Origin: a virus
Lineage: Duplodnaviria; Caudoviricetes
Direction: 5' to 3' (one strand)
Virus record (IMG/VR): IMGVR_UViG_3300029305_005443
Location: 79,915-143,914 of that record
DNA: 64,000 nt
Made by a program: the position numbers and the translations under genes. Below are positions 1 through 64,000 of this stretch, piece after piece. The notes beneath the pieces were generated by a model, which saw only the letters and a list, made by a program, of their open reading frames with translations, made no database searches and had not been told where the DNA came from. How positions within the stretch are numbered: the first letter of the stretch is position 1; each line of letters starts with the position of its first letter.

Positions 1-270
1 TACATTGATGCAGATGAGCTTATGGAACAGATGGAAAATGCTTGTATGGGGGTTATGAGTGGGTGCGACCCATTTAATTAGCCATTGAAAGTTCTTGAAT
101 CTGCCCCAACCGCCGATGTGGTAGAGCGTAAGAGGGGGAAGTGGGTCAGAAAAGAAATTCACTCGAACTGGAGCGATTGGACGGAATATACTTGCTCATT
201 ATGCGGGGCAACTTTTAAAGGGCTATATAAGGCGAACTTCTGTCCAAATTGTGGAGCAGAGATGGGATAA
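1..270 (+). CDS. Small Zn-ribbon paralogue (YIDAD..PTADV..GKW..CxxC..FCPNCGA), 5' partial, one TAG read as Gln
   Basis: Frame 1 is open from base 1 (YIDADELMEQ..) through TAG 79-81 into the track ORF 85-270; same module order as neighbouring paralogues. Confidence 0.8.
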
Positions 271-280
271 AGGAGAGAAG

Positions 281-616
281 ATGGCTGATTTGATGACATT
301 TCCTAATACTGTTGAAGAATTTATGGAGAAGTACAAAATTGTTGACAAGGAGCAAGTATATACAAACGGAGCAGAATTAGTCCCGATTTTCCGAATGAAA
401 CAATGGTTTGAGCATTTACCTACAGCAGATGTTAGGGAAAATATCCACGCTCATTGGGAAGATTGGTCTTTTTTAGGATGGGATATGGAAACCCATTGGC
501 GAAGAAGATGTTCTAATTGCCTTTGTGAGAGGGAGGACGATAATGAAGAAAAGGACACCCCGTTCTGCCCGAACTGCGGAGCGGAAATGACAGGGATGAG
601 AGGTGAACAAAATTGA
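281..616 (+). CDS. Small Zn-ribbon paralogue (PTADV..HAHW..CSNC..FCPNCGA)
   Basis: AGGAGAG RBS before ATG 281; two CxxC pairs. Confidence 0.8.
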   Translation: MADLMTFPNTVEEFMEKYKIVDKEQVYTNGAELVPIFRMKQWFEHLPTADVRENIHAHWEDWSFLGWDMETHWRRRCSNCLCEREDDNEEKDTPFCPNCGAEMTGMRGEQN

Positions 617-744
617 CAATATGGATTTACTCTTTTGATGACGGAACTGAACTTAAACTGATTGATGTGGGATTTTCCACGGCAGAGCTTTGGAAGTTAG
701 CAGAACTGCATGGCAAGTGTTCCATTTCGCACAAGCGGATATGA
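613..744 (+). CDS. Hypothetical 43-aa protein
   Basis: GAGGTG RBS, TTG start overlapping upstream stop, fills the gap. Confidence 0.55.
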   Translation: MTIWIYSFDDGTELKLIDVGFSTAELWKLAELHGKCSISHKRI

Positions 745-757
745 GAAGAGGAATAAG

Positions 758-1078
758 ATGCAGAGATATATAACAGTTGAGGATGCTCTAAATTCAATGT
801 GCGACAGTTGTGATGCTAAACACGCTATTTGCGCTCATTGTCCGTGTAAACACTATGAAGCCGTTGAGTGTACTCCTTCTGCCGATGTAAGAGAGAACAT
901 TCACGGAAGATGGATTGTTGATGAGGATGGGAACCTTGAATGTTCTGTGTGCGGGCATCATGGAGTTGGGGATCTGTATTGCGAACGATGCGGCGCACGA
1001 ATGGACGAATCTGAAGGACCGACAATGGAAGAATATATGTATGGACAAGAAGGGAGCGAAGAAGATGGGAGTTTGTGA
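758..1078 (+). CDS. Cys-rich small paralogue (RYI..PSADV..HGRW..CSVC..YCERCGA)
   Basis: GAGGA RBS before ATG 758; family motifs. Confidence 0.8.
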   Translation: MQRYITVEDALNSMCDSCDAKHAICAHCPCKHYEAVECTPSADVRENIHGRWIVDEDGNLECSVCGHHGVGDLYCERCGARMDESEGPTMEEYMYGQEGSEEDGSL

Positions 1079-1418
1079 CGATCTAATCAGCAGACAGGAG
1101 GCGGTTGCTTATGCTATTTCCGGCCTTACAAGGGAGATTGACGGTGAGAAATGGATAAGGGTGTCGGAAGTACGTGAAAGCATTAAGGCACTGCCGCCCG
1201 CACAGCAATGGATACCAGTAACGGAGCAGTTGCCGAAACTTGGCGAAAAGGTTTTGGTATCAACTAAAAATACTGTATTTACGCAAGTGTTTAAGCGTAT
1301 TTACGGCACACCCGATAGATGGGGGTGGGAGCATCACTCCGTCAAGAAGGTAACTGCTTGGATGCCACTTCCGAAGCCGTATAAGGAGGGCCTGGGCAAT
1401 GCCAACGAGATTGATTGA
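1065..1418 (+). CDS. DUF551-like protein (DLISRQ head + WIPVTEQLP..VTAWMPLPKPY)
   Basis: Characteristic DUF551 motifs WIPV.E.LP and AWMPLP. Confidence 0.8.
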   Translation: MGVCDDLISRQEAVAYAISGLTREIDGEKWIRVSEVRESIKALPPAQQWIPVTEQLPKLGEKVLVSTKNTVFTQVFKRIYGTPDRWGWEHHSVKKVTAWMPLPKPYKEGLGNANEID

Positions 1419-1575
1419 AGCATTAAAAGACAAGACAGCAGAAGAACAATGTGACTTCATAAGATGGCTTGTGCTTGATTATGCTATGTGTTTTACAGAC
1501 TCAAGAGAAGCAGTGATTGAATGGTTGAAGGAAAGGATCGAAGATGACGAGATTGGTGAGACACATCAAGGTTGA
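1399..1575 (+). CDS. Hypothetical 58-aa protein
   Basis: AAGGAGG RBS, ATG 1399, open to TGA 1573-1575. Confidence 0.6.
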   Translation: MPTRLIEALKDKTAEEQCDFIRWLVLDYAMCFTDSREAVIEWLKERIEDDEIGETHQG

Positions 1576-1831
1576 AGATGCCATCAAAGTGGCAGACGAA
1601 GAGTGTGGTGAGTTCCGGGGGATTTTCGGTCAGATAAAAGAACGGTTAGAAACCATGCCCACCACAGATGCAGTGGAAGTGGTGACATGCAAGGATTGTG
1701 TGTTTCTTGAAGTGCTGAACTCTGAATAGTATTATGCACGATGCAAATGGCATGGGAGACTATTTCCGAGTTTTGGCAACCCAGACACAAGGTATTGGTT
1801 TTGTGCTGACTGTCAGAGGAGAGAAGAATGA
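1544..1831 (+). CDS. Small paralogue (PTTDAVEVVTCKDC..C..FC), TAG 1727 read as Gln
   Basis: Readthrough restores the family C-terminus (RC..WFCADCQRREE) and an ATGA overlap with the next gene. Confidence 0.8.
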
Positions 1832-2109
1832 GCAGATACATTGATGCTGAAAATGCAATTTCTGTGCTTGAAATACTTTCAGATAAGTGCACTGATGATA
1901 AGGTTTTTGAACAAGCCATATCCGTACTAAAAGATGTTCCGACTGCTGATGTAGTTCCAAAAGAAAAAACAAATAAAGCATGGGTTGTTATTAGGCTTGG
2001 CAAATGGTGTCATAAAGCAACTTCTATGTTCTTATATGACAGAGTTTACAAAAATGGTTATAAGTGGACACCTTTTTGTTTGAAGACTTTTCGATATGTA
2101 GGAGGCTGA
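1828..2109 (+). CDS. Small paralogue (RYIDAE..PTADVV)
   Basis: ORF track; family motifs. Confidence 0.75.
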   Translation: MSRYIDAENAISVLEILSDKCTDDKVFEQAISVLKDVPTADVVPKEKTNKAWVVIRLGKWCHKATSMFLYDRVYKNGYKWTPFCLKTFRYVGG

Positions 2110-2111
2110 CT

Positions 2112-2387
2112 ATGGCAAGATACATTGATGTGGAAAAACTCATTGACTTCAAGTTTTCGTATATCACAAATGAACGCTATAAAGACGGAAAACGGAAAAG
2201 TGAGGACGAGATATATGCATACAAGGTCGGGTACAATGAAGCAATAGATAATATCATACGGTTTGCCACAACAGCCGAGGAAGAAAAGGTAGCAATAGAA
2301 TACTGTATGAAGAAGGGTCTTGTAATGATTCCAATGGACTATTTGGAAAAAGTGATTGCGTATGAAAATCGAGGTACTGTACTATGA
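2112..2387 (+). CDS. Small paralogue (ARYIDVE head)
   Basis: GGAGG RBS before ATG 2112. Confidence 0.75.
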   Translation: MARYIDVEKLIDFKFSYITNERYKDGKRKSEDEIYAYKVGYNEAIDNIIRFATTAEEEKVAIEYCMKKGLVMIPMDYLEKVIAYENRGTVL

Positions 2388-2617
2388 GTAGATACATTGA
2401 TGCTGATTTACTGAAAACAGATTATTTTGCACTTCCGTCTACATCAGGGACAACAGTTAGTACACAGTATGTCTCATTATTTCAAATACTTAATACCCCT
2501 ACCGCCGATGTAGTGGAAGTGGTGCGGTGTAAGGAGTGTGTAAGGCACAACTCTTGCAACTTTGAACAGTATCAAGGTCTTGATGGTTTCTGTTCGTTGG
2601 GCGAAAGGAGAGAATGA
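2384..2617 (+). CDS. Small paralogue (RYIDAD..PTADVVEVVRCKEC..FCSLGERR)
   Basis: GAGGT RBS; family motifs. Confidence 0.8.
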   Translation: MSRYIDADLLKTDYFALPSTSGTTVSTQYVSLFQILNTPTADVVEVVRCKECVRHNSCNFEQYQGLDGFCSLGERRE

Positions 2618-2814
2618 TGGCAGAGGTAAAAATTGATTTGCAGGACCTATTGGCAAAATCAAATTTTGTACAGGTAGTTCGGTGCAAGGATTGTAAGCAC
2701 AAATACTACGACAGTGACCAAATTATATGCCAGAAGTTGTATTGTTGTGACGGTGATAATTTTGTACCATTCGATGATGATTTTTGTTCAAGGGGAGAAA
2801 GGAGAGAAGAATGA
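2614..2814 (+). CDS. Small paralogue (VVRCKDCKH..FCSRGERR)
   Basis: AAGGAG RBS; family motifs. Confidence 0.8.
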   Translation: MMAEVKIDLQDLLAKSNFVQVVRCKDCKHKYYDSDQIICQKLYCCDGDNFVPFDDDFCSRGERREE

Positions 2815-3095
2815 TGAATTGTGGATATGGAGAAATGGCAACTTGTGAACTGACGGAGAATAAACCAGAAACGGCAAAGTCCGTTTTAGAGGAAATGGAT
2901 GGTATTCTCAAGGAACTCTCTACCGAACTACGGAGAATTGATGATGCGATTTATTCTCCTCAAAATGTTGAAAACACAGTAAAATCAAATGAGCCTACTG
3001 CACCAGAGGGTTTTCTTGAAACATTGAACAGGCAGAGATGTGTTGCAAGAGACTCGTTAGCCTTTGCCATCCGCATTAGAGAAGGGTTGTGGTGA
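2811..3095 (+). CDS. Hypothetical protein
   Basis: AAGGAG RBS; ATGA-coupled to the previous gene. Confidence 0.75.
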   Translation: MMNCGYGEMATCELTENKPETAKSVLEEMDGILKELSTELRRIDDAIYSPQNVENTVKSNEPTAPEGFLETLNRQRCVARDSLAFAIRIREGLW

Positions 3096-3235
3096 TGATG
3101 CCTGACGATGAGGTGGACTACGATCCTTGCGAGGAATGCCATGAGCGTGGGGACGATTACTATCAAGACGAGGACGGGGATTGGATGATGAGGTGCTACG
3201 ATTGTCCGTTATGGGAAAGGAGATATGATGAATGA
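3095..3235 (+). CDS. Small acidic CxxC..CxxC protein (46 aa)
   Basis: Translates MMPDDEVDYDPCEECHERGDDYYQDEDGDWMMRCYDCPLW..; overlaps both neighbours. Confidence 0.65.
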   Translation: MMPDDEVDYDPCEECHERGDDYYQDEDGDWMMRCYDCPLWERRYDE

Positions 3236-3515
3236 CCTAATCAGCAGAAAAGCGGCGATTCGATGGGTTAAAACCGAATGTAATCCATACGGAAAACCTA
3301 CACTTGATTTTGAAAGTGGCAAAAAGGTCATAGAGCATCTTGAGCAGATGACACCCGCACAGCCGGAACGGAAGCACGGAAAGTGGGTTGACCCGGCGAC
3401 CATTGATGTTTATAGATGCTCTGTTTGTGAAGAGTATACAAAATTAGAAGTCCCGGGGTTGTTTTATCATTATTGCCCTAATTGTGGCACAGAAATGGAA
3501 ATAGATAATGAATAA
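3225..3515 (+). CDS. Zn-ribbon paralogue (DLISRK..PAQPERKHGKW..CSVC..YCPNCG)
   Basis: AAGGAG RBS; family motifs. Confidence 0.8.
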   Translation: MMNDLISRKAAIRWVKTECNPYGKPTLDFESGKKVIEHLEQMTPAQPERKHGKWVDPATIDVYRCSVCEEYTKLEVPGLFYHYCPNCGTEMEIDNE

Positions 3516-3840
3516 CGATTTAATTAGTAGACAAGCAGCAATTGATCTGATCCACAAGACCATATATGGATTTTTCGACATTGTTGATAATGAGTCAGAA
3601 GAGCCGATAAGCGAAAAGGACAGATTGCTTCTTGAGGTCAATAAGGTAATCTCGAACGGGATAAAAGATTTGTCTCCCGCACAGCCTGAAAGGAAGAAAG
3701 GAAAGTGGATAAAACAAAATCCGCTTGTTGACACAGAAGAATGCTCCCTTTGTAAATATAATATTTACAGTGAGGAGCTTGAAACACCATTTTGTCCTTG
3801 GTGTGGAGCACAGATGGAGGCAAATTATGAAGAAACCTAA
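3508..3840 (+). CDS. Zn-ribbon paralogue (DLISRQ..PAQPERKKGKW..CSLC..FCPWCGA)
   Basis: Family motifs. Confidence 0.8.
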   Translation: MNNDLISRQAAIDLIHKTIYGFFDIVDNESEEPISEKDRLLLEVNKVISNGIKDLSPAQPERKKGKWIKQNPLVDTEECSLCKYNIYSEELETPFCPWCGAQMEANYEET

Positions 3841-4102
3841 TCAGATTACATTCGATGGCTCGAATTATGGCAAGCCAAGCGATATGTGGGAGGATATAAC
3901 CAGGACACTGCAGGTACTGATGCGTAACAACTATGCATGCACAATCCGATGTGACGAGCCAGCATTCGAAATCTATGCTATCGAGTTCGACTACGAGGAT
4001 GATGCACTTGCCGATGTGAAGCCCTATTGGATCACGCCGGAGCAAATGGAGAAGTTGCAAGACTTGGAAAGCGAGGATCAGGACGATGCCGAGGTACATT
4101 GA
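3827..4102 (+). CDS. Hypothetical acidic protein
   Basis: GGAGG RBS before ATG 3827. Confidence 0.7.
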   Translation: MKKPNQITFDGSNYGKPSDMWEDITRTLQVLMRNNYACTIRCDEPAFEIYAIEFDYEDDALADVKPYWITPEQMEKLQDLESEDQDDAEVH

Positions 4103-4490
4103 TGCAGATGAAGTTAAGAAAGCAATCGAAGAAAGTTGGGACGGATGTCTTGGGGCTTATGACTTTCACGAAATCACAATGAATGACTTATGGGTCATAG
4201 ATAAAGTGCCAAACGCTGATGTGGTGGACAAAGAACGCTATGTCCGAGTGCGTGAAAACGCTGATATTCTTTCAGACGCTTTAAGTGAGTATCAATCCGC
4301 TGATATGGTAGAGGTGGTGCGTTGCAAAGATTGTAAGCATCGTGAGAAAAATCATTATTGTCTAATTTGGGGTCAGCCTTATTTGTGCAACGATGAATGT
4401 TTCTGCTCATATGGAGAAAGTAGAACCGATGTGAAAAATGAAGAAGTAGACATAATTAAAATGCGTGTCAAAATAGAAAATCTTGAATGA
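4086..4490 (+). CDS. Small paralogue (RYIDAD..PNADVV..VVRCKDCKH..FCSYGE)
   Basis: Family motifs. Confidence 0.8.
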   Translation: MPRYIDADEVKKAIEESWDGCLGAYDFHEITMNDLWVIDKVPNADVVDKERYVRVRENADILSDALSEYQSADMVEVVRCKDCKHREKNHYCLIWGQPYLCNDECFCSYGESRTDVKNEEVDIIKMRVKIENLE

Positions 4491-4505
4491 GAGTGATTAT
4501 TAAAA

Positions 4506-4904
4506 ATGATTAGAATACTGACAGATAAGCAACTCAATGAAATTATTGAAAATGCAAAAGACGGACAGAAATGGCTTGCCGATGCAGAGTTCTCAAAAGA
4601 AAGGCACAATCTGTTAGAGCATATTTCTAAACTTGAAAGAGAATTGAAGCAATATCAAGATAAAATTCCTTACACTAAAGAAATAGGGCATCAGAACATA
4701 ACAAAACTCCAATGCTTTGTTACTTCTTTCGTTGATTCTGAACAATGTGAGGGACTTGCAATAGAATCCCTTAAAAGAGAACTCCAATATAAGTTTGAAC
4801 AAGACCTTGAAAGAATACTTCCAGAACTAATTAAGTACGAAATTATAAAGAATAAAGGTGAAGGAGTAATTAGTATAAGAGGTGAATTAAATGTCTGTGA
4901 ATGA
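4506..4904 (+). CDS. Hypothetical protein
   Basis: ORF track, operon context. Confidence 0.7.
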   Translation: MIRILTDKQLNEIIENAKDGQKWLADAEFSKERHNLLEHISKLERELKQYQDKIPYTKEIGHQNITKLQCFVTSFVDSEQCEGLAIESLKRELQYKFEQDLERILPELIKYEIIKNKGEGVISIRGELNVCE

Positions 4905-5091
4905 TGTTGAATTACTCAAAAAGAAAAGTATGACGAAGAAAGCCTATCTTGATAGTGTCCGTAGAGATAGGGAGAATATCAAGTGGAATACTGGCACAAG
5001 AGTACACACCGGTAACAAAGACTACAACCGCCAGAGAGATAAGAGAGAAACGGAGAGGATGGCAGAAGAAGATGGAACAAAACAAGATTGA
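4891..5091 (+). CDS. Small basic hypothetical protein
   Basis: GAGGTG RBS. Confidence 0.7.
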   Translation: MSVNDVELLKKKSMTKKAYLDSVRRDRENIKWNTGTRVHTGNKDYNRQRDKRETERMAEEDGTKQD

Positions 5092-5263
5092 AAAACTCGA
5101 ACAATATACTGATGGACAAACTAATCGTTATGGCGATGTAATTTGTTGGACTCATCACCCCACTCATAATGATTTTATGGAAAAGATAAATGAACTCGTT
5201 GATGCTGTGAATGAGTTGAGAGAAGAACTTTATAAAAGGAAAGACAATGCCGAAGTACATTGA
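5072..5263 (+). CDS. Hypothetical protein (KINELVDAVNEL coil)
   Basis: ATG 5072 within the track ORF. Confidence 0.7.
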   Translation: MEQNKIEKLEQYTDGQTNRYGDVICWTHHPTHNDFMEKINELVDAVNELREELYKRKDNAEVH

Positions 5264-5528
5264 AGAAAAAGAATTAAGGGAGTGGATTCAGAACTGGTTT
5301 GAAAAGAACAGATACTACCACCCTTATAGCAAGTCTAACGATATTCCAGTTCCAGAATTGTATGACATTTTGGAACAGATGCCCTCGGCATTAGGTCTTT
5401 GTAAAGATTGCAAGCATCTTAAGGATGGTGCCTATTGTCAGTTGTTAAACATTTTGGTTATGAAAGATTTTTTCAGTTGTTCTGCATTTGAAAAGGGAGA
5501 AGAAAATGTTAGGAAAGCCGAAGTATAA
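5247..5528 (+). CDS. Small paralogue (PKYIE..CKDCKH..C..FSCS)
   Basis: Family motifs. Confidence 0.75.
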   Translation: MPKYIEEKELREWIQNWFEKNRYYHPYSKSNDIPVPELYDILEQMPSALGLCKDCKHLKDGAYCQLLNILVMKDFFSCSAFEKGEENVRKAEV

Positions 5529-5832
5529 TTACGGAGATGTTGTTACTGTCAAAATGGATGATATAGAGTTTGATGGTATTGTAGCAATTATTGATAGATA
5601 TGGAACATGGGGAGATCCAAGTGATGTTTCTTATGATATTCTGAATAAGAAGCAGAACATTCTCTATAAGCATTGTAATGAAAAATATGTTATTGAAAAG
5701 ATCGGTGAAATTCCAGAGGATGAGATTTGGGAATTTGCCAATAATGAGCCTATAAACACAGAAGAAAAATAGCACCCAACAGAAGAAAAACAAAAATATC
5801 CTCCAATTTATGAAAAAAAGGTTGACAATTAA
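5506..5832 (+). CDS. Hypothetical protein (PKYNYGDVV.., SH3-like barrel), TAG 5770 read as Gln
   Basis: Tandem repeat TEEK[TAG]HP / TEEK[CAA]KYP; next true stop is TAA 5830. Confidence 0.7.
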
Positions 5833-5850
5833 CTATTTTTATGTTATTGT
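5822..5850 (+). promoter_or_regulatory. sigmaA/sigma70-type promoter
   Basis: TTGACA-17nt-TATTGT with TG extension. Confidence 0.65.
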
Positions 5851-5884
5851 TTAATTACAAAATAAATGAAATGAGGTTTCAACC

Positions 5885-6052
5885 ATGTTTTATGTAACCG
5901 TTGGAAAATATGAGCCTTGTAATGTGGCACTTTACCCCACACTTAAAGAAGCCATTAAAGAGGCTCAGATTCTTGTTGAAGACCTCTACCTTGATTTTCA
6001 CAAAGAAACTGAGGTTCACGTGATTGATGCAGAGGGTCATATTGTTTGGTAA
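5885..6052 (+). CDS. Hypothetical 55-aa protein
   Basis: GAGGT RBS directly after the promoter. Confidence 0.7.
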   Translation: MFYVTVGKYEPCNVALYPTLKEAIKEAQILVEDLYLDFHKETEVHVIDAEGHIVW

Positions 6053-6069
6053 GAAAGGAAGTAACAAAA

Positions 6070-6990
6070 ATGTCAGCTTGTGTTGAGTCCATGTTTAGTG
6101 TAAGAGAAGTTCCATGGCACGGTCTTGGACAGATCGTGAGCACTGCTCCTTCTTCAGAAGATGCCCTTGTTTTAGCAGGATTGGATTGGGAAGTGTGCAG
6201 GAAACCTGTCATTGTTGACGGCAAAGAAGTTCCCGGATATGTGGCAAATGTGAGAGATATTGATGATAAAGTTTTGGGAATTGTTTCGGATAGATACAAG
6301 ATTGTTCAGAATAAGCAAGCATTTGATTTTACAGATTCTCTTATTGCAAGTGGAAATGTTGTTTATGAAACAGCTGGTAGCTTGAAAGATGGAAAGACTA
6401 TTTGGCTTCTTGCTAACCTTCCTGATACAAAGCTCGTTGGTGATGATGTGAAAACGTATATTTGTTTCACAAATTCTCACGATGGTAAGGGTGCAATTAG
6501 GGCAATGATGACCCCTGTTAGGGTTGTTTGCAATAACACTCTTAATTGTGCAATTAGTACTGCACAGAGAATGTGGTCAATGAAACATATGGGGGATATG
6601 GCTTCTAAACTTAGAGAAGCTCAAATGGCTCTTGGCCTTGCAGACACCTACATGAAAGAACTTAGTATTTCTGCAGATATTCTTGCAAAAAAGAAAATGT
6701 CAGATGCAGAAATTGAGTCTGCAATTATTAAATTATTCCCAATTACACCTGAAATGTCAGATAGACAGAAAACAACTGTGGGATTTTCTCGTGATGCATT
6801 TAAGATTTGTCTTAATAGAGATGATCTTGCAAATTTCAAGAACACAGCATGGGGATTTGTTAATGCTGCTTCAGATTTTGTTGGTCATTCTGCACCTGCA
6901 AGACTTACTGCAAATTATCAGTCAAATAATTGGGGTGCAATTATGAACGGTCATCCTATTTTTGACAAAGCATTTTCTTTGGTGTCTTGA
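6070..6990 (+). CDS. DUF932 family phage/plasmid protein
   Basis: Motifs MFSVREVPWHGLG, YETAGSL..GK.IWLLA, NSHDG, TPVRVVCNNTL; AAGGAAG RBS. Confidence 0.9.
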   Translation: MSACVESMFSVREVPWHGLGQIVSTAPSSEDALVLAGLDWEVCRKPVIVDGKEVPGYVANVRDIDDKVLGIVSDRYKIVQNKQAFDFTDSLIASGNVVYETAGSLKDGKTIWLLANLPDTKLVGDDVKTYICFTNSHDGKGAIRAMMTPVRVVCNNTLNCAISTAQRMWSMKHMGDMASKLREAQMALGLADTYMKELSISADILAKKKMSDAEIESAIIKLFPITPEMSDRQKTTVGFSRDAFKICLNRDDLANFKNTAWGFVNAASDFVGHSAPARLTANYQSNNWGAIMNGHPIFDKAFSLVS

Positions 6991-6991
6991 T

Positions 6992-7351
6992 ATGAATAAA
7001 AATTTCCACGATCTTTGTGTTAGAGATTTCATTGAAAAGTTTAAGAAATATTCTGGTGATGAAAAAGTACTAGAAGATTTATTTTCTTTTGGGTATTGTT
7101 ATCATTTCTCAATCATATTGAAAGACCTTTTTAATGGTTGTATAATGTATAATCCAGTAGAAAATCATTTTGCTACTAAAATTTATGTTGAAACTAGTTG
7201 GTATGCAAATAATGATGAAAAAGAATACAGATTATACGACATTACTGGAAGATTAGACCTTAATGATGAGTGGGTTGAGTGGACATCTTACGAAGAAGAA
7301 GAGCCTTTGGGCTCAGAAAGAATTAAGGAGCAGTGCCTTTATAAACTGTAA
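6992..7351 (+). CDS. Conserved phage hypothetical protein (FxxGYCYxF..YDITG)
   Basis: ORF track; motif. Confidence 0.75.
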   Translation: MNKNFHDLCVRDFIEKFKKYSGDEKVLEDLFSFGYCYHFSIILKDLFNGCIMYNPVENHFATKIYVETSWYANNDEKEYRLYDITGRLDLNDEWVEWTSYEEEEPLGSERIKEQCLYKL

Positions 7352-7364
7352 GGAAAGATAAGTT

Positions 7365-7838
7365 ATGAATGAATTTGAAATTATTACTTCTGAATTTATT
7401 CCATCAGTAAATGCATATAGTGGTGCGGCATATATTCTTCCTGATGGAAAATATATCAATGTCGTTAATCATGGGGACATCGATGAGTTTATTATGAACT
7501 CTGATGAGTATGATTCTGAAAATCATCTTGAGAACTATCATAACGGTATTATGGTAGATAAGTACAACTGTGTCAGGCTTAATGATGGGGGAAATTCCGT
7601 ATTTAAGAATGATGTGTATATTATGCTGCCAAAAGAAATTACAGATGAGCAGTTGTATTCCATTAAGTATTGGCTTGAAAAGTTTATTTTTGGAAATGTT
7701 CTTGTTGAAGAATCCAAGACTAATACAACTGCTACCTATGATTTAAGGGATAGAACCCCAAACTATGTTATAAACCGGATTAAGAGATACTATAACGGAA
7801 ATGGTCTCGTTGAACATAAGGAAAAAGATTATGAGTGA
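7365..7838 (+). CDS. Hypothetical protein (YILPDGK..H)
   Basis: AAGGA RBS. Confidence 0.75.
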   Translation: MNEFEIITSEFIPSVNAYSGAAYILPDGKYINVVNHGDIDEFIMNSDEYDSENHLENYHNGIMVDKYNCVRLNDGGNSVFKNDVYIMLPKEITDEQLYSIKYWLEKFIFGNVLVEESKTNTTATYDLRDRTPNYVINRIKRYYNGNGLVEHKEKDYE

Positions 7839-8127
7839 AGTAGAATTGGAAGAAAAAAGAGCAATTATTTATCTACCAGAAAATTCTGTGGAAGCAACTT
7901 TTTTGCTTAAAGTGTATGACTCAGAAAAAGAAGGCTTAATTGAAGTTAAAAAAACTCTTGGATTAAGTGACCTTCGCAGGGCTTTTGAAGACGCTGAGTA
8001 TAATTATATAGAAGATGATGATAAATTTGTCCTTACAGAAAAAGGAAGAGAATATGCAGAAGAGCTTAAGAAACGAGACAAGCTTTTCGATGAGTGTCTT
8101 AATCAGGTACCTTGGAAAAATATCTAA
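7831..8127 (+). CDS. Hypothetical protein
   Basis: AAGGA RBS before ATG 7831. Confidence 0.75.
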   Translation: MSEVELEEKRAIIYLPENSVEATFLLKVYDSEKEGLIEVKKTLGLSDLRRAFEDAEYNYIEDDDKFVLTEKGREYAEELKKRDKLFDECLNQVPWKNI

Positions 8128-8257
8128 TTTTAAACTATTATGTTAGAAATTATTAATTTCATAATTCATAGTGATTGCATTTATAGGGTGCATTATTTTA
8201 ATGTAAGTTATTGCAGATTGGATTTTTGAAAAAGTTAAAGAAAATATGGAATAATTG

Positions 8258-8286
8258 TTGACTTCTATTGCACTGCATTGTATAAT
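8258..8286 (+). promoter_or_regulatory. sigmaA-type promoter
   Basis: TTGACT-17nt-TATAAT. Confidence 0.75.
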
Positions 8287-8311
8287 AATAATTACAAAAG
8301 GAGGTATTATT

Positions 8312-8452
8312 ATGATTACATTGTTAATGAGTTTGGTCAACACTAACCCTTATAATGGTCCTATTTGGTTTGGGGCTATTTCTGATTTTTTCATTGTTCT
8401 AATGATAGTTTATATGTGCGTAATTAGTAGAAAGAATAAAAACAATGAATGA
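8312..8452 (+). CDS. Small membrane protein
   Basis: AAGGAGGT RBS; hydrophobic segment then basic tail. Confidence 0.7.
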   Translation: MITLLMSLVNTNPYNGPIWFGAISDFFIVLMIVYMCVISRKNKNNE

Positions 8453-8663
8453 TTGGGTACCTGTAAAAGCCTCCCTCCCTTTAGAAAATGGGGACTATTT
8501 GGTAACAGATGAAATTGTATTAGACAAATATTCATCTCTTCGTTCAATAAAAATAGCATATTATCATATTGAATTTGGGTGGCTTGTTCACGATGCAGAT
8601 AATTGTATAAAAGGTAAAGTTATAGCTTGGAAAGTTTTACCTACCGTTTACAATGGGGACTGA
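8445..8663 (+). CDS. DUF551-like protein
   Basis: WVPVKASLP..YLVT..VIAWK.LP. Confidence 0.75.
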   Translation: MNDWVPVKASLPLENGDYLVTDEIVLDKYSSLRSIKIAYYHIEFGWLVHDADNCIKGKVIAWKVLPTVYNGD

Positions 8664-8664
8664 T

Positions 8665-8877
8665 ATGTATTACGAAGAAGAAGTTGTAGAAGCAATTGAG
8701 GAGAGCTTTGTAAGGTATCTTGAGAAAAAAGGGGCCAGTGTTTGCAGAAATTGTAAATATTGGTACAGAAACTTAAAGGGTAGGGGAATTAGCCTTGATT
8801 GCCCTTGGAGAAACAGTGATGTGCCTAGGGCAATGGATTTTTGCAGTAGATGGGAATCAAAGGAGGAAAAAGAATGA
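8665..8877 (+). CDS. Small Cys-rich paralogue (CRNCKYW..C..DFCSRWE)
   Basis: Family motifs. Confidence 0.75.
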   Translation: MYYEEEVVEAIEESFVRYLEKKGASVCRNCKYWYRNLKGRGISLDCPWRNSDVPRAMDFCSRWESKEEKE

Positions 8878-9038
8878 TGACCAATGCTGACAGAATCCGA
8901 GCGATGACAGATGAAGAGTTTGCATCTTTTCTTGCATTGACCGAATTAAAACATTATATGCAAAGTGACATTACTGAAGAACTCGACAAAAGTTATGACA
9001 AATATATCAATTGGTTGAAAAAGGAGGCGAAAGAGTGA
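8874..9038 (+). CDS. Small protein (MTNADRIRAMTDEE family)
   Basis: AAGGAGG RBS; motif common in Firmicutes phages. Confidence 0.75.
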   Translation: MMTNADRIRAMTDEEFASFLALTELKHYMQSDITEELDKSYDKYINWLKKEAKE

Positions 9039-9193
9039 GACTTCTGCATATTGTATTTGAATATCGTGACGAGCACTCGGACGAAAATTGGAATAGGCAG
9101 GAATGCTATGTGTCGTCCGTTAAAGAGTGCAAAGACATTTACGGACTTGGTATCGACTGTGAATATAGAATCATCAGTGTTAAGCAGGTTTAA
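9035..9193 (+). CDS. Hypothetical small protein
   Basis: AAGGAGG RBS, GTG start. Confidence 0.65.
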   Translation: MRLLHIVFEYRDEHSDENWNRQECYVSSVKECKDIYGLGIDCEYRIISVKQV

Positions 9194-9258
9194 TTATGCA
9201 TGGTGATTAAAATCATAGTCCTATATTGATTTAATCGTGAATGATGAGGAGGAGGAAA

Positions 9259-10290
9259 ATGTCCATTAAAAATAAAATAATTTTATCCGTTGTTATTGTT
9301 GCACTTGTTGCAGGATTTATGCTTTCTGGTATTCTAATCGGAAGGTCCTGCTCAAATACAACAAGAGAACATCCAGATATTGAAATAGAAGAAACAACTG
9401 AAATCCCAACTGGTTCAGAATATGAAACTACCGAAGAGCCTACGACAGTATGGAGCGATGGAACAACTGAGGCAGACATTCCTGTTGAACCAGTAACCGG
9501 TATAATTGAGATTGACCCGTCTGCTGCAAAGACAATGTATACTATTACGAATGTGAATGTACGCATGGGCCCGAGCTTGGACGATATGATTGTTACAACT
9601 CTCTATACAGGAAAAGACATCCAAGTTTGCGAAATTGGAAATGATGAGTGGGCCATTGTAATCTTAGACGAGCAATACTATTACATCAATAAAAACTTTA
9701 TTTCTGATACTCCGCCCGCAACGGAACCACCTGCGACTATGGCGCCGACAGCTACCCCTACACAACCATCGGCGACACCGACACCTTCTACACCAGTCAA
9801 CAAAACAGATGCCTTCCATTATTATGGGATTTATACAAGTCAGTACTGGCATTTTACCCCTGAGCAGATCGACGCCCAGTGGGCCGGTTATAAAAGTTAT
9901 AAGCCCGCTCTGCCTAACGGCACAACTCGTGCTTGGCAAGCCTATTTGTATCAGAAATTAAGCGAGCGCGGTTATGGTTGGTGGTATACTTATGCGTGCG
10001 CACAAGCTATGCAAGAGTCTGGATTTAATCCGTTAGCTGATAATGGAGTTGATTATGGACTTTTCTCATTCCGTTTACGCTTTTGGGATAATTCCTATGG
10101 CAGTGTTTACGATTATAAAGCAAACATCAATGCCTATGTAGATCGGATTAGTAAACATCTTATTGGTGTAACAACCGATAGAGATATTTATATGGCTCTG
10201 TCGCAGCATTATCTGCCTGATGGACAGCTTCATATGAACTATGTTAATGCTGTGTTGGCGCGGCTTAACGAACTTTGGATTTGTGACTAA
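9259..10290 (+). CDS. Membrane-anchored SH3b + lysozyme/lytic-transglycosylase-like protein
   Basis: N-terminal TM, Glu/Thr linker, SH3b (VNVRMGPS..WAIV..YYINKNFIS), Pro/Thr linker, AQAMQESGFNP..YGLF. Confidence 0.7.
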   Translation: MSIKNKIILSVVIVALVAGFMLSGILIGRSCSNTTREHPDIEIEETTEIPTGSEYETTEEPTTVWSDGTTEADIPVEPVTGIIEIDPSAAKTMYTITNVNVRMGPSLDDMIVTTLYTGKDIQVCEIGNDEWAIVILDEQYYYINKNFISDTPPATEPPATMAPTATPTQPSATPTPSTPVNKTDAFHYYGIYTSQYWHFTPEQIDAQWAGYKSYKPALPNGTTRAWQAYLYQKLSERGYGWWYTYACAQAMQESGFNPLADNGVDYGLFSFRLRFWDNSYGSVYDYKANINAYVDRISKHLIGVTTDRDIYMALSQHYLPDGQLHMNYVNAVLARLNELWICD

Positions 10291-10291
10291 T

Positions 10292-10486
10292 ATGAAAATC
10301 AGTAAAGTCAACTTTGCAAGAGAATACGAGTTTGAACTTCCGTCTGCTGTGGAAGTTCCAGATGAGTTAATCAAGAAATATGAAGGTTACCCAAATGAAC
10401 TTTTGCTCTATGTTTTATGCAAACTCATTTGTGAAAAACCAGATGAATTATTAAAAAGGCTTACACCAAATGACAGTAGTGTGTGA
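10292..10486 (+). CDS. Hypothetical protein
   Basis: ATG 10292 right after the upstream stop. Confidence 0.65.
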   Translation: MKISKVNFAREYEFELPSAVEVPDELIKKYEGYPNELLLYVLCKLICEKPDELLKRLTPNDSSV

Positions 10487-10652
10487 TGTGCAATAGTGCA
10501 AATATAATCAAGCCGGAAAATTCTGTACGTGCGATATTCTAATGATGTACGGTGGAGTTTGTAGTAAATTAGTTGATAAGCAAGGAAGGCAAAGGCCGCC
10601 TTAGGAATGGGTAAATTTGAATTACTCTCCAAATCAAAATAAAGAAGAGTGA
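10470..10652 (+). CDS. Cys-motif protein (CDVQQCKYN..C.C..C, DUF1540-like), two TAGs read as Gln
   Basis: Absent from the ORF track; open under code 15 with TAG 10494 and 10602; fills the gap before the next promoter. Confidence 0.65.
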
Positions 10653-10667
10653 TTTCATAAAAATTAT

Positions 10668-10696
10668 TTGACAAATAAGGTTTATTGTTGTATTAT
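10668..10696 (+). promoter_or_regulatory. sigmaA-type promoter
   Basis: TTGACA-17nt-TATTAT. Confidence 0.7.
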
Positions 10697-10732
10697 AATT
10701 CACATGGGAAATAAAACAAAGGAGGATATAAA

Positions 10733-11071
10733 ATGTTCCCGTTGGAAAAATATAAGTATTATGTTGACGAAGAAGCCAGAACCGTTGTTGCTGTGCAAAC
10801 TTTTGCCAAAAAGAAGTACCGTGGCATTGCCAAGTGCTCAAAAGAAGATGTGTTTGATGTAGAAAAGGGAAAGAAAATTGCAGCGTTAAAGTGCAATAAG
10901 AAAATCACTCAGGCACGGTTTGATTATGCTAAACTCAGATATGATGCTATTAGTCACTTTATTGAATCTGCAAAGGAAGATTTTAAGAAGTGGAGTGATT
11001 ATCTGGTTATTTCTTATAAAGAGTATAATGAAGCTCTTGTAGAACTAGATAGAGTTTTGAAGGGTGAGTAA
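10733..11071 (+). CDS. Conserved phage protein (GIAKCSKEDVFDVEKGKKIA motif)
   Basis: AAGGAGG RBS; motif. Confidence 0.8.
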   Translation: MFPLEKYKYYVDEEARTVVAVQTFAKKKYRGIAKCSKEDVFDVEKGKKIAALKCNKKITQARFDYAKLRYDAISHFIESAKEDFKKWSDYLVISYKEYNEALVELDRVLKGE

Positions 11072-11073
11072 TT

Positions 11074-11496
11074 ATGTCTTGCATTAAGCTCAAAGTTAAA
11101 GACAAATCAATTTATTTTGGTGAAAATTCAGGGTTTTTTGGGTCAACTAGAATTCCAGGTAATATTATGGACAGATTAAATACTAATATTGAGAAAGAAA
11201 ATAATAACCATATTATAACTATTAATTTGTGTGATGATTATGGAATTATTGATGAATATATTAATCCATCGAGTGAAACTTTTAACTTGAGCTATGATAC
11301 ATTAATCTCCATCCTTAATCACATTGGCCAAGTTCTTTATGCACCTTTTAAACACCTTAATTCAAAAACAAGTTCAATTTCAGAAGAAATTAATTTGATT
11401 AGAAACATTAGAACTAATTTTAACATTTTATCTTGGTTAGTTAAATATTTTGAACTTAATAAAAATGATGAAGTAAATATTACATATAATTGTTGA
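11074..11496 (+). CDS. Hypothetical protein
   Basis: ORF track. Confidence 0.65.
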   Translation: MSCIKLKVKDKSIYFGENSGFFGSTRIPGNIMDRLNTNIEKENNNHIITINLCDDYGIIDEYINPSSETFNLSYDTLISILNHIGQVLYAPFKHLNSKTSSISEEINLIRNIRTNFNILSWLVKYFELNKNDEVNITYNC

Positions 11497-11521
11497 CAAA
11501 GCATAAATTATGTAATATAAT
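11493..11521 (+). promoter_or_regulatory. Consensus sigmaA promoter upstream of the suppressor tRNA / RNA ligase unit
   Basis: TTGACA-17nt-TATAAT. Confidence 0.8.
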
Positions 11522-11547
11522 AAAATTATAAATTAATGGGAATTTAG

Positions 11548-11718
11548 ATGACTGAAGTAAAATATAAAGTTGGTGACAAAACATTTTTAGAATATCCAGC
11601 TGCAAAGGAATATTCTTTACAAACTCACAATGAAATAAAAACAGAATACATTGAACATTGGAATTATAATTATAAAGAATATAATGAGGATATGATACAC
11701 ACGGCATCAAAAAATTAA
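11548..11718 (+). CDS. Hypothetical 56-aa protein
   Basis: MTEVKYKVGDKTFLEYPAAKEYS.., downstream of the promoter. Confidence 0.6.
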   Translation: MTEVKYKVGDKTFLEYPAAKEYSLQTHNEIKTEYIEHWNYNYKEYNEDMIHTASKN

Positions 11719-11834
11719 CCTCCTTTCTCAAAGATGCCCAAAAGAAATTTAACCAAGCATTTTCTCTGCTAAATTAAAAATTCATTTTTTGTTCCTTCTT
11801 GTCCTGCAGTTCTTTGTGCTTGTTTACATAATAT

Positions 11835-11922
11835 TCCCCCTTCGCCTAGTGGTAGGGCGCCGGTCTCTAAAACCGTTATACCTTTTGATGGGGTTGCCTG
11901 GGTTCAAATCCCAGAGGGGGTG
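11835..11922 (+). tRNA. Amber suppressor tRNA (anticodon CTA) with long variable arm
   Basis: Acceptor TCCCCCT/AGGGGGT-G, D arm GCCT-AGTGGTA-GGGC, anticodon arm CGGT-CTCTAAA-ACCG (CTA 11867-11869), T arm CTGGG-TTCAAAT-CCCAG. Confidence 0.9.
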
Positions 11923-11927
11923 TTCAA

Positions 11928-12001
11928 TGGGATGTAGCGCAGCAGGTTAGCGCGTCGGTCTTATAAACCGCAGGTCATGGGTTCGAGTCCCATCATCCCT
12001 A
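11928..12001 (+). tRNA. tRNA-Ile(TAT)
   Basis: Cloverleaf; anticodon arm CGGT-CTTATAA-ACCG; T arm ATGGG-TTCGAGT-CCCAT. Confidence 0.85.
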
Positions 12002-12003
12002 TT

Positions 12004-12073
12004 CAGAATCTTGGATGCAGTAGTTCTTATTAGAGAATGCTGCATATGCTCTAATTAAAACTCCGGGGTTCTG
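12004..12073 (+). ncRNA. Putative structured RNA element upstream of the RNA ligase
   Basis: 12-bp outer stem CAGAATCTTGGA/TCCGGGGTTCTG, inner TGCAGTA/TGCTGCA hairpin, possible ATTAGAG/CTCTAAT pairing. Confidence 0.45.
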
Positions 12074-12104
12074 TAGACAAATCAATTGGTAAAGGGTGCA
12101 AATT

Positions 12105-13325
12105 ATGCTGAATAAAAAGGGAGAAAGAGAGTTAGCATATCTTGTAAAAATAGATGACATTCAGCCAATTGTTGGCTCTGACAACTGCGAGTCCGCTGTT
12201 GTGGGGGCTTGGCATATTATGGTCAAAAAAGGTACATTTAGCGTTGGTGACGTTGCAATCTATTTTGAAATTGATTCTCTTCTTGATATTACTAAACCAG
12301 AGTTTGCTTTTATGGAGAAATATAAAGGCAAAGTAAAGACTCAGCGTTATACTTTCGGCGGTAAAGGAAACTTTATTAGTCAGGGTCTTTTGATGCACCC
12401 GAACGATTTTGGTTGGGTTACTATTATTGATGAGAATGAAATTCAGTATGGTGTTATGACCAATACAAGTAAGCCTGATAGAACCCTCGATAATGAATCG
12501 CGGTTTCTTACAGAACTTCTTGGTGTTAAATATTATGACCCCGCCGATGAACAGAGAAAAGGAACTGGCAAAAAGAAACAGCCTGCTATGCCTAAATTCT
12601 TCTATATGGGAATTGGAAGAAAGATGATGAGAGTAAAATGGCTTAAGCCTATTCTCATTAAGATTTTTGGGAAGAAAGTTAAAGTGACTCCCTGGCCTTA
12701 TTGGGTTGTAAAGACAGATGAGGAGAGGGTTCAGAATATCCCAGATATTATACACCAAGAAGATAAATGGATTGCCACAGAAAAAATTGATGGTTCTTCT
12801 TCTACTTATACTATGATTAGGCACGGTAAGAAATTTGAATTCTATATGTGTTCCAGAAATGTTGTCTTTACAAGTAAAGAAGATAAATGTTATTATGATT
12901 CCAACATTTATGTTGAAATTGCTTCAAAATATCCATTTGAAGAAACATTGAAGAAGTACCTTATCGAAAATAAAGATGTTGATTGGGTTACAATACAGGG
13001 AGAAATCTATGGACAAGGTGTTCAAAAAAGAGATTATTCTATCGACCACAAGGACTTCGTCGCCTTCAATCTAATTGACTCAAAGAGGGGAAGGTGGAAT
13101 TCTTGCGAGGCTAAAGAATGGCTTTCTCAATTTGGAATCCCGTTTGTCCCAATCCTTAATGACTCTTTTGAAATGCCGGATACAGTAGATGAACTTCTTG
13201 AATTCGTAAACGGAAATTCTGTGTTAGATGGAAAGCCAAGAGAAGGATTTGTTTTTAGAAGCAAAGACGGAATTAAGAGTTTCAAAGCTGTTAGTAATGA
13301 GTACCTTTTAAAATATCATTCATAA
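12105..13325 (+). CDS. ATP-dependent RNA ligase, DRB0094/Rnl2-like family
   Basis: N-terminal LAYLVKIDDIQPI..DVAIYFEIDSLL..SQGLL; nucleotidyltransferase motifs TEKIDGSS, QGEIYG, FVAFNL, REGFVFR, SFKAVSNEYLLK; no TAG. Confidence 0.9.
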   Translation: MLNKKGERELAYLVKIDDIQPIVGSDNCESAVVGAWHIMVKKGTFSVGDVAIYFEIDSLLDITKPEFAFMEKYKGKVKTQRYTFGGKGNFISQGLLMHPNDFGWVTIIDENEIQYGVMTNTSKPDRTLDNESRFLTELLGVKYYDPADEQRKGTGKKKQPAMPKFFYMGIGRKMMRVKWLKPILIKIFGKKVKVTPWPYWVVKTDEERVQNIPDIIHQEDKWIATEKIDGSSSTYTMIRHGKKFEFYMCSRNVVFTSKEDKCYYDSNIYVEIASKYPFEETLKKYLIENKDVDWVTIQGEIYGQGVQKRDYSIDHKDFVAFNLIDSKRGRWNSCEAKEWLSQFGIPFVPILNDSFEMPDTVDELLEFVNGNSVLDGKPREGFVFRSKDGIKSFKAVSNEYLLKYHS

Positions 13326-13363
13326 ATTTTTAGAGAGTTGAGGCGGTGGATATACTCTCGTTT

Positions 13364-13436
13364 GTGTCTGTGGCACAGTGGACAGCGCAACGGACTTCTA
13401 ATCCGTGGGTCGGGGGTTCGAATCCCTTCAGACACA
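13364..13436 (+). tRNA. tRNA-Arg(TCT)
   Basis: GTGTCTG/CAGACAC acceptor; ACGGA-CTTCTAA-TCCGT. Confidence 0.92.
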
Positions 13437-13459
13437 ATTACAATTATGAATAAGTTTGT

Positions 13460-13546
13460 GGAGAGATGCCGAAGTGGACATAACGGCAATGACTTGAAAT
13501 CATTTGTGTGAGAAATCACCCGAGGGTTCGAATCCCTCTCTCTCCG
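13460..13546 (+). tRNA. tRNA-Ser(TGA)
   Basis: GGAGAGA/TCTCTCC-G; AATGA-CTTGAAA-TCATT; long variable arm. Confidence 0.92.
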
Positions 13547-13593
13547 CTCGACGGGCTGTAAGCGTAGGATATTGATTATATCCGAGGCCCGTT

Positions 13594-13640
13594 AAGGCTC
13601 ATACAGCAAAAGTTCTTTTGAGGGATAAAAGACGAGCCTT
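13594..13640 (+). ncRNA. CAGCAA stem-loop RNA E1
   Basis: AAGGCTC-ATA-CAGCAA..inner hairpin..GAGCCTT. Confidence 0.7.
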
Positions 13641-13659
13641 GTTTATAGTAAAAGGTTTT

Positions 13660-13745
13660 GGAGAGGTACCCAAGTAGGTGAAGGGGTCAGTTTGCTAAAC
13701 TGATAGACCAGCAATGGTGCAAGAGTTCGAACCTCTTTCTCTCCG
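13660..13745 (+). tRNA. tRNA-Ser(GCT)
   Basis: GGAGAGG/TCTCTCC-G; TCAGT-TTGCTAA-ACTGA; long variable arm. Confidence 0.92.
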
Positions 13746-13747
13746 TT

Positions 13748-13812
13748 AAGGCTCCTGCAGCAACTAATTCATGCCAGTAGCGTTCTGTCATTGGTTCAAG
13801 TCCGATACCGAG
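13748..13812 (+). ncRNA. CAGCAA RNA E2, truncated, with T arm
   Basis: AAGGCTC-CTG-CAGCAA, then ATTGG-TTCAAGT-CCGAT nearly identical to the E6 T arm; no closing strand. Confidence 0.55.
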
Positions 13813-13817
13813 TATAG

Positions 13818-13890
13818 GGGGCTGTAGCTCAGTTGGGAGAGCGCCTGATCTGCAATCAGGAGGCAGTGGGTTCGAACCCCATCAGCTCCA
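13818..13890 (+). tRNA. tRNA-Ala(TGC)
   Basis: GGGGCTG/CAGCTCC-A with G3:U70; CCTGA-TCTGCAA-TCAGG (atypical C33). Confidence 0.9.
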
Positions 13891-13972
13891 CTCTTGCAAA
13901 GGGCATAAATAGGAATCATGCGTAGGATTTTTCTGTTGGTCTTTTGCAACGAAAGAAAAAAGACCGAACCAG

Positions 13973-14056
13973 GCATAGGTGATGGAACAGGTATACATAG
14001 AGGTCTTAAAAACCTCTGCCAGATATGGATTAAGGGTTCAAATCCCTTCCTATGCA
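13973..14056 (+). tRNA. tRNA-Leu(TAA)
   Basis: GCATAGG/CCTATGC-A; GAGGT-CTTAAAA-ACCTC. Confidence 0.92.
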
Positions 14057-14126
14057 CTTTGTTGAAAAACAAATGTTCTATAGAAACTGTTTAGGATTGA
14101 GGGTTCGAGTCCGACACGAAGCATCT

Positions 14127-14210
14127 GCGAAAGTGGTGGAATCGGCAGACGCATCAGACTCAAAATCTGACGATAGAAATATCGTGTGAGTTCAAGTCTC
14201 ACCTTTCGCA
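14127..14210 (+). tRNA. tRNA-Leu(CAA)
   Basis: GCGAAAG/CTTTCGC-A; TCAGA-CTCAAAA-TCTGA. Confidence 0.92.
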
Positions 14211-14229
14211 TAATTTATTAAAAAAGTTG

Positions 14230-14266
14230 TTGACAAATTTCTATTTTGTGATATATTGTATATAAT
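14230..14266 (+). promoter_or_regulatory. Promoter region (TTGACA plus TTGTATATAAT motif)
   Basis: TTGACA 14230, TG-N-TATATT at 16-nt spacing, overlapping TTGTATATAA 14256. Confidence 0.6.
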
Positions 14267-14294
14267 GAAACACAAATAAAGGAAGTAGTTAATA

Positions 14295-14402
14295 ATGTTT
14301 ACTTTATTTTTAATTTGTTCAATGATTATTTCTTCTAAATCCAGAAGCAAAGAAGAGATTCTTCTCGAAGATATTGAACAGTTGAAATCAATTCATAAAT
14401 AA
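14295..14402 (+). CDS. Putative 35-aa peptide with hydrophobic N-terminus
   Basis: AAGGAAG RBS, ATG..TAA. Confidence 0.45.
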   Translation: MFTLFLICSMIISSKSRSKEEILLEDIEQLKSIHK

Positions 14403-14406
14403 AATA

Positions 14407-14480
14407 CGGGGCGTGGCTCAACTTGGTAGAGCGCGCGGTTTGGGACCGTGAGGTTGTGGGTTCAAATCCCGCCGCCCCGA
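14407..14480 (+). tRNA. tRNA-Pro(TGG)
   Basis: CGGGGCG/CGCCCCG-A; CGCGG-TTTGGGA-CCGTG. Confidence 0.92.
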
Positions 14481-14481
14481 C

Positions 14482-15036
14482 TGGTATATGAGTTCATGGT
14501 AACACTCAGTATACCAAGTGCAAAGGTACCCCCACTTACGAAACGTACCTTAGAACAGGATAATGCAAGGGATAAACTGTTCAACACTTTTTTGTGGTGA
14601 TATTAAATGGACACCTCTGATAGCGACTAAAAACTGTAGCCAAGTGCAAGGTTCAACTCCTTGAATATCACCTTAGAGGTGTTATGAGCCCCAGTCGAAA
14701 AATCATAGGTAGATTCCTTCCTGAACAGAATAGCAAGCCGAGGCCCGGGCACGTCAAGACAGGGCTGGTTTGGGGATTGTACCACAAATCCTTCGCTGAG
14801 AACTCCGGCGTCCAATGAGTTTCAGCGGTGCCACCCCGCTTATGGCTGACTACCAAGGTGGTATATATTTACTTGGGACTTATAGGGTCTAGTCCCCCCA
14901 ACTTATGGTGAGACTTCCCACCTTAAGAGAAGCGCATCAGTTAAGGGATGCATAGCCTTAACAACAACCTATCCCCAATAAGCGATGAGCCGTAGGTTGG
15001 TTTAAGTGTTGTATAACGAAAAGGGATAAGACACAC
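14482..15036 (+). ncRNA. Candidate large structured ncRNA (or array of small ones) between tRNA-Pro and tRNA-Asn
   Basis: GC-rich, no credible ORF, about ten successive hairpins with GU pairs and a tRNA-like acceptor/T domain at 14596-14672. Confidence 0.6.
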
Positions 15037-15040
15037 ATAA

Positions 15041-15112
15041 TGCCCAGTAGCTCAATGGCAGAGCATCCGGCTGTTAACCGGAGGGTTGTAAGTTCGAGTC
15101 TTACCTGGGCAG
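15041..15112 (+). tRNA. tRNA-Asn(GTT)
   Basis: TGCCCAG/CTGGGCA-G; TCCGG-CTGTTAA-CCGGA. Confidence 0.92.
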
Positions 15113-15225
15113 TATCCCCGAAATAACTTTTGTGGTTTCATATTTCCGGGATATGTGCTTAATTATTTCAGTAGCAATAAAGGTAAGATAAGATTACCTC
15201 CTTTCTTTATCCGGAAACCACATTT

Positions 15226-15297
15226 GCCGCAATGGCTCAATGGCAGAGCAGCTCACTTGTAATGAGCAGGTTGATGGTTCGACTCCGTCTTGCGGCT
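15226..15297 (+). tRNA. tRNA-Thr(TGT)
   Basis: GCCGCAA/TTGCGGC-T; GCTCA-CTTGTAA-TGAGC. Confidence 0.92.
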
Positions 15298-15347
15298 TAG
15301 GCACTGACAGCATAATTTTTAGGACTGAAAATCTTAAGTTGTGCCTT
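15298..15347 (+). ncRNA. CAGCA stem-loop RNA E3 with Phe(GAA)-like anticodon loop
   Basis: TAGGCAC-TGA-CAGCAT..TTAGGA-CTGAAAA-TCTTAA..GTGCCTT. Confidence 0.7.
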
Positions 15348-15358
15348 GTTACTTTAAA

Positions 15359-15422
15359 AAGACGCTTGCAGCAATTACTTCTAAACATTTGAGTTGTAAT
15401 CAAAATTGGTTAATGGCGTCTT
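15359..15422 (+). ncRNA. CAGCAA stem-loop RNA E4 with Thr(TGT)-like anticodon loop
   Basis: AAGACGC-TTG-CAGCAA..TTTGA-GTTGTAA-TCAAA..GCGTCTT. Confidence 0.7.
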
Positions 15423-15448
15423 GGTGCGTATTTAGAAAGAGGTTTGAG

Positions 15449-16996
15449 ATGAGTTTTTTAGATAACTTAAAAAATGAAAATAACTTAACATTTACTGAGA
15501 ATGGTGCTGTTGCATTATCTTCTACAATGAATGCTTGTTTGGATGCTTTTGGCTCTCTTGGAGCTATGAAAAACTCCAATGAAAGTGTTATTCTTGATAC
15601 TTTCAAGAAAGCATTTGCAGAAGATAGAAAACTTGCCATGAAGATTCTTTTCTATATGAGGGATGCCCGTGGCGGTCAGGGTATGCGCAGGGTTTTTAGG
15701 ACTATTGTTACTTATCTTGCAAACAATCACCCTGAGTTTGTTGAGAACAATTTTAAGAATTTTGCAGAGTATGGAAGATGGGACGATTTTCTTTGTTTGT
15801 TGGATACTGATCTTAAAGAAAATGTTTTGTCCTATATTAAATCACAACTTCTTGAAGATGTTTGCAACTGGTACGATAATAAGCCAGTTTCTCTTCTTGC
15901 AAAGTGGCTTCCTTCTGAGAATGCATCTTCTCAGAAAACTATTGAAACAGCCAAAACCATTAGGAAATATTTGGGGTGGTCTCCGAGATCCTATCGTAAA
16001 ACCCTCTCTAAGCTTCGCAATTATTTGAATGTTGTTGAAGTTAAAATGTCTTCCAATGAATGGAACAAAATTGATTATGCATCTGTTCCTGGTAAAGCAT
16101 CACTTAATTATTCTGATGCCTTTACAAAACACGATGAAGAAAGATATATTAATTTCCTTATAAATACTTCTTCGCTCAATGCAAATGCACTTTTCCCGGT
16201 AGACATTATACATAAAGTTATTGAATTAAATAATAGAAGAAAATGCTCGAGCAAGGATAGGATCTTGCTTGATAAGATGTGGAAATCTCTTCCAAATTAT
16301 CTTGAAGGCAAAGAAGAAACAGGCATTTGCATGGTAGATACGTCGGGTTCTATGTATGGGACTCCGTATGAAGTGGCTCTTTCTCTTGGCATTTATTGCG
16401 CTGATAAGTGTAAAGGACCTTTTAAGAATCATTTCATCACCTTCAGTGAAAATCCTGAGCTTGTATCCTTGCAAGGGGCAGACCTTGTTGAGAAAGTTTC
16501 TAATATTAGATGCATCAATGCTGGAAACACTAACTTTGAAGCAGCTCTTGATTTAATTCTAGACACTGCTGTGAAGTATGGAACCCCTCAGGAAGATCTT
16601 CCTAGTAAGTTATATGTAATTTCTGATATGCAGTTTGATGTGGCAAGGTGCGAGCGGCATTACACTGGCTGGTCCTTCAAGTATACGCCTACTGAGCCAT
16701 TTATGGAAAAAATGCGTAGAAAATATGAGGCACACGGTTACAAGCTTCCGTCCATTGTATATTGGAATGTTCGCGCATCTGAATGCGGAATGTTTCAGCA
16801 AAAATTCGATGGTGAAGATTGCGCCATGGTTAGTGGGTATTCAGCTTCGTTATTCAAATCCATTATTGAGGGTACCACTTATGAGGAGGTGGTTTCTGAA
16901 GATGGTAAGTCAACTAAGAGAGAAAAAATTGACCCTCTCACTGTTATGTTGACAACCCTTAATAATCCCAGGTACGATAAAGTCTGGGTCGGATAA
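15449..16996 (+). CDS. DUF2828 family protein (TROVE/Ro60-like helical domain + vWA)
   Basis: TENGA, FYMRDARGGQGMRRVF, YGRWDD, AKWLPSE, MIDAS-like VDTSGSM, NTNF, VISDMQFD, IVYWNVR, VSGYS; GAGGT RBS; no TAG. Confidence 0.88.
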   Translation: MSFLDNLKNENNLTFTENGAVALSSTMNACLDAFGSLGAMKNSNESVILDTFKKAFAEDRKLAMKILFYMRDARGGQGMRRVFRTIVTYLANNHPEFVENNFKNFAEYGRWDDFLCLLDTDLKENVLSYIKSQLLEDVCNWYDNKPVSLLAKWLPSENASSQKTIETAKTIRKYLGWSPRSYRKTLSKLRNYLNVVEVKMSSNEWNKIDYASVPGKASLNYSDAFTKHDEERYINFLINTSSLNANALFPVDIIHKVIELNNRRKCSSKDRILLDKMWKSLPNYLEGKEETGICMVDTSGSMYGTPYEVALSLGIYCADKCKGPFKNHFITFSENPELVSLQGADLVEKVSNIRCINAGNTNFEAALDLILDTAVKYGTPQEDLPSKLYVISDMQFDVARCERHYTGWSFKYTPTEPFMEKMRRKYEAHGYKLPSIVYWNVRASECGMFQQKFDGEDCAMVSGYSASLFKSIIEGTTYEEVVSEDGKSTKREKIDPLTVMLTTLNNPRYDKVWVG

Positions 16997-17008
16997 CAAT
17001 AAAATATT

Positions 17009-17062
17009 AAGGCAGTCACAGCAAGTTTATAAAAATGCTTTGAATGTTTATAATACTGCCTT
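17009..17062 (+). ncRNA. CAGCAA stem-loop RNA E5 with Gln(TTG)-like anticodon loop
   Basis: AAGGCAG-TCA-CAGCAA..AAATG-CTTTGAA-TGTTT..CTGCCTT. Confidence 0.7.
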
Positions 17063-17074
17063 GAACATAAACAA

Positions 17075-17208
17075 TAAACCCTAACAGCAATTCTATTTGA
17101 GGTTATAGTTAACTTTTCTTGTCATTGGTTCGAGTCCAATCTCATATTGCGAGCACGCTCACATTATGAGTAGCACAGTTGGTAGTGCAAAAAGGGAAAA
17201 TGGGTTTA
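17075..17208 (+). ncRNA. Y-RNA (YrlA)-like RNA E6: CAGCAA stem enclosing a circularly permuted tRNA domain
   Basis: TAAACCC-TAA-CAGCAA..CTTTT, T arm ATTGG-TTCGAGT-CCAAT, loop-closed acceptor CTCATA/TATGAG, D arm GCAC-AGTTGGTA-GTGC, AAAAG..GGGTTTA. Confidence 0.85.
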
Positions 17209-17218
17209 GTAAAAACAA

Positions 17219-17273
17219 AAGACGGATACAGCAATCATTTATAATCAAAGCTACTGGATTTAAATTCCGTCTT
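17219..17273 (+). ncRNA. CAGCAA stem-loop RNA E7
   Basis: AAGACGG-ATA-CAGCAA..inner AU hairpin..CCGTCTT. Confidence 0.7.
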
Positions 17274-17279
17274 GATTTT

Positions 17280-17353
17280 AGGGGTTTCGGCAAGTGGTTC
17301 AAGCCAACGGACTTTGACTCCGTGACTCAGTAGTTCGAATCTACTAACCCCTG
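17280..17353 (+). tRNA. tRNA-Gln(TTG)
   Basis: AGGGGTT/AACCCCT-G; ACGGA-CTTTGAC-TCCGT. Confidence 0.92.
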
Positions 17354-17394
17354 CTGCACTGTTCGTTCATTGTGCAACCTCCTTTCTTTTTTCT

Positions 17395-17429
17395 GGCAAG
17401 CATCTGAAATATGGTGCTTGCCTATTTTT
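17395..17429 (+). terminator. Intrinsic terminator ending the RNA island
   Basis: GGCAAGCATC-loop-GGTGCTTGCC followed by TATTTTT. Confidence 0.8.
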
Positions 17430-17434
17430 GATTG

Positions 17435-17463
17435 TTGACAAGTTTAATAAAGTGATTTATAAT
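17435..17463 (+). promoter_or_regulatory. Consensus sigmaA promoter
   Basis: TTGACA-17nt-TATAAT. Confidence 0.8.
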
Positions 17464-17491
17464 AATATTATCAAATGAGGGAGGTTTCAAA

Positions 17492-17749
17492 ATGTCATAT
17501 TACATTTCTATTGATGAAGAAAATAACATTTACAATCATCTTTGTGAAAATGGAATTTATGTCAGTGTTTATTCAAAAGAAGATTGTGTTGCAATTGACA
17601 TTAGTTGGGGTGATTGGAAACACGAACATTTAGCTTGTTCTTGGGTGATGGAAGAACTGGGGTACTATCAGTTTAATCAAACTGTAACAGAAGAAGATGG
17701 GTCGGATTGTTATTCTGCAATTCATTATTATAAAAAGGAGGCAGCGTAA
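17492..17749 (+). CDS. Conserved phage hypothetical protein (WGDWKHEH..DGSDCYSAIH)
   Basis: GGAGGT RBS. Confidence 0.8.
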   Translation: MSYYISIDEENNIYNHLCENGIYVSVYSKEDCVAIDISWGDWKHEHLACSWVMEELGYYQFNQTVTEEDGSDCYSAIHYYKKEAA

Positions 17750-18192
17750 TGACTAATGAGGAAAAAAGAAGACTGAAGCATCCAGAAACTTCTTATTATC
17801 ATTATAAAAATGTAAATCCTAAAAATAAAATTACTTCGGACTGTGTTTTCAGAGCCATTTCAAATGCAACTGGAATTGACTATGGAGAAGTTGTAGTAGA
17901 TATGGCTTATCTTCAAGCTGAAACTGGGTATGACAGTGGAGAAAATAGATTGATTGATATGTATCTTTCTAAGCGTGGTTGGGTAAAAATGAAGCAACCT
18001 AGAAAGTTTGATAACACAAAATTTACCGGGAAAGAATTTATAGATAATTTCTGTCATAATGAAAGACATAAAAGAGTAATTATTTCCATCGGATCTGGCC
18101 ATTTAAGTAGTATTGTAAATGGCAAATTTGAAGATATTTGGAATTGCAGTTCTGGAAAAGTTGGTGTGTACTGGATAAGGAGTTGTGTATGA
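17749..18192 (+). CDS. Conserved phage protein with possible Cys-His-Asp triad (NPK..DCVFRAIS..GH..D.WN)
   Basis: AAGGAGG RBS; motif; peptidase-like activity is an inference. Confidence 0.75.
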   Translation: MTNEEKRRLKHPETSYYHYKNVNPKNKITSDCVFRAISNATGIDYGEVVVDMAYLQAETGYDSGENRLIDMYLSKRGWVKMKQPRKFDNTKFTGKEFIDNFCHNERHKRVIISIGSGHLSSIVNGKFEDIWNCSSGKVGVYWIRSCV

Positions 18193-18422
18193 TTGTAATA
18201 CCTAACATGGATATGACAATTACCTGCGTAGGGTGTCCTCTCTTTCATCCAATAAATAATAACGATAACTAGAAAAACCAAAATGGTGTCCATTAGAAGA
18301 AGTATATCTATAAAAATAACAATTTGTAAAATAAAATAAATTGTTTTTTAATATATTAATTAATAACAAAATTTAGTGTAAGGATATAAAATATCAATAC
18401 AAAAACCTTTAAGAGGTAAATA

Positions 18423-18818
18423 ATGAAAAATAAAAAATTAAGTATATATGGAAATCCAGAAAAGAATATGTAGTTGTTTAATGCTTCTTTAGGAAACTGT
18501 ATAACTGCTTTAGAAGGAATACAAGAAAATATGTACGATGAAGATATTTATCTTGGTTATCGTTATGACGAATTTATAGAAGCTTGTGAAGCTTTAAGAA
18601 AAGATTATATTTCAGACATGGATTTTTATAATGATTTTCTTTTTTATAACACAGACCAATTCCTTTTGAATACTATTAATAAAGATTATCCAGAAATTGA
18701 TGAGGAAAATGTTTCGGATGTTGTGGAAGATTATCTGATAGATATTTGTAAAACAGTTGATAAAGAATTTTTGTATGATTATTTAGAAGAACATTTTGGT
18801 GAATAGAATGAAGCTTAA
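18423..18818 (+). CDS. Acidic hypothetical protein (TAG 18471 read through; end 18806 or 18818)
   Basis: GAGGT RBS before ATG 18423, in frame with the track ORF 18474. Confidence 0.7.
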
Positions 18819-19311
18819 AAAACTATTTGAAGCTGAAGGTGAAGACTTTAGTGAAGAAGATATTTTTGTTGATGAAGAAGAACCAGTTGAAGAAGTAGAA
18901 GAAACTGATTTGGATACTGACACAGAAATAAATAAGTTAATAAAAAAGAAAATTTCTTTTCCTATTCTTATTGAAGGCTATGACGAGGAAGATAACGCTG
19001 TTGGAATGCCATACGATGAAGAAAAAGAATTTGCTTCTGAATATGGCGAAGCAGTTATAAAAAATATAGAAAACAATAAGAAATTTATTTTATCTGCTTT
19101 AGACATTTATGATTTTGAAATGTACTATGATGATTATGATAGTAATTCCAATGTGAAGTTTATTGCAGAAATTGGAAAACAAGTTTCAAATGATCTTTTT
19201 ATGAATGTACTTAAAAGATATTTTAAGGTTGAGATGGAAAGTAAAATTACTGATGATGGTGAATTTACTCTTAATCCTGTTCTCGATAATAAATTTATTA
19301 GAATTAGTTGA
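18808..19311 (+). CDS. Acidic protein, putative internal head protein (MKLKKLFEA)
   Basis: ORF track; N-terminal K-x-L-x-E motif. Confidence 0.75.
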   Translation: MKLKKLFEAEGEDFSEEDIFVDEEEPVEEVEETDLDTDTEINKLIKKKISFPILIEGYDEEDNAVGMPYDEEKEFASEYGEAVIKNIENNKKFILSALDIYDFEMYYDDYDSNSNVKFIAEIGKQVSNDLFMNVLKRYFKVEMESKITDDGEFTLNPVLDNKFIRIS

Positions 19312-19321
19312 GGTATAAATA

Positions 19322-19522
19322 ATGGCGGGTGTTCGTGAATATTCAGATATGCTTTTTGATATGATTGAAGATGGCGCGGTAGATGCAGAAGAGATTGCTA
19401 AAGATCTTATCTATTGGTGCTCTGAAGATGATATTAAGAGATTTATGGAAGTCAGAGACTTACTTCCTGACGAAGAAGAAGATGAGTACGATGACGATGT
19501 TGAAGATCTTATAAAACTGTAA
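19322..19522 (+). CDS. Small acidic protein
   Basis: GAGGT RBS. Confidence 0.75.
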   Translation: MAGVREYSDMLFDMIEDGAVDAEEIAKDLIYWCSEDDIKRFMEVRDLLPDEEEDEYDDDVEDLIKL

Positions 19523-19603
19523 TTGTATATAAAATAAACTAAGGTTAAAGAAGTTGGTGAAATATCCGACTTCTTTGTTGTTTAATATCACAAGGATTTT
19601 TTA

Positions 19604-20668
19604 ATGGAAAATTTTGAAAACAAAACTCAATTGTATGAGTATTATGTTGCTGGTGGCAGAGTTGCCACTCAGGATTATGTGGATACGGCAAGACAGCAAC
19701 TTAAAGATCAGTATAATATAGAAGAAAAAGATTTAATCCCTGATGAAAAACAAGCATACCATGTTTATCAAGCTATGAAGAAGAATCGTTGGAAAGCTGG
19801 TATAAATGTCAATTCTATTCAGGATGCAGATAAATATATTAAATATTTGTATGCTGCAGCGGCATTGGGGCATAATGCTTACGTAGGAAAAGCCTGGTAT
19901 CAGAGCCCTTATGATCGTCCAAAGATAAATGATAATCATATATCTGATAGGGCAGTTGATTGGATTTCTGCATTGGGTTCTGTTGCTAATATTCAATCTC
20001 TTATTGCTTCTGCTGAAGAAAAACAGAAAGCAAAAGATTAGAAGAAAGCAGAGAGAGCACAAAGAGCTGAAACTCAAAAACAACAGGATATTGCTAGTGG
20101 AAAGATAAAGACACCTGGTAATTTCAGCATTACTTCTGACGGTTATTTTGGAGATCGTTCTGTTTTTGATAAAACTATTGCAGATGGTAATGATGTTAAA
20201 ATTGTTTCTACAGAAACTTATTCTCATTTACCAACAGGCAGGAATGTTCGTAAAGTAGAAATTACCTATAATGAGGGCAAACCAGATGAATTTAAGCAAG
20301 TAGCTTTATTCAAACCTGATACTAATTCTCCTGAATTTGTAAAGCCAGAAGGTATTAACGGTTGGATTCCAATTGATAATTTTAAGAGATGGATTCCAAA
20401 GAAGCTTGAACAACTTAGAGCTGCAGCTGCATCCGCTGCAGAAGATGAAGAATCTGAAGTTGAAGAAGAATCCCTTAAAGAAGAAAAGATTATTAATACT
20501 AAAATCAATATTAGAGAATCTTTAAATAAAATTGATTTAAGAACAGATAATAGATATGATTTAAGGAATCTCTATGATGCCTGTGTTTGGACAATACAGA
20601 AAAAAGAGCTCTTGCTGAGATGCTTAGTAAAAATACTAGTGCTTCTTCTCTTTATGAAACACTTATGA
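19604..20668 (+). CDS. Hypothetical protein, TAG 20039 read as Gln; possible frameshift near 20586
   Basis: Frame stays open about 630 nt past the TAG; ESLKEE/ESLN motifs. Confidence 0.75.
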
Positions 20669-20723
20669 ATAAGTTTTATGGTAAGAAGTTGCTTTAATTT
20701 AACGATATAAATAAGGAATTAAA

Positions 20724-22031
20724 ATGAAAATCCTTAAAGAATATAACTATAAAGGTTATGGAATAGAATATCCAAAGCATTTTGGTGCTTATGGTGTAAC
20801 TGTTGCTAAAGATGGCAAAGTAGTCATGGAATTTGATAATGAGCACGATGCAGAAGAATGGATTGACGAACAGGAAGCAGAATCGTTAAATGAAGAACTT
20901 AATCCAGAAGATGTTGGTGCTTCATCTTTATTTATGGATCTTATAAATAAAGAATATGAACTTCTTCAGATGTACGATTCTGCTCAAGTTACTCTCGATG
21001 CCAATGGTGATAATAGATTTGAAGAAATTTTTAACTATATTGCTGATGATATAAATATCCATGTTGGAATGCTTCAGTCTTGCTTAGAAGATCTCAATGA
21101 TTCTGGTGCTCAAACAGAAGAAGGTGAGCAAAAAGCTGATGAGCTTATTGGTGAGTCTTTAACTGAAGGTTACGAAGATATTCCACTTATTGATAGAATT
21201 GATTTTGAAAATAAATCAAAGTGGTACCCAAGTATTATTCCATTCAACGATTTTATAGATGCATTAAACAAAGTCGGCAAAGATGTCTTCAAAGTTAGAA
21301 CAACAAAATTTGGTAAAAATTTGAGCAATGCCGACTTAACCGATGAATGGATGAATATTAAGAAGAATGGTTGGTCAATTCAACTTGCAAACGATTCTTC
21401 ACTTCCGGGATTTAAAGAAGTTTATATTTGCAGAAAAATTCAACCTAAAGAAGAAAGCTTGACTGAAGCTACCAAATTAGATATTATCAAAAAGCACAGA
21501 GAAATTTATAATAAAATTCTTGAAGATATTAAGAATATGTCTGGGTTAGAAAAAGATGTTGCTGAAAACATTACATTAACTTGGATTAAAGGAATAAATG
21601 GTGATTGGCTTGGTGGACTTGGATCTGGTTCTTCTGCTGACAAACTTTTTGAAAAAGTTGTAAAATTAGGTTATTCACCAGATGAGATTAGTTCTGAATT
21701 TGAAAGACAAATGAAGATTTATTCTTCTTTGGATGAAGCTTTAACAGAGTCACAAATTGGTTATTCAGATGAATTTGTTTAGAAATTATACGATTTTGCA
21801 AAAGAATCTGACCCATATGATTTTGATGATGAATTTGAAGAGTTCAAAGAAAGAATATGGCAAATAGATCCTATTGACATAATGGAACAAACAGAAGATG
21901 TTCTTATTTCTTCTGCCCCAGATGAGGGTAGTAAATTATACAAACTCGGCAAAGAAATAATGGAAGATGCTAAGAAATATTCTGTGTTTTCTGAGTCTTT
22001 AACATTAGACGAAAGTTTGTTTGAGGAATAA
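20724..22031 (+). CDS. Acidic multi-domain protein with repeated ESL(T/N)E motifs, putative internal head protein
   Basis: TAG 21780 read through to TAA 22029; ends LTLDESLFEE. Confidence 0.8.
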
Positions 22032-22033
22032 TA

Positions 22034-22849
22034 ATGGATATTTGTGAAGCTATTGATATATTAAATAATAATGTTAAAGTAAACTTTAATGAAGATCTTA
22101 ATGACAGTGGTAAAAGACTTGTTAAGGATCTTTATAAGGATGCAACAGGTTATAGAAAAACTCCTAAAGTTGAATTATCTTCTAAAGACAGATTATTCCT
22201 TAAGCGCTTTGGCAGAGAAATGATTGATGAGTATATTCCTCAATACCAAAATGATGAAATTGATTTCAAAGTTATGGTTAATGGGCTTGTTTCTCAAGCT
22301 ATGGCTGCAGATATTAATTTAGATGTTGTCATGCCAGCATATGAATATATTAAAGATCTTGCTAAAGAAGATAATCTTTCTAATTTCTCAATTGATGATT
22401 TTATAAACGCTGCTTCTGGTGCAGTTAACAAAGTTTCTGATGCTACTAAAGCAAGCAAAAACTATAGACTTAACCAATTCAAGAAAGGTGAAGTTGGAGA
22501 TAGATATAAAGAATTTCCATATTATGTTTCCATTTATGAGCATGGTGCAGTTTATGAACCAGCTGAAGGTGGTTACTATGTTGATGTAGCGGACCTTTCT
22601 TCTGCAAAAGGTTTTCAAACCATTGAAGAAGCTCAAAAATATGCAGAAGAAGTAGCTCAGGAATATATTGGAAGCACAGGAGATGCTTGGGGCTCTGATT
22701 TAGGTGATATAAGAGAAGGTGGTTCAAGTGTTAAAGGAGCTACTGATTATCACCTTGAAGGTAAATATATTGGTGATGGTGTTGATATTTGTGTTGAAGA
22801 CCCAAAGAGTCTTGGCAAAAAAGAATATCATTATCATGGGTATGAATAA
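22034..22849 (+). CDS. Hypothetical protein
   Basis: GAGGA RBS; ORF track. Confidence 0.8.
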   Translation: MDICEAIDILNNNVKVNFNEDLNDSGKRLVKDLYKDATGYRKTPKVELSSKDRLFLKRFGREMIDEYIPQYQNDEIDFKVMVNGLVSQAMAADINLDVVMPAYEYIKDLAKEDNLSNFSIDDFINAASGAVNKVSDATKASKNYRLNQFKKGEVGDRYKEFPYYVSIYEHGAVYEPAEGGYYVDVADLSSAKGFQTIEEAQKYAEEVAQEYIGSTGDAWGSDLGDIREGGSSVKGATDYHLEGKYIGDGVDICVEDPKSLGKKEYHYHGYE

Positions 22850-22872
22850 TAATTTATTTTAAGGAAAATAAA

Positions 22873-23310
22873 ATGAATTTAGAACAATTTAGAGAAGAAA
22901 GAAAAGCAAGGTTGGCAAATCTTAAAGAGGCCCTTTCAAATTTGCCAGAACTTTCTGATGATAAGGCGCACATTGAAGTTGATGTCACAACCGGTGATGC
23001 CATAAATTCTTCTGAAGAAAGAGAAGAAAAGGTTAAAGAAGCTTTCAAAGAAAAGAACAAAGAAACAAAAGAATTTGTCAAAAAGCAAGACGAAGAAAGA
23101 GAAGTCGATAAAGAAGAAAAGTCAGAAAACAGACTTATGCTCGATGAGTCCCTGTTTAAAGAAGATTATTCTGATGGTAATAAATTCTTTGCAGTTGTTA
23201 AAGAAGATGGTTCTTTTGCTGGTGTTCCTTGTTATTCTTTTGAAGAAGCTGTAGATCTTTCCAATCAGCATGAAGGAAGCCATATCTTTGAGATGAAACT
23301 TGCAGATTAA
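22873..23310 (+). CDS. Charged protein with LMLDESLF motif
   Basis: AAGGA RBS; ORF track. Confidence 0.8.
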   Translation: MNLEQFREERKARLANLKEALSNLPELSDDKAHIEVDVTTGDAINSSEEREEKVKEAFKEKNKETKEFVKKQDEEREVDKEEKSENRLMLDESLFKEDYSDGNKFFAVVKEDGSFAGVPCYSFEEAVDLSNQHEGSHIFEMKLAD

Positions 23311-23330
23311 TTAACATTAGGAGTTAATTG

Positions 23331-23996
23331 ATGCAATTATTCGATAATTTTGACAATATACCAAGTAACTACATTCCTAATAATATGTTTCCACCTATTC
23401 CTCAAATAATGGTGGAAGTGGATGACGACACAGTTCATCCAATATTCAGGGATGGTAAGTTAAAAGGATATTGGTGGCATTGGGGAGATAGTATTTCTCT
23501 TCCAATTAAAAATCAATTACATATAAATATACCTGCTCAAGCTATTGTTGTATATAATTCTGGAGAAACCCCCACTTACGAAACAGTTGGTACTTTTGTT
23601 GGGTAGAAGTATTATAATTTAGCGGATCTTCAATCTTGGACTTTAACAGCTATAGTTCCAGATATGATTGAAGAAAATATTCCTGCTTATTCTTGGACAA
23701 AAGATGATAAGCTTACTTATCCTAAATGTGGGGCTAATACTACTCCTGTTGACATTTTAATTCCTCTTAAAGAACATGAGCAAATTGTTGTTCAAATGTT
23801 CAATTTTAGGAAAGAGAGGATGTTTACAGAAATATATACTGAACCAGAATTCACTTGGACTTTGAGTGCAGATGATTCTCTGAAGTTACAGCCAGGTATA
23901 TATTTCTTTAATGTTCATCTTGAATCCCGTTATGAGCAAATAACTTCTGATTTGAGATTGACAAATGCTTATGAGATTGTGGTAAAAGGTTTCTGA
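23331..23996 (+). CDS. Putative structural protein (BppU-like C-terminal beta domain), 1 TAG
   Basis: Track ORFs 23328 and 23664 are in frame across TAG 23604. Confidence 0.75.
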
Positions 23997-24004
23997 GGTA
24001 AATA

Positions 24005-24661
24005 ATGGATATTGGAAACAACATTTATCCAGCTGGCATAAAACCACCAGAAATAAATGTGGGATATAATGAAATTCCACTTCCTGGTATTAAGCCAATA
24101 CAGATAGATGTAGGATATAATGAAAAACCTGATAAATTAAAACCCCCAGAAGTTGATGTGGGCCACAATGAGACCATTGAGAAAAAGAAACCTAAATGTT
24201 GTCCCAATGTTCCAAAAGACATAACACCACCAGGTGGAGATCCGCATCAAATAGTTCCACCACATTTAATTCAGATAGATGAGACGTTGACAAAGCCAGG
24301 ATGGGCAGCGGATGCTGCTGTTACTGGCTATTTGATTAGGCATTTAGGTGCTCCTGTATTTTTTGTAGAATATGGTCAAACTACACTTCAAGAAATATTG
24401 GATGCAGATGCAGAAGAAAAAGTCATTACTTGTCTTATTGATGATAAGACTTATTTCTTATCTTCTTTGGATTAGAATGGTGCTACATTAACTGCTACTT
24501 ATGAAATCGCTGGACATTCATATACACAAACAATAAATATAAATTCTTCTGGTGTTTGGTCTTCAACACAACCCGTAGAACTTGCTTCTGTTACTTATGT
24601 TAACGCCATTATAGATGCTAAGTTGCAAGATATAGATATTGTAGATGGTAATGTTTGGTAA
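24005..24661 (+). CDS. Putative fibre-associated protein with Pro-rich N-terminal repeats and DxTLTxxGxAADA motif, 1 TAG
   Basis: Three P-x-E/Q-I/V-D/N-VGY/HNE repeats; readthrough to TAA 24659. Confidence 0.75.
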
Positions 24662-24673
24662 TAGGAGGTATGA

Positions 24674-25177
24674 TTGTCTACATTAAATGCAAGGATAAAA
24701 TTAAGGCGGGACAATGACTACAATTATGCTTCCAACTTTGTTCCTTTATTCGGTGAAGTTTGCTTAGTAGATACTGCCAAAGAAGGGTTAAAGGTAAAGG
24801 TTGGTGACGGCATAACACCATTTGGTAGCCTTGATTGGTATTATCCAGTTGATTTTGGTTAGGCAACCTTAATCCTTGGGTATTACTATAATAATCAATT
24901 TTATTATGATGCAGGTCACACAGAACTGGCTGTTAGTGATAGTAGAGATCTGTACATAGATAAAAATTAGTCAATAATATATTATTATACTGGTGCTGTT
25001 TATAAAGCGGCGTCAACTTAGATAGTTCACGCTTCTGAAGTGGTAGATGGTATTATGAGATTATATAATACCACTGGACAAAATATAGATGGCACAATGA
25101 CATAGAAATCAATCACAGACGGGCTTGAGGAGTTAAAGCTCACTGTTGATGGTGAAACTTTATCTGCTCAATACTGA
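24674..25177 (+). CDS. Tail-fibre-type protein with Mtd/hyaluronidase-like N-terminal domain, 4 TAGs
   Basis: RIKLRRD..GEVCL..KVKVGDG; TGQNIDGTMT[TAG]KSITD matches the MTQK fibre motif. Confidence 0.8.
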
Positions 25178-25196
25178 TTTAGGAGAAAATAATAAC

Positions 25197-26225
25197 ATGG
25201 CTTACACCTATTCAAATACGCCTGTTCTTTCAAGAATTCAAATTGGTGGTTAGTTATATTACTTAAAAGATGCTGATGCCCGTGCAATTCTTGATGCAGC
25301 AGTATCTGTTATTGATAGCACAAATAACCTTGCCACTGCCTCTGCTGTTAAGAATTATGTTGATTCTGCAATGGCAGCTATTCCAGAATTCGATGCTGTT
25401 GTTTCCACAAATGCTGCTAATACACCATATGGTGTTCAGTGGGATGACAATGGAACAATAATTACTGGTACATTAGTTGCAAGTTCAGACACATTCCATA
25501 AGATCTATCTTGTTCCTCAAACTGGTGCAACTGGTACTTATGTTGAATGGATGACTATCAGAACTGGTTCTGCAGTTGTTGATGAAGCAATAGTTGGTGA
25601 AACAGAACTTTCTTACACTTATTCTTGGGAACAAATTGGTTCTACAGCTATTAACCTTTCTGGTTATGTGCAAGAAATAAAGTATGAAAACAAGACTTTA
25701 AAACAAGAATACAACAGTGTTTGGTACAGTGTTCATACATTTGGTGATCTTGCAGATAAGGATAGTGCTTCCACGACATTAACAGATTATGCAACTGGCA
25801 TCAATGGTGTTTCTTATACACCAGCAGGAAGTGTTACAGTTAACAGTGTTTCCATTACACCTGCTACTTCTAATGTTGCTGTTGTAACCAGTGCTGGTAC
25901 AGGTTATTCATTATCTGGTGGAAGTGTTACTCAAGCAGCTGCTACAACTTCTGCATTTGCAGTTGCCGGTGTTACAGCAGAGGTAGGTACCGGTGCTGAT
26001 TCTGAAACACTTATTCTTTCTGTAGCAACTACAGCAAGTGCAGTTACCGCTACAGGTACTTTAACTTACACAGCCCCAACATTAACTGGTGCTCTTCCAA
26101 CATTTAGTACTGCAGAAGTTATGACTGGTATTACAGCTGCAACAGGAACTGCTACATTCAGCGGATCTGCTTCTACTATAACACCAACACTTTCTACAAG
26201 CACAAAGAACATTTCAGTTTCGTAA
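25197..26225 (+). CDS. Thr/Ser/Ala-rich fibre protein, 1 TAG
   Basis: AGGAG RBS; SRIQIGG[TAG]LYYLKDADAR N-terminal motif; YTPAGSV repeat. Confidence 0.8.
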
Positions 26226-26264
26226 TATAAAATATATTAAAGCTATTACAAAGGACATTAACAA

Positions 26265-27614
26265 ATGGCTGATATTAGCAAATTAACGGTTGGCGGAAGC
26301 ACTTATAATATAAAAGATACTACTGCACGAGATTGGGCTTCTTCTGCTATCAGCATGATTAGTGACATTCAGGGTGCTGGTGTTAACTACAGTGTTGCTG
26401 CTTCCTTGCCTACTGCTGGTGAAACATACAAAGGATGGATTTATCTTATCCCTGACTCATCTGGTTCTGGGTAGAACATAAAAGATGAGTATATCTGTGT
26501 TCAAAGTGGAACAAGTTGGGTTTGGGAATAGATTGGTACAACTGCAACTGACCTTACAAATTATATTTCTGGTACCTTATCAGATATTACAATTGCAAGT
26601 GCATCTCACAGACATACTGTACCAGCTTTAAATACTATCTCTTATACCCCTGCCGGATCCGTTTCAATAAGTATGACAACTCAAAGTAGTTGGAGTTTAA
26701 CTGCTTCTACTACACAATCTGCAGTCACTGCTTCATTTACTGGTTCTTACACTCCTGCAGGTACAATTGCAGTTGATTCTACTGCAAGCACAACTAGTGT
26801 TTCTGCAACTGTTTCTGGTTCATACGATAAGACAACAGGTGGGTCTTTTACATACACTTCTACTGCAGCAGATATAACTAATACAAAAACAGCAGCGGAT
26901 GTTACCGGTGCTTCTTATACCCCTGCGGGTACAATCTCAGCATCAACTGCATCAACTGCTGGTACTGGTGTTTTAGTTTCTATTGTAGCTTCTACAGGAG
27001 AAACTTTAGGAGACACTCAATATGGTGCTCCTACAATTTCATCCTCAACAAAAGCAAGTGCCTTAACAAGTGCTACTCTTCAATATTCATACGATTCTGC
27101 AAATGAAAATCTCACTTTTGGCTCTGGAACTTCTGTTGTTGCATTAAGCATTACTTCTGCTAATTGCTTTACAGCGTTTACCTTATCACAAGGTACTGCT
27201 ACAATGAAAGCATTTACAACAACTACTAGCTATATTTCATTTGTTGGTACTGCAGCAACTATTACCCCTGCTGTTTCTTACTCAAAAGCAACTGGTGTTT
27301 CTTACGCAAAAGCTACAGACTTTACTCTTTCCTATACTTCTACTGCTCTTACATTAGAAGGTACGATCAATGTTCCAGCATACAAATTTACTGGAACTGC
27401 AGCCACAATTACAACCTCTGGCACATATAGCAAAGTCAGTGTTGTTAAATATGATGTTGATACAATTAGTGAAGCTACTTTCTCTGGAACTGCAGCTACA
27501 CTTACACCAACATACTCAACTGCACAATCTGCTACAACTTACACCAATTATCAAAATACAGGTGCTTCTGGCACAGTCAGTGGCGTGAAGGGGGTTGTGC
27601 CTCCTACAACTTAA
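26265..27614 (+). CDS. Thr/Ser-rich fibre protein with YTPAG and FTGTAATI repeats, 2 TAGs
   Basis: In-frame join; WE[TAG]IGT aligns with WEQIGS of the preceding paralogue. Confidence 0.8.
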
Positions 27615-27670
27615 CTTTCCAGTATTGTATATAATTACACATAATACAAAGGAAAGGTGAATTTAGGAAG

Positions 27671-28645
27671 ATGAAATTACAGATTTTAATTCCTCAGTAC
27701 AAAGAGACTGACGATGTTGTGAAGACTATGCTTGATAGTCTTCAAATTCAGCAGAATGTGGATTTCAATGAGTTTGGAGTTATTATTTGCAACGATGGTT
27801 CAGATGTTTTTCTGAGTGACGAGTTGTTAAATAGTTATCCATTCAAAATTGAGTATTATAAAGAGCCACATAGGGGTGTGTCTGGCACAAGAAATGCTTG
27901 TCTTGACCACTCCACTGCTGATTATGTAATGTTTTGTGATGCTGACGATATGTTTGTCAGTGCTTGTGGATTGTTTGTTATCTTTTCTGAAATTGATAGA
28001 GAAGGGGGTTTTAAGACTTTATCTTCTTTATTCATTGAAGAAGCTAGATTCCAAGGAAAACCATTCTATGTCAACCATGAGAATGACTGCACTTTTGTTC
28101 ATGGAAAAGTTCATAACAGGCAATTCTTAATTGACAACAATATTCGTTGGAATGAAAAGTTAACTATTCACGAAGATAGTTATTTCAATGTTCTTTGTCA
28201 AACAGTTGCAGGAGAGATTAAGTATTCCAATAATGCTTTTTATCTTTGGAAGTGGCGTGACGCTTCTGTTTGCAGGCACGACGATAAATACCTTCTTAAG
28301 ACATATAACAATATGTTGGACAGCAATTAGGCACTTGTTGAACAATTCTTATTAAGAGGAATGTTTGACACTGCTAAGTACCACGCAACCAATATGATTT
28401 TCGAAGCGTATTTCACTCTTAACAAGAAAGAATGGATTGACCAAGAAAATCAGGATTATAGAAAAGCAGTTGAAGACCATTTCAGAGAATATTACGAAAA
28501 GTTTAAATATTTATTTGAACAAACTTCTGACGAAACAAAGCACTAGATTATTTCTGGCATTAAAAACAGAATGTTCAAAGAAGGAATGTTCTTAGAAACT
28601 ATTACATTTGCTGACTGGATGAAACAGATCGAGCATAAAGAGTAA
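27671..28645 (+). CDS. Glycosyltransferase family 2 (GT-A), 2 TAGs
   Basis: ILIPQYK, ICNDGS, GVSGTRN, YVMFCDADD (DxD), HED; readthrough to TAA 28643. Confidence 0.88.
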
Positions 28646-28699
28646 ACTTAATAAGATTGAGAATCAGTAATAATATATATTAATAGGTGGGAGAGAGAA

Positions 28700-29170
28700 A
28701 TGGCAACAAGAAAAACAACAAAAGCAGTGGTAGAAGAAGCTGTTGTTGAAGAAGTGAAAGTCGAAAAAGAACCTGTAAAGAAAACAACTACAAAGAAAAC
28801 AACAAAAACAGTTTCTAAAAAGGTTGTTAAGCCAGTTGAAATTAAACCAATTGAGGAACTTAAACCAGAAATCACTAAGTTCTACAAAGTTAAGACTGGT
28901 GTTTATGGAAAACATATAGAAGCAGGTGTTGCTTATATTAAAGGGCCTAATGTTACAACAATGTCTTTTTCAGAAGGAACTTCTGTTTCGGTTCACGCTG
29001 TTCCAAAAACAAAATATTTCTTTAAGCAATGGGTAAATGAAAAAGGAGAATTTGTTTCGAAAAGCAATCCTTATACATTCACAATGCCTGCTAAGGAAGT
29101 TGAAATTTATGCAACTTTTGGGCAAGCTGAAATTCCACCCCAGCCAAAAAAGAAGTTAGAAAAAATGTAA
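28700..29170 (+). CDS. Lys/Thr/Glu-rich N-terminus + InlB B-repeat-like domain
   Basis: EGTSVSVHAVP..YFFKQW..SNPYTFTMP..YATF. Confidence 0.75.
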   Translation: MATRKTTKAVVEEAVVEEVKVEKEPVKKTTTKKTTKTVSKKVVKPVEIKPIEELKPEITKFYKVKTGVYGKHIEAGVAYIKGPNVTTMSFSEGTSVSVHAVPKTKYFFKQWVNEKGEFVSKSNPYTFTMPAKEVEIYATFGQAEIPPQPKKKLEKM

Positions 29171-29187
29171 CACAAAGGATTTAATTT

Positions 29188-29649
29188 ATGCCAATTAGTG
29201 ATATTCCATCTGGGGACGATCCACTCTTTTCGGAAAGTACCTTTTATATAGCAAGAACAGGTGCCTATAGTGGTCATTCTGAAGCTGGATCTGCATATGT
29301 TGGTACAAGTTCATTTGTAACTGGTTTATATACAGAGGGAGATCAGGTTACTTTTACAGCTTACCCAGCTGCAACTTATTTCTTCCATAATTGGGTTGAT
29401 GCTAATGGAAGTGCAGTAGCATCTTCTAATCCGTATGTATTTACTATGCCAGCGTACAGTGTGGCATATTATGCTACATTTGGTCATGAAGAAGTTAACC
29501 CAGGAAATTCCTCAACTTCTATTTCTACTGCTACGGTAAAAGTTAAAACAAGTAATTCTTGGAAAACTGCTACTGTAAAGCGATACACTGGTTCTGCTTG
29601 GGTACCTGCTACCGTTAAGGTATTTAAGGGCTCAGGTGAGTCAAATTGA
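29188..29649 (+). CDS. InlB B-repeat-like domain protein, paralogue of 28700
   Basis: EGDQVTFTAYP..YFFHNW..SNPYVFTMP..YATF. Confidence 0.75.
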   Translation: MPISDIPSGDDPLFSESTFYIARTGAYSGHSEAGSAYVGTSSFVTGLYTEGDQVTFTAYPAATYFFHNWVDANGSAVASSNPYVFTMPAYSVAYYATFGHEEVNPGNSSTSISTATVKVKTSNSWKTATVKRYTGSAWVPATVKVFKGSGESN

Positions 29650-29667
29650 TAATAAGGAAAAATTAAC

Positions 29668-30438
29668 GTGCCTAATATTGTTGATAAAATAACTGTAAAA
29701 AGTTCTACCTATGCAATAGAAGATGCTAGGTTTGTATCAAATGGTGACCAAGTTGTCATTGATGCTGAAAATATGTATATTGGTGAGATTTCACCAGACA
29801 ATAAAGTTTTAACTGCTGGTGACCCTATTGTTGCTGGTGGAATTTCTACTGAAGCTACCACAGCAAGAAGATATTTAGTTGGTGTTGCTTCTGTTTCTGG
29901 TGCTAATCAAGAAACAAATACCAATGCTGGTGTTTATGTTACTAATGGTACTCTTTACGCACAACAATATTCAGGTCTCCCAGTATTCACCTATAATTCC
30001 CTTGTTGGCGGAGTTGCTGGTGTTGTCCCAGGGTTCTCACTTGCACAAAATATTGATGTGGCAAATTCTTATTTAAGAGCAGATGGTACATTTGCACCAG
30101 TTACAGTAAGTTCTGCTATAACAAGTGTTCCTGCTGCTTAGTCCAATATTACTGGTGGTTTCAGATTAGGACAACAAGGCGTCAATGTTTCTGGAACTTG
30201 GACATATGCTACAGAAATTGCTCTTAAAAGAAACGACGATGCAACAACTCCGTATGCTTACACAAAGATTCCTATTTACCCAGGAAGTACTTCTCTTAAT
30301 GCTGATGGGTTTACTTACCCAACAGCTGGATTAGTTCCTTATAAATCAGGATTTAATACTTCTTCATATTTCTTAAATGGTGTTGGTAACTGGGCAAAAG
30401 CAGCAACAGTTTCAGACCATACACTTATTATTTTATGA
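29668..30438 (+). CDS. Fibre protein (GxAGxVP..YLRADGT repeats), 1 TAG
   Basis: Readthrough to TGA 30436 gives a second AGLVP..FLNGVGNW repeat. Confidence 0.78.
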
Positions 30439-30447
30439 GGTTAAAGT

Positions 30448-30750
30448 ATGGAAATTTCTTTGAATGAATCTATTTTGAAAGAAACAGAAGAATTTCTTAC
30501 TTCCTTAGAAGAAAGTTATGAAGTTTTTATTGTTAATTCAAAAAACGAAGATAAACTAATCAAATCCGGTAATAAAACTTCTGCAACAAATTTAGTTGAA
30601 GGATTTATTTCGGATAATTCAAGATTAGATGACTTAGATGCAACCCAATTATATGTGATTGATAAATCAAAAGAAAACAATAATGAGTTGTTTATCTACA
30701 CAAAAGATGAGAAAGGTTGGAATGTTGACTTTGATAAGTTGACTCAATAA
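30448..30750 (+). CDS. Acidic hypothetical protein (SLNES motif)
   Basis: GAGGT RBS. Confidence 0.75.
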   Translation: MEISLNESILKETEEFLTSLEESYEVFIVNSKNEDKLIKSGNKTSATNLVEGFISDNSRLDDLDATQLYVIDKSKENNNELFIYTKDEKGWNVDFDKLTQ

Positions 30751-30776
30751 TAAGGAATTGTTTAAGGAAAAGACTA

Positions 30777-31139
30777 ATGTATAAATCTGTTGAAAGTAAC
30801 GCGTCGATTATAAGAATAAATCGTGGTGATTCTTTTCAGAAACCTTTATATATAAATTGTGGTACATTTTTGAACCCTGTTAGGTATCAACTTCAAGAGG
30901 GGGATAAAGTGTATTTTGGTGTTATGGAACCAAACCACTATTGGGAACAGTCTATCCTTAGACAAAGATATGATAAGGATAGTGACAAGACAGAAGATGG
31001 AGATATTATCATAAAAATTTCTCCAGAAGAAACTGAGTATCTTCTTCCAGGTACTTATTATTATCAAGTTAAGTTATTAAGAAGTGAAGATTTGGAAGTG
31101 AAGACTGTCGTTCCTACGACATTATTTATAATACTTTGA
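30777..31139 (+). CDS. BppU N-terminal-like baseplate/fibre-attachment protein
   Basis: IRINRGDS..DKVYFGV..ISPEETEYLLPGTYYYQVKL. Confidence 0.72.
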   Translation: MYKSVESNASIIRINRGDSFQKPLYINCGTFLNPVRYQLQEGDKVYFGVMEPNHYWEQSILRQRYDKDSDKTEDGDIIIKISPEETEYLLPGTYYYQVKLLRSEDLEVKTVVPTTLFIIL

Positions 31140-31230
31140 CACCTCCTTCATTCTCCCTCCTTTGTATATTGATTAGAGAGAACTAATCCCTGCCAGCATA
31201 CCAGGTATAGTATGCTTTTTGGAGATTTTA

Positions 31231-33924
31231 ATGCCACAACAATACATTGATAACGTTATATCAAAAGACGGAACTGAATATGGATTAAGACCTGCTGACG
31301 GAACAGTCACTTCTGCTAAAATTTCTACAAGTGCAGTTGTAACAGGTAAGATTTCTGCAAATGCTATCACTACTGCAAAGATAGCAACCAGTGCAGTTAC
31401 AGAATCAAAAATAGCAGATGGAACTATTACCTCTGCTAAATTTGCACCAGAAGTTATTTCTTGGATTTCTGATGTTACTGGCGGTGTTGAAAGTATCAAC
31501 ACTTATCAAGGGGCCATCACTCTTTCAACAGGTGTTGTACCTGGTGCATTTACACTTGGGGATGGCTACACTACACAAACAATATCAATCAATGGACTTG
31601 GTACCGCTGCTTTCTCTTCGGCAGATTCATTCCTTTCAAGTGCTTGTTATGATCTTGTCCTGGGTCAATCTGTAAATATGTCAGAAGTTCTTTCTGCATA
31701 TGATGCTGGCAAACTTATAAGGGTCGATACAACAAATGTTTAGTTCGATCCAAAAGTAAATGACACTGGTGTTCACGACCTTAATTTCTTAAGTAAAAGT
31801 GGGGAAACTTCCATTGCCTATATGATTTTTAACCATGGAGTTAATTCTTCTAACTATATTGCAGATCTTAAGTGGGATACTACTTATGCTTCAAGCAATG
31901 GTTGGTCATATATAAATGGTAGAGATTTAATTAATTCTTATTCGCCTGCATTTACTGGCACTCCGACAACTCCTGATATTACAAATCTTTCCACAAGTAC
32001 TTCTCAAATTGCAAATGCAGCTTTTGTTCAAGCAGTTGTTCAAGATAAAGTTGCTGCTGCTGTTTCTTCTGCCATGTCTTCTATAGCAACAGATGTTATT
32101 GTTGCATTTGAATATGGAAGTTAGTTAACAAGTGCAGAAGTTACTGGTGCATTAAGTGCTTTTGATGAAGGCAAGATTGTTAATTGTAAAATAAATTCTA
32201 ATTTATCATCTGCTATTTGGCAAGGAACTGTTACCACACTAGCAAGTTATAGTGCAGCTGCAAGTGTTACTTCTATGCAATTCCTTGGTACAATTGGTTC
32301 CACACCAAATTATAAAATTGTTCAGGTCAATTGTACTCAATCTGCTTCTACAACTTGGCAGTATTCATTATTTGATATTCCAGAAATTAGTGCAGTTTTA
32401 AGCACTGCTAAGACTGAAGTTTCTTTAACCGTTACTGGTTCTTCTGTTTCTACCACAATAACAGAAAGTTAGATTGAAAGTTATTATGAGTCTGTTTAGG
32501 ATTGTATCTTTACTGGTTCTGATGGGTATTCCTATCAAGTGGCTTCTTATAACGGCACAGCTCACACTGTGAACCTTGTTGCCGTTCAACCGGATGGAAC
32601 TTTGAGAACTGTTGCACTTAGTGCTGCTGATAACAACACTGCATTAAGTGGAACACTTAAGCTTATTCAACCAACTTTTGATGTTGTGTATGGAGAAGCA
32701 GTTGATGCGGCGGAGATTTTAAACGCAATTTCATCTGGCAGATAGATTAGGTGTAAAATAGTTGATACCGACCTTGAAACTACATACTATTATTATTTGT
32801 CTAATTATCAACTTGATGGGTCTAGTTTATACGGTCTTCAATTTATTGATTTATTCCCTAATTTACTGGAAGAAGTTGTTTTCTATACCTGGAATTCAGA
32901 TACCAACTCCAACAATGGTTGGGATTCTGAGGTTATGCATCTCGTCACCCCTAACTCTCCAACTTTTACAGGAACTCCAAAAGCACCAACAGCTTCTACA
33001 AGCACTAGCACAACACAGATAGCTACCACTGAGTTTGTTCATAATGTAGCTTCTTCTGATACATATAAAGAAGCTTATATTGTAACTTATGGTGATACTC
33101 TTGATTATGACACTATTGTTGCTAAAAGAACTGCTGGTAAAATTGTTTTATGCAAGTTGACTTCTAGTATAAGTCCTGGTATACCAGCAGATACTTTCCT
33201 TCAACTGTATACTTATAATTATACCCCTAGTGGAGGAAGTGCTGGGTACAGTATACTATTTGCAGGTTATATTATTAGTGGAAATTACAGAGTAACTTTT
33301 ACTTGTCATGGTTCCACAAAGTCTTGCGACACATGGAGTCACAGTATGACTTTCCTGGCGCCTATTGCTTCACCTAACTTTTCTGGAACTCCAACTGCTC
33401 CAACTGCTTCTGCAGCAACTAATAGTACACAAATAGCTACAACTGCCTTTGTAAAGACTGCAATCAGTGGGATAACTCATCCAACAGAAGTTTTCATTAT
33501 TGATTACGGCGATGAGAGTAAAGCCAGTTAGCTTTCCGCAGCTTATGCAGCAGGTAAGAGTATTTGGTGTAGATATACAGAAGAAGATGAAGAAGATGGA
33601 GCTTGGTCTAGTACACATCTCATCCCTCTTACTAATTATACCTATGAGGAAGATATCGGTGAATATTATATTTTCTCAATATTTATGACCCCATAGTATT
33701 AGGAAGATGAAGTGTGGTCAATACAACTTCTTGACGGATATTCTTGGGAAGAAATAAGAAAGGTATCTTTTGCTTAGTAGAGTGTTGCTCTTGCAACCTA
33801 CAACGGGAACAGTTACATTAAAGTGGGCTCCAGCGGTCTTTCTAGCGGAACAAAGAATATTTATATTCAATCTACTCAACCATACACCAATAATGTTGGT
33901 GACATTTGGATTGATATTTCTTAA
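31231..33924 (+). CDS. Long tail fibre protein (897 aa), 10 TAGs including TAGTAG
   Basis: Six fragments in one frame; TxAKIA repeats, three SPxFTGTPxAP..STQIATTxFV repeats, C-terminal GDIWID. Confidence 0.85.
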
Positions 33925-33938
33925 TTTAAAGGAACAAA

Positions 33939-36368
33939 ATGGCTTTAAATGCTAACTCAAAAGTTGGTTCAGACATTTAGATGTTTGATGTAAGACCATA
34001 TAGTGAGTATAAAAATGCTGGATGGAAAGAAGGATTTGAAACTTCTTGGACTGGTTTTACTTCAAATGAATATTATACTAACACTATGTTGGATTAGAAT
34101 AACTATTCTGGAACTTCTTCAATGTCTTCTGGTAATGCAGTAAATTCTGAACGAACATTTAGTGGGTGGAAATTCTTATACAAACCATATAGTGAAACAC
34201 AAATTCAATGGGTTCTTCTTTATATTTTTGTAAGGAATGTTACCCCAGGAAGTAATTTCTTCCATAGAAATTGCAACCTTTATGAGTTAAGTGTTAACGG
34301 AAGCAAAGTTGTTTCTATGAAGAGCACCAACAATGATAATGGAGATCAGGTTCAATTATCAACTGGTGCTCTTACCAACAAAAGATATACTTCAATAGGT
34401 GGCCAATCAACCAAATATGGTCAATTGGTACCTATTGATAGTAATGTTGGTTATAACAAAACTCAAGTGAATGCTGGAACTACTTAGGTAGTTTTCATCG
34501 GTAAGTTTACTGTAACTGGTGGTGTTCAAGGAACAGCAAATAAAAAATTTAATATTTCCTTTAAATATGCCAATTACAATTATCTTTCATATGCAAGCGG
34601 AATAAAAGCAATAGCTAAAATTCCTAGTAAATGGAGCACTTCAGTTAACTGGAGTAGTGGTATAAAGACTGCATTTACAAATGGTACTTTTGCATATAAT
34701 CCAACTCCTATATTAACCCCTGCAGCTCCAACTGTAGCAACTATTTCAAATGGCTATGTTTCTTATAACCAGACAATAACTGCAACTGGCGGTAAATATG
34801 TAAAGGTCATTAACCCAAATCAAGGAAATAATTTTTAGTGGCTTTCTTCAGTAGGAACATTTAATTTATCTTCTTTGACATTTACTTCGTCTCCTGATAA
34901 TACTTCAGCTACACCAGATCACATAACTGCGAGAGCTACTATCTGGGATGAGTACAAAGATAACTGGTATTCAGAATCAAATAATATAAATGTATAGTAT
35001 GCTCCTAAAGATGTTCAATTTACAGCTAAAAGTGCTTCAGCAACCGGCATAACTATCACTTATAAAAGGCATGCTTCTACTGGTACAAATGGTTATTTCA
35101 ATCTTCTTTATGTAACTTGCTCAACAAGTTCTGATAGAGGAGAATTAAGCTTCCCATTCTATAGCAGAGATATTGAAATTCAAGTTTCTAGAAATGGTTC
35201 TATTGCTATGATTTATGCAGAAGGAACTTCTTTGGGAATGAGTCTTAACACTGAAGGGGAAACCACCCTCACATTTACACCTGCTTGTTATGTATCAGGA
35301 AATGGATTAGTTATAAGTTCAGAAACATTCACTTATAAATTGAGTGACACAAGACCTCAATTTGAAATTCTTGGAGCAACTTTGGATTATCCAATAGATG
35401 CAAATGGAATTTCTCATATAATTTATAATGGGTCCTATTATAAATATGAACCTTGTGTTACTTTCTCTTTGTCTTATGACTCAAATGTAACTACAGTAAA
35501 GGATATCTCAGCTTTTGTCACAAATAGATCTGATTTATCTACTAATGCAACTGTTCTTTCTTCAACATATTATTATAAGCCTGCTATTTTATCAAATGGC
35601 ATTGGTAAAATATTAATACCAGAAGTTATGGGAAGAGGACAGAGTTACATACATATTCAAGTAATTTCTGCACCTACTTCTAGTTTATCCACAGAAACAG
35701 TTTCAAATGTAGTTGTACCAGTTTCTTGTTCGTTAGAAGATTACACCACAAATAAAATTAAAGAGGGCGAATTAGTTGATAGTGCAGTAATAAGAAATAA
35801 AATTTTAAGTTATGCACAAGCTAAAATTTCTAACTATGAAACAATAATAAATTCTGTTAACAATACATTTACTTCTAATGGTGCTCTTGTTTGGGATTAG
35901 GGGCATTTGAAGATTTCAGAAGGATTGCTTGTAACTACCAGTATAAAAGAATTGTTGACTGCATTAGAACAATTCTATACAGAAATAACTTATAATAATC
36001 CATATAAAGTTTATTATAAAGGGGAACTGTCTTCAGGACAAACTAATACATTGGTCTCTCCGTTAGTGGATGACACTCTGGGAGGTTTCATCAATTACAA
36101 CAATGGTATTGTCACTGTCTCCGAAGATTCAAGCAAGATCAAATTCTATGATAATTCTGTGCAATATCCAAGTGTAGTTAATTAGAATGTATAGAATATT
36201 GAATTGAATGAGGATAATTAGTTTGAGTTCGATGAAAATAGTTGGTCTTGGGTTTTATCGTCATTAGACGATTTAATTATAGCCAGTTAGGTAACAATAA
36301 CAAGCAATCAGTTAGAAGTTTTTAATAATTATCAAAAAGCAATTTTATATATTGTATCTTTATTATAA
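33939..36368 (+). CDS. Large beta-rich virion protein (809 aa), 10 TAGs
   Basis: AAGGA RBS; no TAA/TGA in frame until 36366. Confidence 0.8.
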
Positions 36369-36380
36369 GGAGTGAATTTA

Positions 36381-36635
36381 ATGGAATGGTTTTTAAGAAG
36401 TAATTCAACTGGTGCTCGTATTCTTAGAACAATTGCACAAGGTATTCTTGGTGTTATTGTTGCTATCCTTCCAGATCTTATTGGTCTTATTGACCTTAAC
36501 CCAACTTTCCAAGCCGCTCTTGTTGCTTTGGTCATGGCAATTCTTAGCCCAATTATGAGCGAGATTGGTAAGCATGTGGAAGAAGTCAACGGAAAGAAAC
36601 GGGCTGCAAAGGCTTTAAAGGAACAAGCAAAATAA
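36381..36635 (+). CDS. Holin (r1t-like, 2 TM)
   Basis: RILRTIAQ motif, two hydrophobic helices, basic C-terminus. Confidence 0.75.
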   Translation: MEWFLRSNSTGARILRTIAQGILGVIVAILPDLIGLIDLNPTFQAALVALVMAILSPIMSEIGKHVEEVNGKKRAAKALKEQAK

Positions 36636-36650
36636 TAAAGGATATTGAAA

Positions 36651-37037
36651 ATGGAATGGTGGACTAATGTCTGGGTCCCTCTTATCATAGCTCTACTTAC
36701 TGCAGCCGCAACACTCATTGGGACCTTAGCCGGCGTTAGAGCACAATTGAAGATTAACGAAAAGAAAGCAGAAGAGGATCGTAGAAGGTTAGAAGAAGAG
36801 CGGGAACGCAAAGAAACAGAGCGGCAAGAAAAGCAAGAAGAAGCGTTGAAAAGCATTTTACGCACAGAACTTCTTCGCATATATTTCCGCAGAGCTGAAA
36901 AAGGATAGAAATTCTTAACACAATGGGAATCTGAAAATGTGCATAGAATGTACGCCTCTTACACTGCTCTTGGTGGCAACTCATTCGTCAGAGATTTAGT
37001 AAATAAAATGAATGAATGGGAAGTCGTACAAAACTAA
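36651..37037 (+). CDS. Holin-associated membrane protein (YxxLGGN family), 1 TAG
   Basis: N-terminal TM, coil, LR..L, and YTALGGNSFV only after TAG 36906. Confidence 0.78.
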
Positions 37038-37060
37038 ACTATTAAGAATGTGAGTTGTCA

Positions 37061-39112
37061 ATGACAAACATAGATGAAAAACAATTTGAAGGTTTATCCA
37101 GAAAAGAAAAGGAATATGCCTTAAAAATTTTAGAAGAATTTTCAAGAACTGGAAAATCAGATACATATAACGATCTGATTTATGCTGATTATGCGGAAGT
37201 TCCAGTTGATGTTGAAACATTCTTGAGGGATAAAAGGTACCTTGGAACAGGGTTGACTAATGATGATGGGAAATTTACTGTTTTCCCATATTGGATAGAT
37301 ACTTTAAAAAAGATTTTTCCTTCTAACATTGATACTGCATATAATACTTTAGTTTTAACTGGTGGAATTGGTCTTGGCAAATCATTGGTTGCTGTACTCT
37401 GCCTTCTGTACTTATTGTATAGAATGCTTTGCTTGAAGAATCCATATGTTTTCTATGGGTTACAACAAATAGACCACATTACTTTCTCATTTATAAATAT
37501 AACTCTTGATGCAGCTAAGGGTGTGGCCTGGGCAAAGTGCCAGGAATTGCTGAAAAGTAGCCCGTGGTTTTTAGAACACGGCACATTAAGCAAATCTCAA
37601 GATCCGGAATGGTCTCCTAACGGGGGAATTGAACTGATCTATGGTTCTTTGCCAAGGCATGTTTTAGGTAGAGCTGTTTTTTGCTCATTTGAAGACGAAA
37701 TTAGCTTTTAGCCAAATCAAGATGTAGAAAAACAAAAACAAAAAGCAAAAACTCTTATAAGCACTGTTGACGCTCGTATGCAATCGAGATTTATGAAGGG
37801 TGAAAAATTACCCACATTAAATATTATTGCTTCTTCTAAAAGGACAGAACAGTCATTCCTTGAAACATATATTGATATGAAAAAGAGGAATGAGTCAAAA
37901 ACTACTTTAATTGTTGATGAACCTCAGTGGGTTATTCGTACTGATAAAGCAAGTTCAAGAACTTTTAATGTAGCAGTTGGAAATAAATTCTTAGACTCAG
38001 AAGTTCTTCCTTTGAGTGTCACAGAACAAGAATTGCAATTATATAGGGATAAAGGATTTAAGATTCTTCAAGTTCCTTTTGGTTATTACGAGCAATTCTT
38101 AGACGATATTGATATTGCTTTAACTGATATTGCTGGTATTTCTACAACAAATAGTCAGAGTTATATTTCTGGTGTTAGATGGGCTAAATGTCGAAAAGAA
38201 GGACTTGAAAACCCATTTAATAAAGAGATTTTAGTAGTTGGCAATGCACCAGATGATAAAGCCCAATATAGTGATTTCTTTGATTTATCAAAAGTTCCTT
38301 CAAAATATAAGTATAAACCATTGTATATCCATCTGGATATGTCTCTTTCTGGGGACAAAACTGGTATTGCAGGCACGTGGATAATCGGTAAAAAACCACA
38401 TGAAGAAGGACAAGTAGAATCTAAAGAATTATATTATCAACTTGCATTTTCTGTTGCTATAAAAGCACCTAAGGGCTATCAAGTTAGTTTTGAGAAAAAT
38501 AGACAATTCATCTATTGGTTGAGAGACCAAGGATTTAAGATAAAAGGTGTAAGTTACGATACCTTCCAATCAGCAGATTTAAGTTAGCAATTACAAGCTC
38601 ATGGATTTAATTGTGAAACAATTTCTGTTGATAGGTTACAAGATAAAATCTGCAAGCCTTATCTTGTTTTTAAGAACGCAATCTACGAAGAACGATTAAT
38701 TGTATATAATACAAAGTTGCTGACGGATGAGATTATTGGTCTTGTTAGAGATGGGAATGGAAAAATAGACCACAGCCCTTCTGGCATAAACTCAAAAGAT
38801 ACTGCTGATGCTGTTTGCGGAAGTTTATATAATGCTTCACAACACGCTGAAGAATATGCTTTTGATTATGGTGAAGATTTAGATCTCATCAAAAAAGCAA
38901 ATGATGCTTCTTCTGCTATGTCTTTGGAAAATAAAAAGCAAATTGTTTTAGATATGGAAGAAGAGCTCAAAAACTTTAGATTATTTTAGAATCCATTTGT
39001 AGTACAATAGGCACAACAACAATCTAAACCTACAGGGTTGGATTTTGGGTTTGGTAAAGCAGTGCCTTATGGTGGACAATCTTATGTTCAAGATGGTATG
39101 CTCATTTGGTAA
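37061..39112 (+). CDS. terL: Terminase large subunit (683 aa), 4 TAGs
   Basis: Walker A TGGIGLGKS, Walker B FEDE, nuclease YIHLDMS..DKTG, SYDTFQS, IDH..SKDTADAV across TAGs. Confidence 0.92.
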
Positions 39113-39122
39113 GTGAGGAAGA

Positions 39123-41024
39123 ATGACTGATATTGAAACTACTGGATCTGCTTTTGCTGAAGATCCATTGTTATATGGTAAACAAATAGAAACTGTTCCA
39201 AAGCCAGAAAAGACTTTTGGTGTTGACACTCACGACACCTTATTGACAGATTTGGCTTCTGTTCAGGCTTCTCAAATTGATATGTCTGAAATAAACAAAT
39301 TTACTAACATTTCAGACAACAGAAATGAACTTTATTCTTTGATTGACCAAATGGGTGCTGATAGTAGGATTGCTGCTGCACTTGAAATCTACGCAGAAGA
39401 TAGTACCGAGAAAAATGAACAAGGTCAGATTGTTTGGGCAGAATCTAGTGACGGTGATGTTGCAAAATATATTAATTTTCTTCTTAAGTCATTAAATATT
39501 GATAAAAATATTTATAAGTGGGTTTATTCACTTTGTAAATATGGAGATCTTTATATCAGAATGTTTAGAAAGTCTGATGTTGAAGATGATTTGTTTGATG
39601 AAGATGATGATGAGAAGAAAGCCCTTAATGAAGAAATAAAAGTTAAAGTGTATCCAAAGAGTGATAAGTTAGTTCATTATGTTGAGATGGTTCCTAACCC
39701 AGCAGAAATGTTTGAATTAACTAAATTTGGTTCCACTTATGCATATATATAGGCTCCATCTACTCTTGCAGCGGATTATAACTATACTGGTGAAGAAGCT
39801 TGGCTAACAAACGCACAGAATAGATATTTATATAAATTTAAGAGAGATGATATTTATATCTATCAACCTACTGAGTTTGTTCATGCTTGTTTGGAAGACA
39901 GCCCAACAAGATTTCCTGAAGAAGTTAGAATATTTAGGACAGATGCCGATTATGAAGATGACAAATGTAGTTTGAATTATTAGGTAAGGAGAGGTTCTTC
40001 ACTTCTTTCTAATATATTCAAAATCTGGCGTGAACTCATGCTTCTTGAGAATTCTGTTCTTCTTAACAGAATTACAAAATCCTCTATTGTTAGAATGATT
40101 TAGGTTGAAGTTGGTGATATGCCGGCTGAAAATGTAAAGCCTCATTTGTATAGCATTAAATCTATGATTGAATAGAAAGCAGCTATAAGTGAAGGTAAAA
40201 AATTATCCGAATATACTAATCCAGGTCCTATTGAAAATAATGTTTATGTGCCAACCAGAAACGGTCAAGGTGTCATAACAACAAATTAGATAGGTGGAGA
40301 TGTTGATGTTAAGTCACTTGTTGACTTGGATTATTTCCTTGATAAATTGTATGGTGCATTGAGAATTCCAAAGCAATACATGGGTTCAACGGACGATTCC
40401 ACTGGGTTTAATGGTGGAACTGCATTGTCTCTAATTTCTGCTTCCTTTGCAAAAATGGTTAAGAGGATTTAGTCTACAATGAAGCAGACCATTACTGATA
40501 TGATTAATGTTTTATTGTATGACAAGCAGCAGACTCAATACATAAATAAATTCTCAATCAATATGGTAGGTCCAATGACTGAAGAAGATAAGAATCGTCA
40601 GGAAAATCTTAGTTCTGAGATTCAAGTTGCTTCTGATGTTATGAATTTACTTGGTGATATTGATGACCCAGTCATTAAACTTAAACTTCTTAAAGCTTTA
40701 CTTTCAAGTTGCATTACAAATGAGGAAGTCATAGAGCTCATTCAAGAACAAATTGATGAACTTGAAGCAGAACAAGAAGGAAGTGAAGAATCATCTTCTG
40801 AAGAACAAGACATTAACATTGATTTTTCAGATGAGGGTGAGTCATCGTCAAGTGATTTTTCTGGTGGTCTTAATGACTTTGCCTCTGATGGATTGGATCT
40901 TGGCAATGAAGCCCCATCTGTTGAGACTTCAGTTCCTGAAGAGAATGGTGGGGAAGAAACTGTTTCCGGTCTTCCAAGTATGAATGAAATAGGATTAGAT
41001 TTCGCAGATACAACTCAATTTTAA
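39123..41024 (+). CDS. Portal protein, T4 gp20-like (633 aa), 6 TAGs
   Basis: KYGDLY, GSSLL..WRELMLLENSVLLNRI, VEVGDMP, DLDYFLDKLYGALRIP, FAKMVKRI[TAG]. Confidence 0.9.
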
Positions 41025-41056
41025 CAATTCCAGTAGATAATATCTAAGGAGAAAAT

Positions 41057-41527
41057 ATGGCAATAACAAAACAAGATTGTTTAGTACTTCTCAATTCCTT
41101 AAAAAATAATGGGATTGATGTTAGTGAGATGTCTAAGAAAGCAGCTCTTTCTAAAGATGTTTCATTAGAAGTAGTTGATTTCATAAACAAAAACAGACCT
41201 TTTGAGGTTAGTAAGTTTTATGAAAAATTAAGAAAATCTTACAATGAAAAAAAGTCTCAGTTATACAAGCAAATAGTTAAAAGTGATGAGGTTGATACAC
41301 CTAAAGACATAATTATTACTTTATCTTCTTTAGGTCTTCAAATAGTTTTATTTGCAAAGACTGTTGATGACTAGCAAATGTTTTTAAGACAAGCTAGGTA
41401 TCAAGAACTTACAGGTTGTTTGTATAAATACAGCATAACATATGATTTGTTACCTGCCATACAGCTCCTTAGGTTATTTAAAATGGATTTAAAAGCATTT
41501 GAATATCTTAACAGCAAGGATAAATAA
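41057..41527 (+). CDS. Hypothetical protein, 1 TAG
   Basis: AAGGAG RBS; readthrough ends at a TAATG coupling with the next gene. Confidence 0.78.
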
Positions 41528-42372
41528 TGCAAGAAGAAGAAATTCTTGGACAAAAAATAGATGGGCATGGGTTAGGATATGTCCTCTCAAAAAGAGACAT
41601 AAGGGACTACAAACTCAATAAAAAAGTTTGTGGTTCCGTTTCTTTACCTGAAAGTTTTGAGGTACCACATTCTTAGATAAAAAATTAGGGACAAGTTCAA
41701 AGTTGTGTTGCATTTTCTGTTGCCGAAGTAATGGAAACATTAGATGACAACGGAACAAATTATTCAACTGCTTGGATATACGGGTACCGACCCACTAGTT
41801 ACTACCAGGGGCCTGGTATGATAGCTAGTAATGCGCTTAAAACAGTTAATTTAGTTGGTGCCATTAAAAAGGAAGTTCTTCCTGGCAATTATGAGATGCC
41901 AAAAGCAAAACAAATTGTCCAGAAAAATCTTTCATCATACAAAGAAAAAGCCAAAGAAGATAAAATTGTTGCTTATGCAAGATTAAGAACAATGCAAGAA
42001 ATAAAAGAAGCCATTTACACAACTGGTACTCCTGTTGTGGTGTGTATTCTTTGTACTGATTTGAAATTGGATGAGCATTATATTGCTTACATTCCTGATG
42101 GAGCAACTTCCGGTCACGCCGTTGTGTGCTATGGGTGGAATGAGTTAGGATTGCTCATACAAAACTCCTGGGGCGATAAATGGGGAGACAACGGTTGTTT
42201 TATACTTCCATATGAACACCCATTTAGTGAAGCATGGATTCTAACAAAGGATCCGGATGTAATAATTAAGCCATCTGCTTTTGCATTTAGAGAAATTATT
42301 GTAAATTTCTTTAAGTCATTAACAATGTTCTTAAAAGGATTGTTTAAATCTAACGAAGGTAAGGGAAAATAA
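41527..42372 (+). CDS. Papain-like C1 cysteine peptidase, 2 TAGs
   Basis: IKN[TAG]GQVQSCVAFS, GHAVVCYGW, IQNSWGDKWGDNG. Confidence 0.9.
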
Positions 42373-42373
42373 T

Positions 42374-44356
42374 ATGCCAGATTATATAAATAAAATAAGG
42401 GTTGCCGGCACAGAATATGATATTAAAGATGCTACCGGTGCTAATATTTCTTATTATGTATGCAGTACTGCTGCTGCTAATGTGACAAAAGTTATCTCAG
42501 ATTCTGGTTCTGTTGTTTACACAAATGGGACTGGTATTAGAGTAAAGTTTACAAATGGTAATACAAACACTGCACCATCTCTTCAAACAGGAAGTGGAAC
42601 AAGTGCAAAAACATATTCTGTTAAGTGGCCTTCTTCAAGAGAAACTCCTCTTGGTTGGGAAAACAATTCTGTTATTGATTTTGTTTTTGACTCTACTGTT
42701 CCTTGCTGGAGGGTTGTGTCCCAAGCATTCAGCACCATTGGTGATTTCAAAATAAACCAAGATGCTGGAAATAACATAACAAAGATACAAAAAGAATCTC
42801 CTAAGTATGCTTATACTGGCACTACTGCTCAACAGAGTTATTTGTGTTATATAAATGCACCAGCAGATGATGTTTTTACTAGCACCTCAAGAGATCCTTC
42901 AACTATAGATTTCTTGAGTTCTGGCCCTGTCAATTCAAGTGGAACATATAATCCAGTAACAAGAATTAGATATGATGGAAAATTTGAAACTTCTAAGTTA
43001 AATGCTACTGGTGGAACTATTTCTGGCATTACCTTTAGTGGAAACAATTCTAACACTGGTACTATAACAAACACGGGAACTATCAGTGGTGGAACCATTA
43101 ATGGTGCAACCATTTCTGGTGGTTCATTAAGTAATGTTGGCGGAACATTTGCAGGTACTTGTACAGGAACTTTTGCAGGTACTATTTCTGGCACTTTGAC
43201 CAATGTTACTTTAGCTGGAACAACTACTCTTTCAGGAACACTAAACGGTGGAACAATTGCTGGTTCAACTATAGGAAGTGCAACTAGTGGAAGCACAGTT
43301 ACCAGATCTTCATTCATAGGTGATTTGGGTGATTATGTTGAATTAAATGGAAGATTAAGAAGTGATAGTTTAGGATCCACTGGTGCTGTTTACCTTGATG
43401 GCAGGAGTTTAAGCTCACTTGCATCTTACACCCCATCCTGGTACAAAAAAGATGGAACAACTGCCCTAACAATTGAGGCAATCAGTGCTGCTGTTGGGGA
43501 TAGATTTTTTGTGACTAAATATGGAACTGCTATTGCATATAAAGCTGTTCTTCAAGATGTTGAGATTTATGGCGGAACTATAAAGGGAGCTTCACTTCCC
43601 GATTTGAACATTAGTAGTTTATCAAATGTTACAATAACCGGTGGCAACATTTACGGGGTTGATATTTCTTCAAATGGTAGTACAAGAACAACATTTAGGG
43701 GAGATATTTTAGGTGGTTCTACACTGAATGGAGAAATTGATATTGATGCTGCAACTCTTGACTGGAGCGGATCTGTACTAAAGACAGGAAATATAAATGG
43801 TTCTAAAACTGTTTATATTGACGGCAGGGCAGACTCAAGTCTTTCTTCTGTTACTCCAACTTGGTATAAAAAGGCAGGTTCTACTACAATCACAATTTCT
43901 AATGTAAGGGCATCTTTCGGTCAAAAAACATTTATCACAAATTATGGCACAGTAGTTGCTTACCAAACAATTCTTCAAGCTCCTGAAATTTATGGTGGAA
44001 CAATTAATGGAGCAACTCTTACTAATGTAACTCTTAGTGGTGCAACTTATAATAATATTACCATAGATAAAGGTAACATTAATGGTGTAACTATTTCTTC
44101 CTCAGGAGCTACAAGATCTACTTTTAGAGGAGACATACAGACAGGATCCACTATTAATGGAAACATTGATGTTGATGCTGCTACATTAGACTGTGCTGGG
44201 AGTACAATTAAGAGTGGAACGATTTCCAGTTCAACATTAAGCAGTTGCACCATAAGTGGTGGTAAGATGACCAACCTTTCTATTATTTCTGCTGGTTCTT
44301 CTTTCCACTATGTAGTTATTGATGCTAACGGCAACCTCAAAGTAAAAGCTGGCTAA
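42374..44356 (+). CDS. Gly/Thr/Ser-rich beta-solenoid-like fibre/spike protein (no TAG)
   Basis: INKIRVAGTEYDIKD N-terminus; GGTISG pentapeptide-like repeats; internal duplication of roughly 130 aa. Confidence 0.8.
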   Translation: MPDYINKIRVAGTEYDIKDATGANISYYVCSTAAANVTKVISDSGSVVYTNGTGIRVKFTNGNTNTAPSLQTGSGTSAKTYSVKWPSSRETPLGWENNSVIDFVFDSTVPCWRVVSQAFSTIGDFKINQDAGNNITKIQKESPKYAYTGTTAQQSYLCYINAPADDVFTSTSRDPSTIDFLSSGPVNSSGTYNPVTRIRYDGKFETSKLNATGGTISGITFSGNNSNTGTITNTGTISGGTINGATISGGSLSNVGGTFAGTCTGTFAGTISGTLTNVTLAGTTTLSGTLNGGTIAGSTIGSATSGSTVTRSSFIGDLGDYVELNGRLRSDSLGSTGAVYLDGRSLSSLASYTPSWYKKDGTTALTIEAISAAVGDRFFVTKYGTAIAYKAVLQDVEIYGGTIKGASLPDLNISSLSNVTITGGNIYGVDISSNGSTRTTFRGDILGGSTLNGEIDIDAATLDWSGSVLKTGNINGSKTVYIDGRADSSLSSVTPTWYKKAGSTTITISNVRASFGQKTFITNYGTVVAYQTILQAPEIYGGTINGATLTNVTLSGATYNNITIDKGNINGVTISSSGATRSTFRGDIQTGSTINGNIDVDAATLDCAGSTIKSGTISSSTLSSCTISGGKMTNLSIISAGSSFHYVVIDANGNLKVKAG

Positions 44357-44383
44357 TATTGTATAATATACCAACTATATTAT

Positions 44384-44776
44384 ATGAGGGAGAAATATAT
44401 GACAGTTGAAGAGGCAAAATCAATTATTGATGCATACGCTAAGATTAGACAAGAAGAAAAAGAAATAAGTCTTCCTGTAAAAGTGTCTTGGATTAGAAGA
44501 CAAAATTTGCAGAAGCTTATGAATGTCTTTAGTCTTTATAACGAAGCGCTAACAGAAATTCAATTGAGATATGCTGATGATGAACATTCTGTTTTGAATG
44601 GGGATGGAACAAGACAAGTAAAAGATCAATACATTAATCAATATCAAAAAGAATGTATTGAACTTTACCAGCAAGATGCGGATGTTGACATTAAGAAAGT
44701 GAAATTAGAAGATTTAGGAGACTTAACTTTAACAGAGTCTCAAATGGATACTCTAGGTTTTATGATAGAGGAATAA
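44384..44776 (+). CDS. Helical protein typically following fibre genes (DUF1617-like)
   Basis: LPVKVSW.I.QNL..KY..L.FMIEE pattern. Confidence 0.65.
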   Translation: MREKYMTVEEAKSIIDAYAKIRQEEKEISLPVKVSWIRRQNLQKLMNVFSLYNEALTEIQLRYADDEHSVLNGDGTRQVKDQYINQYQKECIELYQQDADVDIKKVKLEDLGDLTLTESQMDTLGFMIEE

Positions 44777-44780
44777 TGCT

Positions 44781-46370
44781 TTGGCAGATGTAAGTAAACT
44801 TACAATTAGTGGTTCTTCATTTGATTTGAAGGACCCAATAGCAAGGCGGTCAATAGGCTATGGACAAGTGGATTCCACATCTACTTCCACTGCTTTCACA
44901 GCTCAGATTGATGGGGTTACTTCATATTTCGATGGATTAGCAATAATGCTTAGAAATGGTGTGGTAACCTCTGCTGCTGGCTGTACATTGGATATAAATA
45001 ACATTGGTGCAAAGCCAATTTATAATAGTATGGCAGATGCTTCTGCCGAAACTACTATATTCAATATTTCATACACAATGCTGTTTGTGTATGACAGTAC
45101 AAGGGTAAGTGGTGGTTGCTGGGTTATGTATCGCGGTTATAACTCTGATACTACTTCAGCAAGAGGTTTAATTGATTACTACTTCAGGCCACAGGCTGGA
45201 TCAACACTTTATAGATATAAACTCTGCATGCTTGGCGCTAACAATAGAATGTATCCTATTGTTACAACTGACCAAGAAGACACCACTCAAGTATCAAAGT
45301 CAGTTCAAACAGTTGCATTAAGGCCGGATAAGATTTGGCTTTACAATGCAAAGGACACCATTTCTGCTGGGAGTGCTATCACTGCAAATACTTTGTATGA
45401 AGCCATGTACTATACAGGAGCTGCATACACTTTTAACTCAACAATTTCTAAGTATACGACAATTTACTTAAGGGGTACATACGACAAGACTACTCACTTG
45501 TTCACTCTTTATGATGATGGCAATACTCCATGTACTTCTTATTATACTACAGTTCCTACTAACTCGTCAAGTATTACATTAAGTTCATATTTTGTTTAGG
45601 GTTATTATTATATATTAGTTGGTGGTGCTTATTCATCAAATAACTACTACAGCTTGTTTGTGAATAACCCTCTGTACTACTTCGATGGAACAAACCTTAT
45701 CCCAGTTGCAACAAAGTTAGCAAATGACGCTGCTGCAAGCGGGGTTACTTCCTTTAACGGTCAAACTGGTTCCGTAACATATTCGGCTCCAGTTACAGAT
45801 GTTAAGGATTCTGGTGGAACTTCTCTTCTATCCGGTACAGTAGCAACTATTCCTTCCATTCCTTCTGCTACTTCAGATCTTGTAAATGACTCTGGCTTCT
45901 TATCTTCTGCAGTAACTACTCTCGATACATTAGCTGGTGATTTATACTTAGCAAAGACTGAAGTCGGATCTGCTTCTGTAACTTCTACTATATCCGCTGC
46001 TGTAGTTACTTCTTGGGATGCTGGTTCTGTGACTTATGTATCACCTTATACAGTAGTTACTGGTGGAACTTCTTCTTCTATTTCTGTAATTTCTTCTGTT
46101 GGAACTGCAGCTACTGCTACTTATTCCAGTGGAATTTTAATCATAAATAATGGTACTGCTCCTACATTTGGCACAGCAGTTAGTGTCTACACTAGTTTAT
46201 CAACTGGTGATTCTGTTTATGTAGAAAATGGATCGGTACCTACATTATCTTATACTTCTGTTTCTGTTCCTGTCATTTCTGTGTCTACAAAAGTAGTTGT
46301 TACCGGAATTTCTAATCTTCCCCCAGCATTGGTTGGATCTGCATTAGTTGGCACTGACGTGGTAAGTTAA
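44781..46370 (+). CDS. Fibre protein, 1 TAG
   Basis: VSKLTISGSSFDLKDPIAR; TLDINNIGAKPI; VTSFNGQTG; SDLVNDSGF. Confidence 0.8.
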
Positions 46371-46381
46371 AGGAAATATAA

Positions 46382-47653
46382 ATGGGCACAATTGCTAAAG
46401 TAACAGCGGGTGGATCCACCCACTTAATAGCATCAACTGCATATGGAACTTGCCCTACAGCTGCTAGCACGGCTTCAAAAGTGGCAACAATATAGGATAG
46501 TCAAGATTTTACTCTTGTGAAGGGTGTGACTATTCATATTAGATTTACTTATTCTAACACTTCTTCTAACCCGACTTTGAATGTAAACAGTACGGGTGCA
46601 AAACCTCTGTATTTGTACGGAACTTCTACTTCTGACAGAACAGCAGTAGGAACTACGGTCAGTGAAAGCTGGAAAGATGGTGCAGTTGTTGCTCTTACTT
46701 ACGATACTACAATAAATACTTCTGGTTGTTGGATTGTAAATGATTATAGAGCATGGTATGCACAAAATGTTGGCTATACCCCGGATGATTCTTCTTGGAA
46801 TGTAACCGATGTTGCTGGTGCTCTTGACGACTTAAAAGCTAATGCTTCTTCTGCCGCTGCACCGGTGTATATAGAATATGGAGATGAAGACGCTTATTCT
46901 AAAATCTCTGCTGCTTTAACTGCTGGAAAAAGGGTTTATTGCATATATACAGAAGAAGATTCTGCTTATGGCTCTACTGATACGGCATACCTCCCTCTTA
47001 CTTATTGGTATCACGAGCCTGGTGAAGCGGATTATTATTATTTTCAAGTAGTTAGGGCAGAATCTTTAGCAGGTGGAGTTTATCAATCTACTAATGAATT
47101 ATGGACTGTTGAGGTAAGTGACAGCGACAGTTGGTCTGAGCTTGAGAAGCTTCCTTGGGGTGGAACCTATACTGGTGTTTCTCCAATAAGTGTAAGTGGA
47201 AGCACAATTAGCCATGTAAATAGTGGTGTTAGTGCTAGTACCTATACTGCAGCTTATAATGATAAAACTTCTTCTTGGTATATACCAACAATAACGGTTA
47301 ATGCAACAGGTCATATAACTAGTGCTGTTACTTATGGTACTGCTCTTAGTTTCTCTACTTTGGACAGCAGATTTACAAACCGAGGTTATTATAAACCTGG
47401 CAATGGACCTTGGGTTCTTCAGTCCACATCTACTTCTTCTACAATAACCTTTTCTAATCCCCTCAGCACAGGGTTCTATGTTACTGACATAAAGGCTTGG
47501 GATGCAGACGGTGTGCCAGTAATAATTGACTGGTCTATGACTAGTGGTGGCTACATTCCTTCAACCAGCTCGGCAACAGTAACTGTTTCTGTTTCTGAAG
47601 CATATGGAAAAGCAATCAATTATATTCCAGTTATCACTACAATGAACAAATAA
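46382..47653 (+). CDS. Fibre protein, 1 TAG
   Basis: YGTCPTAA..KV; PTLNVNSTGAKP; ITVNATGHITSA. Confidence 0.8.
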
Positions 47654-47664
47654 GGTCCTATATA

Positions 47665-48180
47665 ATGTATTCTAATGGAACAGAAATAAAATTAGTAACA
47701 GGTTCAGAAGTTTTTGGCGATGGAAACCACGAATCTACTTAGAATGTTCTTGATGCTTTATTCCAAGCTAATCCTTCTGGTAAAGATGTTCTTGACATTG
47801 GCACTGGAACTGGTGTTCAAGCAATATTTGCTAAAAAATGGGGAGCAAATAGAGTTGTTGCAGTTGATATAAGTTATCCAGCAATTTTAACTGCAAGATA
47901 GAACTTTCAAAGAAATAATGTTGAGATAGAATCTAGATTAAACATTTATAATGAATATTTAGATTTTAAAGCAGATATTATTGTTGCTAATTTATCCCCT
48001 CACGAAGTAAGAGAATTTTTACCATTAGCACAATCGAGTTTAAAGGACAATGGGATTCTGATTTGTTCTTGGATGAATCCTGCAGATATAAATAACGAGT
48101 GCGATTTATCGCACTACACTATACTAAGTCATATCCCAGGAATTAAATGGGATGCCTATGTACTTGGGAAGAAAGAATGA
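47665..48180 (+). CDS. PrmA-like SAM-dependent protein methyltransferase, 2 TAGs (absent from ORF track)
   Basis: FGDGNHEST[TAG], VLDIGTGTGVQAIFAKKWGA..VVAVDI, N..RNNV, ADIIVANL, GILICS. Confidence 0.85.
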
Positions 48181-48758
48181 AATACTTAGGCGCTATAAGC
48201 GACGACTATGATCTTGTAAATAAAAAATATGTTGACTCCAAAACTGCTGCCTATCCTTATCTTCAAGCAACTGGGGATTATGCAGAGTCTCAATCTTTAA
48301 CAGAGAATACTCTTGCACAAATAACCTTGACAGCCAATGGCTAGATAGCATTTGGGGAGGGGCTGTCTGTAGTTGACGGTGGTATCCAAGTTGCTGGCGA
48401 TGGTACTTATAAAACCACTGGCAATATAAAAGTTAGAACTACAAGTTCCGGTACAACATATAGAATGGAAGCTCAAATAAGAACTGGGGTTGATTTTGCC
48501 AATTCTTCTGTTTCATATTCCAATATTATAGGTGGAACAGAAGATGCTTATTTTGATATTCCTCTTCCTTCTAAGATGCTTGATTTATCTGAAGATGATA
48601 TTGTGTTTTTGGCAGTTAGATCTTTAGATGGTAATGCAAGTGCTTATCCATCTAGTATAGATACCTTCTTGCTTGTTGAGCAAGTTGCTTCTACTGGTGC
48701 AGCTGGAATTCAGCAAGCAATCAATTATTTGCCAAATGCAGACACTACAGAATATTGA
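48177..48758 (+). CDS. Fibre-tip-like protein (VNKKYVD + C1q/BclA-C-like beta domain), 1 TAG
   Basis: In-frame join of track ORFs 48147 and 48465. Confidence 0.7.
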
Positions 48759-48766
48759 GGTAAGAT

Positions 48767-50056
48767 ATGAGTGTAGCAAAAATAACTGAAACTTATCTCG
48801 ATAATATAGCAGATGCTATAAGATTCAAAAGAATGTCAGAGGACACCTATACTCCCCCTGAAATGGCTGATGCCATTATGGCTATTCAAGGTGGCCCTAA
48901 TGCAGTCGCCGTTGTCAATAGTGTAGATCCAGATACTGGCGGACTTATAAAAACCATTGTTGGCACAGATATTTCCAGCGATACCGTTACTTCTGGTTCC
49001 TTATTAAAGGGTTATACTGCTCATATGGCAGACGGCACTTTTATTGAGGGTGAATATCAAGGCGGAGCTGGTGATGTTACTCAAGATGAAAATGGGTACA
49101 TTATCTTAGGTAAAGATGGAAGTGATGAGCCAAGTGGAGCAATTTCTGTTGTAGATACTATAGATCCAGTCTCTGGCGGAACTATAAGATCTATTAATGC
49201 TGTAAATATTTCTAATGATACTGTTACTGCAGCTACTTTGCTCAGTGGTTATACTGCTCACGATGCCGCTGGTGATGCGGTCACGGGCACGGTAACAGCT
49301 GGGTATTCGCTTGAACAAGTTTGCTCCGTTGGCTTTCCTGCGGCTTCGGGTGCTATTACATTTTCGGGGACTCGGATAAGGCCATGGCTATTCTATAAGA
49401 ATGCCACTATGACAAGTTTTGTCGGTGATAGCGTTACCAGTATAGCAGGAGATAGTTGGGGGTCTTCGAATATTAGTAGAGCGTTTTCGAACTGTAGCAA
49501 CTTGGAATATATTTCGTTTATGTCATTAACGGATATGTATCATTCCGATTACCCGTTTTCTGATTGCACAAAGTTAAAGACCGCAAACTTTGACTACAAG
49601 AACATTACGAAGTTGCCCGCAGGCTTTTTCAATAATTGCCCTGCGCTAGAGAAGCAAGTGTATGTTATGCCAAAACTTGTGTCAGCCGTGTATGGGAACT
49701 TTTTGACAAATAATTCGCACATAACATCTATGGATATAGGCTCTTCATCTGTGTCCGCAGACAGTGAGTGTAGAATACGAAGCAATGCATTTAATGGAGA
49801 CGCCAACTTCAACTTGCTTATTATCCGCAACACAAATCTTGTCAGAAACTTGGAAAATGTGAACGCATTTGGTAGCACTTGTTTCGAATCAGGCAAATCG
49901 GGTGGAACGCTTTATGTGCCGAGTTCATTGTTATCGAGTTATTCTTCTGCAACAAACTGGTCAACTATTCTCGGTTATGCAAATAATCAAATCAAGGCAA
50001 TTGAGGGAAGTTATTACGAAACCCATTATGCAGACGGTACAGTTATCTCCTCATAA
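48767..50056 (+). CDS. BspA-type leucine-rich-repeat (LRR_5) virion protein 1
   Basis: IADAIR..TP.EMA.AI head, DTVT..LL.GYTAH repeats, AFSNCSNL-type LRRs, GGTLYVP..NWS cap. Confidence 0.82.
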   Translation: MSVAKITETYLDNIADAIRFKRMSEDTYTPPEMADAIMAIQGGPNAVAVVNSVDPDTGGLIKTIVGTDISSDTVTSGSLLKGYTAHMADGTFIEGEYQGGAGDVTQDENGYIILGKDGSDEPSGAISVVDTIDPVSGGTIRSINAVNISNDTVTAATLLSGYTAHDAAGDAVTGTVTAGYSLEQVCSVGFPAASGAITFSGTRIRPWLFYKNATMTSFVGDSVTSIAGDSWGSSNISRAFSNCSNLEYISFMSLTDMYHSDYPFSDCTKLKTANFDYKNITKLPAGFFNNCPALEKQVYVMPKLVSAVYGNFLTNNSHITSMDIGSSSVSADSECRIRSNAFNGDANFNLLIIRNTNLVRNLENVNAFGSTCFESGKSGGTLYVPSSLLSSYSSATNWSTILGYANNQIKAIEGSYYETHYADGTVISS

Positions 50057-50074
50057 AGAGAGAATCTAAAAACT

Positions 50075-50215
50075 ATGTCTATTTTTAAAGTTATATTAGT
50101 TATATTAAATGGTGTTACATAGATAGGTTTAACAGCTGATACCTTTAATTCTGGCACTCTTGAGGCTAACAATACAACTCATGATGCTTCTGGCAGCACA
50201 ATTACTGGTACCTGA
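50075..50215 (+). pseudogene. Degenerate fibre N-terminal module (KVILNG..DLT.DT..HDA.G..ITGT)
   Basis: Resembles the starts of 54615 and 56120, carries a GTTATATTA duplication, stops at TGA after 46 codons. Confidence 0.5.
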
Positions 50216-50249
50216 CCCAATATTTTCGACTTTTCAGGTGGAAACTTAA

Positions 50250-51929
50250 ATGACTGATACTTTATAGATATTTGGAACTCAATATAGTAATGTAACTGGA
50301 ATAAAAGCGTATTAGGATGCTTCTACTCTTCTTACTTATATAAGACCTTAGGGGAGTTCTGTTCTTTCTCAGAATGCTACTTACGATGTAACTACTCTTT
50401 CAGAAGTTACTGTAAATATTACTGGGGGTGATGTTCCAGAAGGATACACTCAGCTTCCAGTGATATATGGTCCTAGAGGTGCCACGATAGACACCGGTGT
50501 CCAGCCAAATAAATCTACAGCTGCGGAGTTTAAAGTTACACCTCTTGAACTAACTGGTAATGCTATTATTGGTACTCCAGGTGCCGCGGATAACCAAGAC
50601 TGGAGATGCTTCAACTATGGTGGAGCAATTTATTGGGATTGTTATAATTCAAGGCTAAATGGGAATACTTTTGCTTCAGGTGTTACTAGAAACTTAAGAA
50701 TAGAAAATAATAAGGTAACAGATCTAGATACAGAGACAGTTCTATTATCTGGCAATTCTCAACTTACTGTTTCTGTCCCCTACAACATATTTATTAATGC
50801 AGGTGTTTCTACAAACACCACAATTGCTAACTGGTTTTATGTAAAGATATATCAAGGGGATGAATTAGTTAGACACTACATTCCTTGTATGTAGAATAGT
50901 ACAGAAATTTATGGTATGTACGATAAAATTGGAAGTTCCTTCTATTCTACAGCAGGCAGCGCACATTTTGAACCAGCCAACCAAGTTAAATCGGTAGCGT
51001 TCACACCTACTGAAACATTACAGTCTTCTACAGTAACACCAGATGGTGGTTATTCTGCCTTAGGTAAAGTTAACATTACTGTTTCTGCTATTTCTTCCAC
51101 TTATGTTGGTACTGGTGTAGCTACACAAGCTGCGCAAGTTTTATACCCTTCTACAGCAGATCAAACTATTGCTGCAAGCAAATATTTAACTGGAACTCAA
51201 ACATTCAAATCTGTTATTACAACTAATTTGAGTGCTTCCAATATTGTTTCTGGTGTTACTATTAAAATTGGTGATGCCAATAATGCGAGTAGAATTGCTC
51301 AAATAACAGGTACTGCTTCCACCGGTGGTGGTACTGATACTTCAGATGCCACTTTGACAAGTGGTGGCCAGATGCTTTCTGGGTACACTGCTTATGCAAG
51401 AGGAAGCAAGTATACTGGCACTATTGTTACTAAATCAGCCGCAGATGTTACAGTTGCTGGTTCATAGGTTACAACACCAAGTGGTTATTTTTCACAAGCA
51501 GTTACAAAAAGCATTGCAAATGCTTCTGAGCTTTTTGTTGGTAACCTTGAGATAGATTCAACTGGTGAGGTTACTGTTCTTGCAGAAATTGAGAGCAGTG
51601 GTTACATCTCTGCAATGGAATAGTGGATAGAATTAGATACTCTTGCCATACAATCTGCACAAACTATTTATCCATCCACTGCTGATTAGACAATAGCATC
51701 TCAAAAGTGGCTTACTGGAACTCAAACACTTAAATCTGTTGTGACAACTAACTTAACTGCCAGTAATATTGTATCTGGTGTTACAGTAAAAATTGGGGAT
51801 AGTGCAAACCCAAGTAGAGTTGCACAAATAACAGGTACTGCTTCCACCGGTGGAGGTGGCCCTGCAATTAGCTATGGTGCTGATTGGGGAGCTAACGGTG
51901 AAGGTTGGTTAGAATTTTCTTGGGAGTGA
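50250..51929 (+). CDS. Fibre/adhesin protein with lectin-like domain and repeats, 7 TAGs
   Basis: IDTGV..YIPC..GMYD domain; YPSTADQTIA..LTGTQT..NLSASNIVSGVTI repeats. Confidence 0.82.
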
Positions 51930-51932
51930 TAA

Positions 51933-53264
51933 ATGAGTATTGGAACAAATTTATGGATAAATGGAACTTTATATTCCAATGTGGAAACTGTTGCACTCCC
52001 AATGTCTAATGAAGAAGGAACTGGTCCAGACGACGGATCCAGAATTCAAATATATCAAGATGTTCACGAAACAACAGCAACAGCAAGCACTGTTCTCAGT
52101 GGGTATTATTTCTTCGATTATGACGCTTAGTACACAGAAGGTACCATAGTTTCGGCAACGACCGATTACATATAGTTGAACATCTCTGACACTACCACCC
52201 CTTTATCAGTGCATATTGCCACAGTTACTGCTTCTTCCGGGTATTATTCAAATCCAATGCAAAAAGTAGTTACTAATGCCTCTTTTAGCAAAGCAAATGC
52301 AGTTTTTATAGACGATTCTGGTAATGCTACTATAACCTTTAATGCTAAAACAGCAGGCGTTGCTTATTCAACAAGTAACTATACCATTTCAAAATCAGCT
52401 GCAGTTGCTGTGACGTCGGCATACACTATTTATCCTTCAACTTCTAGCAATTATGTCACATCACTCAGGTACCTAACTGGTAGTGTTATAGTTGAGTCCG
52501 TTACTACTTCTAATTTATCTGCTTCTTATATTGTGAGTGGAGTAACTATAAAGGTCGGTGATGTTTCTGATGCAGGTAGAATTGCTCAAGTAACGGGGAC
52601 TGCAGTCTTAGGAACAGATACAACAGATGCCACTCTTACTAATGGCAACTAGATGTTGTCATCTTATACTGCTTACGCTAACGGCACTAAATATACTGGA
52701 ACAATTGCTACTAAATCGGCTTCAGATGTTACTGCAGCAGGCTCACAAGTAACAACTCCTAGTGGGTATTATTCCCAAGCAGTCACAAAATCAATTTCTG
52801 GTGGAACTGCAACAACCCCCACTACAACAATTACCGTTACTCCTGGTATAGCTATAAATACTAATGGTGTCATTACTGCAACTGCTTCCGGCACAAGCAG
52901 GGTAACTCCAACAGTCACTGCTGGATATGTTGCTGCTGGAACTTCTGGTACTATAACTGTTAGTGGGTCTAAAACTTCTTAGCTTACTTCTCAAACTGCT
53001 TCTACTTATTATGTATCAACTGCAGATAGAACTATTGCTTCTCAAAGGTGGTTGGTTGGAGCACAAACAATTAAATCCGTTACAACAACTAATTTAAGTG
53101 CAAGTAATGTCATTGCTGGTGTTACCATTCAAGTTGGTGATTCTGGAAATGCAAGTAGAATTGCTTATGTTGCAGGTGGAGTTACTATACATAAATATTA
53201 TACCGGCAGTGGAACTCCTTCTGCAGGTTTAGGTTCTAATGGGGATATTTATCTCTAGATTTAA
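51933..53264 (+). CDS. Fibre protein paralogous to 50250, 5 TAGs
   Basis: Shared repeats; C-terminal GSNGDIYL[TAG]I. Confidence 0.82.
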
Positions 53265-53276
53265 TGAGGTAAGTGA

Positions 53277-54602
53277 ATGGCAACAGCAAGATTAATTCCT
53301 AGTACTTATTCGCTTTCGAACAGCTCACTAACTGTTACTGATGCAGATAATTTTTATTCAAACACTGATAGTACCTCGTACGGTCGAGTTAGTACTACAT
53401 CAACTTCATCACGCTATATTTACTTAAAAGGATTTAATTTTGGTGCAATTCCTTCTAATGCAGTTGTAAATTCATTTACAGTAAAATATAAAGCGTATGA
53501 AACAACACTTTCAACTTCATCATCATACTACCCTAGATTATGTAATAATACTACAACAATTACAGGTACAGCGAGTGGCGCACTTACAACAAGTGTCAAA
53601 ACTTTTTCATTTACCGGTGTTACAGCTGATTGGGCAACAATTTCTGGATATGGTAGTAACTTTGCAGTTCGTTTTACCGTAAGACGTTCAGGTAACTCAG
53701 GAACTGGTTATCTCTATTTGTATGGCGTTGAAATTGAAGTAAATTATACTGTTCCGGTTTACCACAATGTTACAGTTAGCAATAGCACTACTGCCACCGT
53801 AACAGCAAATCCATCCTCTGTTCTTGAAGGTGAGTCTTGTACTGTCATATCTGATACCCTCACAGGAATATCAGTAACAGATAATGGAACTGATGTAACA
53901 AATTAGTTCGTATTGCACAGCGGCACAAATGGAGATTATTCCATAGAATAGAGGGGAAGTTATGGCTTTACTCTTAATACAGGCACTGGATATTATGTAA
54001 GTGATAATAAAGGTGTAGATAAATCGTGTGCAGTTTGTAGGATAAGTTTTAGTTTACCTGTGTCTGCAACAGTAACTTTTCAATATATAAACTATGCAGA
54101 AGCTACATATGACTTTGGTGTATTTGGTAATGTTGATGTAGCATTATCTACTAACTATTATCCAGCTGGGAGTGGCGGTGCCACAATTTCAGAAACAAGT
54201 TATAAAAAGGCTTGTAATACTAGTTCTGATAATACTTCATCTGTTTAGACATTAACTTATTCAAATGTATCGGCTGGAAATCATTTTATTGATGTTAAAT
54301 ACTCAAAAGATGATGCTTCAGCTGCGAATAATGATACTTTATAGTTTAAAGTTACAATAACTTATAGTTAGTCAGTATCTTATTATTCATATACTATTTC
54401 TAATGTCACAACTGACCATGCTATTGTAGTTACTTCTTCTTCCGGTACCCCAAAACTTTGGTACAAATAGAATGGAACTTGGGTTGAAGTGAGTAAAGTT
54501 TATAGTAGAGGGTCTTCATCCTGGGTATAGGTTCTTGACTTTTCATCCACTTTTAATACCTCATATAATTATGTTAATCCTGATGAGCTACCCAATCAGT
54601 AA
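53277..54602 (+). CDS. Ser/Thr-rich beta-sandwich virion protein, 7 TAGs
   Basis: GAGGT RBS; single open frame to TAA 54600. Confidence 0.8.
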
Positions 54603-54614
54603 TAAAGGAAAAAG

Positions 54615-56123
54615 ATGGGAACAGCAAAAGTAGTTTTCAATAAAAGAGTTCTAACAGATGTTACTATAGACACAGTAGAAGAAACATCACTTCAAGGTGG
54701 CTCTTCCGCTCTTAACTCAGAAGGCAATTTAATAGAAGGTACTGCTCAAGAAGATCACGAAAATGATATTATTGAAGGAACCCTTGGAGGAAAGTATATA
54801 AATAGTAACATAGATTATGTTGGTAATAGTGCTTTTGCTTAGGTAGCTTCAAATCAAAATTCAGAGCTGTAGATCCAACTTCCAAATGTAACCAAAGTAG
54901 ATTAGTATTCTTTTTATAATTGTACTCATTTAACTAGTGTTGATCTACCAGATGCAAAAGAATTGTATGTGAGTGCTTTTGAGGCTTGCCCAAACCTTTC
55001 TTCTATAAATATTCCAAAAGTAATTGGTGTTGCCGGTACTTGTTTTATGAATGACACTAGCTTGACAACTATTGAATGGCCAGACCTTTTAACTGTAGCC
55101 CCTGTTCCAGGCCAGTGGAATTCCTGCTCCGTTTTTAGGGGGTGTACTAATTTAACTTATGTTAGTTTGCCTAAATGTTCTTGGCTTGAAGCCAGAGCTG
55201 CTTTGTTTTATGGCTGCACTAATTTATCTTCTGTGAATATGCCTATGTTGGTTCTTCTTTCTGGTAATCAAGTTTTTGATGGTTGTAAAAATCTTCAAGG
55301 TCTTGTTTTTCCTATTTATGGAATAACCCCGTGGATAACAGACACCTCTGCAGCAATTCGATATTTATGCTTTTATAATTGCACAAATTTTTCTTATCTT
55401 GATGTAAACAGGCCTACTTCAATAGAATCCAGAGTTTTTGAAGGATGTAATGCTTTTGAAACATTAGTTATAAGAGGGGATGTTGTTGCTTCTTTGAGTA
55501 GCATAGATGCTTTCAAAAATACTAAATTTGCTGAAAACGGTTCCGGTGGAACTTTATACGTTCGTTCCGATTTGGTAAGTAGTTATCAGTCTTCTTCTAA
55601 TTGGTCTACTATTTTAGCTTATACAAATAATAGTATTAAAGCAATAGAAGGAAGTTATTATGAAACTCATTATGCAGATGGAAGGCTTATTTCTGAAGTT
55701 GTTATTCCATACCCTGACCTTATTTCTTTGAATGGTTTTTGGGATTATGGAGAATATGGAACAGTATAGGTTACCAACAACAATCACGTAAAAGTAACTT
55801 CTTTAAAGGGAAGAACTGGTTGGCAGTTGAGGGTAAGAAAGACAGATAACTCACCAATTTTTAATTGGCCGTACTGGTCTAGGGTGATTGCAGCGCATCC
55901 TAATCAATCAGATTTGAGTAGCAGTGAGGCAGTTGCTTTCTTTGATAAAGACGACAATGTAATATGGCAGTATGTTCAATGGTATAGTGGTACACCAGGC
56001 CCTGGACAAACAAATACAGGTTAGACTTCTTGTGTGGACATATATTCAATTGCATTCTAGTTAAATTCTGGTGTATCTGAATTTGACCTTGAAATTCTTT
56101 TAAATGATATTAGAATAATATGA
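54615..56123 (+). CDS. BspA-type LRR virion protein 2, 6 TAGs
   Basis: F.GCTNL..V.LP LRRs; GGTLYV..NWSTIL..IKAIEGSYYETHYADG cap. Confidence 0.82.
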
Positions 56124-57868
56124 CTAAATTTGCTAAAGTTCTTGTAAATGCATCTCCCTATATTGATTTAACGGATAAAACTGTTACACCATCCACTTTA
56201 AAAATGGGTTCCACAGCTCATAAAGCAAATGGTGAAGAAATTGTCGGAACAACAGTATTTACAGACCCAAAAGTAGAAAATGAAATAATTACTAGAACAA
56301 TTTCTGGCACTTATTCTAATAGTGAGGTAACTCAATTAAAATATGGCGCATTTAGAGTATGCAGTTCTTTAACTTCTGTAGATTTTCCTAATGTCTCTAT
56401 AGTTGGTTCTTATGCATTTGCTGGTTGCTCTTCTTTATCATCTGTTTCATTTCCTAATGCTACTTCCATTGGAAGTTGTGCTTTTTGGTCTTGCACCTCA
56501 TTGTCTCAAGCGACTTTCTCAAAAGTATCTATTGTTAATGTATCTGCCTTCAACGATTGTTCTGGTCTCGTATCAATTTCTCTACCAGAGGCGACATGGC
56601 TTTCTAATCAAGCATTTATAAGATGCTATAATCTTGAAACTGTTTATGCACCCAAAACAAAAAACATTGATAATGAGTGTTTCTAGCAATGCAGTAAACT
56701 TCATGGCCCAAATTTTATGCAAGCTTCTAGAATAGGTCTTAGAACTTTTAAGCAAGCAAGTGTGGGGGGTCTCTCTTGCGATCCTTTAACTATTGGAGAT
56801 AATGCATTTCAGGAAGCAACTTATTACGGGATAAGTATATTTCATAATACTTATATTGTTTCTGGTGGTTGGGCTTTTTCTGGAGCTATAACTACCAGTA
56901 GGTCAACCACTGTCAGCAAAATTGCCTTCCCAGCTTTAGAGTAGTTTTAGGGTGGTGGTGCCCTTGCTTACAATGATAATTTATATGGTTTTGATGCAGG
57001 TAATTTAACCTCTGTAAGATAGAGTACTTTCCTATCTTCTCCTAATGTTAGCGAAATAGTTTTAAGAAAACCTAATACTATAACTACTCTTGAAAACGTT
57101 AATGCCTTTAACAGTTCCCCATTTGCTAGTGGTGGTACTGGTGGTACAATTTATGTACCTTCAAAATTCCTATCAACCTACTCTACTGCTACTAACTGGG
57201 CAACTGTAACTGGTTATGGAACCATCAACTGGCAACCCATTGAAAGTTCTCCATATTCCAATAAGTATATTAATGGGGATGATATAGATATTTATACCTA
57301 TGTTAATCCTGATGGTTCTATGAAGAGCACTTACACTTGGGATTATGAGTGGGATTATACAGATGGGTTGCTTTCCTAGAATGGATGGACTCTCGAAAAG
57401 AGCAACTCATCCGCCCCAAAAGAGACCCTTATTTCAGACGGTGTAGAGCTCAAAGCAGGCGGACAAGGCCTTCAAATTTGGATGAATAAGACAGATTTCA
57501 CCCCAACTATAGGCCTCATGGAAGTCAAAATGTATATCACCAATTTGGACGGAAATTTTAATAATAGAATTAGACTGTCCAATGGAACAACTGGAATTCA
57601 AGTTTATTAGAATAATGCCATTTGGAGATTTTTAACTTCGACTTCTATAGGCGGTGGTGTTAGTTTAGGGACAGCTGCAGCAATCAATGCTCCATATGTA
57701 GTAAGAATTCTCCTAATGGAAAATGGTTTTGGTTATGTTTGGATAAATGGGGATTATACAGGAACAATTATACAATCCGCAATAAGAGAGTGTACTAAAA
57801 CTTCAGTCGGTAGTTGGGGGTCCAATGTTGGTGTATATCAATATATAAAGCTCAAATCTTTCAGCTAA
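56120..57868 (+). CDS. BspA-type LRR virion protein 3 with C-terminal lectin-like domain, 6 TAGs
   Basis: AF..CSSL.SV.FPN LRRs; GGTIYVP..NW cap; open to TAA 57866. Confidence 0.82.
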
Positions 57869-57886
57869 TAATACAAAGGAGAAATA

Positions 57887-58129
57887 ATGGCAATTGTAAC
57901 AGAATTGTACGAAATAAATGGAAGATCTTTCACTAAGACTTATTCTGATTCTCATCGCTATGTAGTTAGAGAAGGAATATCATACTCAGAAGCTAATGAC
58001 CCAACAGAATTTGGAAGAACCTATACAGAGGGTGATTTAATAGAAGAAGAAGCTTCTAATGATGAACTTGTTCAGGAAAATAGAGAGATGAAAGAAATTC
58101 TTAATGTTCTTTTGGGGGATGAATCGTAA
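57887..58129 (+). CDS. Small tail-associated protein (TYSD..YSEANDP..TYTE)
   Basis: AAGGAG RBS. Confidence 0.75.
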   Translation: MAIVTELYEINGRSFTKTYSDSHRYVVREGISYSEANDPTEFGRTYTEGDLIEEEASNDELVQENREMKEILNVLLGDES

Positions 58130-58569
58130 TGTTTGATGGATTGAGTAGGGAAGAAATTTTACAAAAAGTAAGATTATTGAGGCATATGATAGAAGAAGCA
58201 TCTGTCTTTCTTTCAGATACGGATGCCCTTTCCGTACCAGAACTTTATCCTAAGTGGAGAGCTGGTGTGACTTACACTCTTGATGCAGAAAGATCCGTTA
58301 GAGTAAGATATAATGGGCTTCTTTACAGGCTTGAACAAACTCATACAAGTCAAGAAGGATGGGAACCAGATATTACACCAGCTCTTTGGACACGGGTTGC
58401 AGAACCTGGCGAAATTCCAGTTTGGGTACAACCGACTGGTGCTCAAGATGCTTATATGACTGGTGATAAAGTTCATTATCCAACAGCAGAAGATCCAATT
58501 TATGTTTGTACTTCTGATTACAATGTTTATGCACCTGGTGTCTTTGGTTGGGAATTATTTGAAGGATAA
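58129..58569 (+). CDS. CBM5/12-like carbohydrate-binding domain protein
   Basis: W.AGVTY..VRYNG.LY..HTSQ..W.P..PALW; WVQPTGAQDAY..GDKV. Confidence 0.8.
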   Translation: MFDGLSREEILQKVRLLRHMIEEASVFLSDTDALSVPELYPKWRAGVTYTLDAERSVRVRYNGLLYRLEQTHTSQEGWEPDITPALWTRVAEPGEIPVWVQPTGAQDAYMTGDKVHYPTAEDPIYVCTSDYNVYAPGVFGWELFEG

Positions 58570-58571
58570 TT

Positions 58572-59318
58572 ATGGATTACTCTAAAATCTTTGATGCAAA
58601 ATATTATTGTGATAAAGAAAGGGATGAGTATGAGTATGAAAGCTCTACTGGTTCCATCTCCATTACAAAAAAGAAAGTTAAGAATGTCAATGTCTATATG
58701 GCACATCTGACATTCAAAAAGTTCGATAGATTTAAAACTTATTATCATTCTACAGCTACTATTTCAAAAGCTGCTCAAAATACTGGAGCTATATTCTGTG
58801 TGAATAGCAGTGCAGCTAAAGTTAATGGTGGTGGTGAGATGCACAATGGAGTTATCCCAGATTTTTCAGCAGAAAAATACTGTACTCCTGCATTATATAG
58901 TTAGAAGACTGGTATGATAATTCCTGGATTTGGAGGTCCTTATAACAATATGAAGTTGAAGGACATTAAAGAACAAGGAATTGCTACTGATACATTTGGA
59001 TTTGGGGCTGCTTTCTTACAGAACGGGAATATTATAGGAACTAATGGTGGTTCAAGAAGACCAAGAACTTTTATTGGCACAAACGGAAATGCAGGTGATA
59101 TTTGGATTTGTGTTTCTGAGGGTGACGGAGTTAATGGGGGTGGTTCTGGTTTAACTGGTTATGAGTGCGCAGAAGTACTTAAGGGGCTTGGCTGCACATT
59201 AGGTTACCCGTTAGATGGTGGCGGCTCTTCATCAATGGTATTTTAGAATCAGTTGATAAACACTCCTACCGGGGGTAAAGAGAGGAGTGGAATAGGAGAT
59301 TTCATCTACTTTATTTGA
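58572..59318 (+). CDS. Phosphodiester glycosidase (NAGPA/DUF2233-like), 2 TAGs
   Basis: RRPRTFIG, GLT..E.A..L..LGC, LDGGGSSSMVF. Confidence 0.82.
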
Positions 59319-59476
59319 GTCTACAACTGACTCTGCTTCTGAATATCCCCAGTATACTATAGAGATGTAATTGTATATAATAAAGAAATTCCTTAATTTA
59401 TTGATTTTAGCACATAAATTAGTAACAAAATATAATGTAAGTATAAGTATTATCTTATTCTTAAAGGGAGAAAAAT

Positions 59477-60364
59477 ATGTTGCTTTTGGTCGAAGCTGCT
59501 CATGATGAAAACGGAAAGCTTAGTTATGGACAGCCAGGAGATCAGACTGGTGACGAGGTGAGATTGAGAGAAGTAAGTGATAAGGAATCTTTCACTTACT
59601 ATTTTCGCTGTCCCGACAAAACTGCTGCAAAAGCTATGGCAAAAGATGCCATTGATGTAGCAGGAAATAACCATGTTGGTTATGCACAATATGGGGCAAA
59701 CAATCTTAGTTCTAGATATGGCTTATATTATGCAATGAAAACATTTTCTGGAAAAGCTGATTTTTCCAAATTGACTATTTATTGCAATGTAGATTGTTCT
59801 GCTTTAATTTCTGATTTATTAAATAACAATGGTTATAAGGCGAGTGTTTATATGAGCACTAGTTCAGAAGTGAACTAGCTTATTAATCTTGGTTTTGTAA
59901 AACAAGTGTATAATAAAGATAAATTGGAAGTTGGGGACATATTGTGGAGGCAAGGCCATACCGCAATTGTTGTCAGTAAAAGTGACGATGTGGGAACAGA
60001 GGAAGATATAATGTTTAGTAAATTGCTTACAAGTTCTAGTTAGGAAAAGAAATGGTCAACCGGTGCTGGACCTTTAACAAGAAAAATGGCTTATGTTACT
60101 GTTTCAAAAAAAGATCTTGGGTTCAAACAAGGTCAAGTTCCTGGTATGATTGTTGTTCAACAAAAAGGTGAAATTCTTTCTTTATCGCAGTGGATTCGTG
60201 CTTAGTCTCAAGGTTTCTTATTTGTGAGTGATAAAGAAACTACTGCAACCTCTGGTATTCCAGTTGGAACTGCTGAAGGATTTTTTAATCCGGATGCGGA
60301 TACAATTTTAATTCCTGTTAGATTTCCAAATTAGAAATATCACGTTATGATTCTTCCATTTTAA
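59477..60364 (+). CDS. NlpC/P60-CHAP-like endolysin, 4 TAGs
   Basis: DENG..GQPGDQTG.EV, GYAQ, DCSAL (Cys) and GDIL..GHTAIVV (His) on either side of TAG 59876. Confidence 0.85.
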
Positions 60365-60376
60365 TAAGGAGATGTA

Positions 60377-61462
60377 ATGGCAAAATCTTGGTTTCAAGTT
60401 GTAAAGGATGCGGTTCAAATGTATAAGGACCGTGACAATTACGCTTATTTTTATGGTGCAAAAGGTCAAAGACTTACCAAAAATGTCATGGACGCTCTTT
60501 GGGCTGCAGAACCAGAATATTTCAAAAAATACAATGCTGAAGAAAAAGCTCAGATTTATAAGAATTCCCTTAACAAGATCGGTCTTGACTGTTCAGGGTT
60601 TGTGACGAGAGTTACAGGCGAAACCGGCTATTCAATTAGTATTTATAACAAGAGGACAAAAGAAACTTCTCTTGCAGATGGTGTTGCAGGTCAATTTTTA
60701 TTTACTACTTTTGGTGGTTCAGGCCGTCATATTGGTATTGATGCAGGTCTTGGTTTTGCTCTTGACATGGGAAATGAGTCAACTGATTATATGGTTTCAG
60801 TTCATCGTGACTCAGTAAGACTTACAAATATTGGTCAAACTGCTTGGGAACATTCTTTCCAAACTGCAGCTGTTAATTATAATGGTGCTTATGCATTTGA
60901 CCCAAATGGCGATGCACAACCACATCCTGGTGATACTGTTGAACCCGACCCAATTCTTCCGGATATTCCAGATCCAGACGATGAAGTTGTTCTTCCAAAA
61001 GCAGTTCAAGCTACAACTATTATGTATGTTCGTTCTGGTCCTGGGGCAGATTACTCAAGGGTCACATTTGATAGGAACGATGGTAAGGGAGCCAGAAATA
61101 TTCTTGCACAAGGCGAAGTTGCTGAAGTCATTGGAATGAATGGTGATTGGTATCAACTTCAAATTACAGGCGCCTCTCAAGTTTGGCGTCCATATGCAAG
61201 TTCTGAATATCTCAATCCAGTTGAATTTTCAGAAAAGATTGGAACTGCTACAACCAAGTTGAATGTTAGAACTGGTCCAGGTTCTGCTTATTCACTTTGC
61301 AAATTTGATAGAAACGATGGAAAAGGCATTAGAAATACTTTGGAAAAAGGTGAGTCTGCAAGAGTCATTACTGAAAGTAATGGTTGGTGCCAGCTTGAAA
61401 TCGTCGGTGAAGTGTATGTTTGGAGACCATGGGCCTCTAAAAAGTACCTTACTGTGGTATAA
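60377..61462 (+). CDS. NlpC/P60-like peptidoglycan hydrolase with two SH3b domains (no TAG)
   Basis: YFYGAKG, LDCSGFV, HIGI; VRSGPG and LNVRTGPG SH3b repeats. Confidence 0.87.
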   Translation: MAKSWFQVVKDAVQMYKDRDNYAYFYGAKGQRLTKNVMDALWAAEPEYFKKYNAEEKAQIYKNSLNKIGLDCSGFVTRVTGETGYSISIYNKRTKETSLADGVAGQFLFTTFGGSGRHIGIDAGLGFALDMGNESTDYMVSVHRDSVRLTNIGQTAWEHSFQTAAVNYNGAYAFDPNGDAQPHPGDTVEPDPILPDIPDPDDEVVLPKAVQATTIMYVRSGPGADYSRVTFDRNDGKGARNILAQGEVAEVIGMNGDWYQLQITGASQVWRPYASSEYLNPVEFSEKIGTATTKLNVRTGPGSAYSLCKFDRNDGKGIRNTLEKGESARVITESNGWCQLEIVGEVYVWRPWASKKYLTVV

Positions 61463-61517
61463 GTAACTATAAATAATATTGTATATATAATATAAATATA
61501 TATATATAAATTTATAT

Positions 61518-61543
61518 AGAGGGGAATATCGCTATTCCCCTCT
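61518..61543. promoter_or_regulatory. Perfect hairpin upstream of the head protease gene
   Basis: AGAGGGGAATA-TCGC-TATTCCCCTCT with no U tail, just after a TTGTATATAT motif. Confidence 0.5.
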
Positions 61544-61590
61544 CAAGGCTCAATAATTTGGTGCATATATAGCACGAGGAATAATAAATA

Positions 61591-63126
61591 ATGCTAGAAA
61601 GTATTCAAAATAATACATTTGAATATGAGAAACTTTCACAAGAAGAGCAGCAAAAAAGAGGCATTCTTGGTAGATTAAAAGGTATTATTGCCGACTATAA
61701 GAATCCAACCAGGAATGGCAGATTGTACGGTCAAAAGTTGTGGGACAAACTGTTTGAAGATCCAATCACTAAAGAAAAGATTGAAAACAGATGTATGTTC
61801 GGTGAAATTGAACACCCACTTACAGACAGGGCTGCTATAGACCCAGAAAAGATTGCTGTTTGCCTTGCAGAAGTTCCAAAGAAAGATTCAAAAGGTCATT
61901 TAGTTGGTATTTTTGATATTCTTAACACTCCTTGTGGAAAGATATTAAAAACACTTCTTGACTATGGAACTACAGTTGGTGTTTCTAGTAGGGGACAAGG
62001 TGATACTTTTACTAATTATGATGGCATAGAAGAAGTTGACCCTGAAACTTATGAATGTACTGGTTGGGATGTTGTTCTCACCCCTGCAGTTAAAGAAGCA
62101 AGAATGAGCTTTGTTACAGAATCAGTTGGTAACAAAACATTAAAAGCCGCTTTAACAGAATCCCTTAATAGTTCAACTGAAACTGACCAGAAAATAATGC
62201 TTGAAGAACTTGATAATTTGGGCATAAAGTTATAGGAAGAAAAATCATCCCAAGAGGGTGTTAATATAGATGCAACAATTGAACCCGAAAAAGCCGACAA
62301 TGACGGAAGTTCGTTAGTAGAGGAATTGCAAACCGCATTAGCAGAGATTCAAAAGTTAGAAACAAAGGTAAGTACTCTTCAAGAGAAATTATCTGTTTGC
62401 TATGCAAAAGAATATGATTACGAAGATGAAATCAATGGTTATAAGAAAACCATTTCAAAGCTTACTGAATCCGTTAAGACTTTAGATCCTCTTAAAAAGC
62501 GGGTGGAATCACTGACAGAAGAATTGAATAGTAAAACTAAAGTATTAGTTGATTCTGACAAAACTGTTAAAGGGCAAGAACAAAAATTAAAGTCCTTAAA
62601 GAAAGAAGCCAGTTTATTAACTGAAAATTTATCTGATAGTAGAAAATTGGTTGAGAATCTTCAAAGTCAATTGGAAAAGAGCAAAAAAGAAGCCTCTTTT
62701 GCTTCTTCTCAATATGAGAAAGAAATAAAAGATCTTAATGAATAGCTTATTGCTTCTAAAAAAGATTCCACTATAAACAATAAAAAATACTCAGATAAAT
62801 TAGAAAGAGCAAATAAACTTGTTGAAAAATACAAAGCAATTGCTAAGGCTTCTGTTAATCGTTATATTGAGTCTCAAGCAATTAAACTTGGTGTTGATGC
62901 AAAAGATATTAAGTCAAGATTAAATGAGAGCTATACTTTCGATGATATTGATAGAATTTGTGAAGACATTCAGGAATATAGGCTCGGGCTCAACAACCTC
63001 CCTTTTAGAGGAGGGTTTAATCCAAACTCAAAAATGAAGATAAAAGAATCAATTGATACCACAGTCCCTCTTAATGAGGATGATATGATAGATGATACTT
63101 TATTGAGTGTTGTCGGATTAAAATAA
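61591..63126 (+). CDS. Prohead core protease (T4 gp21-like) fused to coiled-coil scaffold (511 aa), 2 TAGs
   Basis: NPTRNGRLY, FGEIEHP, ILNTPCGKILK, GVSSRGQG, WDVVLTPAV; heptad coil after TAG 62233. Confidence 0.9.
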
Positions 63127-63150
63127 TAAAAATAAAAGGATATAAATAGA

Positions 63151-63447
63151 ATGGCTACAAAGAATCTTGTCGAAGCTTACAAGAATCGTATCAATGTTGC
63201 TGATGCTTATCATGCTCAGACACACAATGGTCAAAAGATGGATTCTTACAAGAAGCTTCTCATTGCTAACTCTCTTAACAATGTTTCTCGTTTTATGAAC
63301 GAGGCTTTTGAGCAATCTGCTGGTACACAACGCGCTGCCCTCGGCGATTATAAGCGTTTCTGCCTTACACTTACCACTCTTGCTCTTCCAAATATGATTG
63401 CTCCAGAAATCGTGCTTACAGTCCCAATGGCTTCAAGAACAGGATAT
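63151..63447 (+). CDS. Major capsid protein (T4 gp23-like), exon 1
   Basis: Follows protease/scaffold; LPNMIAPEIVLTVPMASRTGY resembles gp23 PNLIA..VQPM..PTG; interrupted by intron. Confidence 0.85.
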
Positions 63448-64000
63448 AAAATGTAATGTATCCCTAATATGGTAACATATTAGAAAATAACCTTGTTAAT
63501 TGCTGGAAACTCCGAAAGGACAATCAGCAGCCAAGCCCCAAAACTGGGGAAGGTTCAACGACTATCGAAAGCATAGCATTGAAGAAATATCAATGTGAAG
63601 AAGTGAGTAGAGTAGGGGTTCGCTCCGAAAGACAAGGCATCCAATAAAGGTTAAAACAATGTTGGATGATAATATAGTCTGAACATTATAGAAATATAGT
63701 GAGTTTGGCATTACTAATGAATAGCCTACTTCTGCATCCATAAGTGCAGATTTTATCCAAATCAATTCAATCTTTTATGGAGGATTATATGACAAAAGAA
63801 TAGAAGTGTTCTGAATCGCAATTAGGAAGAGTTGTGATCCACAAGGGTGACTTTGAAAAAAGGGTGCTTCCTTAGGAATTAGATACATATTTCTCTAATG
63901 GATGGTTGACGGGTGTCTCAGAAAAACATCGTAAAAGTAGGTCTAATAGGAAGGGAAGTTGCAATGGAAAAAACAAAATCTTCAAAGAAGATGTCATTAA
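63448..64000 (+). mobile_element. Group I self-splicing intron (3' end beyond window)
   Basis: P1 GGATAT/GTATCC with U.G splice pair; P AATTGCTGGAAAC, Q AATCAGCAG, R GTTCAACGACTA, S AATATAGTCT; P3 CCTTGTT/GACAAGG; P8 CATCCAATA/TGTTGGATG. Confidence 0.92.
63789..64000 (+). CDS. Intron-encoded putative homing endonuclease, 3' partial, 2 TAGs
   Basis: GGAGG RBS; MTKE[TAG]KCSESQLGRVVIHKGDFEKRVLP[TAG]ELDTYFSNGW resembles NUMOD-type DNA-binding modules; nuclease domain not in window. Confidence 0.65.

Follow-up and report, generated by a model that had tools for sequence, protein, structure and literature searches.

Probable reassignment of TAG to glutamine in a 144-kb phage whose amber suppressor tRNA carries an anticodon-like extra arm

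RESULTS

Genes and tRNAs of the window

We analyzed a stretch of 64,000 nucleotides (termed the window) from a ~144-kb phage, whose genome of 143.9 kb is rated 94% complete. The features relevant to the genetic code are listed in Table 1. On the plus strand of the window, 97 in-frame TAGs are distributed over 31 of the 57 genes of at least 100 aa, and the genome's genes of this size hold 225 in-frame TAGs, which are evenly placed along the genes. The initial annotation had described the recoding as genome-wide, and we indeed found in-frame TAG in all four genome modules; the six TAGs that it had singled out (positions 5770, 26529, 40470, 51465, 51687, and 52650) all lie in the frame of their gene.

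Table 1. Features of the window that bear on the reading of TAG
Feature	Position	Strand	Remarks
TAG-free block around the tRNA genes, ~11 kb	6046..16996	+	9 genes, 2269 codons, 0 TAG
Amber suppressor tRNA(CUA), 88 nt	11835..11922	+	ARAGORN; Rfam tRNA model, 50.8 bits
11 further tRNA genes	11928..17353	+	Ile-UAU, Arg, Ser (2), Ala, Leu (2), Pro, Asn, Thr, Gln-UUG
tRNA Gln-UUG	17280..17353	+	Member of the tRNA array
Tail fiber protein, 920 aa	31162..33924	+	11 in-frame TAG
809-aa protein without assigned family	33939..36368	+	10 in-frame TAG
Large terminase, 685 aa	37055..39112	+	TAG at residues 219, 511, 645, and 652; PHROG terminase families
T4-type portal, 633 aa	39123..41024	+	TAG at residues 210, 287, 327, 351, 389, and 450; Pfam Portal_T4, E=5.9e-43
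Papain-family cysteine peptidase	41527..42372	+	TAG at residues 50 and 54; Pfam Peptidase_C1
Five paralogous fiber-like genes	50250..57868	+	31 in-frame TAG in total
Prohead protease, 511 aa	61591..63126	+	2 TAG; PHROG 207; aligned in 47 HSPs

Coding density and stop usage

Under code 11, ORFs of at least 200 aa cover 0.385 of the window, a share that rises to 0.682 once TAG is read as sense. For the whole genome, code 11 yields 237 genes with a mean length of 164 aa and a cover of 0.81, and code 15 yields 178 genes with a mean length of 254 aa and a cover of 0.94. A comparison of coding density under these two codes had been proposed with the initial annotation, and the gain proved specific to TAG: in the late part of the window (19600 to 64000), the cover by ORFs of at least 150 aa is 0.59 under code 11, 0.92 under code 15, and 0.65 under code 4, in which TGA is sense. 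Reading TAG as sense, not TGA or TAA, repairs conserved genes. As had been claimed, the terminase, portal, protease, and most fiber genes are cut by TAG and not by TAA or TGA, and no TGA or TAA was found inside the window's terminase or portal alignments. Gene ends are formed by TAA (85 cases) and TGA (58 cases).

The fragmentation of genes under code 11 is also what true stops in pseudogenes or split genes, an assembly error, or a defective phage would produce, a reading that we rejected and to which we give practically no credence, since the interruptions are by TAG only and evenly spread along genes, homology passes every TAG of the terminase and portal, a cognate suppressor tRNA is encoded, and two relatives independently show the same pattern.

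Glutamine codons of relatives opposite TAG

We then compared the TAG-bearing proteins with those of 48 related IMG/VR phage contigs (terminase identity of 45 to 72%), in which the terminase finds full-length matches (residues 1 to 685). In 535 aligned cells, the codons facing the window's TAGs include 160 CAA and 53 CAG (213 Gln codons). In the terminase, 46 of 48 relatives have Gln at residue 511 and 28 of 46 have it at residue 219; in the portal, Gln occupies residue 351 in 47/47 relatives, residue 389 in 35/47, and residue 450, the TAG that the initial annotation had put at a conserved Gln, in 44/44. When each site was weighted once, Gln was the best amino acid by a log-likelihood of 8.5 nats over 13 sites, and over 17 sites it was the best by 10 nats. 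As a control, sites were called Gln at 48.7% of true Gln codons, at 2.8% of non-Gln codons, and at 7 of 17 TAGs (41%), a rate that differs from that of non-Gln codons (P=2e-7) and is compatible with that of true Gln codons (P=0.35). Homologous columns are thus enriched for Gln, as expected in the initial annotation. At 6 of the 17 TAG sites, relatives mostly have Ser, Thr, Lys, or Glu; these are variable columns, in which real Gln codons likewise meet the same residues. In the reverse direction, TAGs of recoded relatives face a Gln of the window in 13 of 33 cells. Most TAGs of the fiber genes fall outside this homologue-based check, and the 809-aa protein with 10 TAGs has no relatives in IMG/VR.

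Catalytic and structural alignments gave further Gln positions. A TAG at the oxyanion Gln of the papain-family peptidase had been pointed out before; in the alignment with 3ois and cathepsin B, residue 54, within the motif KNxG...SC (x, TAG), does face the Gln of D-Q-G. The TAG of NrdD lies opposite a Gln of Thermotoga NrdD. We discarded the TAG of UvsX as uninformative for the code, its site being within an insertion relative to RecA. The position of residue 54 in the peptidase is that of Gln19 in papain.

The initial annotation had taken paralogous repeats within the window as proof of the code. The motif pairs that it quoted are all present (ADxTIA/ADQTIA, AGSxVTTPSGY/AGSQVTTPSGY, GNxMLS/GGQMLS, WExIG/WEQIG, and TEEKx/TEEKQ), but they were favorable examples: in the full count of internal paralogue alignments, TAG is opposite Gln in only 3 of 61 non-gap cells and opposite Ser in 15 of 61, with Ser making up 14% of the background. 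We therefore dropped these alignments as a code test, given their low identity, their Ser-rich background, and the count itself. A third copy of the ADxTIA motif reads ADRTIA.

The reading of TAG as Gln is upheld mainly by the codons of the relatives, the catalytic Gln position, and the tRNA(CUA) of the phage. From these sequence data, we consider it very probable that the phage uses genetic code 15, with TAG decoded as Gln and with TAA and TGA kept as stops. Its nearest relatives use the standard code, and no CUA tRNA was found among the tRNAs recovered from five standard-code relatives; the records of TGA-recoded relatives are fragments without tRNA arrays.

The suppressor tRNA and its extra arm

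The tRNA(CUA) in Table 1 is the sole CUA tRNA of the 143.9-kb genome, and its minimum free energy fold is a cloverleaf with an extra arm. Release factor domains and GlnRS/GluRS domains were searched for in the 94%-complete genome, and none was found. The tRNA has U1.U72, G73, a C27.U43 mismatch, and a D stem beginning with G, and its anticodon arm is Trp-like, being one base off a typical tRNA-Trp arm. The variable region of 21 nt forms a hairpin with a 7-nt loop, TTTTGAT, at the center of which stands the Gln anticodon UUG; the hairpin is weak, with two G-C pairs followed by an A.G mismatch. The identity set of E. coli GlnRS comprises a weak 1:72 pair, G73, G2-C71, G3-C70, G10, U35, and G36. 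Judged by this set, which may not be that of the host, the tRNA(CUA) has the weak or open 1:72 pair, G73, G10, and U35, and it departs from the set by C2-G71, C3-G70, and A36, the long variable arm being a further mismatch. The only equivalents of U35-G36 are those in the hairpin loop of the variable arm.

Across 28 long CUA tRNAs, a loop-anchored count placed CUG at the center of the arm loop in 21 cases and UUG in 7, with a covarying stem. The U35- and G36-equivalents of the loop are invariant, in contrast to the stem and the acceptor, D, and T arms, all of which show variable and covarying positions. At the same place, 22 long UCA tRNAs, the opal suppressors of other phages, have CCA (Trp) at the loop center. 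RNAalifold run on a MAFFT alignment of the long CUA tRNAs missed the variable-arm helix, the arm being shifted by 1 to 2 columns, and we did not retain it. Code 15 can do without the extra arm, as a TAG-recoded relative (L035) has a short CUA tRNA of 71 nt that lacks it. Our literature search found no paper on an anticodon-like variable arm in suppressor tRNAs.

The structure of the tRNA also raises the question of another amino acid: a long variable region resembling that of class II tRNAs would fit Ser, Leu, or Tyr, the Trp-like anticodon arm would fit Trp, the acceptor stem is not that of tRNA-Gln, and in the internal paralogues TAG is most often paired with Ser. We regard these readings as very improbable. 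Ser is also frequent in the paralogue background and falls 10 to 12 nats below Gln in the comparison with relatives; of the 535 cells, just 1, 2, and 13 pair TAG with Trp, Tyr, and Leu, respectively; and TAG occupies three invariant or near-invariant Gln columns besides the oxyanion Gln of the peptidase. Moreover, the extra arm displays a Gln anticodon loop, unlike the arms of Ser, Leu, or Tyr tRNAs. As to Trp, the E. coli amber suppressors supE and su7 are a tRNA-Gln and a tRNA-Trp, respectively, with the anticodon CUA, and su7 is charged with Gln and inserts it.

Distribution of TAG along the genome

Structural genes contain 6.7 TAGs per 1000 codons versus 1.9 in replication genes (3.5-fold, P=9e-9), and TAG makes up 15 to 19% of the Gln codons (about one in six) of virion genes. 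Among replication genes, the helicase has 2 TAGs and UvsX and NrdD have 1 each. No TAG occurs in the major head gene. DUF932, an RNA ligase, and a DUF2828/DUF7788 protein are encoded in the block without TAG that surrounds the tRNA genes. The probability of finding no TAG in this block is 0.013 at the rate of replication genes and 2.5e-7 at that of late genes. The block is readable under the standard code of the host.

DISCUSSION

The distribution of codons suggests a role of the recoding in timing. The suppressor tRNA would be produced from the 11-kb TAG-free block, which the host could read by its standard code, would be loaded with Gln by the host GlnRS or by another host Gln-charging pathway such as GatCAB, and would then outcompete the host RF1. 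The TAG-rich virion genes would be made in full length only after the tRNA had built up, and the replication genes would depend on it far less.

The hairpin in the variable region may present a normal Gln anticodon loop and so help the Gln-charging enzyme to accept a tRNA without G36 in its decoding anticodon. More generally, we tentatively propose that phage stop suppressors keep their amino acid identity via a second, non-decoding anticodon arm (CUG or UUG in Gln amber suppressors, CCA in Trp opal suppressors), by which an anticodon-reading synthetase of the host could still charge them. In complexes with class I synthetases, the variable region points toward the solvent, and for this reason a direct contact between synthetase and arm is not obvious. 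Taken jointly with this proposal and held just as tentatively, a single terminase family may have switched at least three times to TAG=Gln and at least three times to TGA=Trp. If true, the second anticodon arm would explain charging without a phage synthetase, an open question of the recoding literature.

An alternative account, which we think unlikely but take seriously, accepts the recoding and denies it any timing or regulatory role: after gain of the tRNA, CAG would have drifted to TAG wherever the expression level allowed, and the hairpin, left over from a duplicated anticodon arm, would contribute nothing to charging. The TAGs in the helicase, UvsX, and NrdD genes fit this account, as does the TAG-free major head gene, which is expected if highly expressed genes shun a slow codon, and the recoded relative with the armless tRNA shows that the arm can be dispensed with. 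However, the late-gene enrichment and the TAG-free block match the published timing model, the loop of the arm keeps its U35- and G36-equivalents while the rest of the arm and of the tRNA body changes, and an independent class of suppressors carries the matching Trp anticodon. We favor a timing role of the recoding and, more tentatively and with the reservation expressed above, a role of the arm in charging.

When the phage is annotated with the standard code, over half of its larger genes are disrupted (31 of 57 in the window), and catalogues built with code 11 will misread its terminase, portal, protease, and fibers. Recoding itself is a known phenomenon, and what is probably new is the lineage, which is useful in that standard-code, TAG=Gln, and TGA=Trp phages stand together in one terminase family. 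The Gln-like extra arm and its Trp counterpart provide a testable idea of how a host synthetase may be enlisted to a new code, and orthogonal suppressor tRNAs might be designed on the natural model of the Gln-anticodon-like arm.

Comparison with known systems

Code 15, in which TAG encodes Gln, has been described in gut and rumen phages, namely, Lak, crAss-like phages, and the clades of Borges et al. (bioRxiv 10.1101/2021.08.26.457843), with proteomic proof of TAG-to-Gln decoding in crAss-like phages (PMC9523058), and in phAss-1 (PMC10607447). In the Agate clade of Borges et al., standard, TGA, and TAG codes occur together, and our phage may belong to one of the clades named in that study, for instance, Agate. 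With known code 15 phages it shares TAG at Gln positions of the terminase, portal, and tail genes, an encoded tRNA(CUA), enrichment of TAG in structural genes, the lack of a phage Gln-charging enzyme, and close relatives on the standard code. It differs from them in probably belonging to another lineage, with a genome of 144 kb, a T4-type portal, a tail sheath, PolA, DnaB, UvsX, and NrdD; it has no RF2, whereas some Lak and Agate phages do. The terminase has 343 matches, all below 60% identity, with no crAss or Lak record among the best 30 of the 343; in the GenBank phage collection, it is less than 40% identical to those of Bacillus phages HSE3 and SP-15 and of Maribacter and Rhizobium phages. 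The likening to Lak and crAss-like phages in the initial annotation holds for the code and probably not for kinship. Judged by its sequence, the phage probably represents code 15 in a new lineage, set apart from Lak and crAss-like phages by the T4-type portal and these terminase matches.

The suppressor tRNA resembles supE and su7 in its CUA anticodon with U35, G73, weak 1:72 pair, and an anticodon arm near that of tRNA-Trp, and it would likewise insert Gln at UAG. Unlike these point mutants, which have a normal variable loop of 4 to 5 nt, it has an added variable-region hairpin with UUG (CUG in relatives) and C2-G71/C3-G70. With class II tRNAs and allo-tRNAs (PMC5389517), the long suppressors share a length of 88 to 95 nt and a base-paired variable arm. 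They differ from both (PMC5389517) by a 7-nt anticodon-type loop that bears the cognate sense anticodon and by a class I-type body, and the amino acid of the phage tRNA is probably Gln, in contrast to Ser, Leu, or Tyr for class II.

Reading TAG as sense restores the gene map

The window forms the final 64 kb (79915-143914) of one phage contig of 143,914 bp, which has a G+C content of about 35-36% and a completeness rating of 94%. We mapped the genome by PHROG and Pfam scans.

Coordinates of the main features of the phage genome (L188 and L191 are IMG/VR loci holding parts of the genome outside the window)
Feature	Coordinates	Content	Source
Structural block 1	genome 1-39 kb	major head protein, tail sheath, large tail proteins	PHROG/Pfam
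Replication block	genome 39.3-67.8 kb	helicase, DnaB, PolA-type polymerase, sliding clamp, UvsX, clamp loader, SbcCD	PHROG/Pfam
Mixed block	genome 67.8-99.4 kb	NrdD, 13 tRNA genes, RNA ligase, DUF2828/DUF7788 protein	PHROG/Pfam
Structural block 2	genome 99.5-143.9 kb (window 19.6-64 kb)	fibres, large terminase, T4-type portal, papain-like peptidase, BspA-type LRR proteins, prohead protease	PHROG/Pfam
Major head protein gene	genome 1058-2197 (L188)		
272-codon ORF	genome 67752-68570 (L191:16752-17570)		
Suppressor tRNA(CUA)	window 11835-11922		ARAGORN, Rfam
RNA ligase	window 12096-13325	RNA_ligase, PHA02142 OB fold	PHROG/Pfam
DUF2828/DUF7788 protein	window 15341-16996	vWA-like part	PHROG/Pfam
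tRNA-Gln(UUG)	window 17280-17353		

The initial annotation proposed that TAG is read as Gln (code 15) throughout the genome. Each of the six TAG coordinates it listed proved to be a TAG in the frame of its gene, and the window holds 97 in-frame TAGs in 31 of its 57 plus-strand genes of at least 100 aa. Coding density was higher with TAG as sense than under the standard code (code 11). Cover of the window by ORFs of at least 200 aa rose from 0.385 to 0.682 once TAG was read as sense, and cover of the late part by ORFs of at least 150 aa was 0.59 with the standard code, 0.92 with TAG as sense, and 0.65 with TGA as sense. A greedy gene call on the whole genome yielded 237 genes (mean, 164 aa; cover, 0.81) with code 11 and 178 genes (mean, 254 aa; cover, 0.94) with code 15. 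The code 15 genes ended with TAA in 85 cases and TGA in 58, and 225 in-frame TAGs were distributed roughly evenly along gene lengths. Code 15 cover is lowest in the genome at window 1-6000 (0.76 to 0.89), where short genes were called on both strands with poor support under either code.

In the window, about 20 kb (41527-61462), containing the papain-like peptidase, fibre-like paralogues, and one BspA-type LRR protein, separate the portal region from the prohead protease and the small gene that follows it. In relatives, these two genes come directly after the portal region. The 20-kb stretch appears to be a host-recognition block gained by insertion or expansion.

Alignments support Gln at TAG

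The suppressor tRNA(CUA) is 88 nt long, with U1.U72, G73, C2-G71, C3-G70, a C27.U43 mismatch, and a variable region of 21 nt, and its anticodon arm is one base from a typical tRNA-Trp arm. Taken alone, this body might suggest a Ser, Leu, Tyr, or Trp tRNA, and we therefore tested the amino acid at TAG with special care. The internal repeats initially put forward as evidence for Gln are present, but one motif has a third copy that reads ADRTIA, and the argument fails as statistics: in all BLASTP alignments among the window's own proteins, the 61 non-gap cells facing TAG held 3 Gln and 15 Ser, and Ser made up 14% of the residues in those alignments. Given this weakness, we fetched 48 related IMG/VR loci via their terminase (45-72% identity), searched their DNA by tblastn with window proteins carrying X for each TAG, and read the subject codons. 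Since the codons were taken from DNA, Gln matches cannot stem from code 15 translation of other genomes.

Among the 535 cells facing TAG, CAA accounted for 160 and CAG for 53, and Trp, Tyr, and Leu together for 16. TAG faced Gln in 47/47 relatives at portal residue 351, in 46/48 at terminase residue 511, in 35/47 at portal residue 389, and in 28/46 at terminase residue 219. Portal residue 450 (the TAG at window position 40470, following KRI), noted early on as a conserved Gln position, was Gln in 44/44. The papain-like peptidase does carry TAG at its oxyanion Gln, as had been claimed: residue 54, within KNxG...SC, aligns, in both 3ois and cathepsin B, with the D-Q-G Gln. The sole TAG of NrdD faces a Gln of Thermotoga NrdD.

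We then computed likelihoods with a substitution table from the same tblastn alignments, counting each site once. Gln outscored every other amino acid, with a lead of 8.5 nats for 13 sites; adding genes from outside the window brought the set to 17 sites and the lead to 10 nats. As a control, the same per-site caller called Gln at 48.7% of true CAA/CAG sites and at 2.8% of other-codon sites. At TAG, it called Gln at 7 of 17 sites, a rate differing from the non-Gln rate (P = 2e-7) and compatible with the true-Gln rate (P = 0.35); homologue columns at TAG are thus enriched for Gln. In the reverse direction, of 33 cells with TAG in two recoded relatives, 13 had Gln in the window. The phage behaves as a code 15 genome in every sequence-level test that could be made; the initial observation is confirmed, and its interpretation is supported.

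The suppressor tRNA carries a spare Gln-type arm

Scanning IMG/VR for the anticodon stem-loop gave 106 CUA tRNAs, 39 of which were at least 83 nt long. Among 34 distinct long CUA tRNAs, 27 have a class I-type body like that of the window's tRNA, and in these 28 tRNAs the variable region consists of a 2- to 4-bp stem and a 7-nt loop. Fifteen tRNAs have the loop CTCTGAA and four have CTTTGAA; the others each have a variant of their own (TTTTGAT in the window's tRNA). At the centre, 21 loops have CTG and 7 have TTG, both of them Gln anticodons, and the positions equivalent to U35 and G36 are invariant. The stem covaries, the second pair being C-G in 15, G-C in 9, and U-A in 3 and the third U-A in 12, C-G in 4, G-C in 4, A-U in 1, and U-G in 1. 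Genuine phage tRNA-Gln genes from the same loci have the anticodon loops CTTTGAC, CTTTGAA, and CTCTGAA. The arm is not required for code 15, because the CUA tRNA of a recoded relative, L035, is short (71 nt).

The other seven long CUA tRNAs (L051, L097, L106, L107, L109, L113, and L115) look class II-like: their D and variable arms resemble those of Leu, Ser, or Tyr tRNAs, and a Gln-type loop is missing. If they act as amber suppressors, the residue they insert may not be Gln. The C27.U43 mismatch leaves the suppressor's anticodon stem (window 11860-11876) with four pairs, and 4-bp anticodon stems are reported to be linked to stop codon reading in a paper from 2026 (PMC13092985).

A matching arm on opal suppressors was sought by a further scan (IMG/VR loci L193-L311). 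In 22 of 35 distinct long UCA tRNAs, the variable region likewise bears a Trp-type arm, a hairpin of 4 to 7 bp (only 2 bp in one) with a 7-nt loop that has the Trp anticodon, CCA, at its centre and reads CTCCAAA in 12 of the 22. The remaining long UCA tRNAs mostly look like ordinary tRNA-Sec. Judged from sequence, each of the two suppressor classes would bear a sense anticodon matching the amino acid that it inserts, and neither chance nor mere survival of a relic readily accounts for paired Gln and Trp arms. The anticodon is a main identity mark for both GlnRS and TrpRS. Because both classes carry the sense anticodon that these enzymes read, the simplest reading is that the spare arm would give the host synthetase a handle. 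In known complexes with class I enzymes, the variable region points away from the protein; we speculate that either hairpin could stack in the anticodon position and so reach the anticodon-binding domain.

Recoding recurs within one terminase family

Of 30 related loci of at least 12 kb, 25 use the standard code, two are TAG recoded (L035 and L041), and three are TGA recoded (L022, L028, and L037); the code of loci below 12 kb was judged solely by the absence of in-frame stops. In-frame TGA of L022, L028, L037, and L029 lines up with a Trp of the window in 19 of 23 cells, and a single terminase family (45-72% identity) includes standard-code, TAG=Gln, and TGA=Trp phages. We built a terminase tree with FastTree (midpoint root), leaving out rows covering <80% of the terminase. 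The window and standard-code L001 form a sister pair (support, 1.0), L001 having a G+C content of 49% versus 36% in the window's phage; standard-code L020 joins them next (0.998). L041 pairs with TGA-recoded L022, and TGA-recoded L037 with standard-code L042 (support, 1.0 for both). The three TAG lineages and three TGA lineages are separate from each other on this tree, and recoding has therefore been gained, or lost, repeatedly within one family. No CUA tRNA was among the tRNAs recovered from five standard-code relatives.

TAG is concentrated in late genes

The tRNA(CUA), the only one in the genome, heads an array of 12 tRNA genes, and the phage also has a genuine tRNA-Gln(UUG). We found no release factor, GlnRS, or GluRS domain in the genome; charging and termination must therefore rely on the host. 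Around the tRNA genes (window 6046-16996), nine genes of at least 100 aa contain zero TAG in 2269 codons; even if TAG were as rare here as in replication genes, such a result would have P = 0.013. The RNA ligase and the DUF2828/DUF7788 protein, encoded inside the array and TAG free, may together make up a module for tRNA repair or RNA handling.

The enrichment of TAG in late genes, suggested at the outset, was borne out, TAG density per 1000 codons being 6.7 for the two structural blocks together and 1.9 for the replication block (odds ratio, 3.5; P = 9e-9). In structural genes, 15-19% of Gln codons are written TAG. In a published model, the suppressor and standard-code genes are expressed first and TAG-rich late genes after (Borges et al., bioRxiv 10.1101/2021.08.26.457843). 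The TAG distribution in our phage matches this model, from which we infer the timing.

TAG is absent from the major head protein gene but present in its neighbors, which would fit avoidance of the recoded codon by the most highly expressed late gene. The 272-codon ORF, without a PHROG match, has the genome's highest TAG density (11 in frame); its frame may have been mis-called, and if not, the gene is very heavily recoded.

Comparison with known code 15 phages

The likeness drawn initially to Lak and crAss-like phages holds for the code, as code 15 has been described for them and for other gut and rumen phages (bioRxiv 10.1101/2021.08.26.457843; PMC9523058; PMC10607447). The portal of this phage is of the T4 type. 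Every match of the terminase in the GenBank phage collection was below 60% identity (29% to 40% among the matches listed), and the phage is therefore not close to cultured phages. It may belong to a metagenomic clade of Borges et al. Literature searches returned no description of anticodon-like variable arms on suppressor tRNAs. Code 15 itself is already known, and the present phage adds another case; as far as our literature search reached, it is the Gln-anticodon-like arm that goes beyond the published record.

Follow-up and report, generated by a model that had tools for sequence, protein, structure and literature searches.

Stop codon reassignment has been described in recoded gut phages, for which Borges et al. 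(10.1101/2021.08.26.457843) report TAG to Gln and TGA to Trp only, and state as an open question how the phage suppressor tRNAs are charged in a host that uses the standard code. The phAss-1 paper (PMC10607447) likewise inferred TAG=Gln and left charging open, and a 2025 screen covered 162 phage UAG suppressors (PMC12636597). The first two studies do not mention the variable arm that is the subject of this work, and the third does not discuss it. GlnRS reads G73, G10, U35, G36 and an opened 1:72 pair, and loses up to 10^4-10^5 in kcat when the anticodon is mutated; the determinants of TrpRS are G73, the first pair and C34-C35-A36 (PMC9976931). Moreover, hairpins that copy the cognate anticodon loop occur in the E. 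coli thrS operator and in yeast AspRS mRNA, where they are bound by the synthetase under tRNA identity rules (PMC9976931), and a synthetic pseudo-anticodon placed in the V-arm of a tRNA enhanced charging by an engineered HisRS with an extra anticodon-binding domain (PMC7590224). Apart from this synthetic design, we found no description in the literature searched of a natural tRNA with a pseudo-anticodon arm. Here we analyse a phage tRNA(CUA) which is probably such a molecule, namely a two-anticodon-arm amber suppressor in which one hairpin (hairpin 1) decodes UAG and a second (hairpin 2) mimics the tRNA-Gln anticodon for charging.

The stretch of DNA analysed (the window, 64,000 nt) is the last 64 kb of the 143,914-bp IMG/VR virus record IMGVR_UViG_3300029305_005443, which has an estimated completeness of ~94% and for which matching DNA comes from animal faecal and gut metagenomes. 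Its T4-type portal is nearest to the portals of Streptococcus, Bacillus and Listeria myoviruses, and on the basis of this kinship and of the promoter type the host is probably a member of the Bacillota. ORFs cover 52% of the + strand when TAG is treated as a stop and 76% when it is treated as sense. There are ~240 in-frame TAGs, spread over 89 of the 163 ORFs of the phage genome, every ORF terminator is TAA or TGA, and the tRNA/ligase region is nearly devoid of TAG. In the portal protein, three of the six TAGs fall on columns in which 114-120 of 120 homologues have Q. Some database proteins are themselves called with TAG=Q and therefore the test was redone on codons, using the DNA of five relatives. 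In the codon-verified alignments 31 of the 94 sense codons facing TAG are CAA/CAG, and with substitution profiles derived from those same five-relative alignments the log-likelihood for Gln is +60 nats over the next residue, +67 over Ser and +246 over Trp. The earlier note on this DNA had held that the coding evidence demands Gln, whilst allowing that a different residue might be inserted; the first statement is borne out and the second is disfavoured by the codon alignments, by which TAG=Gln (code 15) is confirmed for this phage.

The window contains an 88-nt tRNA gene with the anticodon CUA (11835-11922, + strand, CCA not encoded), called by ARAGORN at 11834-11923 and scoring 50.8 bits with Rfam RF00005, whose gathering score is 29, so that its identification as a tRNA stands. 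With its CUA anticodon and the in-frame TAGs in conserved genes, it has the features of an amber suppressor tRNA in a TAG-recoded phage. A search of the whole 143,914-bp record, as the earlier note had proposed, recovered it as the sole CTA tRNA. The same record was found to encode no release factor, and none of GlnRS/GluRS, TrpRS/TyrRS, a class-II 2b synthetase or GatB, which leaves the suggestion of a phage synthetase charging this tRNA without a candidate.

The gene lies downstream of a sigma-70/SigA-type promoter (TTGACA-17 nt-TATAAT, 11493-11521, + strand) that agrees with the consensus at 12/12 positions, as had been noted earlier, and no terminator-like site was seen between the two. 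Another perfect consensus promoter is found at 17435-17463. Between the first promoter and the tRNA is a small TAG-free ORF of 56 aa (11548-11718, + strand), without a family match in a Pfam scan. A tRNA-Ile(UAU) (11928-12001, + strand) starts 5 nt downstream of tRNA(CUA) and probably shares its transcript; in the ARAGORN drawing its first pair is likewise UxU. It is followed by a TAG-free RNA ligase gene (12096-13325, + strand; PF09414 with the PHA02142 OB domain), which is given as context only, and beyond this gene lies a further tRNA cluster. In all, ARAGORN finds twelve tRNA genes in the window, and the phage owns a tRNA-Gln(UUG) at 17280-17354. Between a TAG-free DUF2828/DUF7788 (Ro-like) gene (15341-16996) and this tRNA-Gln(UUG) we observed a sub-threshold YrlA (Y RNA-like) match at 17113-17196 (+ strand; 29.9 bits against a gathering score of 69). 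Near the contig end, directly after an ORF at 63151-63456, there is a group I intron (63438-63701, + strand; Rfam RF00028, 85.1 bits); its flanks are not tRNA, which rejects it as a split tRNA, and it probably interrupts a protein gene.

The features listed in the earlier note, namely a Trp-like anticodon arm carrying CTA, a stem-forming variable region of about 21 nt, U1.U72, C2-G71/C3-G70 and G73, can all be read in tRNA(CUA). The acceptor stem is UCCCCCU/AGGGGGU, with a U1xU72 mismatch, C2-G71, C3-G70 and the discriminator G73. U8-C9 is followed by a class-I D-arm (4-bp stem GCCU/GGGC, 7-nt loop AGUGGUA with the usual GG), and the T-arm is CUGGG-UUCAAAU-CCCAG, its loop agreeing with UUCRANY. 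Between the D-arm and the T-arm there are two hairpins. Hairpin 1 (11860-11876, + strand) is the decoding anticodon arm, CCGGU-CUCUAAA-ACCGU, with the anticodon CUA at 11867-11869 and a mismatched top pair, C27xU43. Hairpin 2, the putative pseudo-anticodon arm, lies in the 21-nt variable region (11877-11897, + strand), and its loop UUUUGAU (11883-11889) holds the Gln triplet UUG at 11885-11887. Its stem consists of C11882-G11890, C11881-G11891, A11880xG11892, U11879.G11893 and A11878-U11894, with linkers of 0-1 nt to hairpin 1 and 3 nt to the T-stem, and G15 has its Levitt partner in C11897 (position 48). A bona fide tRNA-Gln(UUG) from another phage has this same 7-mer, UUUUGAU, as its anticodon loop. 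By nearest-neighbour energies the window copy has a slipped register with a 5-nt loop at -30.5 kcal/mol, against -26.8 kcal/mol for the 7-nt loop, and UUG is in the loop either way. Besides the tRNA itself, a related variant (A11880U with U11883C) is present in contigs of four faecal metagenomes, and A11880U turns the AxG mismatch of hairpin 2 into a U.G pair.

It had been stated earlier that the identity elements do not obviously say Gln. A Gln signature is present all the same, in an unexpected place, the loop of hairpin 2, and the nature of that arm had been missed. In a global comparison with 700 phage tRNAs the body showed weak similarity to any isotype, with or without either hairpin. 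Several known classes were considered and rejected. A tRNA-Sec has an 8/5 or 9/4 acceptor/T branch, a 6-bp D-stem and a UCA anticodon, whereas tRNA(CUA) has a 7/5 branch, a 4-bp D-stem and CUA. A tRNA-Pyl, the label given by ARAGORN because of the CUA anticodon alone, has a 3-nt variable loop, a small D-loop and a 6-bp anticodon stem and is accompanied by PylRS and pylBCD; here the variable region is 21 nt, the D-loop standard and the anticodon stem 4 bp plus a mismatch, and the coding evidence says Gln. Nor is the body that of a su7-type tRNA-Trp, which has A1-U72, G2-C71, G3-C70 and a 5-nt variable loop: the Trp-like part of the window tRNA is the anticodon arm only, and its acceptor begins UxU, C-G, C-G.

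The arm is not peculiar to this phage. The exact anticodon arm is present in 74 viral contigs, among which there are ~46 CTA tRNAs of 88-95 nt with a similar long variable region. The same arm pattern searched in the contigs of ~185,000 prokaryote species (one genome each) gave two such tRNAs only, both on short MAG contigs, and the GenBank phage collection gave a single match, phAss-1 (OQ749652.1, 62445-62532), annotated tRNA-Sup-CTA. The carriers are unrelated phages, and six of them other than the window phage have no T4-like portal, so that the portal alignment could not be reused there. Within the family G73 is found in 28/28 members, G10 is constant, the 15-48 pair mostly covaries as G-C or A-U, and C27xU43 is mismatched in 30/30. 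The 1:72 pair is never G-C or C-G (U-A 9, AxC 7, UxU 5, A-U 5). The window tRNA shares these marks, having G73, a non-G-C 1:72, C27xU43 and the class-I D-arm.

To compare the second hairpin across the family we used a gapless alignment of 30 sequences from unrelated phage contigs (A2), in which the variable regions are anchored on the invariant U-G; a MAFFT alignment (A1) mis-registered the arm in the shorter members and was discarded. The core of the arm is conserved as CC-U-Y-U-G-A-A-G, with a 7-nt loop C-U-Y-U-G-A-A in which U35 and G36 are invariant. In this 7-nt-loop register the stem covaries with a score of 0.455, against 0.178 in shuffles, none of 500 of which reached it, and sliding the partners lowered the covariation to 0.236 or less. 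The second stem pair (6:16) is C-G in 16 members, U-A in 4, G-C in 3 and A-U in 1 and is never unpaired, and the closing pair is C-G in 23 and U-A in 1. Three other readings of the arm were rejected: the 5-nt-loop register of the RNAalifold consensus, with covariation no better than shuffles; a shifted 7-nt register, with no covariation beyond shuffles; and a Shine-Dalgarno-like reading of GGAGG, a motif that is not conserved (GGGG in the window) and whose partner strand covaries. In its primary and predicted secondary structure, hairpin 2 thus has the exact format of an anticodon loop, with one of the two Gln anticodons (CUG or UUG) set between U33 and A37. Moreover, by the conserved loop and the covarying stem, hairpin 2 and its Gln triplet are shown to be under selection. 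The window tRNA has the arrangement by which we define the two-arm class, a 7-nt loop N-U-(Gln or Trp anticodon)-A-N on a covarying stem.

Some relatives of these genes depart from the common arrangement. In four contigs (L123, L134, L141 and L147) the copy of the Gln-type tRNA has an insertion between U35 and A36 that ends in G, which is typical of a group I intron, and such genes are missed by tRNA finders. The closest relative by RNA ligase (75% identity), the complete 127.6-kb genome G001 (IMGVR_UViG_3300021400_000012), is without a two-arm tRNA and has instead a short, 73-nt, tRNA-Gln-like CUA suppressor (L169:4173-4245). In phAss-1 (L313:2410-2575) a short CUA tRNA and a Gln-type-hairpin CUA tRNA lie in tandem 6 nt apart, annotated merely as tRNA-TERM and Sup-CTA, and the same tandem occurs in L004, L026, L039, L045, L058 and L059.

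A second family points in the same direction. Phage opal suppressors with a Trp-like anticodon arm carrying UCA are mostly 93-100 nt long, and 22-26 of the 39 long-armed ones have a covarying variable-arm hairpin of 5-7 bp, seen in members that are not tRNA-Sec-like. The loop of this hairpin is N-U-C-C-A-A-N (CUCCAAA, GUCCAAA, UUCCAAC), which is the Trp anticodon CCA in anticodon-loop format. Covariation is 0.864 against 0.225 in shuffles, the stems being nearly all different between members and yet paired, and we regard the UCA family as a case independent of the Gln-type CUA family. One member is carried by a portal relative of the window phage, G002 (IMGVR_UViG_3300026549_000075; L081, tRNA at L170:4611-4706), which has a UCA tRNA with a UUCCAAC hairpin and in which 8 of the 13 in-frame TGAs aligned to window-phage proteins face Trp. 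ARAGORN mislabels this tRNA as tRNA-SeC.

The two features are combined differently in the 146-kb genome G006 (IMGVR_UViG_3300028805_000058; L290-L297), whose single CUA tRNA (L074:7800-7892) has a hairpin with the loop GUCCAAA. Of the TAGs in its endolysin, three are opposite W (118/120, 120/120 and 111/120 homologues) and a fourth is opposite W or F. In several other proteins, codon alignments place TGG opposite TAG in 22 of 72 cases and CAA/CAG in none. Judged by these alignments G006 reads TAG as Trp, a reassignment that we did not find reported. A pattern scan for further CUA tRNAs with a CCA hairpin returned G006 alone, its 15 other matches not being tRNAs.

The amino acid can therefore be compared with the triplet in three phages: CUA with a UUG hairpin and TAG=Gln in the window phage, UCA with a CCA hairpin and TGA=Trp in G002, and CUA with a CCA hairpin and TAG=Trp in G006. 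The same CUA anticodon thus goes with Gln in one phage and Trp in another, and it is the second hairpin that accords with the outcome. When pooled, 31 loci with the Gln-type hairpin have TAG positions that align best with Q (92/321; W 3), and at 26 loci with a UCA tRNA and a CCA hairpin the sense residue that most often faces TGA is W. Taken together, these alignments show that across phages the inserted amino acid tracks the triplet of hairpin 2 and not the decoding anticodon, with one phage, G006, providing the TAG=Trp contrast in sequence comparison.

When the 17 nt of hairpin 1 are removed in silico, ARAGORN calls a canonical tRNA-Gln(CUG/UUG) in 27 of the 31 members, with the window tRNA called as a 73-nt tRNA-Gln(ttg), and calls tRNA-Trp(CCA) in 17 UCA members and in the G006 tRNA. 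Either hairpin completes a canonical cloverleaf and the molecule therefore holds two overlapping cloverleaves. The loops of hairpins 1 and 2 are usually one base apart, as in CUCUAAA/CUCUGAA for CUA and CUUCAAA/CUCCAAA for UCA, which points to an origin by duplication of the anticodon arm.

Other phage tRNAs with unusual arms were seen during these searches. The minus strand of L007 (~2200-2380 in reverse-complement coordinates) holds the 3' part of a tRNA-like sequence. A CUCUAAA loop comes first, the next element is a hairpin of 5 bp with the loop CUCUCAA, in which CUC is the Glu anticodon, and a T-arm and A73-CCA complete it; the sequence is uncalled by ARAGORN and may be a suppressor aimed at GluRS. 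Four other CUA tRNAs (L016:4091-4178, L018:7318-7407, and those in L017 and L034) differ in identity by their appearance, one carrying the alanine signature of G3.U70 plus A73, another a Ser-type class II body and the remaining two class II bodies of the Leu/Tyr type, and they hint at further meanings of TAG. Long variable arms are also found on class-I sense tRNAs of phages, namely an 88-nt Asn-GUU (L074:4455-4542), a 92-nt Ile-UAU (L042:2437-2528) and an 86-nt His-GUG (L057:527-612), with no obvious anticodon copies in their loops.

The mechanism that we propose would run as follows. The tRNA(CUA) would be transcribed from the consensus early promoter, and on the ribosome hairpin 1 would pair with UAG, so that the ~240 in-frame TAGs would be translated as glutamine. 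GlnRS and TrpRS need anticodon bases, one of which is destroyed in an anticodon that reads a stop codon, and the simplest reading is that hairpin 2 restores the missing signal. For Gln, the identity base G36 is lost in CUA; hairpin 2, a conserved mimic of the tRNA-Gln anticodon stem-loop (U33, UUG, A37) in the place of the variable arm, would present G36 together with U35 to the host enzyme that charges glutamine. In a host that possesses GlnRS this would be the enzyme, and in other hosts a non-discriminating GluRS followed by GatCAB would take its place. Signals at the acceptor end would be supplied by G73 and the unpaired 1:72; in the family, G73 (28/28) and the non-G-C 1:72 coincide with GlnRS acceptor determinants. 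In the standard L-shape the loop of a variable arm is far from the anticodon-binding domain of a synthetase, and a rearrangement must therefore be assumed. We suggest a possible arm swap, in which the anticodon position is taken by a stacked hairpin 2 on the synthetase and by hairpin 1 on the ribosome, and for which the invariant C27xU43 atop hairpin 1 is a possible hinge. A role of hairpin 2 as an identity element for host Gln-charging enzymes is most likely on the present comparisons; that a synthetase reads it, which enzyme does so and the arm swap are inferred.

As to the enzyme, a true GlnRS is present in each of three rumen/gut Clostridia checked. Contigs with the Gln-type hairpin are present in two MAGs; both have GatB, and one of them is without a GlnRS match over the cut-off. 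The earlier note had offered that GlnRS tolerates this tRNA; this comes close to the likely answer, but what appears to be at work is the addition of a pseudo-anticodon and not tolerance. Our reading is tempered by the slipped register that the energies favour in the window copy, by the distance that a rearrangement has to bridge and by the single phage behind the TAG=Trp contrast. Further observations weigh against it as well. The acceptor identities differ between the Gln and Trp types and so the hairpin may not be the sole, or even the main, determinant, and G001, a close relative, manages with its short tRNA-Gln-like CUA tRNA.

Among the alternatives, two are uncontradicted by the data, although neither explains charging. 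Firstly, the partner of hairpin 2 may not be a synthetase: it could be a T-box leader or another tRNA-Gln or tRNA-Trp sensor, a modification enzyme, or a host anticodon nuclease for which the hairpin would be a sponge, with the neighbouring RNA ligase serving repair. The tRNA cluster also contains the RNA ligase and Ro-like genes, which would suit this view; phage tRNAs are known to counter tRNA-cleaving defences, and Firmicute hosts use T-boxes. However, a decoy needs no match to the amino acid of the stop codon, and yet that match is seen in three systems. Moreover, the searches recovered the hairpin on suppressor tRNAs only, and it has no consistently co-occurring protein gene. We found no Gln-type variable-arm motif outside CUA tRNAs and their intron-split versions, and hairpin 2 was not found as a free hairpin or on sense tRNAs. 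No conserved protein partner lies beside the two-arm tRNA across 42 loci, where the neighbours include a 112-aa ORF in 4 (two of which are overlapping stretches of one record), a Ro-like gene in 2 and a ligase in 1. We give this explanation a small but real chance.

Secondly, both hairpins could act on the ribosome, so that a single Gln-charged tRNA would use hairpin 2 for CAA/CAG and hairpin 1 for UAG. A canonical cloverleaf is possible with either hairpin, the loop of hairpin 2 has all the features of a working anticodon loop (7 nt, U33, A37), and agreement between the hairpin triplet and the amino acid is expected here too. Yet the phage already owns a tRNA-Gln(UUG), a hairpin bulging at position 26 is without precedent on the ribosome, and the way in which the CUA tRNA acquires Gln is left unexplained. 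Such double decoding is, in our judgement, unlikely, and it and the use of hairpin 2 as a charging signal are not mutually exclusive.

The remaining alternatives fare worse. The arm could be a device independent of its sequence, either a steric anti-determinant against TrpRS or other enzymes on a Trp-like scaffold, or a stabiliser against RF1. The anticodon arm of hairpin 1 is indeed Trp-like, TrpRS and TyrRS approach from the variable-loop side according to established structural knowledge, and ribosomes tolerate class II arms. But a steric block has no need of a covarying stem or of a U-G kept invariant in the 7-nt loop, and gives no reason for CCA precisely in the tRNAs of Trp-inserting phages, which also bear the arm; we hold it to be improbable. 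A neutral relic of a tandem duplication of the anticodon arm, with the second copy now functionless, would fit the single-base difference between the hairpin loops in most members, but an invariant loop and compensatory turnover of the stem in unrelated phages are signs of purifying selection and not of decay, which makes a relic very improbable. Charging by SerRS or another enzyme with insertion of a residue other than Gln is scarcely credible: the long variable region and G73, which had been taken earlier for a SerRS signature, are accompanied by a class-I D-arm whose 4-bp stem and 7-nt loop are unlike the phage's own tRNA-Ser genes and exclude a class II tRNA-Ser, TAG positions do not align with Ser, which fits them 67 nats less well than Gln, three portal TAGs fall on near-invariant Q, and the genome has no other CUA tRNA.

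If hairpin 2 is indeed a charging signal, nature would have solved the charging question simply, by giving the suppressor a second, cognate anticodon loop, and this would amount to a natural separation of tRNA identity from decoding, a principle so far only engineered (PMC7590224). We incline, on balance, towards the wider proposal that phages evolved modular tRNAs with identity and decoding on two separate anticodon arms. Stop codons could then be reassigned without a dedicated synthetase, and exchanging either arm would re-programme the code, the reassignments concerned being TAG to Gln, TGA to Trp and, in G006, TAG to Trp. The hairpin triplet would also provide a sequence rule that predicts the meaning of a reassigned stop codon, as TAG=Trp in G006 illustrates, and such arms may serve as compact parts for genetic-code expansion. 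In practice, tRNA finders mislabel two-arm tRNA genes as Pyl, SeC or 'TERM'. The contributions of this work are the Trp-type family, the natural comparison of three phages with TAG=Trp among the outcomes, and the tests of the register and of arm deletion.

Lastly, we compare the window tRNA with the systems that it resembles. Its phage is like the recoded gut phages of Borges et al. (10.1101/2021.08.26.457843) and phAss-1 (PMC10607447) in its standard-code early region, TAG-rich late genes, phage CUA tRNA and lack of a phage synthetase, whereas G006, in reading TAG as Trp, is unlike the Borges et al. set. Long hairpin-forming variable regions are shared with the class II tRNAs (Ser, Leu and bacterial Tyr) and tRNA-Sec, and G73 is common to Ser and Sec; however, class II tRNAs have a 3-bp D-stem, a large D-loop and arm loops that are not anticodon-like, and Sec is set apart by its 8/5 branch and 6-bp D-stem. 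Suppressors of the supE type (tRNA-Gln with CUA, including the short phage versions in G001 and phAss-1) also insert Gln at UAG, but keep the full tRNA-Gln body and are without an extra arm. E. coli su7 (supU) is similar in its Trp-like anticodon arm changed from CCA to CUA, G73, weak 1:72 and Gln at UAG, and differs in having a 5-nt variable loop, in relying on U35 alone and in being mischarged (PMC9976931). The window tRNA adds to this a whole Gln-anticodon hairpin, and has C2-G71/C3-G70 instead of G-C. Unlike the thrS operator and AspRS mRNA mimics, which are regulatory elements of mRNAs, it places the anticodon copy within a decoding tRNA. The synthetic design (PMC7590224) likewise equips an amber suppressor with an anticodon-arm mimic, placed in the variable arm so as to recruit the anticodon-binding domain of a synthetase. 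That molecule is engineered, on a 9/3 allo-tRNA chassis and with HisRS fused to the extra binding domain, whereas the window tRNA is natural, is built on a 7/5 class-I body and is presumably recognised by host enzymes in their unmodified form.

What the first reader, a model, noticed from the sequence alone, without database searches (positions are those of the whole stretch)
15298..17062. Three CAGCAA RNAs display tRNA anticodon stem-loop mimics (Phe, Thr, Gln)
Seen: the inner hairpins have 7-nt loops with U at the U33-equivalent position and AA after the triplet: TTAGGA-CTGAAAA-TCTTAA (15325-15331, Phe GAA), TTTGA-GTTGTAA-TCAAA (15393-15399, Thr TGT) and AAATG-CTTTGAA-TGTTT (17038-17044, Gln TTG). 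E1 and E7 lack a clear loop of this type. Known: anti-phage anticodon nucleases (PrrC, RloC, PARIS AriB, VapC-like toxins) cut specific anticodon loops and phages counter with tRNAs and RNA ligases. Inference: these are protein-held anticodon decoys or baits, or sponges for tRNA-modifying enzymes or synthetases.
Basis: partly seen in the sequence, partly recalled or inferred. Interest (0 to 1): 0.85.

Follow-up and report, generated by a model that had tools for sequence, protein, structure and literature searches.

The report
Anticodon-arm mimics on phage Y-like RNAs
Small RNAs flanking a Ro60-shaped protein gene in this 144-kb phage carry hairpins built like tRNA anticodon arms. The same design recurs far above chance in related phages, so these RNAs probably present a tRNA part to tRNA-recognising proteins, though which proteins is untested.

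Summary
All three hairpins are at the stated coordinates. E3 (15318-15338, loop CUGAAAA) and E4 (15388-15404, loop GUUGUAA) are good anticodon-arm look-alikes. E5 (17033-17049, CUUUGAA) is weak: two G.U pairs close the loop and its orthologues keep no stem.

In 126 non-redundant short "CAGCAA" RNAs from 165 homologous loci:
- 7-nt loops on stems of 5 bp or more occur in 43 (shuffles 19.8).
- YU-NNN-RA loops occur in 15 (0.98).
- CU-NNN-AA loops occur in 12 (0.19), all CU-NN-UAA, and the stems are almost always exactly 5 bp.
- A hold-out set of loci repeats the result.

Displayed triplets vary: UUU, GUU, UGU, GAU, GCU, GAA, UGA.

The flanked protein (DUF2828/DUF7788) models as a Ro60 ring plus vWA domain (Z 14.9 to Xenopus Ro60). 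The RNAs are therefore best read as Y-RNA-like partners whose apical module mimics a tRNA part, here the anticodon arm that known YrlA Y RNAs lack.

The decoy, bait or sponge function is inference only. I found neither the RNA family nor the protein-RNA pairing in Rfam 15 or in the papers searched. This scan has already noted the family on other DNA (128 notes, at least 108 genomes).

The parts
15299..15346 (+). E3: Y-like RNA. Handle AGGCAC (15299-15304) / GTGCCT (15341-15346), motif ACAGCAT (15307-15313), apical hairpin 15318-15338 with loop CUGAAAA (Phe-type GAA). It starts 1 nt after tRNA-Thr.
   Evidence: 10.6 bits, 11/2000 shuffles. Positional orthologue L084 3019-3086 carries AATGA-CTTTTAA-TCATT.
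15359..15422 (+). E4: Y-like RNA. Handle AAGACGCT / GGCGTCTT, motif CAGCAA 15369-15374, apical hairpin 15388-15404 TTTGA-GUUGUAA-TCAAA (Thr-type UGU; U36-A41 reads UAAUCA; G at position 32).
   Evidence: Identical hairpin in L001 3911-3971; covarying stem in L080 3917-3979.
15449..16996 (+). Gene for a 515-aa DUF2828 + DUF7788 (vWA) protein with an intact MIDAS motif (DTSGS). It is predicted to be a Ro60-like ring.
   Evidence: Pfam. AF2 model pLDDT 81.7. Foldseek top 10 hits are all Ro60. VIA-align Z 10.9-14.9 over about 400 residues, against Z 8 or less for vWA-only hits.
17007..17064 (+). E5: Y-like RNA. Handle TTAAGGCAGT / ACTGCCTTGA, motif CAGCAA 17019-17024. Weak hairpin 17033-17049 with loop CUUUGAA (Gln-type UUG).
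   Evidence: 1.8 bits. Orthologues lack the stem.
17075..17208 (+). E6: long Y-like RNA with the same handle and a T-arm-containing, tRNA-like body (context, not one of the three).
   Evidence: Rfam YrlA 29.9 bits, below the gathering score of 69, model positions 20-89 only.
17219..17273 (+). E7: short Y-like RNA with the same handle and no anticodon-type loop. It ends 6 nt before tRNA-Gln.
13593..13641 (+). E1: short Y-like RNA with the same handle. Its 7-nt loop GAGGGAU is not anticodon-like.
15226..15297 (+). Real tRNA-Thr(UGU), directly upstream of E3 and E4.
17280..17354 (+). Real tRNA-Gln(UUG), directly downstream of E7.
17395..17422 (+). Terminator-like hairpin plus T run. It is the only one on the + strand between 11.5 and 17.7 kb, so E3-E7, the gene and the tRNAs are probably one transcript that is then processed.
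   Evidence: promoter-like sites at 14230 and 17435.
12096..13325 (+). RNA ligase gene (PF09414 with a PHA02142 OB-fold domain) in the same tRNA/ncRNA cluster.

Best explanation
E3, E4 and, doubtfully, E5 are members of an undescribed family of Y-RNA-like small RNAs. They are partner RNAs of the phage's Ro60-shaped DUF2828 protein.

Each RNA has a constant 'handle': a 6-10-bp stem formed by its two ends, followed on the 5' side by unpaired ACAGCAA. This is presumably the protein-binding site, in the position where Ro60 reads GGUCCGA or CGAA in known Y RNAs. Each also has a variable apical module derived from or imitating a tRNA part.

In E3 and E4 that module is an anticodon arm: a 5-bp stem with G30-C40 and A31-U39, and a 7-nt loop with U33, A37 and A38.

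The most likely mode of action is the Y-RNA one. The handle holds the RNA on the ring protein, and the tRNA-like module engages a protein that recognises that tRNA part. For an anticodon arm, the candidate clients are anticodon nucleases, anticodon-loop modifying enzymes (t6A/i6A class) or synthetases. The RNP would then compete with, or tether, such a protein during infection.

Shown: the sequence anatomy, family-wide conservation, linkage to the gene, and the protein's predicted fold. Inferred: protein binding to the handle, RNA processing from the tRNA transcript, and every step of the function.
For: (1) The handle family is real and tied to the gene.
- There are 296 signature handles on the gene strand of 166 loci against 6 on the other strand.
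- In the window's own 144-kb genome the seven true handles (those with the full AAG/TAG-type stem) all lie at 13.6-17.3 kb around the gene; a few looser 6-bp matches elsewhere look like chance hits (with E5).

(2) The protein is Ro60-like.
- Foldseek's top 10 hits are all Ro60, including phage phiLo Ro60.
- VIA-align gives Z 14.9, rmsd 4.4 A and 410 aligned residues to 1yvr, well separated from vWA-only hits.

(3) Anticodon-arm design is selected.
- Among stems of at least 5 bp, the loop-size histogram peaks only at 7 nt (50 against 22.6 expected).
- CU-NNN-AA loops occur in 12 of 126 short elements against 0.19 in shuffles, and in 0 of the reverse or reverse-complement controls.
- Of 24 CT..TAA heptamers inside short elements, 12 are flanked by 5 bp or more (11 by exactly 5). 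The figure is 3.15% of 1810 elsewhere in the loci.
- The result repeats in hold-out loci.
- G30/C40 occur in about 40% of candidate hairpins, in linker sequence where G is scarce (0-12% per position in the flanking linker sequence).
- The same stem carries different triplets: TTTGA/TCAAA with GUUGUAA, CUGUUAA and CUUUUAA.

(4) Other family members carry T arms (27 of 66 long elements against 0.09 expected), D-arm-like loops or whole tRNA-shaped bodies. tRNA-part display is therefore the family's theme.

(5) Precedent.
- YrlA Y RNAs mimic tRNA and are modified by tRNA enzymes (PMC4201824).
- Phage phiLo Ro60 binds two phage-encoded Y-like RNAs (PMC12135203).
Against:
- The hairpins are A/U-rich and thermodynamically marginal. 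None of the three is in the MFE fold of its element, and only 12 of 21 family examples are.
- E4 has G32, which no real tRNA in the loci has.
- E5 lacks orthologous stem conservation.
- Only a minority of short elements show the design. Many apical hairpins are not tRNA-like.
- Non-redundant elements are still phylogenetically related, so counts overstate the number of independent events.
- The protein has no sequence-level match to TROVE or Ro60.
Confidence: 0.6

Rival explanations
1. Specific decoy or sensor for host anticodon nucleases. The Ro-like RNP presents cleavable or tight-binding anticodon arms (Lys UUU, Asn GUU, Thr UGU and others) that soak up defence tRNases and so protect real tRNAs. 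This is the first reader's leading idea, and it is a special case of the best explanation.
For: - The commonest displayed triplets are UUU (5-6 examples), GUU (3) and UGU (3, plus GGU). Together with minor tRNA-Thr(CGU), these are the AriB/PARIS targets, and its site is U36AAUC|A41 (PMC12409363).
- E4 and several relatives read UAAUCA at those positions.
- The genes sit inside phage tRNA arrays (657 tRNAs in 112 loci) and near an RNA ligase. Both are known counters to tRNA-cleaving defences.
Against: - AriB needs contacts outside the anticodon arm (PMC12409363), so a bare arm may not be recognised.
- The host and its defence repertoire are unknown.
- U-rich triplets are also what A/T-rich sequence favours.
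- Phe (GAA), Ser (UGA), Ile and others are displayed too.
- The phage's own tRNA-Lys keeps UAAUCA, so there is no resistant-tRNA-plus-sensitive-decoy pattern.
Confidence: 0.25
2. Tether or substrate mimic for tRNA-maturation enzymes or synthetases, or a platform for tRNA repair. The arm recruits an anticodon-loop enzyme (the t6A37 or i6A37 machinery, or LysRS/AsnRS/ThrRS-type anticodon readers) or the phage RNA ligase to the Ro-like ring.
For: - All 12 strict CU-NNN-AA loops in short elements have U36-A37-A38. That is the loop type of ANN-decoding, t6A37-bearing tRNAs (PMC11014344). The chance of this is 0.38^12, about 1e-5, given tRNA frequencies in the loci (my arithmetic).
- The rest are mostly A36-A37-A38 (GAA, UGA, UCA, GUA), the i6A class (my own knowledge).
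- YrlA is modified by TruB and DusA (PMC4201824).
- TROVE with a tRNA-like partner has been proposed as an RNA-repair platform in jumbo phages (PMC7824862).
Against: - No modification or binding data exist.
- The U36/A36 bias may partly reflect A/T richness.
- It is unclear what a phage gains from sponging t6A or i6A enzymes.
Confidence: 0.2
3. Evolutionary left-overs. The modules descend from tRNA genes of the surrounding array, and the hairpin now serves only as a generic structural cap or gate on the Ro-like ring, with no anticodon-specific reading.
For: - Long family members still hold whole tRNA-shaped bodies.
- Apical modules turn over quickly between orthologous positions.
- Most short elements have non-tRNA-like hairpins.
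Against: - Loop length, C32/U33/A37/A38, the G30-C40 pair and the exact 5-bp stem are kept while stems covary and triplets change. Drift would erase these.
- Reverse-complement controls give 0-2 hits.
Confidence: 0.15
4. Chance hairpins in A/T-rich spacer sequence.
For:
- The MFE folds do not contain them.
- E5's stem is two G.U pairs plus three A-U pairs and is not conserved.
Against: - Per-element shuffle tests give 6-11 of 2000.
- The family-wide enrichment and the hold-out replication argue against chance.
- E4's stem covaries in L080.
Confidence: 0.05

Closest known systems
Bacterial and mycobacteriophage YrlA/YrlB Y RNAs bound by Ro60/Rsr (Chen et al. 2014, PMC4201824; Rfam RF02553)
   Same: - Small RNAs encoded beside a Ro60-type ring protein.
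- A terminal stem formed from the 5' and 3' ends.
- A conserved unpaired motif on the 5' strand next to that stem.
- A large internal loop.
- An effector module that mimics tRNA.
- An RNA-ligase neighbourhood.
   Different: - The motif is ACAGCAA, not GNCGAA(N)G.
- The protein is DUF2828/DUF7788, with no TROVE hit by sequence.
- There are up to 7-8 RNAs per locus.
- The modules here are single anticodon arms, the one tRNA arm that YrlA lacks.
- The Rfam YrlA model gives no hit for E3-E5, and only 29.9 bits (gathering score 69) for E6.
Thermus phage phiLo Ro60 with its two phage-encoded Y-like RNAs Yrl1 and Yrl2 (PMC12135203; PDB 9kop, 9l5y)
   Same: - A phage-encoded Ro60-type protein; it is among the best structural matches to the model (Z 14.1-14.8).
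- It binds phage-encoded RNAs that have a 5'-3' stem flanking a bulge containing the binding motif.
   Different: - phiLo Yrls carry the CGAA motif.
- They are reported to bridge to host PNPase.
- No anticodon-arm module is described for them.
Class I RNAs of dictyostelid social amoebae (PMC7919456)
   Same: - 42-65-nt RNAs.
- A short covarying stem joining the two ends.
- They start AAG.
- An about 11-nt unpaired motif lies next to the 5' strand. Its conserved T, C, C, A, A at positions 3, 6, 9, 10, 11 fit ..T..C..CAA, as in ...ACAGCAA here.
- A variable remainder.
   Different: - They are eukaryotic and polymerase-transcribed from their own promoters.
- The known binder is an RRM protein.
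- The paper does not print the motif in its text, so the match is only partly checked.
- No Rfam family hit the window's elements.
Phage tRNAs that counter tRNA-cleaving defences (phage T5 tRNA-Lys/Thr/Asn against PARIS AriB, PMC12409363)
   Same: - Phage-encoded RNAs bearing Lys(UUU), Thr(UGU) and Asn(GUU) anticodon arms.
- They sit in tRNA arrays and are possibly aimed at the same class of host nucleases.
   Different: - Those are complete, decoding tRNAs that replace the cleaved host tRNA.
- The RNAs here have no acceptor, D or T arm and cannot decode.

Membership tests
tRNA anticodon stem-loop (structural mimic) | 5-bp stem closing a 7-nt loop | tested here: met
   - E4's stem is exactly 5 bp.
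- E3 has a 5-bp core that extends to 7 bp with two G.U pairs.
- E5 is 5 bp, but with G.U and U.G pairs next to the loop.
- In the family, 11 of 12 stems around CT..TAA are exactly 5 bp.
tRNA anticodon stem-loop (structural mimic) | Y32, U33, R37 (A38 common) | tested here: inconclusive
   E3 and E5 meet all of these. E4 has G32, found in 0 of 471 real tRNAs of the loci, and this G is conserved in L001 and L080.
tRNA anticodon stem-loop (structural mimic) | G30-C40 and A31-U39 pairs (G30 82%, C40 80% in 471 phage tRNAs) | tested here: met
   Present in E3 and E4, absent in E5.
   enrichment of 15- to more than 60-fold; reverse and reverse-complement controls give 0-2 hits; the hold-out set repeats the result.
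tRNA anticodon stem-loop (structural mimic) | Recognised by anticodon-arm-binding proteins (nucleases, modifying enzymes, synthetases) | not testable with these tools
   Needs biochemistry.
Functional tRNA | Acceptor stem, D and T arms, cloverleaf | tested here: not met
   ARAGORN and the Rfam tRNA model call nothing at E3, E4 or E5. The elements are only 48-64 nt.
Y RNA / YrlA (RF02553) | Encoded next to a Ro60/TROVE protein gene | tested here: met
   The elements lie within 30-150 nt of a gene whose model matches Ro60 over both domains (Z 10.9-14.9). Caveat: there is no Pfam TROVE hit and no PDB sequence hit.
Y RNA / YrlA (RF02553) | Terminal 5'-3' stem plus a conserved 5'-strand motif of the GGUCCGA / GNCGAA(N)G / CGAA type | tested here: not met
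   The architecture is the same but the motif is ACAGCAA (A before CAGCAA in 101 of 112 elements).
Y RNA / YrlA (RF02553) | Score at or above the Rfam gathering threshold | tested here: not met
   E3-E5 give no hit at E of 10 or less. E6 scores 29.9 against 69. No YrlA hit appears in 15 related loci.
Y RNA / YrlA (RF02553) | Physical binding to the Ro60-type protein | not testable with these tools
   Only co-location and strand bias are available.
Dictyostelid Class I RNA | Short terminal stem, AAG start, 11-nt motif beside the 5' strand | tested here: inconclusive
   The description in PMC7919456 fits. However, the motif letters are in a figure, and no covariance-model comparison was possible.
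AriB (PARIS) substrate | U36AAUC|A41 site plus contacts outside the anticodon arm | tested here: inconclusive
   E4 reads UAAUCA at positions 36-41. The RNAs lack the D-loop and other parts that the paper says are also needed (PMC12409363).

The most novel reading that the evidence does not exclude
The anticodon-arm modules are cleavage-sensing baits. In the resting RNP the Y-like RNA gates the Ro-like ring. A host anticodon nuclease that cuts the displayed arm (Lys, Asn, Thr and other types) breaks the gate. That frees the ring to capture the ends of cleaved tRNAs and hand them to the neighbouring phage RNA ligase. This would be an RNA-based sensor that switches on tRNA repair only when the defence fires.
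Probability: 0.08. Interest if true: 0.92.

Novelty: new variant of a known kind. Interest (0 to 1): 0.7.

Why it matters
tRNA cleavage in or beside the anticodon loop is now recognised as a common anti-phage weapon. The known phage answers are replacement tRNAs and repair enzymes. A widespread family of phage RNAs that mount isolated anticodon arms on a handle for a Ro60-like protein would be a third kind of answer, or a new way to hijack tRNA enzymes.

It would also give a function to DUF2828/DUF7788. That family gave more than 7000 significant hits among the 8000 candidates scored in the search used here, and it has eukaryotic members.

It extends the Y-RNA idea of a protein-held tRNA mimic to the one tRNA arm that known Y RNAs lack. 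Finally, it offers a testable link to the unexplained Class I RNAs of social amoebae. The RNAs are short and the protein is soluble-looking, so binding, cleavage and structure experiments are straightforward.

Tried and rejected
- A single-protein scan of viral contigs found no close relatives. An alignment was needed.
- A profile search of PDB sequences found no Ro60. Only the fold comparison did.
- Rfam at gathering threshold on the window and on 15 related loci gave only tRNA, tmRNA, HEARO and group I intron hits.
- Papers: nothing links DUF2828 or DUF7788 to RNAs.
- MFE folding does not recover the three hairpins. I therefore relied on comparative tests.
- 'Resistant phage tRNA plus sensitive decoy' idea: the window's tRNA-Thr has UAAUGA and tRNA-Asn has UAACCG. 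However, the phage's own tRNA-Lys keeps UAAUCA, and few loci hold a same-anticodon tRNA within the fetched flanks. There is no support.
- Generic YUNR U-turn loop of antisense RNAs: position 35 is not consistently a purine (GUU, UUU, GCU). Rejected as the explanation of the conserved positions.
- Queuine-insertion (TGT) site U33-G34-U35: fits only the GUU loops. Rejected as a general reading.
- The reverse-complement control is uninformative for the loose pattern NU...RN, because the complement of such loops often matches it. Only the strict patterns were used.
- Complex prediction was not used, because it takes no RNA.
Full report
**What is at the coordinates**

The region lies in a tRNA/ncRNA cluster of a 143.9-kb, 34.7% G+C phage genome with 13 tRNAs, including a CUA suppressor.

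Between tRNA-Thr(UGU) (15226-15297) and tRNA-Gln(UUG) (17280-17354) lies one protein gene (15449-16996). Five small elements flank it, and two more sit near 13.6-13.8 kb. All share a 'handle': a 6-10-bp stem formed by the element's two ends, one to three bases, then CAGCAA (CAGCAT in E3).

- E3: TTAGGA / CUGAAAA / TCTTAA (15319-15337).
- E4: TTTGA / GUUGUAA / TCAAA (15388-15404).
- E5: AAATG / CUUUGAA / TGTTT (17033-17049).

E3 and E4 also have the G30-C40 and A31-U39 pairs typical of tRNA anticodon stems. E5 instead closes its loop with G.U and U.G pairs. E4 has G at position 32, which none of 471 real tRNAs from related loci has. RNAfold does not place any of the three hairpins in the minimum-energy fold of the isolated element. 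On thermodynamics alone the observation would be weak.

**The neighbouring protein**

Pfam sees DUF2828 plus DUF7788 and a weak vWA signal. A profile search of PDB sequences finds nothing relevant.

An AlphaFold model built on 25 homologues (pLDDT 81.7) matches Ro60 proteins over its full length:
- Foldseek's ten best hits are all Ro60/TROVE structures, including Ro60 of Thermus phage phiLo.
- VIA-align gives Z 14.9 (rmsd 4.4 A, 410 residues) to Xenopus Ro60 and Z 10.9-14.8 to the others. The next hits, which match the vWA domain only, score Z 8 or less.
- The MIDAS motif (D-x-S-x-S) is invariant in the alignment.

Ro60 proteins bind Y RNAs through a stem formed by the RNA's ends and a conserved motif on its 5' strand (PMC4201824). 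Phage phiLo Ro60 binds two phage-encoded Y-like RNAs of that design (PMC12135203). An RNA ligase gene (PF09414) lies 2 kb upstream. The only terminator-like site on this strand follows tRNA-Gln, so the RNAs, the gene and the tRNAs are probably co-transcribed and then processed.

**The handle family is real and tied to the gene**

I collected 165 loci that encode homologues of 35-75% identity, from viral and metagenome contigs.

- A mechanical scan for stem, spacer and CAGCA[A/T/G] with the AGRY signature finds 296 elements on the gene strand and 6 on the other. Of these, 192 are non-redundant.
- In the window's own genome the seven true handles (those with the full AAG/TAG-type stem) all lie at 13.6-17.3 kb; a few looser 6-bp matches elsewhere look like chance hits.
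- The base before CAGCAA is A in 101 of 112 elements, and the bases after it are almost free of G.
- The loci are packed with tRNA genes: 657 in 112 loci.
- No Rfam family reaches its gathering threshold at these elements in the window or in 15 related loci. Only E6 gives a sub-threshold YrlA hit to its tRNA-like core (29.9 bits against 69).

They are conserved.

In 126 non-redundant short elements (inner part 65 nt or less):

| Feature (stem of 5 bp or more) | Observed | Shuffle mean | Shuffle max (of 300) |
|---|---|---|---|
| 7-nt loop | 43 | 19.8 | 32 |
| YU-NNN-RA loop | 15 | 0.98 | 4 |
| CU-NNN-AA loop | 12 | 0.19 | 2 |

- Reverse-complemented and reversed sequences give 0-2 hits.
- The loop-size histogram is flat apart from a peak at 7 nt (50 against 22.6 expected), with 9-nt loops modestly above expectation (30 against 20.2).
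- A test that does not select on stems gives the same answer. Of 24 CT..TAA heptamers inside short elements, 12 are flanked by 5 bp or more (11 by exactly 5). The figure is 3.15% of 1810 such heptamers elsewhere in the loci.
- The patterns repeat in the 42 short elements from loci fetched later: YU-NNN-RA 3 against 0.28, and CU-NN-UAA 2 against 0.01.
- A matrix built from positions 30-33 and 37-40 of real tRNAs scores 8 bits or more in 5.6% of short elements, against 0.09% of shuffles.
- With that matrix E3 scores 10.6 bits (real-tRNA median 8.8), E4 3.8 and E5 1.8. Between 6 and 11 of 2000 shuffles reach each score.

**Orthologues of the three hairpins**

- E4's hairpin is identical in L001 (protein 70% identical). 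In L080 (75%) it becomes TTAGT-GUGGUAA-ACTAA: the stem covaries, G32 is kept, and the triplet is still Thr-type.
- E3's positional orthologue in L084 is also a CAGCAT element directly after a tRNA. It carries AATGA-CUUUUAA-TCATT, a textbook Lys-type arm.
- E5's orthologues in L001 and L084 share its handle and a central CUGAAAA, but have no stem. I treat E5 as doubtful.

In a position-based sample, roughly one in six short elements next to the gene has a convincing anticodon-type arm. The design is recurrent but not universal, and modules turn over quickly.

**What is displayed**

The same stem can carry different triplets. TTTGA/TCAAA appears with GUUGUAA, CUGUUAA and CUUUUAA.

Triplets seen in short elements:
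- UUU (5-6 examples), GUU (3), UGU (3) plus GGU, GAU, GCU, AAU.
- With looser stems: GAA (E3), UGA (3), UCA.

All 12 strict CU-NNN-AA loops have U36. That is the ANN-decoding, t6A37 class of anticodon loops (PMC11014344). U36 makes up 38% of the loci's tRNAs.

Other family members carry other tRNA parts:
- T arms occur in 27 of 66 long elements, against 0.09 expected.
- Some carry D-arm-like loops.
- Some carry permuted T-acceptor-D bodies of the YrlA type.
- Some carry tRNA-shaped bodies whose acceptor stem is replaced or extended by the handle.

Displaying tRNA parts on a constant handle is therefore the family's theme. The anticodon arm is one of the parts, and it is the one that known YrlA RNAs lack (PMC4201824).

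**How it most likely works**

By analogy with Ro60 and Y RNAs, the handle binds the ring protein. The module then engages a protein that recognises that tRNA part, so the RNP competes with or tethers it. This step is inferred.

Three candidate clients, in my order of likelihood:

1. Anticodon nucleases.
   - Apart from minor tRNA-Thr(CGU), the tRNAs cut by the PARIS nuclease AriB are Lys(UUU), Thr(UGU) and Asn(GUU), at U36AAUC|A41 (PMC12409363). E4 and several relatives read UAAUCA there.
   - However, AriB also needs contacts outside the arm, the host is unknown, and A/T-rich sequence favours these triplets anyway.
2. Anticodon-loop modifying enzymes or synthetases, or recruitment of the nearby RNA ligase.
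3. No anticodon-specific client at all, the hairpin being a relic.

None of these can be settled without experiments.

**Comparison with the known, and novelty**

The system works like a Ro60/Y-RNA particle but fails the membership tests for YrlA. The motif is different, it does not pass the Rfam threshold, and the protein family is different by sequence.

Searches of the paper library for DUF2828 or DUF7788 with RNAs found nothing.

The published description (AAG start, 6-bp covarying terminal stem, 11-nt motif with conserved T, C, C, A, A at positions 3, 6, 9, 10, 11) fits this handle. I could not check the motif letter by letter.

The scan has already noted this family on other DNA: 128 notes in at least 108 genomes.

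I rate it a new variant of a known kind.

**Limits**

- Non-redundant elements are still related by descent, so the counts are not independent events.
- The CU-NN-UAA refinement was seen in the first batch of loci and confirmed only on a small hold-out.
- There is no expression, binding or cleavage evidence of any kind.

Noticed in passing
window 13747-13960: E2: a handle 5' strand plus CAGCAA (13758). It is followed by a T-arm-like piece (CATTGGTTCAAGTCCGATAC) and then a complete tRNA-Ala (13818-13891). No simple 3' handle strand is present. RNAfold pairs the 5' part with sequence beyond the tRNA. Its architecture is unresolved.
   Followed up: partly
window 14085-14125: An orphan T-arm-like fragment (GAGGGTTCGAGTCCGAC) between tRNA-Leu(UAA) and tRNA-Leu(CAA), with no tRNA call.
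   Followed up: no
L088 4843-4935; L150 834-946; L141 2634-2738; L164 1599-1715; L154 397-503; L030 2902-3024: In six related loci the CAGCAA handle encloses a body that ARAGORN calls a whole tRNA (Tyr GUA twice, Met CAU twice, Leu GAG, Ile GAU). The acceptor stems are weak or A/U-rich. These look like tRNA-shaped partner RNAs rather than decoding tRNAs.
   Followed up: partly
L002 3856-3955; L034 2441-2528: Handles that enclose D + anticodon + T arms, or anticodon + T arms, whose loop CUUCAAA shows a UCA triplet. That would read UGA if the RNA ever decoded.
   Followed up: no
Literature link (PMC7919456) to window E1-E7 handles: Dictyostelid Class I RNAs (AAG start, 6-bp terminal stem, 11-nt motif ending ..C..CAA) resemble this handle. 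DUF2828 also occurs in eukaryotes. Whether those amoebae pair Class I RNAs with a DUF2828 protein was not tested.
   Followed up: partly
window 63438-63701: Group I intron (Rfam 85.1 bits). A second one is in related locus L084 1358-1595.
   Followed up: no
window 11834-12001: Tandem suppressor tRNA (anticodon CUA, long variable arm) and tRNA-Ile(UAU), 5 nt apart. This suggests TAG recoding in this phage.
   Followed up: no
window 14482-15036: About 550 nt without a credible ORF between tRNA-Pro and tRNA-Asn. No Rfam family matched at E of 10 or less.
   Followed up: no
L018 1563-1776; L022 2485-2742; L068 2421-2736: Related loci hold a HEARO RNA (103.9 bits) and phage-encoded tmRNAs in the same tRNA/ncRNA arrays.
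   Followed up: no
L080, L081, L084, L085 downstream of the DUF2828 gene: A CLP_protease (ClpP-like) gene follows the RNA array in the closest relatives. No Pfam family matched any of the six window ORFs I scanned downstream of the cluster (17.5-21.8 kb).
   Followed up: no

What the first reader, a model, noticed from the sequence alone, without database searches (positions are those of the whole stretch)
17075..17208. Circularly permuted tRNA domain (YrlA architecture) inside a CAGCAA RNA
Seen: the order is anticodon-stem 3' strand (CTTTT), T arm (ATTGG-TTCGAGT-CCAAT), acceptor stem closed by a loop (CTCATA..GAGC-AC-GCTC..TATGAG), TA, D arm (GCAC-AGTTGGTA-GTGC), A, anticodon-stem 5' strand (AAAAG), all enclosed by the CAGCAA stem. 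Known: bacterial YrlA Y RNAs have this T-acceptor-D order, with the protein-binding stem in place of the anticodon arm. This is the strongest evidence that the CAGCAA family are Y-RNA analogues, yet the partner here is not a canonical Rsr.
Basis: partly seen in the sequence, partly recalled or inferred. Interest (0 to 1): 0.9.

Follow-up and report, generated by a model that had tools for sequence, protein, structure and literature searches.

The report
Phage Y-like RNA with tRNA mimic
This 135-nt phage RNA carries a rearranged tRNA look-alike inside a conserved "handle", sits right behind a gene for a Ro60-shaped protein, and belongs to a widespread phage RNA family that I found in neither Rfam nor the papers searched.

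Summary
The order is handle stem, CAGCAA box, inner stem, T arm, loop-closed acceptor-like hairpin, UA, D arm. Rfam's YrlA model matches the tRNA-like core at 29.9 bits (E 1e-5 in the 144-kb phage record), well below its gathering score of 69.

A covariance model built from 36 relatives without this window scores the element at 78.1 bits (E 4e-14). In 35 relatives, 94% of cells pair and 23 of 25 pairs show compensatory changes. The tertiary 15:48 pair, which the model does not include, switches between G:C and A:U.

The gene ending 78 nt upstream (DUF2828 plus a vWA domain) has no Pfam TROVE match. Its predicted fold matches Ro60 first (Z 11-15 over about 400 residues).

The handle and the gene travel together:
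- 103 model hits on the gene strand and none on the opposite strand in 80 loci.
- A Ro-like gene in 19 of 19 near-complete phage records that were found by the RNA pattern alone.

Best reading: a Y-RNA analogue of a second Ro-like lineage. It is not a member of YrlA. Protein binding is inferred, not shown. This scan has reported the same family before on other DNA. The handle also matches Dictyostelium Class I RNAs.

The parts
17075..17081 (+). Handle, 5' strand (TAAACCC) of the 7-bp closing stem
   Evidence: Pairs with 17202-17208. In 35 relatives this helix is 97% paired and all 7 pairs show compensatory changes.
17082..17090 (+). Three nucleotides (TAA) plus the invariant single-stranded CAGCAA box
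   Evidence: C11, A12, G13 and C14 are invariant in alignments A2 and A3. The spacing of 7 + 3 nt before the box is the same in the relatives.
17091..17112 (+). Variable linker between the box and the inner stem
   Evidence: Its length and sequence vary among relatives.
17113..17117 (+). Inner stem, 5' strand (CTTTT). Equivalent to tRNA positions 39-43, the 3' strand of the anticodon stem.
   Evidence: Pairs with 17190-17194. This helix is 87% paired in relatives and all 5 pairs show compensatory changes.
17118..17123 (+). Variable-loop equivalent (CTTGTC). Its last C corresponds to position 48.
   Evidence: C48 can pair with G15 (17178). The 15:48 pair covaries in the family: G:C 17, A:U 14, other 4.
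17124..17140 (+). T arm: ATTGG / TTCGAGT / CCAAT
   Evidence: Matched by the YrlA model. The T loop is TTCRANY in 34 of the 35 aligned relatives (the 35th is an alignment shift). The helix is 99% paired and 4 of 5 pairs are compensatory.
17141..17170 (+). Acceptor-stem-like hairpin closed by a loop (CTCATA...TATGAG, with an inner GAG/CTC helix)
   Evidence: The helix base is 93% paired with all 4 modelled pairs compensatory, and hairpin length ranges from 16 to 70 nt among relatives.
17171..17188 (+). U8-A9 equivalent (TA) and D arm GCAC / AGTTGGTA / GTGC
   Evidence: YrlA model alignment. U8 and A14 are present in 35 of 35 relatives, and most D loops contain GG.
17189..17194 (+). Position-26 A and the inner stem 3' strand (AAAAG)
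17202..17209 (+). Handle, 3' strand (GGGTTTA) plus the conserved trailing G
   Evidence: The trailing G is present in 35 of 35 relatives.
15449..16996 (+). Gene for the 515-aa DUF2828 + DUF7788 (vWA) protein, the Ro60-like presumed partner. Its stop codon lies 78 nt before the RNA.
   Evidence: Pfam E 4e-35 and 2e-42. PHROG 850 'RNA-binding protein'. AF2 model pLDDT 82.5. Ro60/TROVE entries fill the top 13 Foldseek hits and the top 10 VIA hits, Z 11.2-15.1.
13594..13641 (+). Sibling handle RNA with short cargo
   Evidence: Grammar scan. R2 model 26.9 bits.
15359..15423 (+). Sibling handle RNA, 26 nt upstream of the DUF2828 start codon
   Evidence: Grammar scan. R2 model 29.1 bits.
17009..17063 (+). 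Sibling handle RNA directly after the DUF2828 stop codon
   Evidence: Grammar scan.
17219..17274 (+). Sibling handle RNA between this element and tRNA-Gln
   Evidence: Grammar scan. R2 model 31.9 bits.
17280..17354 (+). tRNA-Gln (TTG), the last gene of the apparent transcription unit
   Evidence: ARAGORN and Rfam.
17395..17422 (+). Intrinsic-terminator-like hairpin followed by a T run. It is followed by a perfect sigma-70-type promoter at 17435-17463.
   Evidence: It is the only + strand terminator-like site in 11500-17700.
12105..13325 (+). RNA ligase gene in the same tRNA island (context)
   Evidence: Pfam RNA_ligase E 5e-21 plus PHA02142 OB domain. PHROG 968.

Best explanation
Positions 17075-17209 encode a roughly 135-nt modular non-coding RNA that works like a Y RNA.

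**Module 1, the handle.** It is a 7-bp closing stem, 3 nt, a single-stranded CAGCAA box and a trailing G. I infer that it is the binding site for the Ro60-shaped DUF2828/vWA protein whose gene ends 78 nt upstream.

**Module 2, the tRNA-like domain.** It is circularly permuted. It has a T arm, an acceptor-like hairpin, U8-A9, a D arm and the two anticodon-stem strands. The anticodon loop is replaced by the handle. I infer that it folds into the tRNA elbow and offers the particle to a tRNA-recognising factor. That factor could be a repair or processing enzyme, or a host anti-phage tRNA nuclease for which the RNA acts as bait.

**Expression.** The RNA is probably cut out of a polycistronic transcript that runs from the DUF2828 gene through three handle RNAs and tRNA-Gln to the terminator at 17395-17422.

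**Shown here:** the structure, its conservation and covariation, the elbow signature, the Ro60-like fold of the protein, and the tight genomic linkage.

**Inferred:** the protein-RNA contact, the processing, and the identity of the tRNA-binding partner.
For: **Structure**
- The YrlA model matches in the T, acceptor-stem, D order at 29.9 bits, the best hit in the genome.
- The leave-one-out model R2 gives 78.1 bits, E 3.8e-14.
- In 35 relatives, 94.4% of cells pair against 63% in shuffles and about 40% when the partners are slid. 23 of 25 pairs show compensatory changes.

**Elbow**
- The 15:48 Levitt pair is not part of the model, yet it is G:C in 17 relatives and A:U in 14, out of 35.
- U8 and A14 are invariant.
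- The T loop is TTCRANY.

**Partner protein**
- The AF2 model has pLDDT 82.5 and pTM 0.81.
- Ro60/TROVE chains fill the top 13 Foldseek hits and the top 10 VIA hits (Z 11.2-15.1, 389-416 residues aligned). Hits to the vWA domain alone stop at Z 8.2.
- The MIDAS residues D297, S299 and S301 are invariant.

**Linkage**
- The grammar scan gives 164 hits on the gene strand against 4 on the other strand in 80 DUF2828 loci, and 64 of 80 loci have at least one hit.
- The covariance model gives 103 hits against 0. None lies inside the gene, and 22 end within 100 nt of the start codon.
- In this 144-kb genome all 5 hits lie within 3.7 kb around the gene.
- Phage records found by the RNA pattern alone carry the gene in 43 of 50 cases, and in 19 of 19 records that are at least 90% complete.

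**Range.** The same arrangement occurs in cultured phages of Bacillus, E. coli, Listeria, Mycobacterium, Campylobacter and Staphylococcus. The RNAs are unannotated there.

**Precedent.** Ro60 binds Y RNAs through a terminal stem with a conserved box. YrlA carries a tRNA-like domain (PMC4201824). A phage Ro60 binds phage-encoded Y-like RNAs (PMC12135203).
Against: - No binding, expression or processing data exist for this RNA or for any relative.
- The element scores far below Rfam's YrlA gathering threshold (29.9 against 69) and lacks the GNCGAAN0-1G box.
- The protein has no Pfam TROVE match and no sequence-level match to solved Ro60 structures.
- Linkage could reflect shared residence in a tRNA and RNA-repair island rather than physical contact.
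- The covariation counts were made on an alignment fitted to the model.
- In Dictyostelium, the only protein shown to bind RNAs with the same handle directly is an RRM protein, Rnp1A (PMC7919456), not a Ro-like protein.
- The single-sequence folding energy is unremarkable (z -1.13).
Confidence: 0.7

Rival explanations
1. The handle and the tRNA-like fold are processing or regulatory signals in the polycistronic transcript. They could be entry sites for RNase P, RNase Z or RNase E, or an operator for translational control of the DUF2828 mRNA. On this reading there is no stable partner RNA in a particle.
For: - The element lies between a coding gene and a tRNA inside one apparent transcription unit. 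The only + strand terminator-like site in 11500-17700 follows at 17395.
- 22 handle elements in other phages end within 100 nt of the DUF2828 start codon. In L009-L011 the handle's 3' strand contains the AAGAGG-like ribosome site.
- M. smegmatis YrlA is cleaved by RNase P (PMC4201824).
Against: - Many handle RNAs lie kilobases from the gene, scattered within tRNA arrays.
- The cargoes are elaborate and conserved, with elbow tertiary covariation, which simple cleavage sites would not need.
- An operator role would still require the protein to bind the handle, so this rival overlaps with the main reading.
Confidence: 0.12
2. The handle RNAs are real small RNAs, but they bind some other protein, such as the phage RNA ligase or a host RNA chaperone or RRM-type protein. 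The link with DUF2828 is co-inheritance within an RNA-repair island.
For: - In Dictyostelium, RNAs with the same handle are bound directly by the RRM protein Rnp1A (PMC7919456).
- RNA ligases accompany the island here. In Listeria phage LP-083-2 an RtcB-like ligase lies nearby.
Against: - The handle tracks DUF2828 itself. It is on the same strand in all 103 model hits, it directly flanks the gene in phages of very different hosts, and the gene is present in 19 of 19 near-complete genomes found through the RNA alone.
- Ligase type and presence vary between these phages.
- The protein has the fold of a known Y-RNA binder.
Confidence: 0.12
3. It is a circularly permuted tRNA gene whose transcript is cut and rejoined into a working tRNA, or a decayed tRNA remnant produced by rearrangement in the tRNA cluster.
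For: - All tRNA arms except the anticodon loop are present in permuted order.
- An RNA ligase gene is nearby.
- Fragments of T arms occur elsewhere in the cluster, at 13785-13801 and near 14100.
Against: - There is no anticodon loop. The two anticodon-stem strands run into 22-nt and 7-nt linkers and then the handle.
- The acceptor-like hairpin is closed by a loop, has no discriminator or CCA context, and varies from 16 to 70 nt in relatives.
- Neither ARAGORN nor the Rfam tRNA model calls it.
- A remnant would not keep compensatory changes in five helices across phages of Firmicutes, Proteobacteria and Actinobacteria.
Confidence: 0.04

Closest known systems
YrlA, the tRNA-like Y RNA bound by bacterial and mycobacteriophage Ro60/Rsr (Rfam RF02553; Chen et al. 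2014, PMC4201824)
   Same: - Same topology: a closing stem with a conserved 5' box, then an inner stem, then variable loop, T arm, loop-closed acceptor-like hairpin, U8-A9 and D arm.
- Same conserved T-loop and D-loop nucleotides.
- Same G15:C48 / A15:U48 covariation.
- Encoded on the same strand next to a Ro60-fold protein gene.
   Different: - It scores 29.9 bits here, and relatives score 20-39, against a gathering score of 69.
- The box is CAGCAA placed 3 nt after a 7-bp stem, not GNCGAAN0-1G.
- The partner protein is Pfam DUF2828/DUF7788, not TROVE.
- The same handle also carries quite different cargoes.
Thermus phage phiLo Ro60 with phage-encoded Yrl1 and Yrl2 (PMC12135203; PDB 9KOP, 9L5Y)
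   Same: - A phage Ro60-fold protein with small RNAs encoded beside its gene.
- 9KOP and 9L5Y are among the best structural matches to this protein: Z 15.1 and 14.5, with 17-18% identity.
   Different: - phiLo Ro60 is a recognisable Ro60 homologue, and its RNAs carry the CGAA bulge.
- No tRNA-like domain was reported for Yrl1 or Yrl2.
- Binding was shown there by experiment. Here it is not.
Dictyostelium Class I RNAs (Aspegren 2004; Kjellin et al. 2021, PMC7919456)
   Same: The handle grammar is the same. A short covarying terminal stem is followed by the box at the same spacing. For example, GTTGACCTTA comes before CAGCAA, which is 10 nt, just as 7 + 3 nt do here. A variable body follows, then the 3' stem strand, then (U)G. 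The paper gives AAG as the conserved start and CUGU as the conserved end. Phage handles typically start AAG and end CUUG(U).
   Different: - Class I RNAs are eukaryotic, 42-65 nt long, and carry no tRNA-like domain.
- They are transcribed from their own DUSE promoters.
- The only direct binder shown is the RRM protein Rnp1A.
- I could not test whether dictyostelids encode a DUF2828 protein.
Ordinary and permuted tRNA genes
   Same: T arm, D arm, acceptor-like helix, U8, A14, G18-G19 and the 15:48 pair are present.
   Different: There is no anticodon loop and no free acceptor end. tRNA finders do not call it.

Membership tests
YrlA (Rfam RF02553) | Covariance-model score at or above the gathering score (69 bits) | tested here: not met
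   29.9 bits, model positions 20-89 of 114. Relatives in other phages score 17.5-39.1 bits and none reaches the cut-off.
YrlA (Rfam RF02553) | tRNA-like domain in the order variable loop, T arm, acceptor-stem hairpin, D arm, with conserved T-loop and D-loop nucleotides | tested here: met
YrlA (Rfam RF02553) | Compensatory G15:C48 or A15:U48 Levitt pair | tested here: met
   G15:C48 in the window. In the family: G:C 17, A:U 14, A:C 3, G:U 1.
YrlA (Rfam RF02553) | GNCGAAN0-1G motif near the 5' end (the proposed Rsr contact) | tested here: not met
   Absent from 17075-17112. The 5' box is CAGCAA.
YrlA (Rfam RF02553) | Encoded within 4 kb of a TROVE-domain Ro60 orthologue, on the same strand | tested here: inconclusive
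   It lies 78 nt downstream, on the same strand, of a protein with a Ro60-like predicted fold. That protein has no Pfam TROVE match at E <= 0.01.
YrlA (Rfam RF02553) | Carries tRNA modifications (pseudouridine 55, dihydrouridine) and is a substrate of RNase P and the CCA-adding enzyme | not testable with these tools
   Needs wet-lab assays as in PMC4201824.
CAGCAA-handle RNAs linked to DUF2828 (provisional family of this scan) | 7-bp closing stem, 3 nt, CAGC(A/T)A, cargo, complementary strand, G | tested here: met
CAGCAA-handle RNAs linked to DUF2828 (provisional family of this scan) | Significant score with a model built from other genomes only | tested here: met
   R2 model, 78.1 bits, E 3.8e-14.
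CAGCAA-handle RNAs linked to DUF2828 (provisional family of this scan) | Same strand as, and close to, a DUF2828 gene | tested here: met
Ro60 / TROVE proteins (for the partner gene) | Helical-repeat ring followed by a vWA domain with a MIDAS motif | tested here: met
   The AF2 model has helices at 29-279 and a vWA domain at 292-504. Ro60 entries are the top hits over about 400 residues. D297, S299 and S301 are invariant. This rests on a predicted structure, not a solved one.
Ro60 / TROVE proteins (for the partner gene) | Sequence match to Pfam TROVE or to solved Ro60 chains | tested here: not met
tRNA (RF00005) / permuted tRNA gene | Cloverleaf with a 7-nt anticodon loop and a free acceptor end | tested here: not met
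   Not called by ARAGORN or the Rfam tRNA model. No anticodon loop is present.
Dictyostelium Class I RNA | Terminal stem, adjacent 11-nt motif ending in ACAGCAA, conserved 3' end | tested here: met
   The spacing and box are the same as in the DdR sequences from the paper's supplement. In this particular element the stem sequence departs from the usual AAG start.
Dictyostelium Class I RNA | DUSE promoter about 60 nt upstream; length 42-65 nt; dictyostelid genome | tested here: not met
   This is a phage RNA of 135 nt inside a bacterial-type operon.

The most novel reading that the evidence does not exclude
The CAGCAA handle plus the DUF2828 protein form a second, very large Ro/Y-type ribonucleoprotein lineage. 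It would be shared by thousands of phages, by bacteria and by eukaryotes, with the long-unexplained Dictyostelium Class I RNAs as its eukaryotic members. In phages the handle would be a general display scaffold. It would present interchangeable tRNA parts: the elbow and acceptor half here, anticodon stem-loop mimics such as Lys-UUU on sibling RNAs, and whole acceptor-less tRNA bodies elsewhere. These parts would trap, sense or redirect host tRNA-cleaving defence nucleases, or recruit repair enzymes.
Probability: 0.3. Interest if true: 0.9.

Novelty: new variant of a known kind. Interest (0 to 1): 0.78.

Why it matters
- Ro60 and Y RNAs are a classic RNA quality-control particle, but few bacterial and phage examples are understood.
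- DUF2828 is a very large protein family of unknown function. It has more than 7,000 relatives in the protein search and occurs in 695 cultured-phage records, including Felix O1-like, A511-like, Tsamsa-like and cluster L phages.
- This element is the clearest bridge between that family's neighbouring small RNAs and true Y RNAs. It has the YrlA-type tRNA mimic on a different handle.
- It therefore gives a testable RNA partner to the protein in easily handled phage-host pairs.
- It points to a phage use of tRNA mimicry in the conflict over tRNA cleavage and repair.
- Through the shared handle, it offers a concrete hypothesis for the Dictyostelium Class I RNAs.

Tried and rejected
- **Single-protein locus search:** looking for close relatives of the protein in viral contigs found nothing. 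An alignment of 24 homologues was needed.
- **DNA similarity to cultured phages:** blastn of 15300-17500 gave only two short tRNA-like matches.
- **Rfam:** at gathering thresholds it gives no family for this element or its siblings.
- **Sequence search of solved structures:** a profile of the protein did not reach Ro60. Only fold comparison did.
- **My early scripts:** the first grammar scan used a 6-bp stem and missed true members, because the 'next base is G' test then fell on the wrong base. My regex classification of cargo types was unreliable. I replaced both with covariance models.
- **MAFFT alignments:** these misplaced the 3' handle strand of the window sequence. Pair counts were therefore made on model-based alignments, which lean towards the model.
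- **Protein Atlas look-up:** it only returned phage DUF2828 clusters and gave no information on eukaryotes.
- **Papers not held:** the supplementary tables of Chen et al. 2014, which list the phages with YrlA, and the Sim et al. 2020 review were not available. I cannot exclude that a few DUF2828-type phages were already listed there.
- **Rejected readings:** I considered a working permuted tRNA and a decayed tRNA remnant and rejected both (see the rival explanations).

Full report
**Setting.** The window is the last 64 kb of a 143,914-bp IMG/VR phage record estimated to be 94% complete. Positions 11.8-17.4 kb form a tRNA island. It holds 12 tRNA genes, an RNA ligase gene at 12105-13325, and a 515-aa gene at 15449-16996 that matches Pfam DUF2828 and DUF7788, the latter a vWA-type domain. 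The finding lies 78 nt after that gene's stop codon, on the same strand. One more small element and tRNA-Gln follow. After them comes the only + strand terminator-like hairpin in 11500-17700 (17395-17422), and then a perfect sigma-70-type promoter.

**The observation.**
- TAAACCC (17075-17081) pairs with GGGTTTA (17202-17208), followed by G.
- TAA and CAGCAA follow the 5' strand.
- CTTTT (17113-17117) pairs with AAAAG (17190-17194).
- Between these lie a 6-nt variable loop, a T arm (ATTGG-TTCGAGT-CCAAT), a 30-nt hairpin whose base is CTCATA/TATGAG, then TA, a D arm (GCAC-AGTTGGTA-GTGC) and A.

This maps one-to-one on tRNA positions 39-48, 49-65, 66-72 and 1-7 joined by a loop, then 8-9, 10-25, 26 and 27-31. 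The only correction concerns the inner GAGC-AC-GCTC, which cannot close a 2-nt loop. The fold gives GAG/CTC around CACG.

Rfam's YrlA model aligns 17113-17196 in exactly this order. It scores 29.9 bits, with E 1.7e-4 locally and 1e-5 over the whole phage record, where it is the best hit. That is far below the curated threshold of 69 bits. ARAGORN and the tRNA model do not call the element. Folding energy alone is unremarkable (z -1.13).

**Relatives.** The protein has more than 7,000 relatives in the protein search. I fetched 80 phage loci that encode one. The YrlA model gave sub-threshold hits (17.5-39.1 bits), many of them full length, in 30 of the first 50 records. Many lie within a few kb of the gene on its strand. 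When I extracted these hits, they shared the architecture of the window's element, handle included.

A strict grammar scan required a 7-bp stem, 3 nt, CAGC(A/T)A, 15-200 nt of cargo, the complementary strand and then G.
- It found 164 elements on the gene strand of the 80 loci against 4 on the other strand.
- 64 of the 80 loci had at least one.

A covariance model (R1) gave similar results.
- It found 127 hits. In the 80 gene-oriented loci, 103 were on the gene strand and none on the opposite strand.
- None lay inside the gene, and 22 ended within 100 nt of its start codon.

**Structure support.**
- Thirty-five members carry the T, acceptor-stem, D cargo. On their model-based alignment, 94.4% of cells form standard pairs.
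- The figure is 63% in column shuffles and about 40% when partners are slid by 1-3 columns.
- 23 of 25 pairs have changes on both sides, and all five helices are supported. This alignment is fitted to the model, which favours the structure.
- The next test is independent of the model. The nucleotide before the T stem (position 48) and the second D-loop nucleotide (position 15) are G:C in 17 sequences, A:U in 14, A:C in 3 close relatives and G:U in 1.
- U8 and A14 are invariant, and the T loop is TTCRANY.
- This is the Levitt-pair covariation that Chen et al. used to argue that YrlA folds like tRNA (PMC4201824).
- A second model, built from 36 sequences that exclude this window, scores 17075-17209 at 78.1 bits, E 3.8e-14, with no non-canonical pair.
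- Over the whole 144-kb genome the model's five hits all fall within 3.7 kb around the DUF2828 gene.

**The partner protein.** Pfam gives no TROVE match, and a profile search of solved structures does not reach Ro60. The AlphaFold2 model is confident, with pLDDT 82.5 and pTM 0.81. It shows helical repeats at 29-279 and a vWA domain at 292-504.
- Foldseek's top 13 matches are all Ro60/TROVE entries. They include Thermus phage phiLo Ro60, Xenopus and human Ro60, and Deinococcus Rsr, with E from 2e-6 to 2e-3 over about 535 columns.
- VIA-align gives these entries Z 11.2-15.1 over 389-416 residues. Matches to the vWA domain alone stop at Z 8.2.
- The MIDAS residues are invariant in the family.
- The likeness is already reflected in annotation. 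Cluster L mycobacteriophage genes are labelled 'Ro-like RNA binding protein'. RefSeq and PHROG 850 use 'RNA-binding protein'.
- The library search for DUF2828 returned five papers, and none concerns RNA partners.

**Reverse test and cultured phages.** I searched viral contigs with an RNA-only pattern: handle, T loop and 3' strand. It returned 63 loci. Of 50 records tested, 43 encode a DUF2828 relative, including all 19 records that are at least 90% complete. The seven without one are fragments, 4-48% complete.

In cultured phages the same RNAs sit unannotated in the gaps next to the gene. Examples with the tRNA-like cargo are:
- Bacillus phage Tsamsa (L179 4239-4362);
- E. coli phage VpaE1 (L180 6365-6490);
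- mycobacteriophage Faith1 (L182 5527-5649, directly after its Ro-like gene).

Short-cargo handle RNAs occur in Listeria LP-083-2, Campylobacter F336 and Staphylococcus S-CoN_Ph1. Aeromonas phage Aeh1 gave no clear handle RNA near its gene.

**How it most likely works.** The layout parallels Y RNAs. There is a terminal stem with a conserved single-stranded box that would bind the ring protein, and a second module that would address another factor. Three lines of evidence support the handle being the DUF2828 protein's binding site: the strand-specific and position-specific linkage, the near-obligate co-occurrence, and the Ro60-like fold. Handles placed over the gene's own ribosome site in some phages (L009-L011) would fit autoregulation by the same contact.

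The tRNA-like module keeps the elbow and an acceptor-like helix but has no anticodon loop. It could dock onto enzymes that read the tRNA elbow. It could also serve as bait for host factors that target tRNA. Sibling RNAs on the same handle display anticodon-loop look-alikes, with CTTTTAA as a recurrent loop, or whole acceptor-less tRNA bodies. This suggests that the system presents tRNA parts. RNA ligase genes lie in the island here and near the gene in a Listeria phage, which fits a role in the tRNA damage and repair conflict. These functional steps are inference. Nothing here shows binding, processing or expression.

**Comparison with known systems.**
- *YrlA.* The element works like YrlA but fails two of its defining tests, the model threshold and the GNCGAA box. 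Its partner also lacks a TROVE match. I therefore file it as a new variant of the Ro/Y kind, not as a YrlA member.
- *Earlier phage work.* Chen et al. searched only genomes with TROVE-annotated proteins. The phiLo study concerns a recognisable Ro60 with CGAA-bulge RNAs.
- *This scan.* It has reported the same handle family with DUF2828 on at least 31 other genomes, with the same reading.
- *Dictyostelium.* One of those earlier notes pointed to the Dictyostelium Class I RNAs, and I checked it. The paper describes a short covarying terminal stem, an adjacent 11-nt motif, a conserved AAG start and a CUGU end. Its supplement gives the motif as CCTTACAGCAA, with sequences such as GTTGACCTTACAGCAA...GTCAACTG. 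That places CAGCAA 10 nt from the stem start, as in the phage handles (alignment A7). Whether this reflects common descent, and whether dictyostelids have a DUF2828 protein, I could not test.

**Verdict.** The element is a real, conserved structured RNA (confidence about 0.95). It is most likely the Y-RNA-like partner of a Ro60-like DUF2828 protein (about 0.7).

Noticed in passing
window 13748-13868: This looks like a chimeric element. A handle 5' strand (AAGGCTC), CTG and CAGCAA are followed by a T arm (ATTGG-TTCAAGT-CCGAT) that runs straight into the complete tRNA-Ala gene (13818-13891). No clear handle 3' strand is present. The models score it 27.9-32.7 bits by borrowing the D arm of tRNA-Ala.
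   Followed up: partly
window 14482-15036: About 555 nt between tRNA-Pro and tRNA-Asn have no credible ORF and no Rfam match at E <= 1. This may be an undescribed large structured RNA of the kind found in phage tRNA clusters.
   Followed up: partly
window 11834-11923: A tRNA with a CTA anticodon and a long variable arm, labelled tRNA-Pyl by ARAGORN. It is probably an amber suppressor, which hints at TAG recoding in this phage.
   Followed up: no
window 63438-63701: A group I intron matches above the Rfam threshold (85.1 bits).
   Followed up: no
L028 2243-2318, L029 2259-2322, L040 2410-2471, L057 725-783, L058 2430-2487, L075 2387-2446, L049 2109-2170, L083 942-1001: Many short-cargo handle RNAs display a hairpin with a 7-nt loop that looks like an anticodon loop. 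CTTTTAA (Lys-UUU-like) recurs across unrelated phages, and CTGTTAA (Asn-like) also occurs.
   Followed up: partly
L039 1439-1554, L042 1402-1525, L049 914-1038, L105 357-477, L112 1338-1452: These handle RNAs carry an unpermuted tRNA body (D arm, anticodon arm, T arm) in which the handle replaces the acceptor stem. L028 1057-1184 and L089 2208-2334 have the permuted order plus an extra anticodon-like arm.
   Followed up: no
L009 2418-2493, L010 2419-2493, L011 2431-2493: A handle RNA ends 8 nt before the DUF2828 start codon, and its 3' strand contains the AAGAGG-type ribosome site. This suggests the protein may repress its own translation.
   Followed up: no
Supplement of PMC7919456 (file 56): The authors' discarded outgroup candidates include an Arabidopsis sequence (GTTTTC-ATTA-CAGCAA...GAAAAC-TG) and a Capsaspora sequence with the same handle grammar. 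The Aeh1 annotation notes that the phage protein resembles an Arabidopsis protein.
   Followed up: no
window 14095-14125: A T-arm-like fragment (GAGGGTTCGAGTCCGAC) lies just upstream of tRNA-Leu(CAA). Its meaning is unknown.
   Followed up: no
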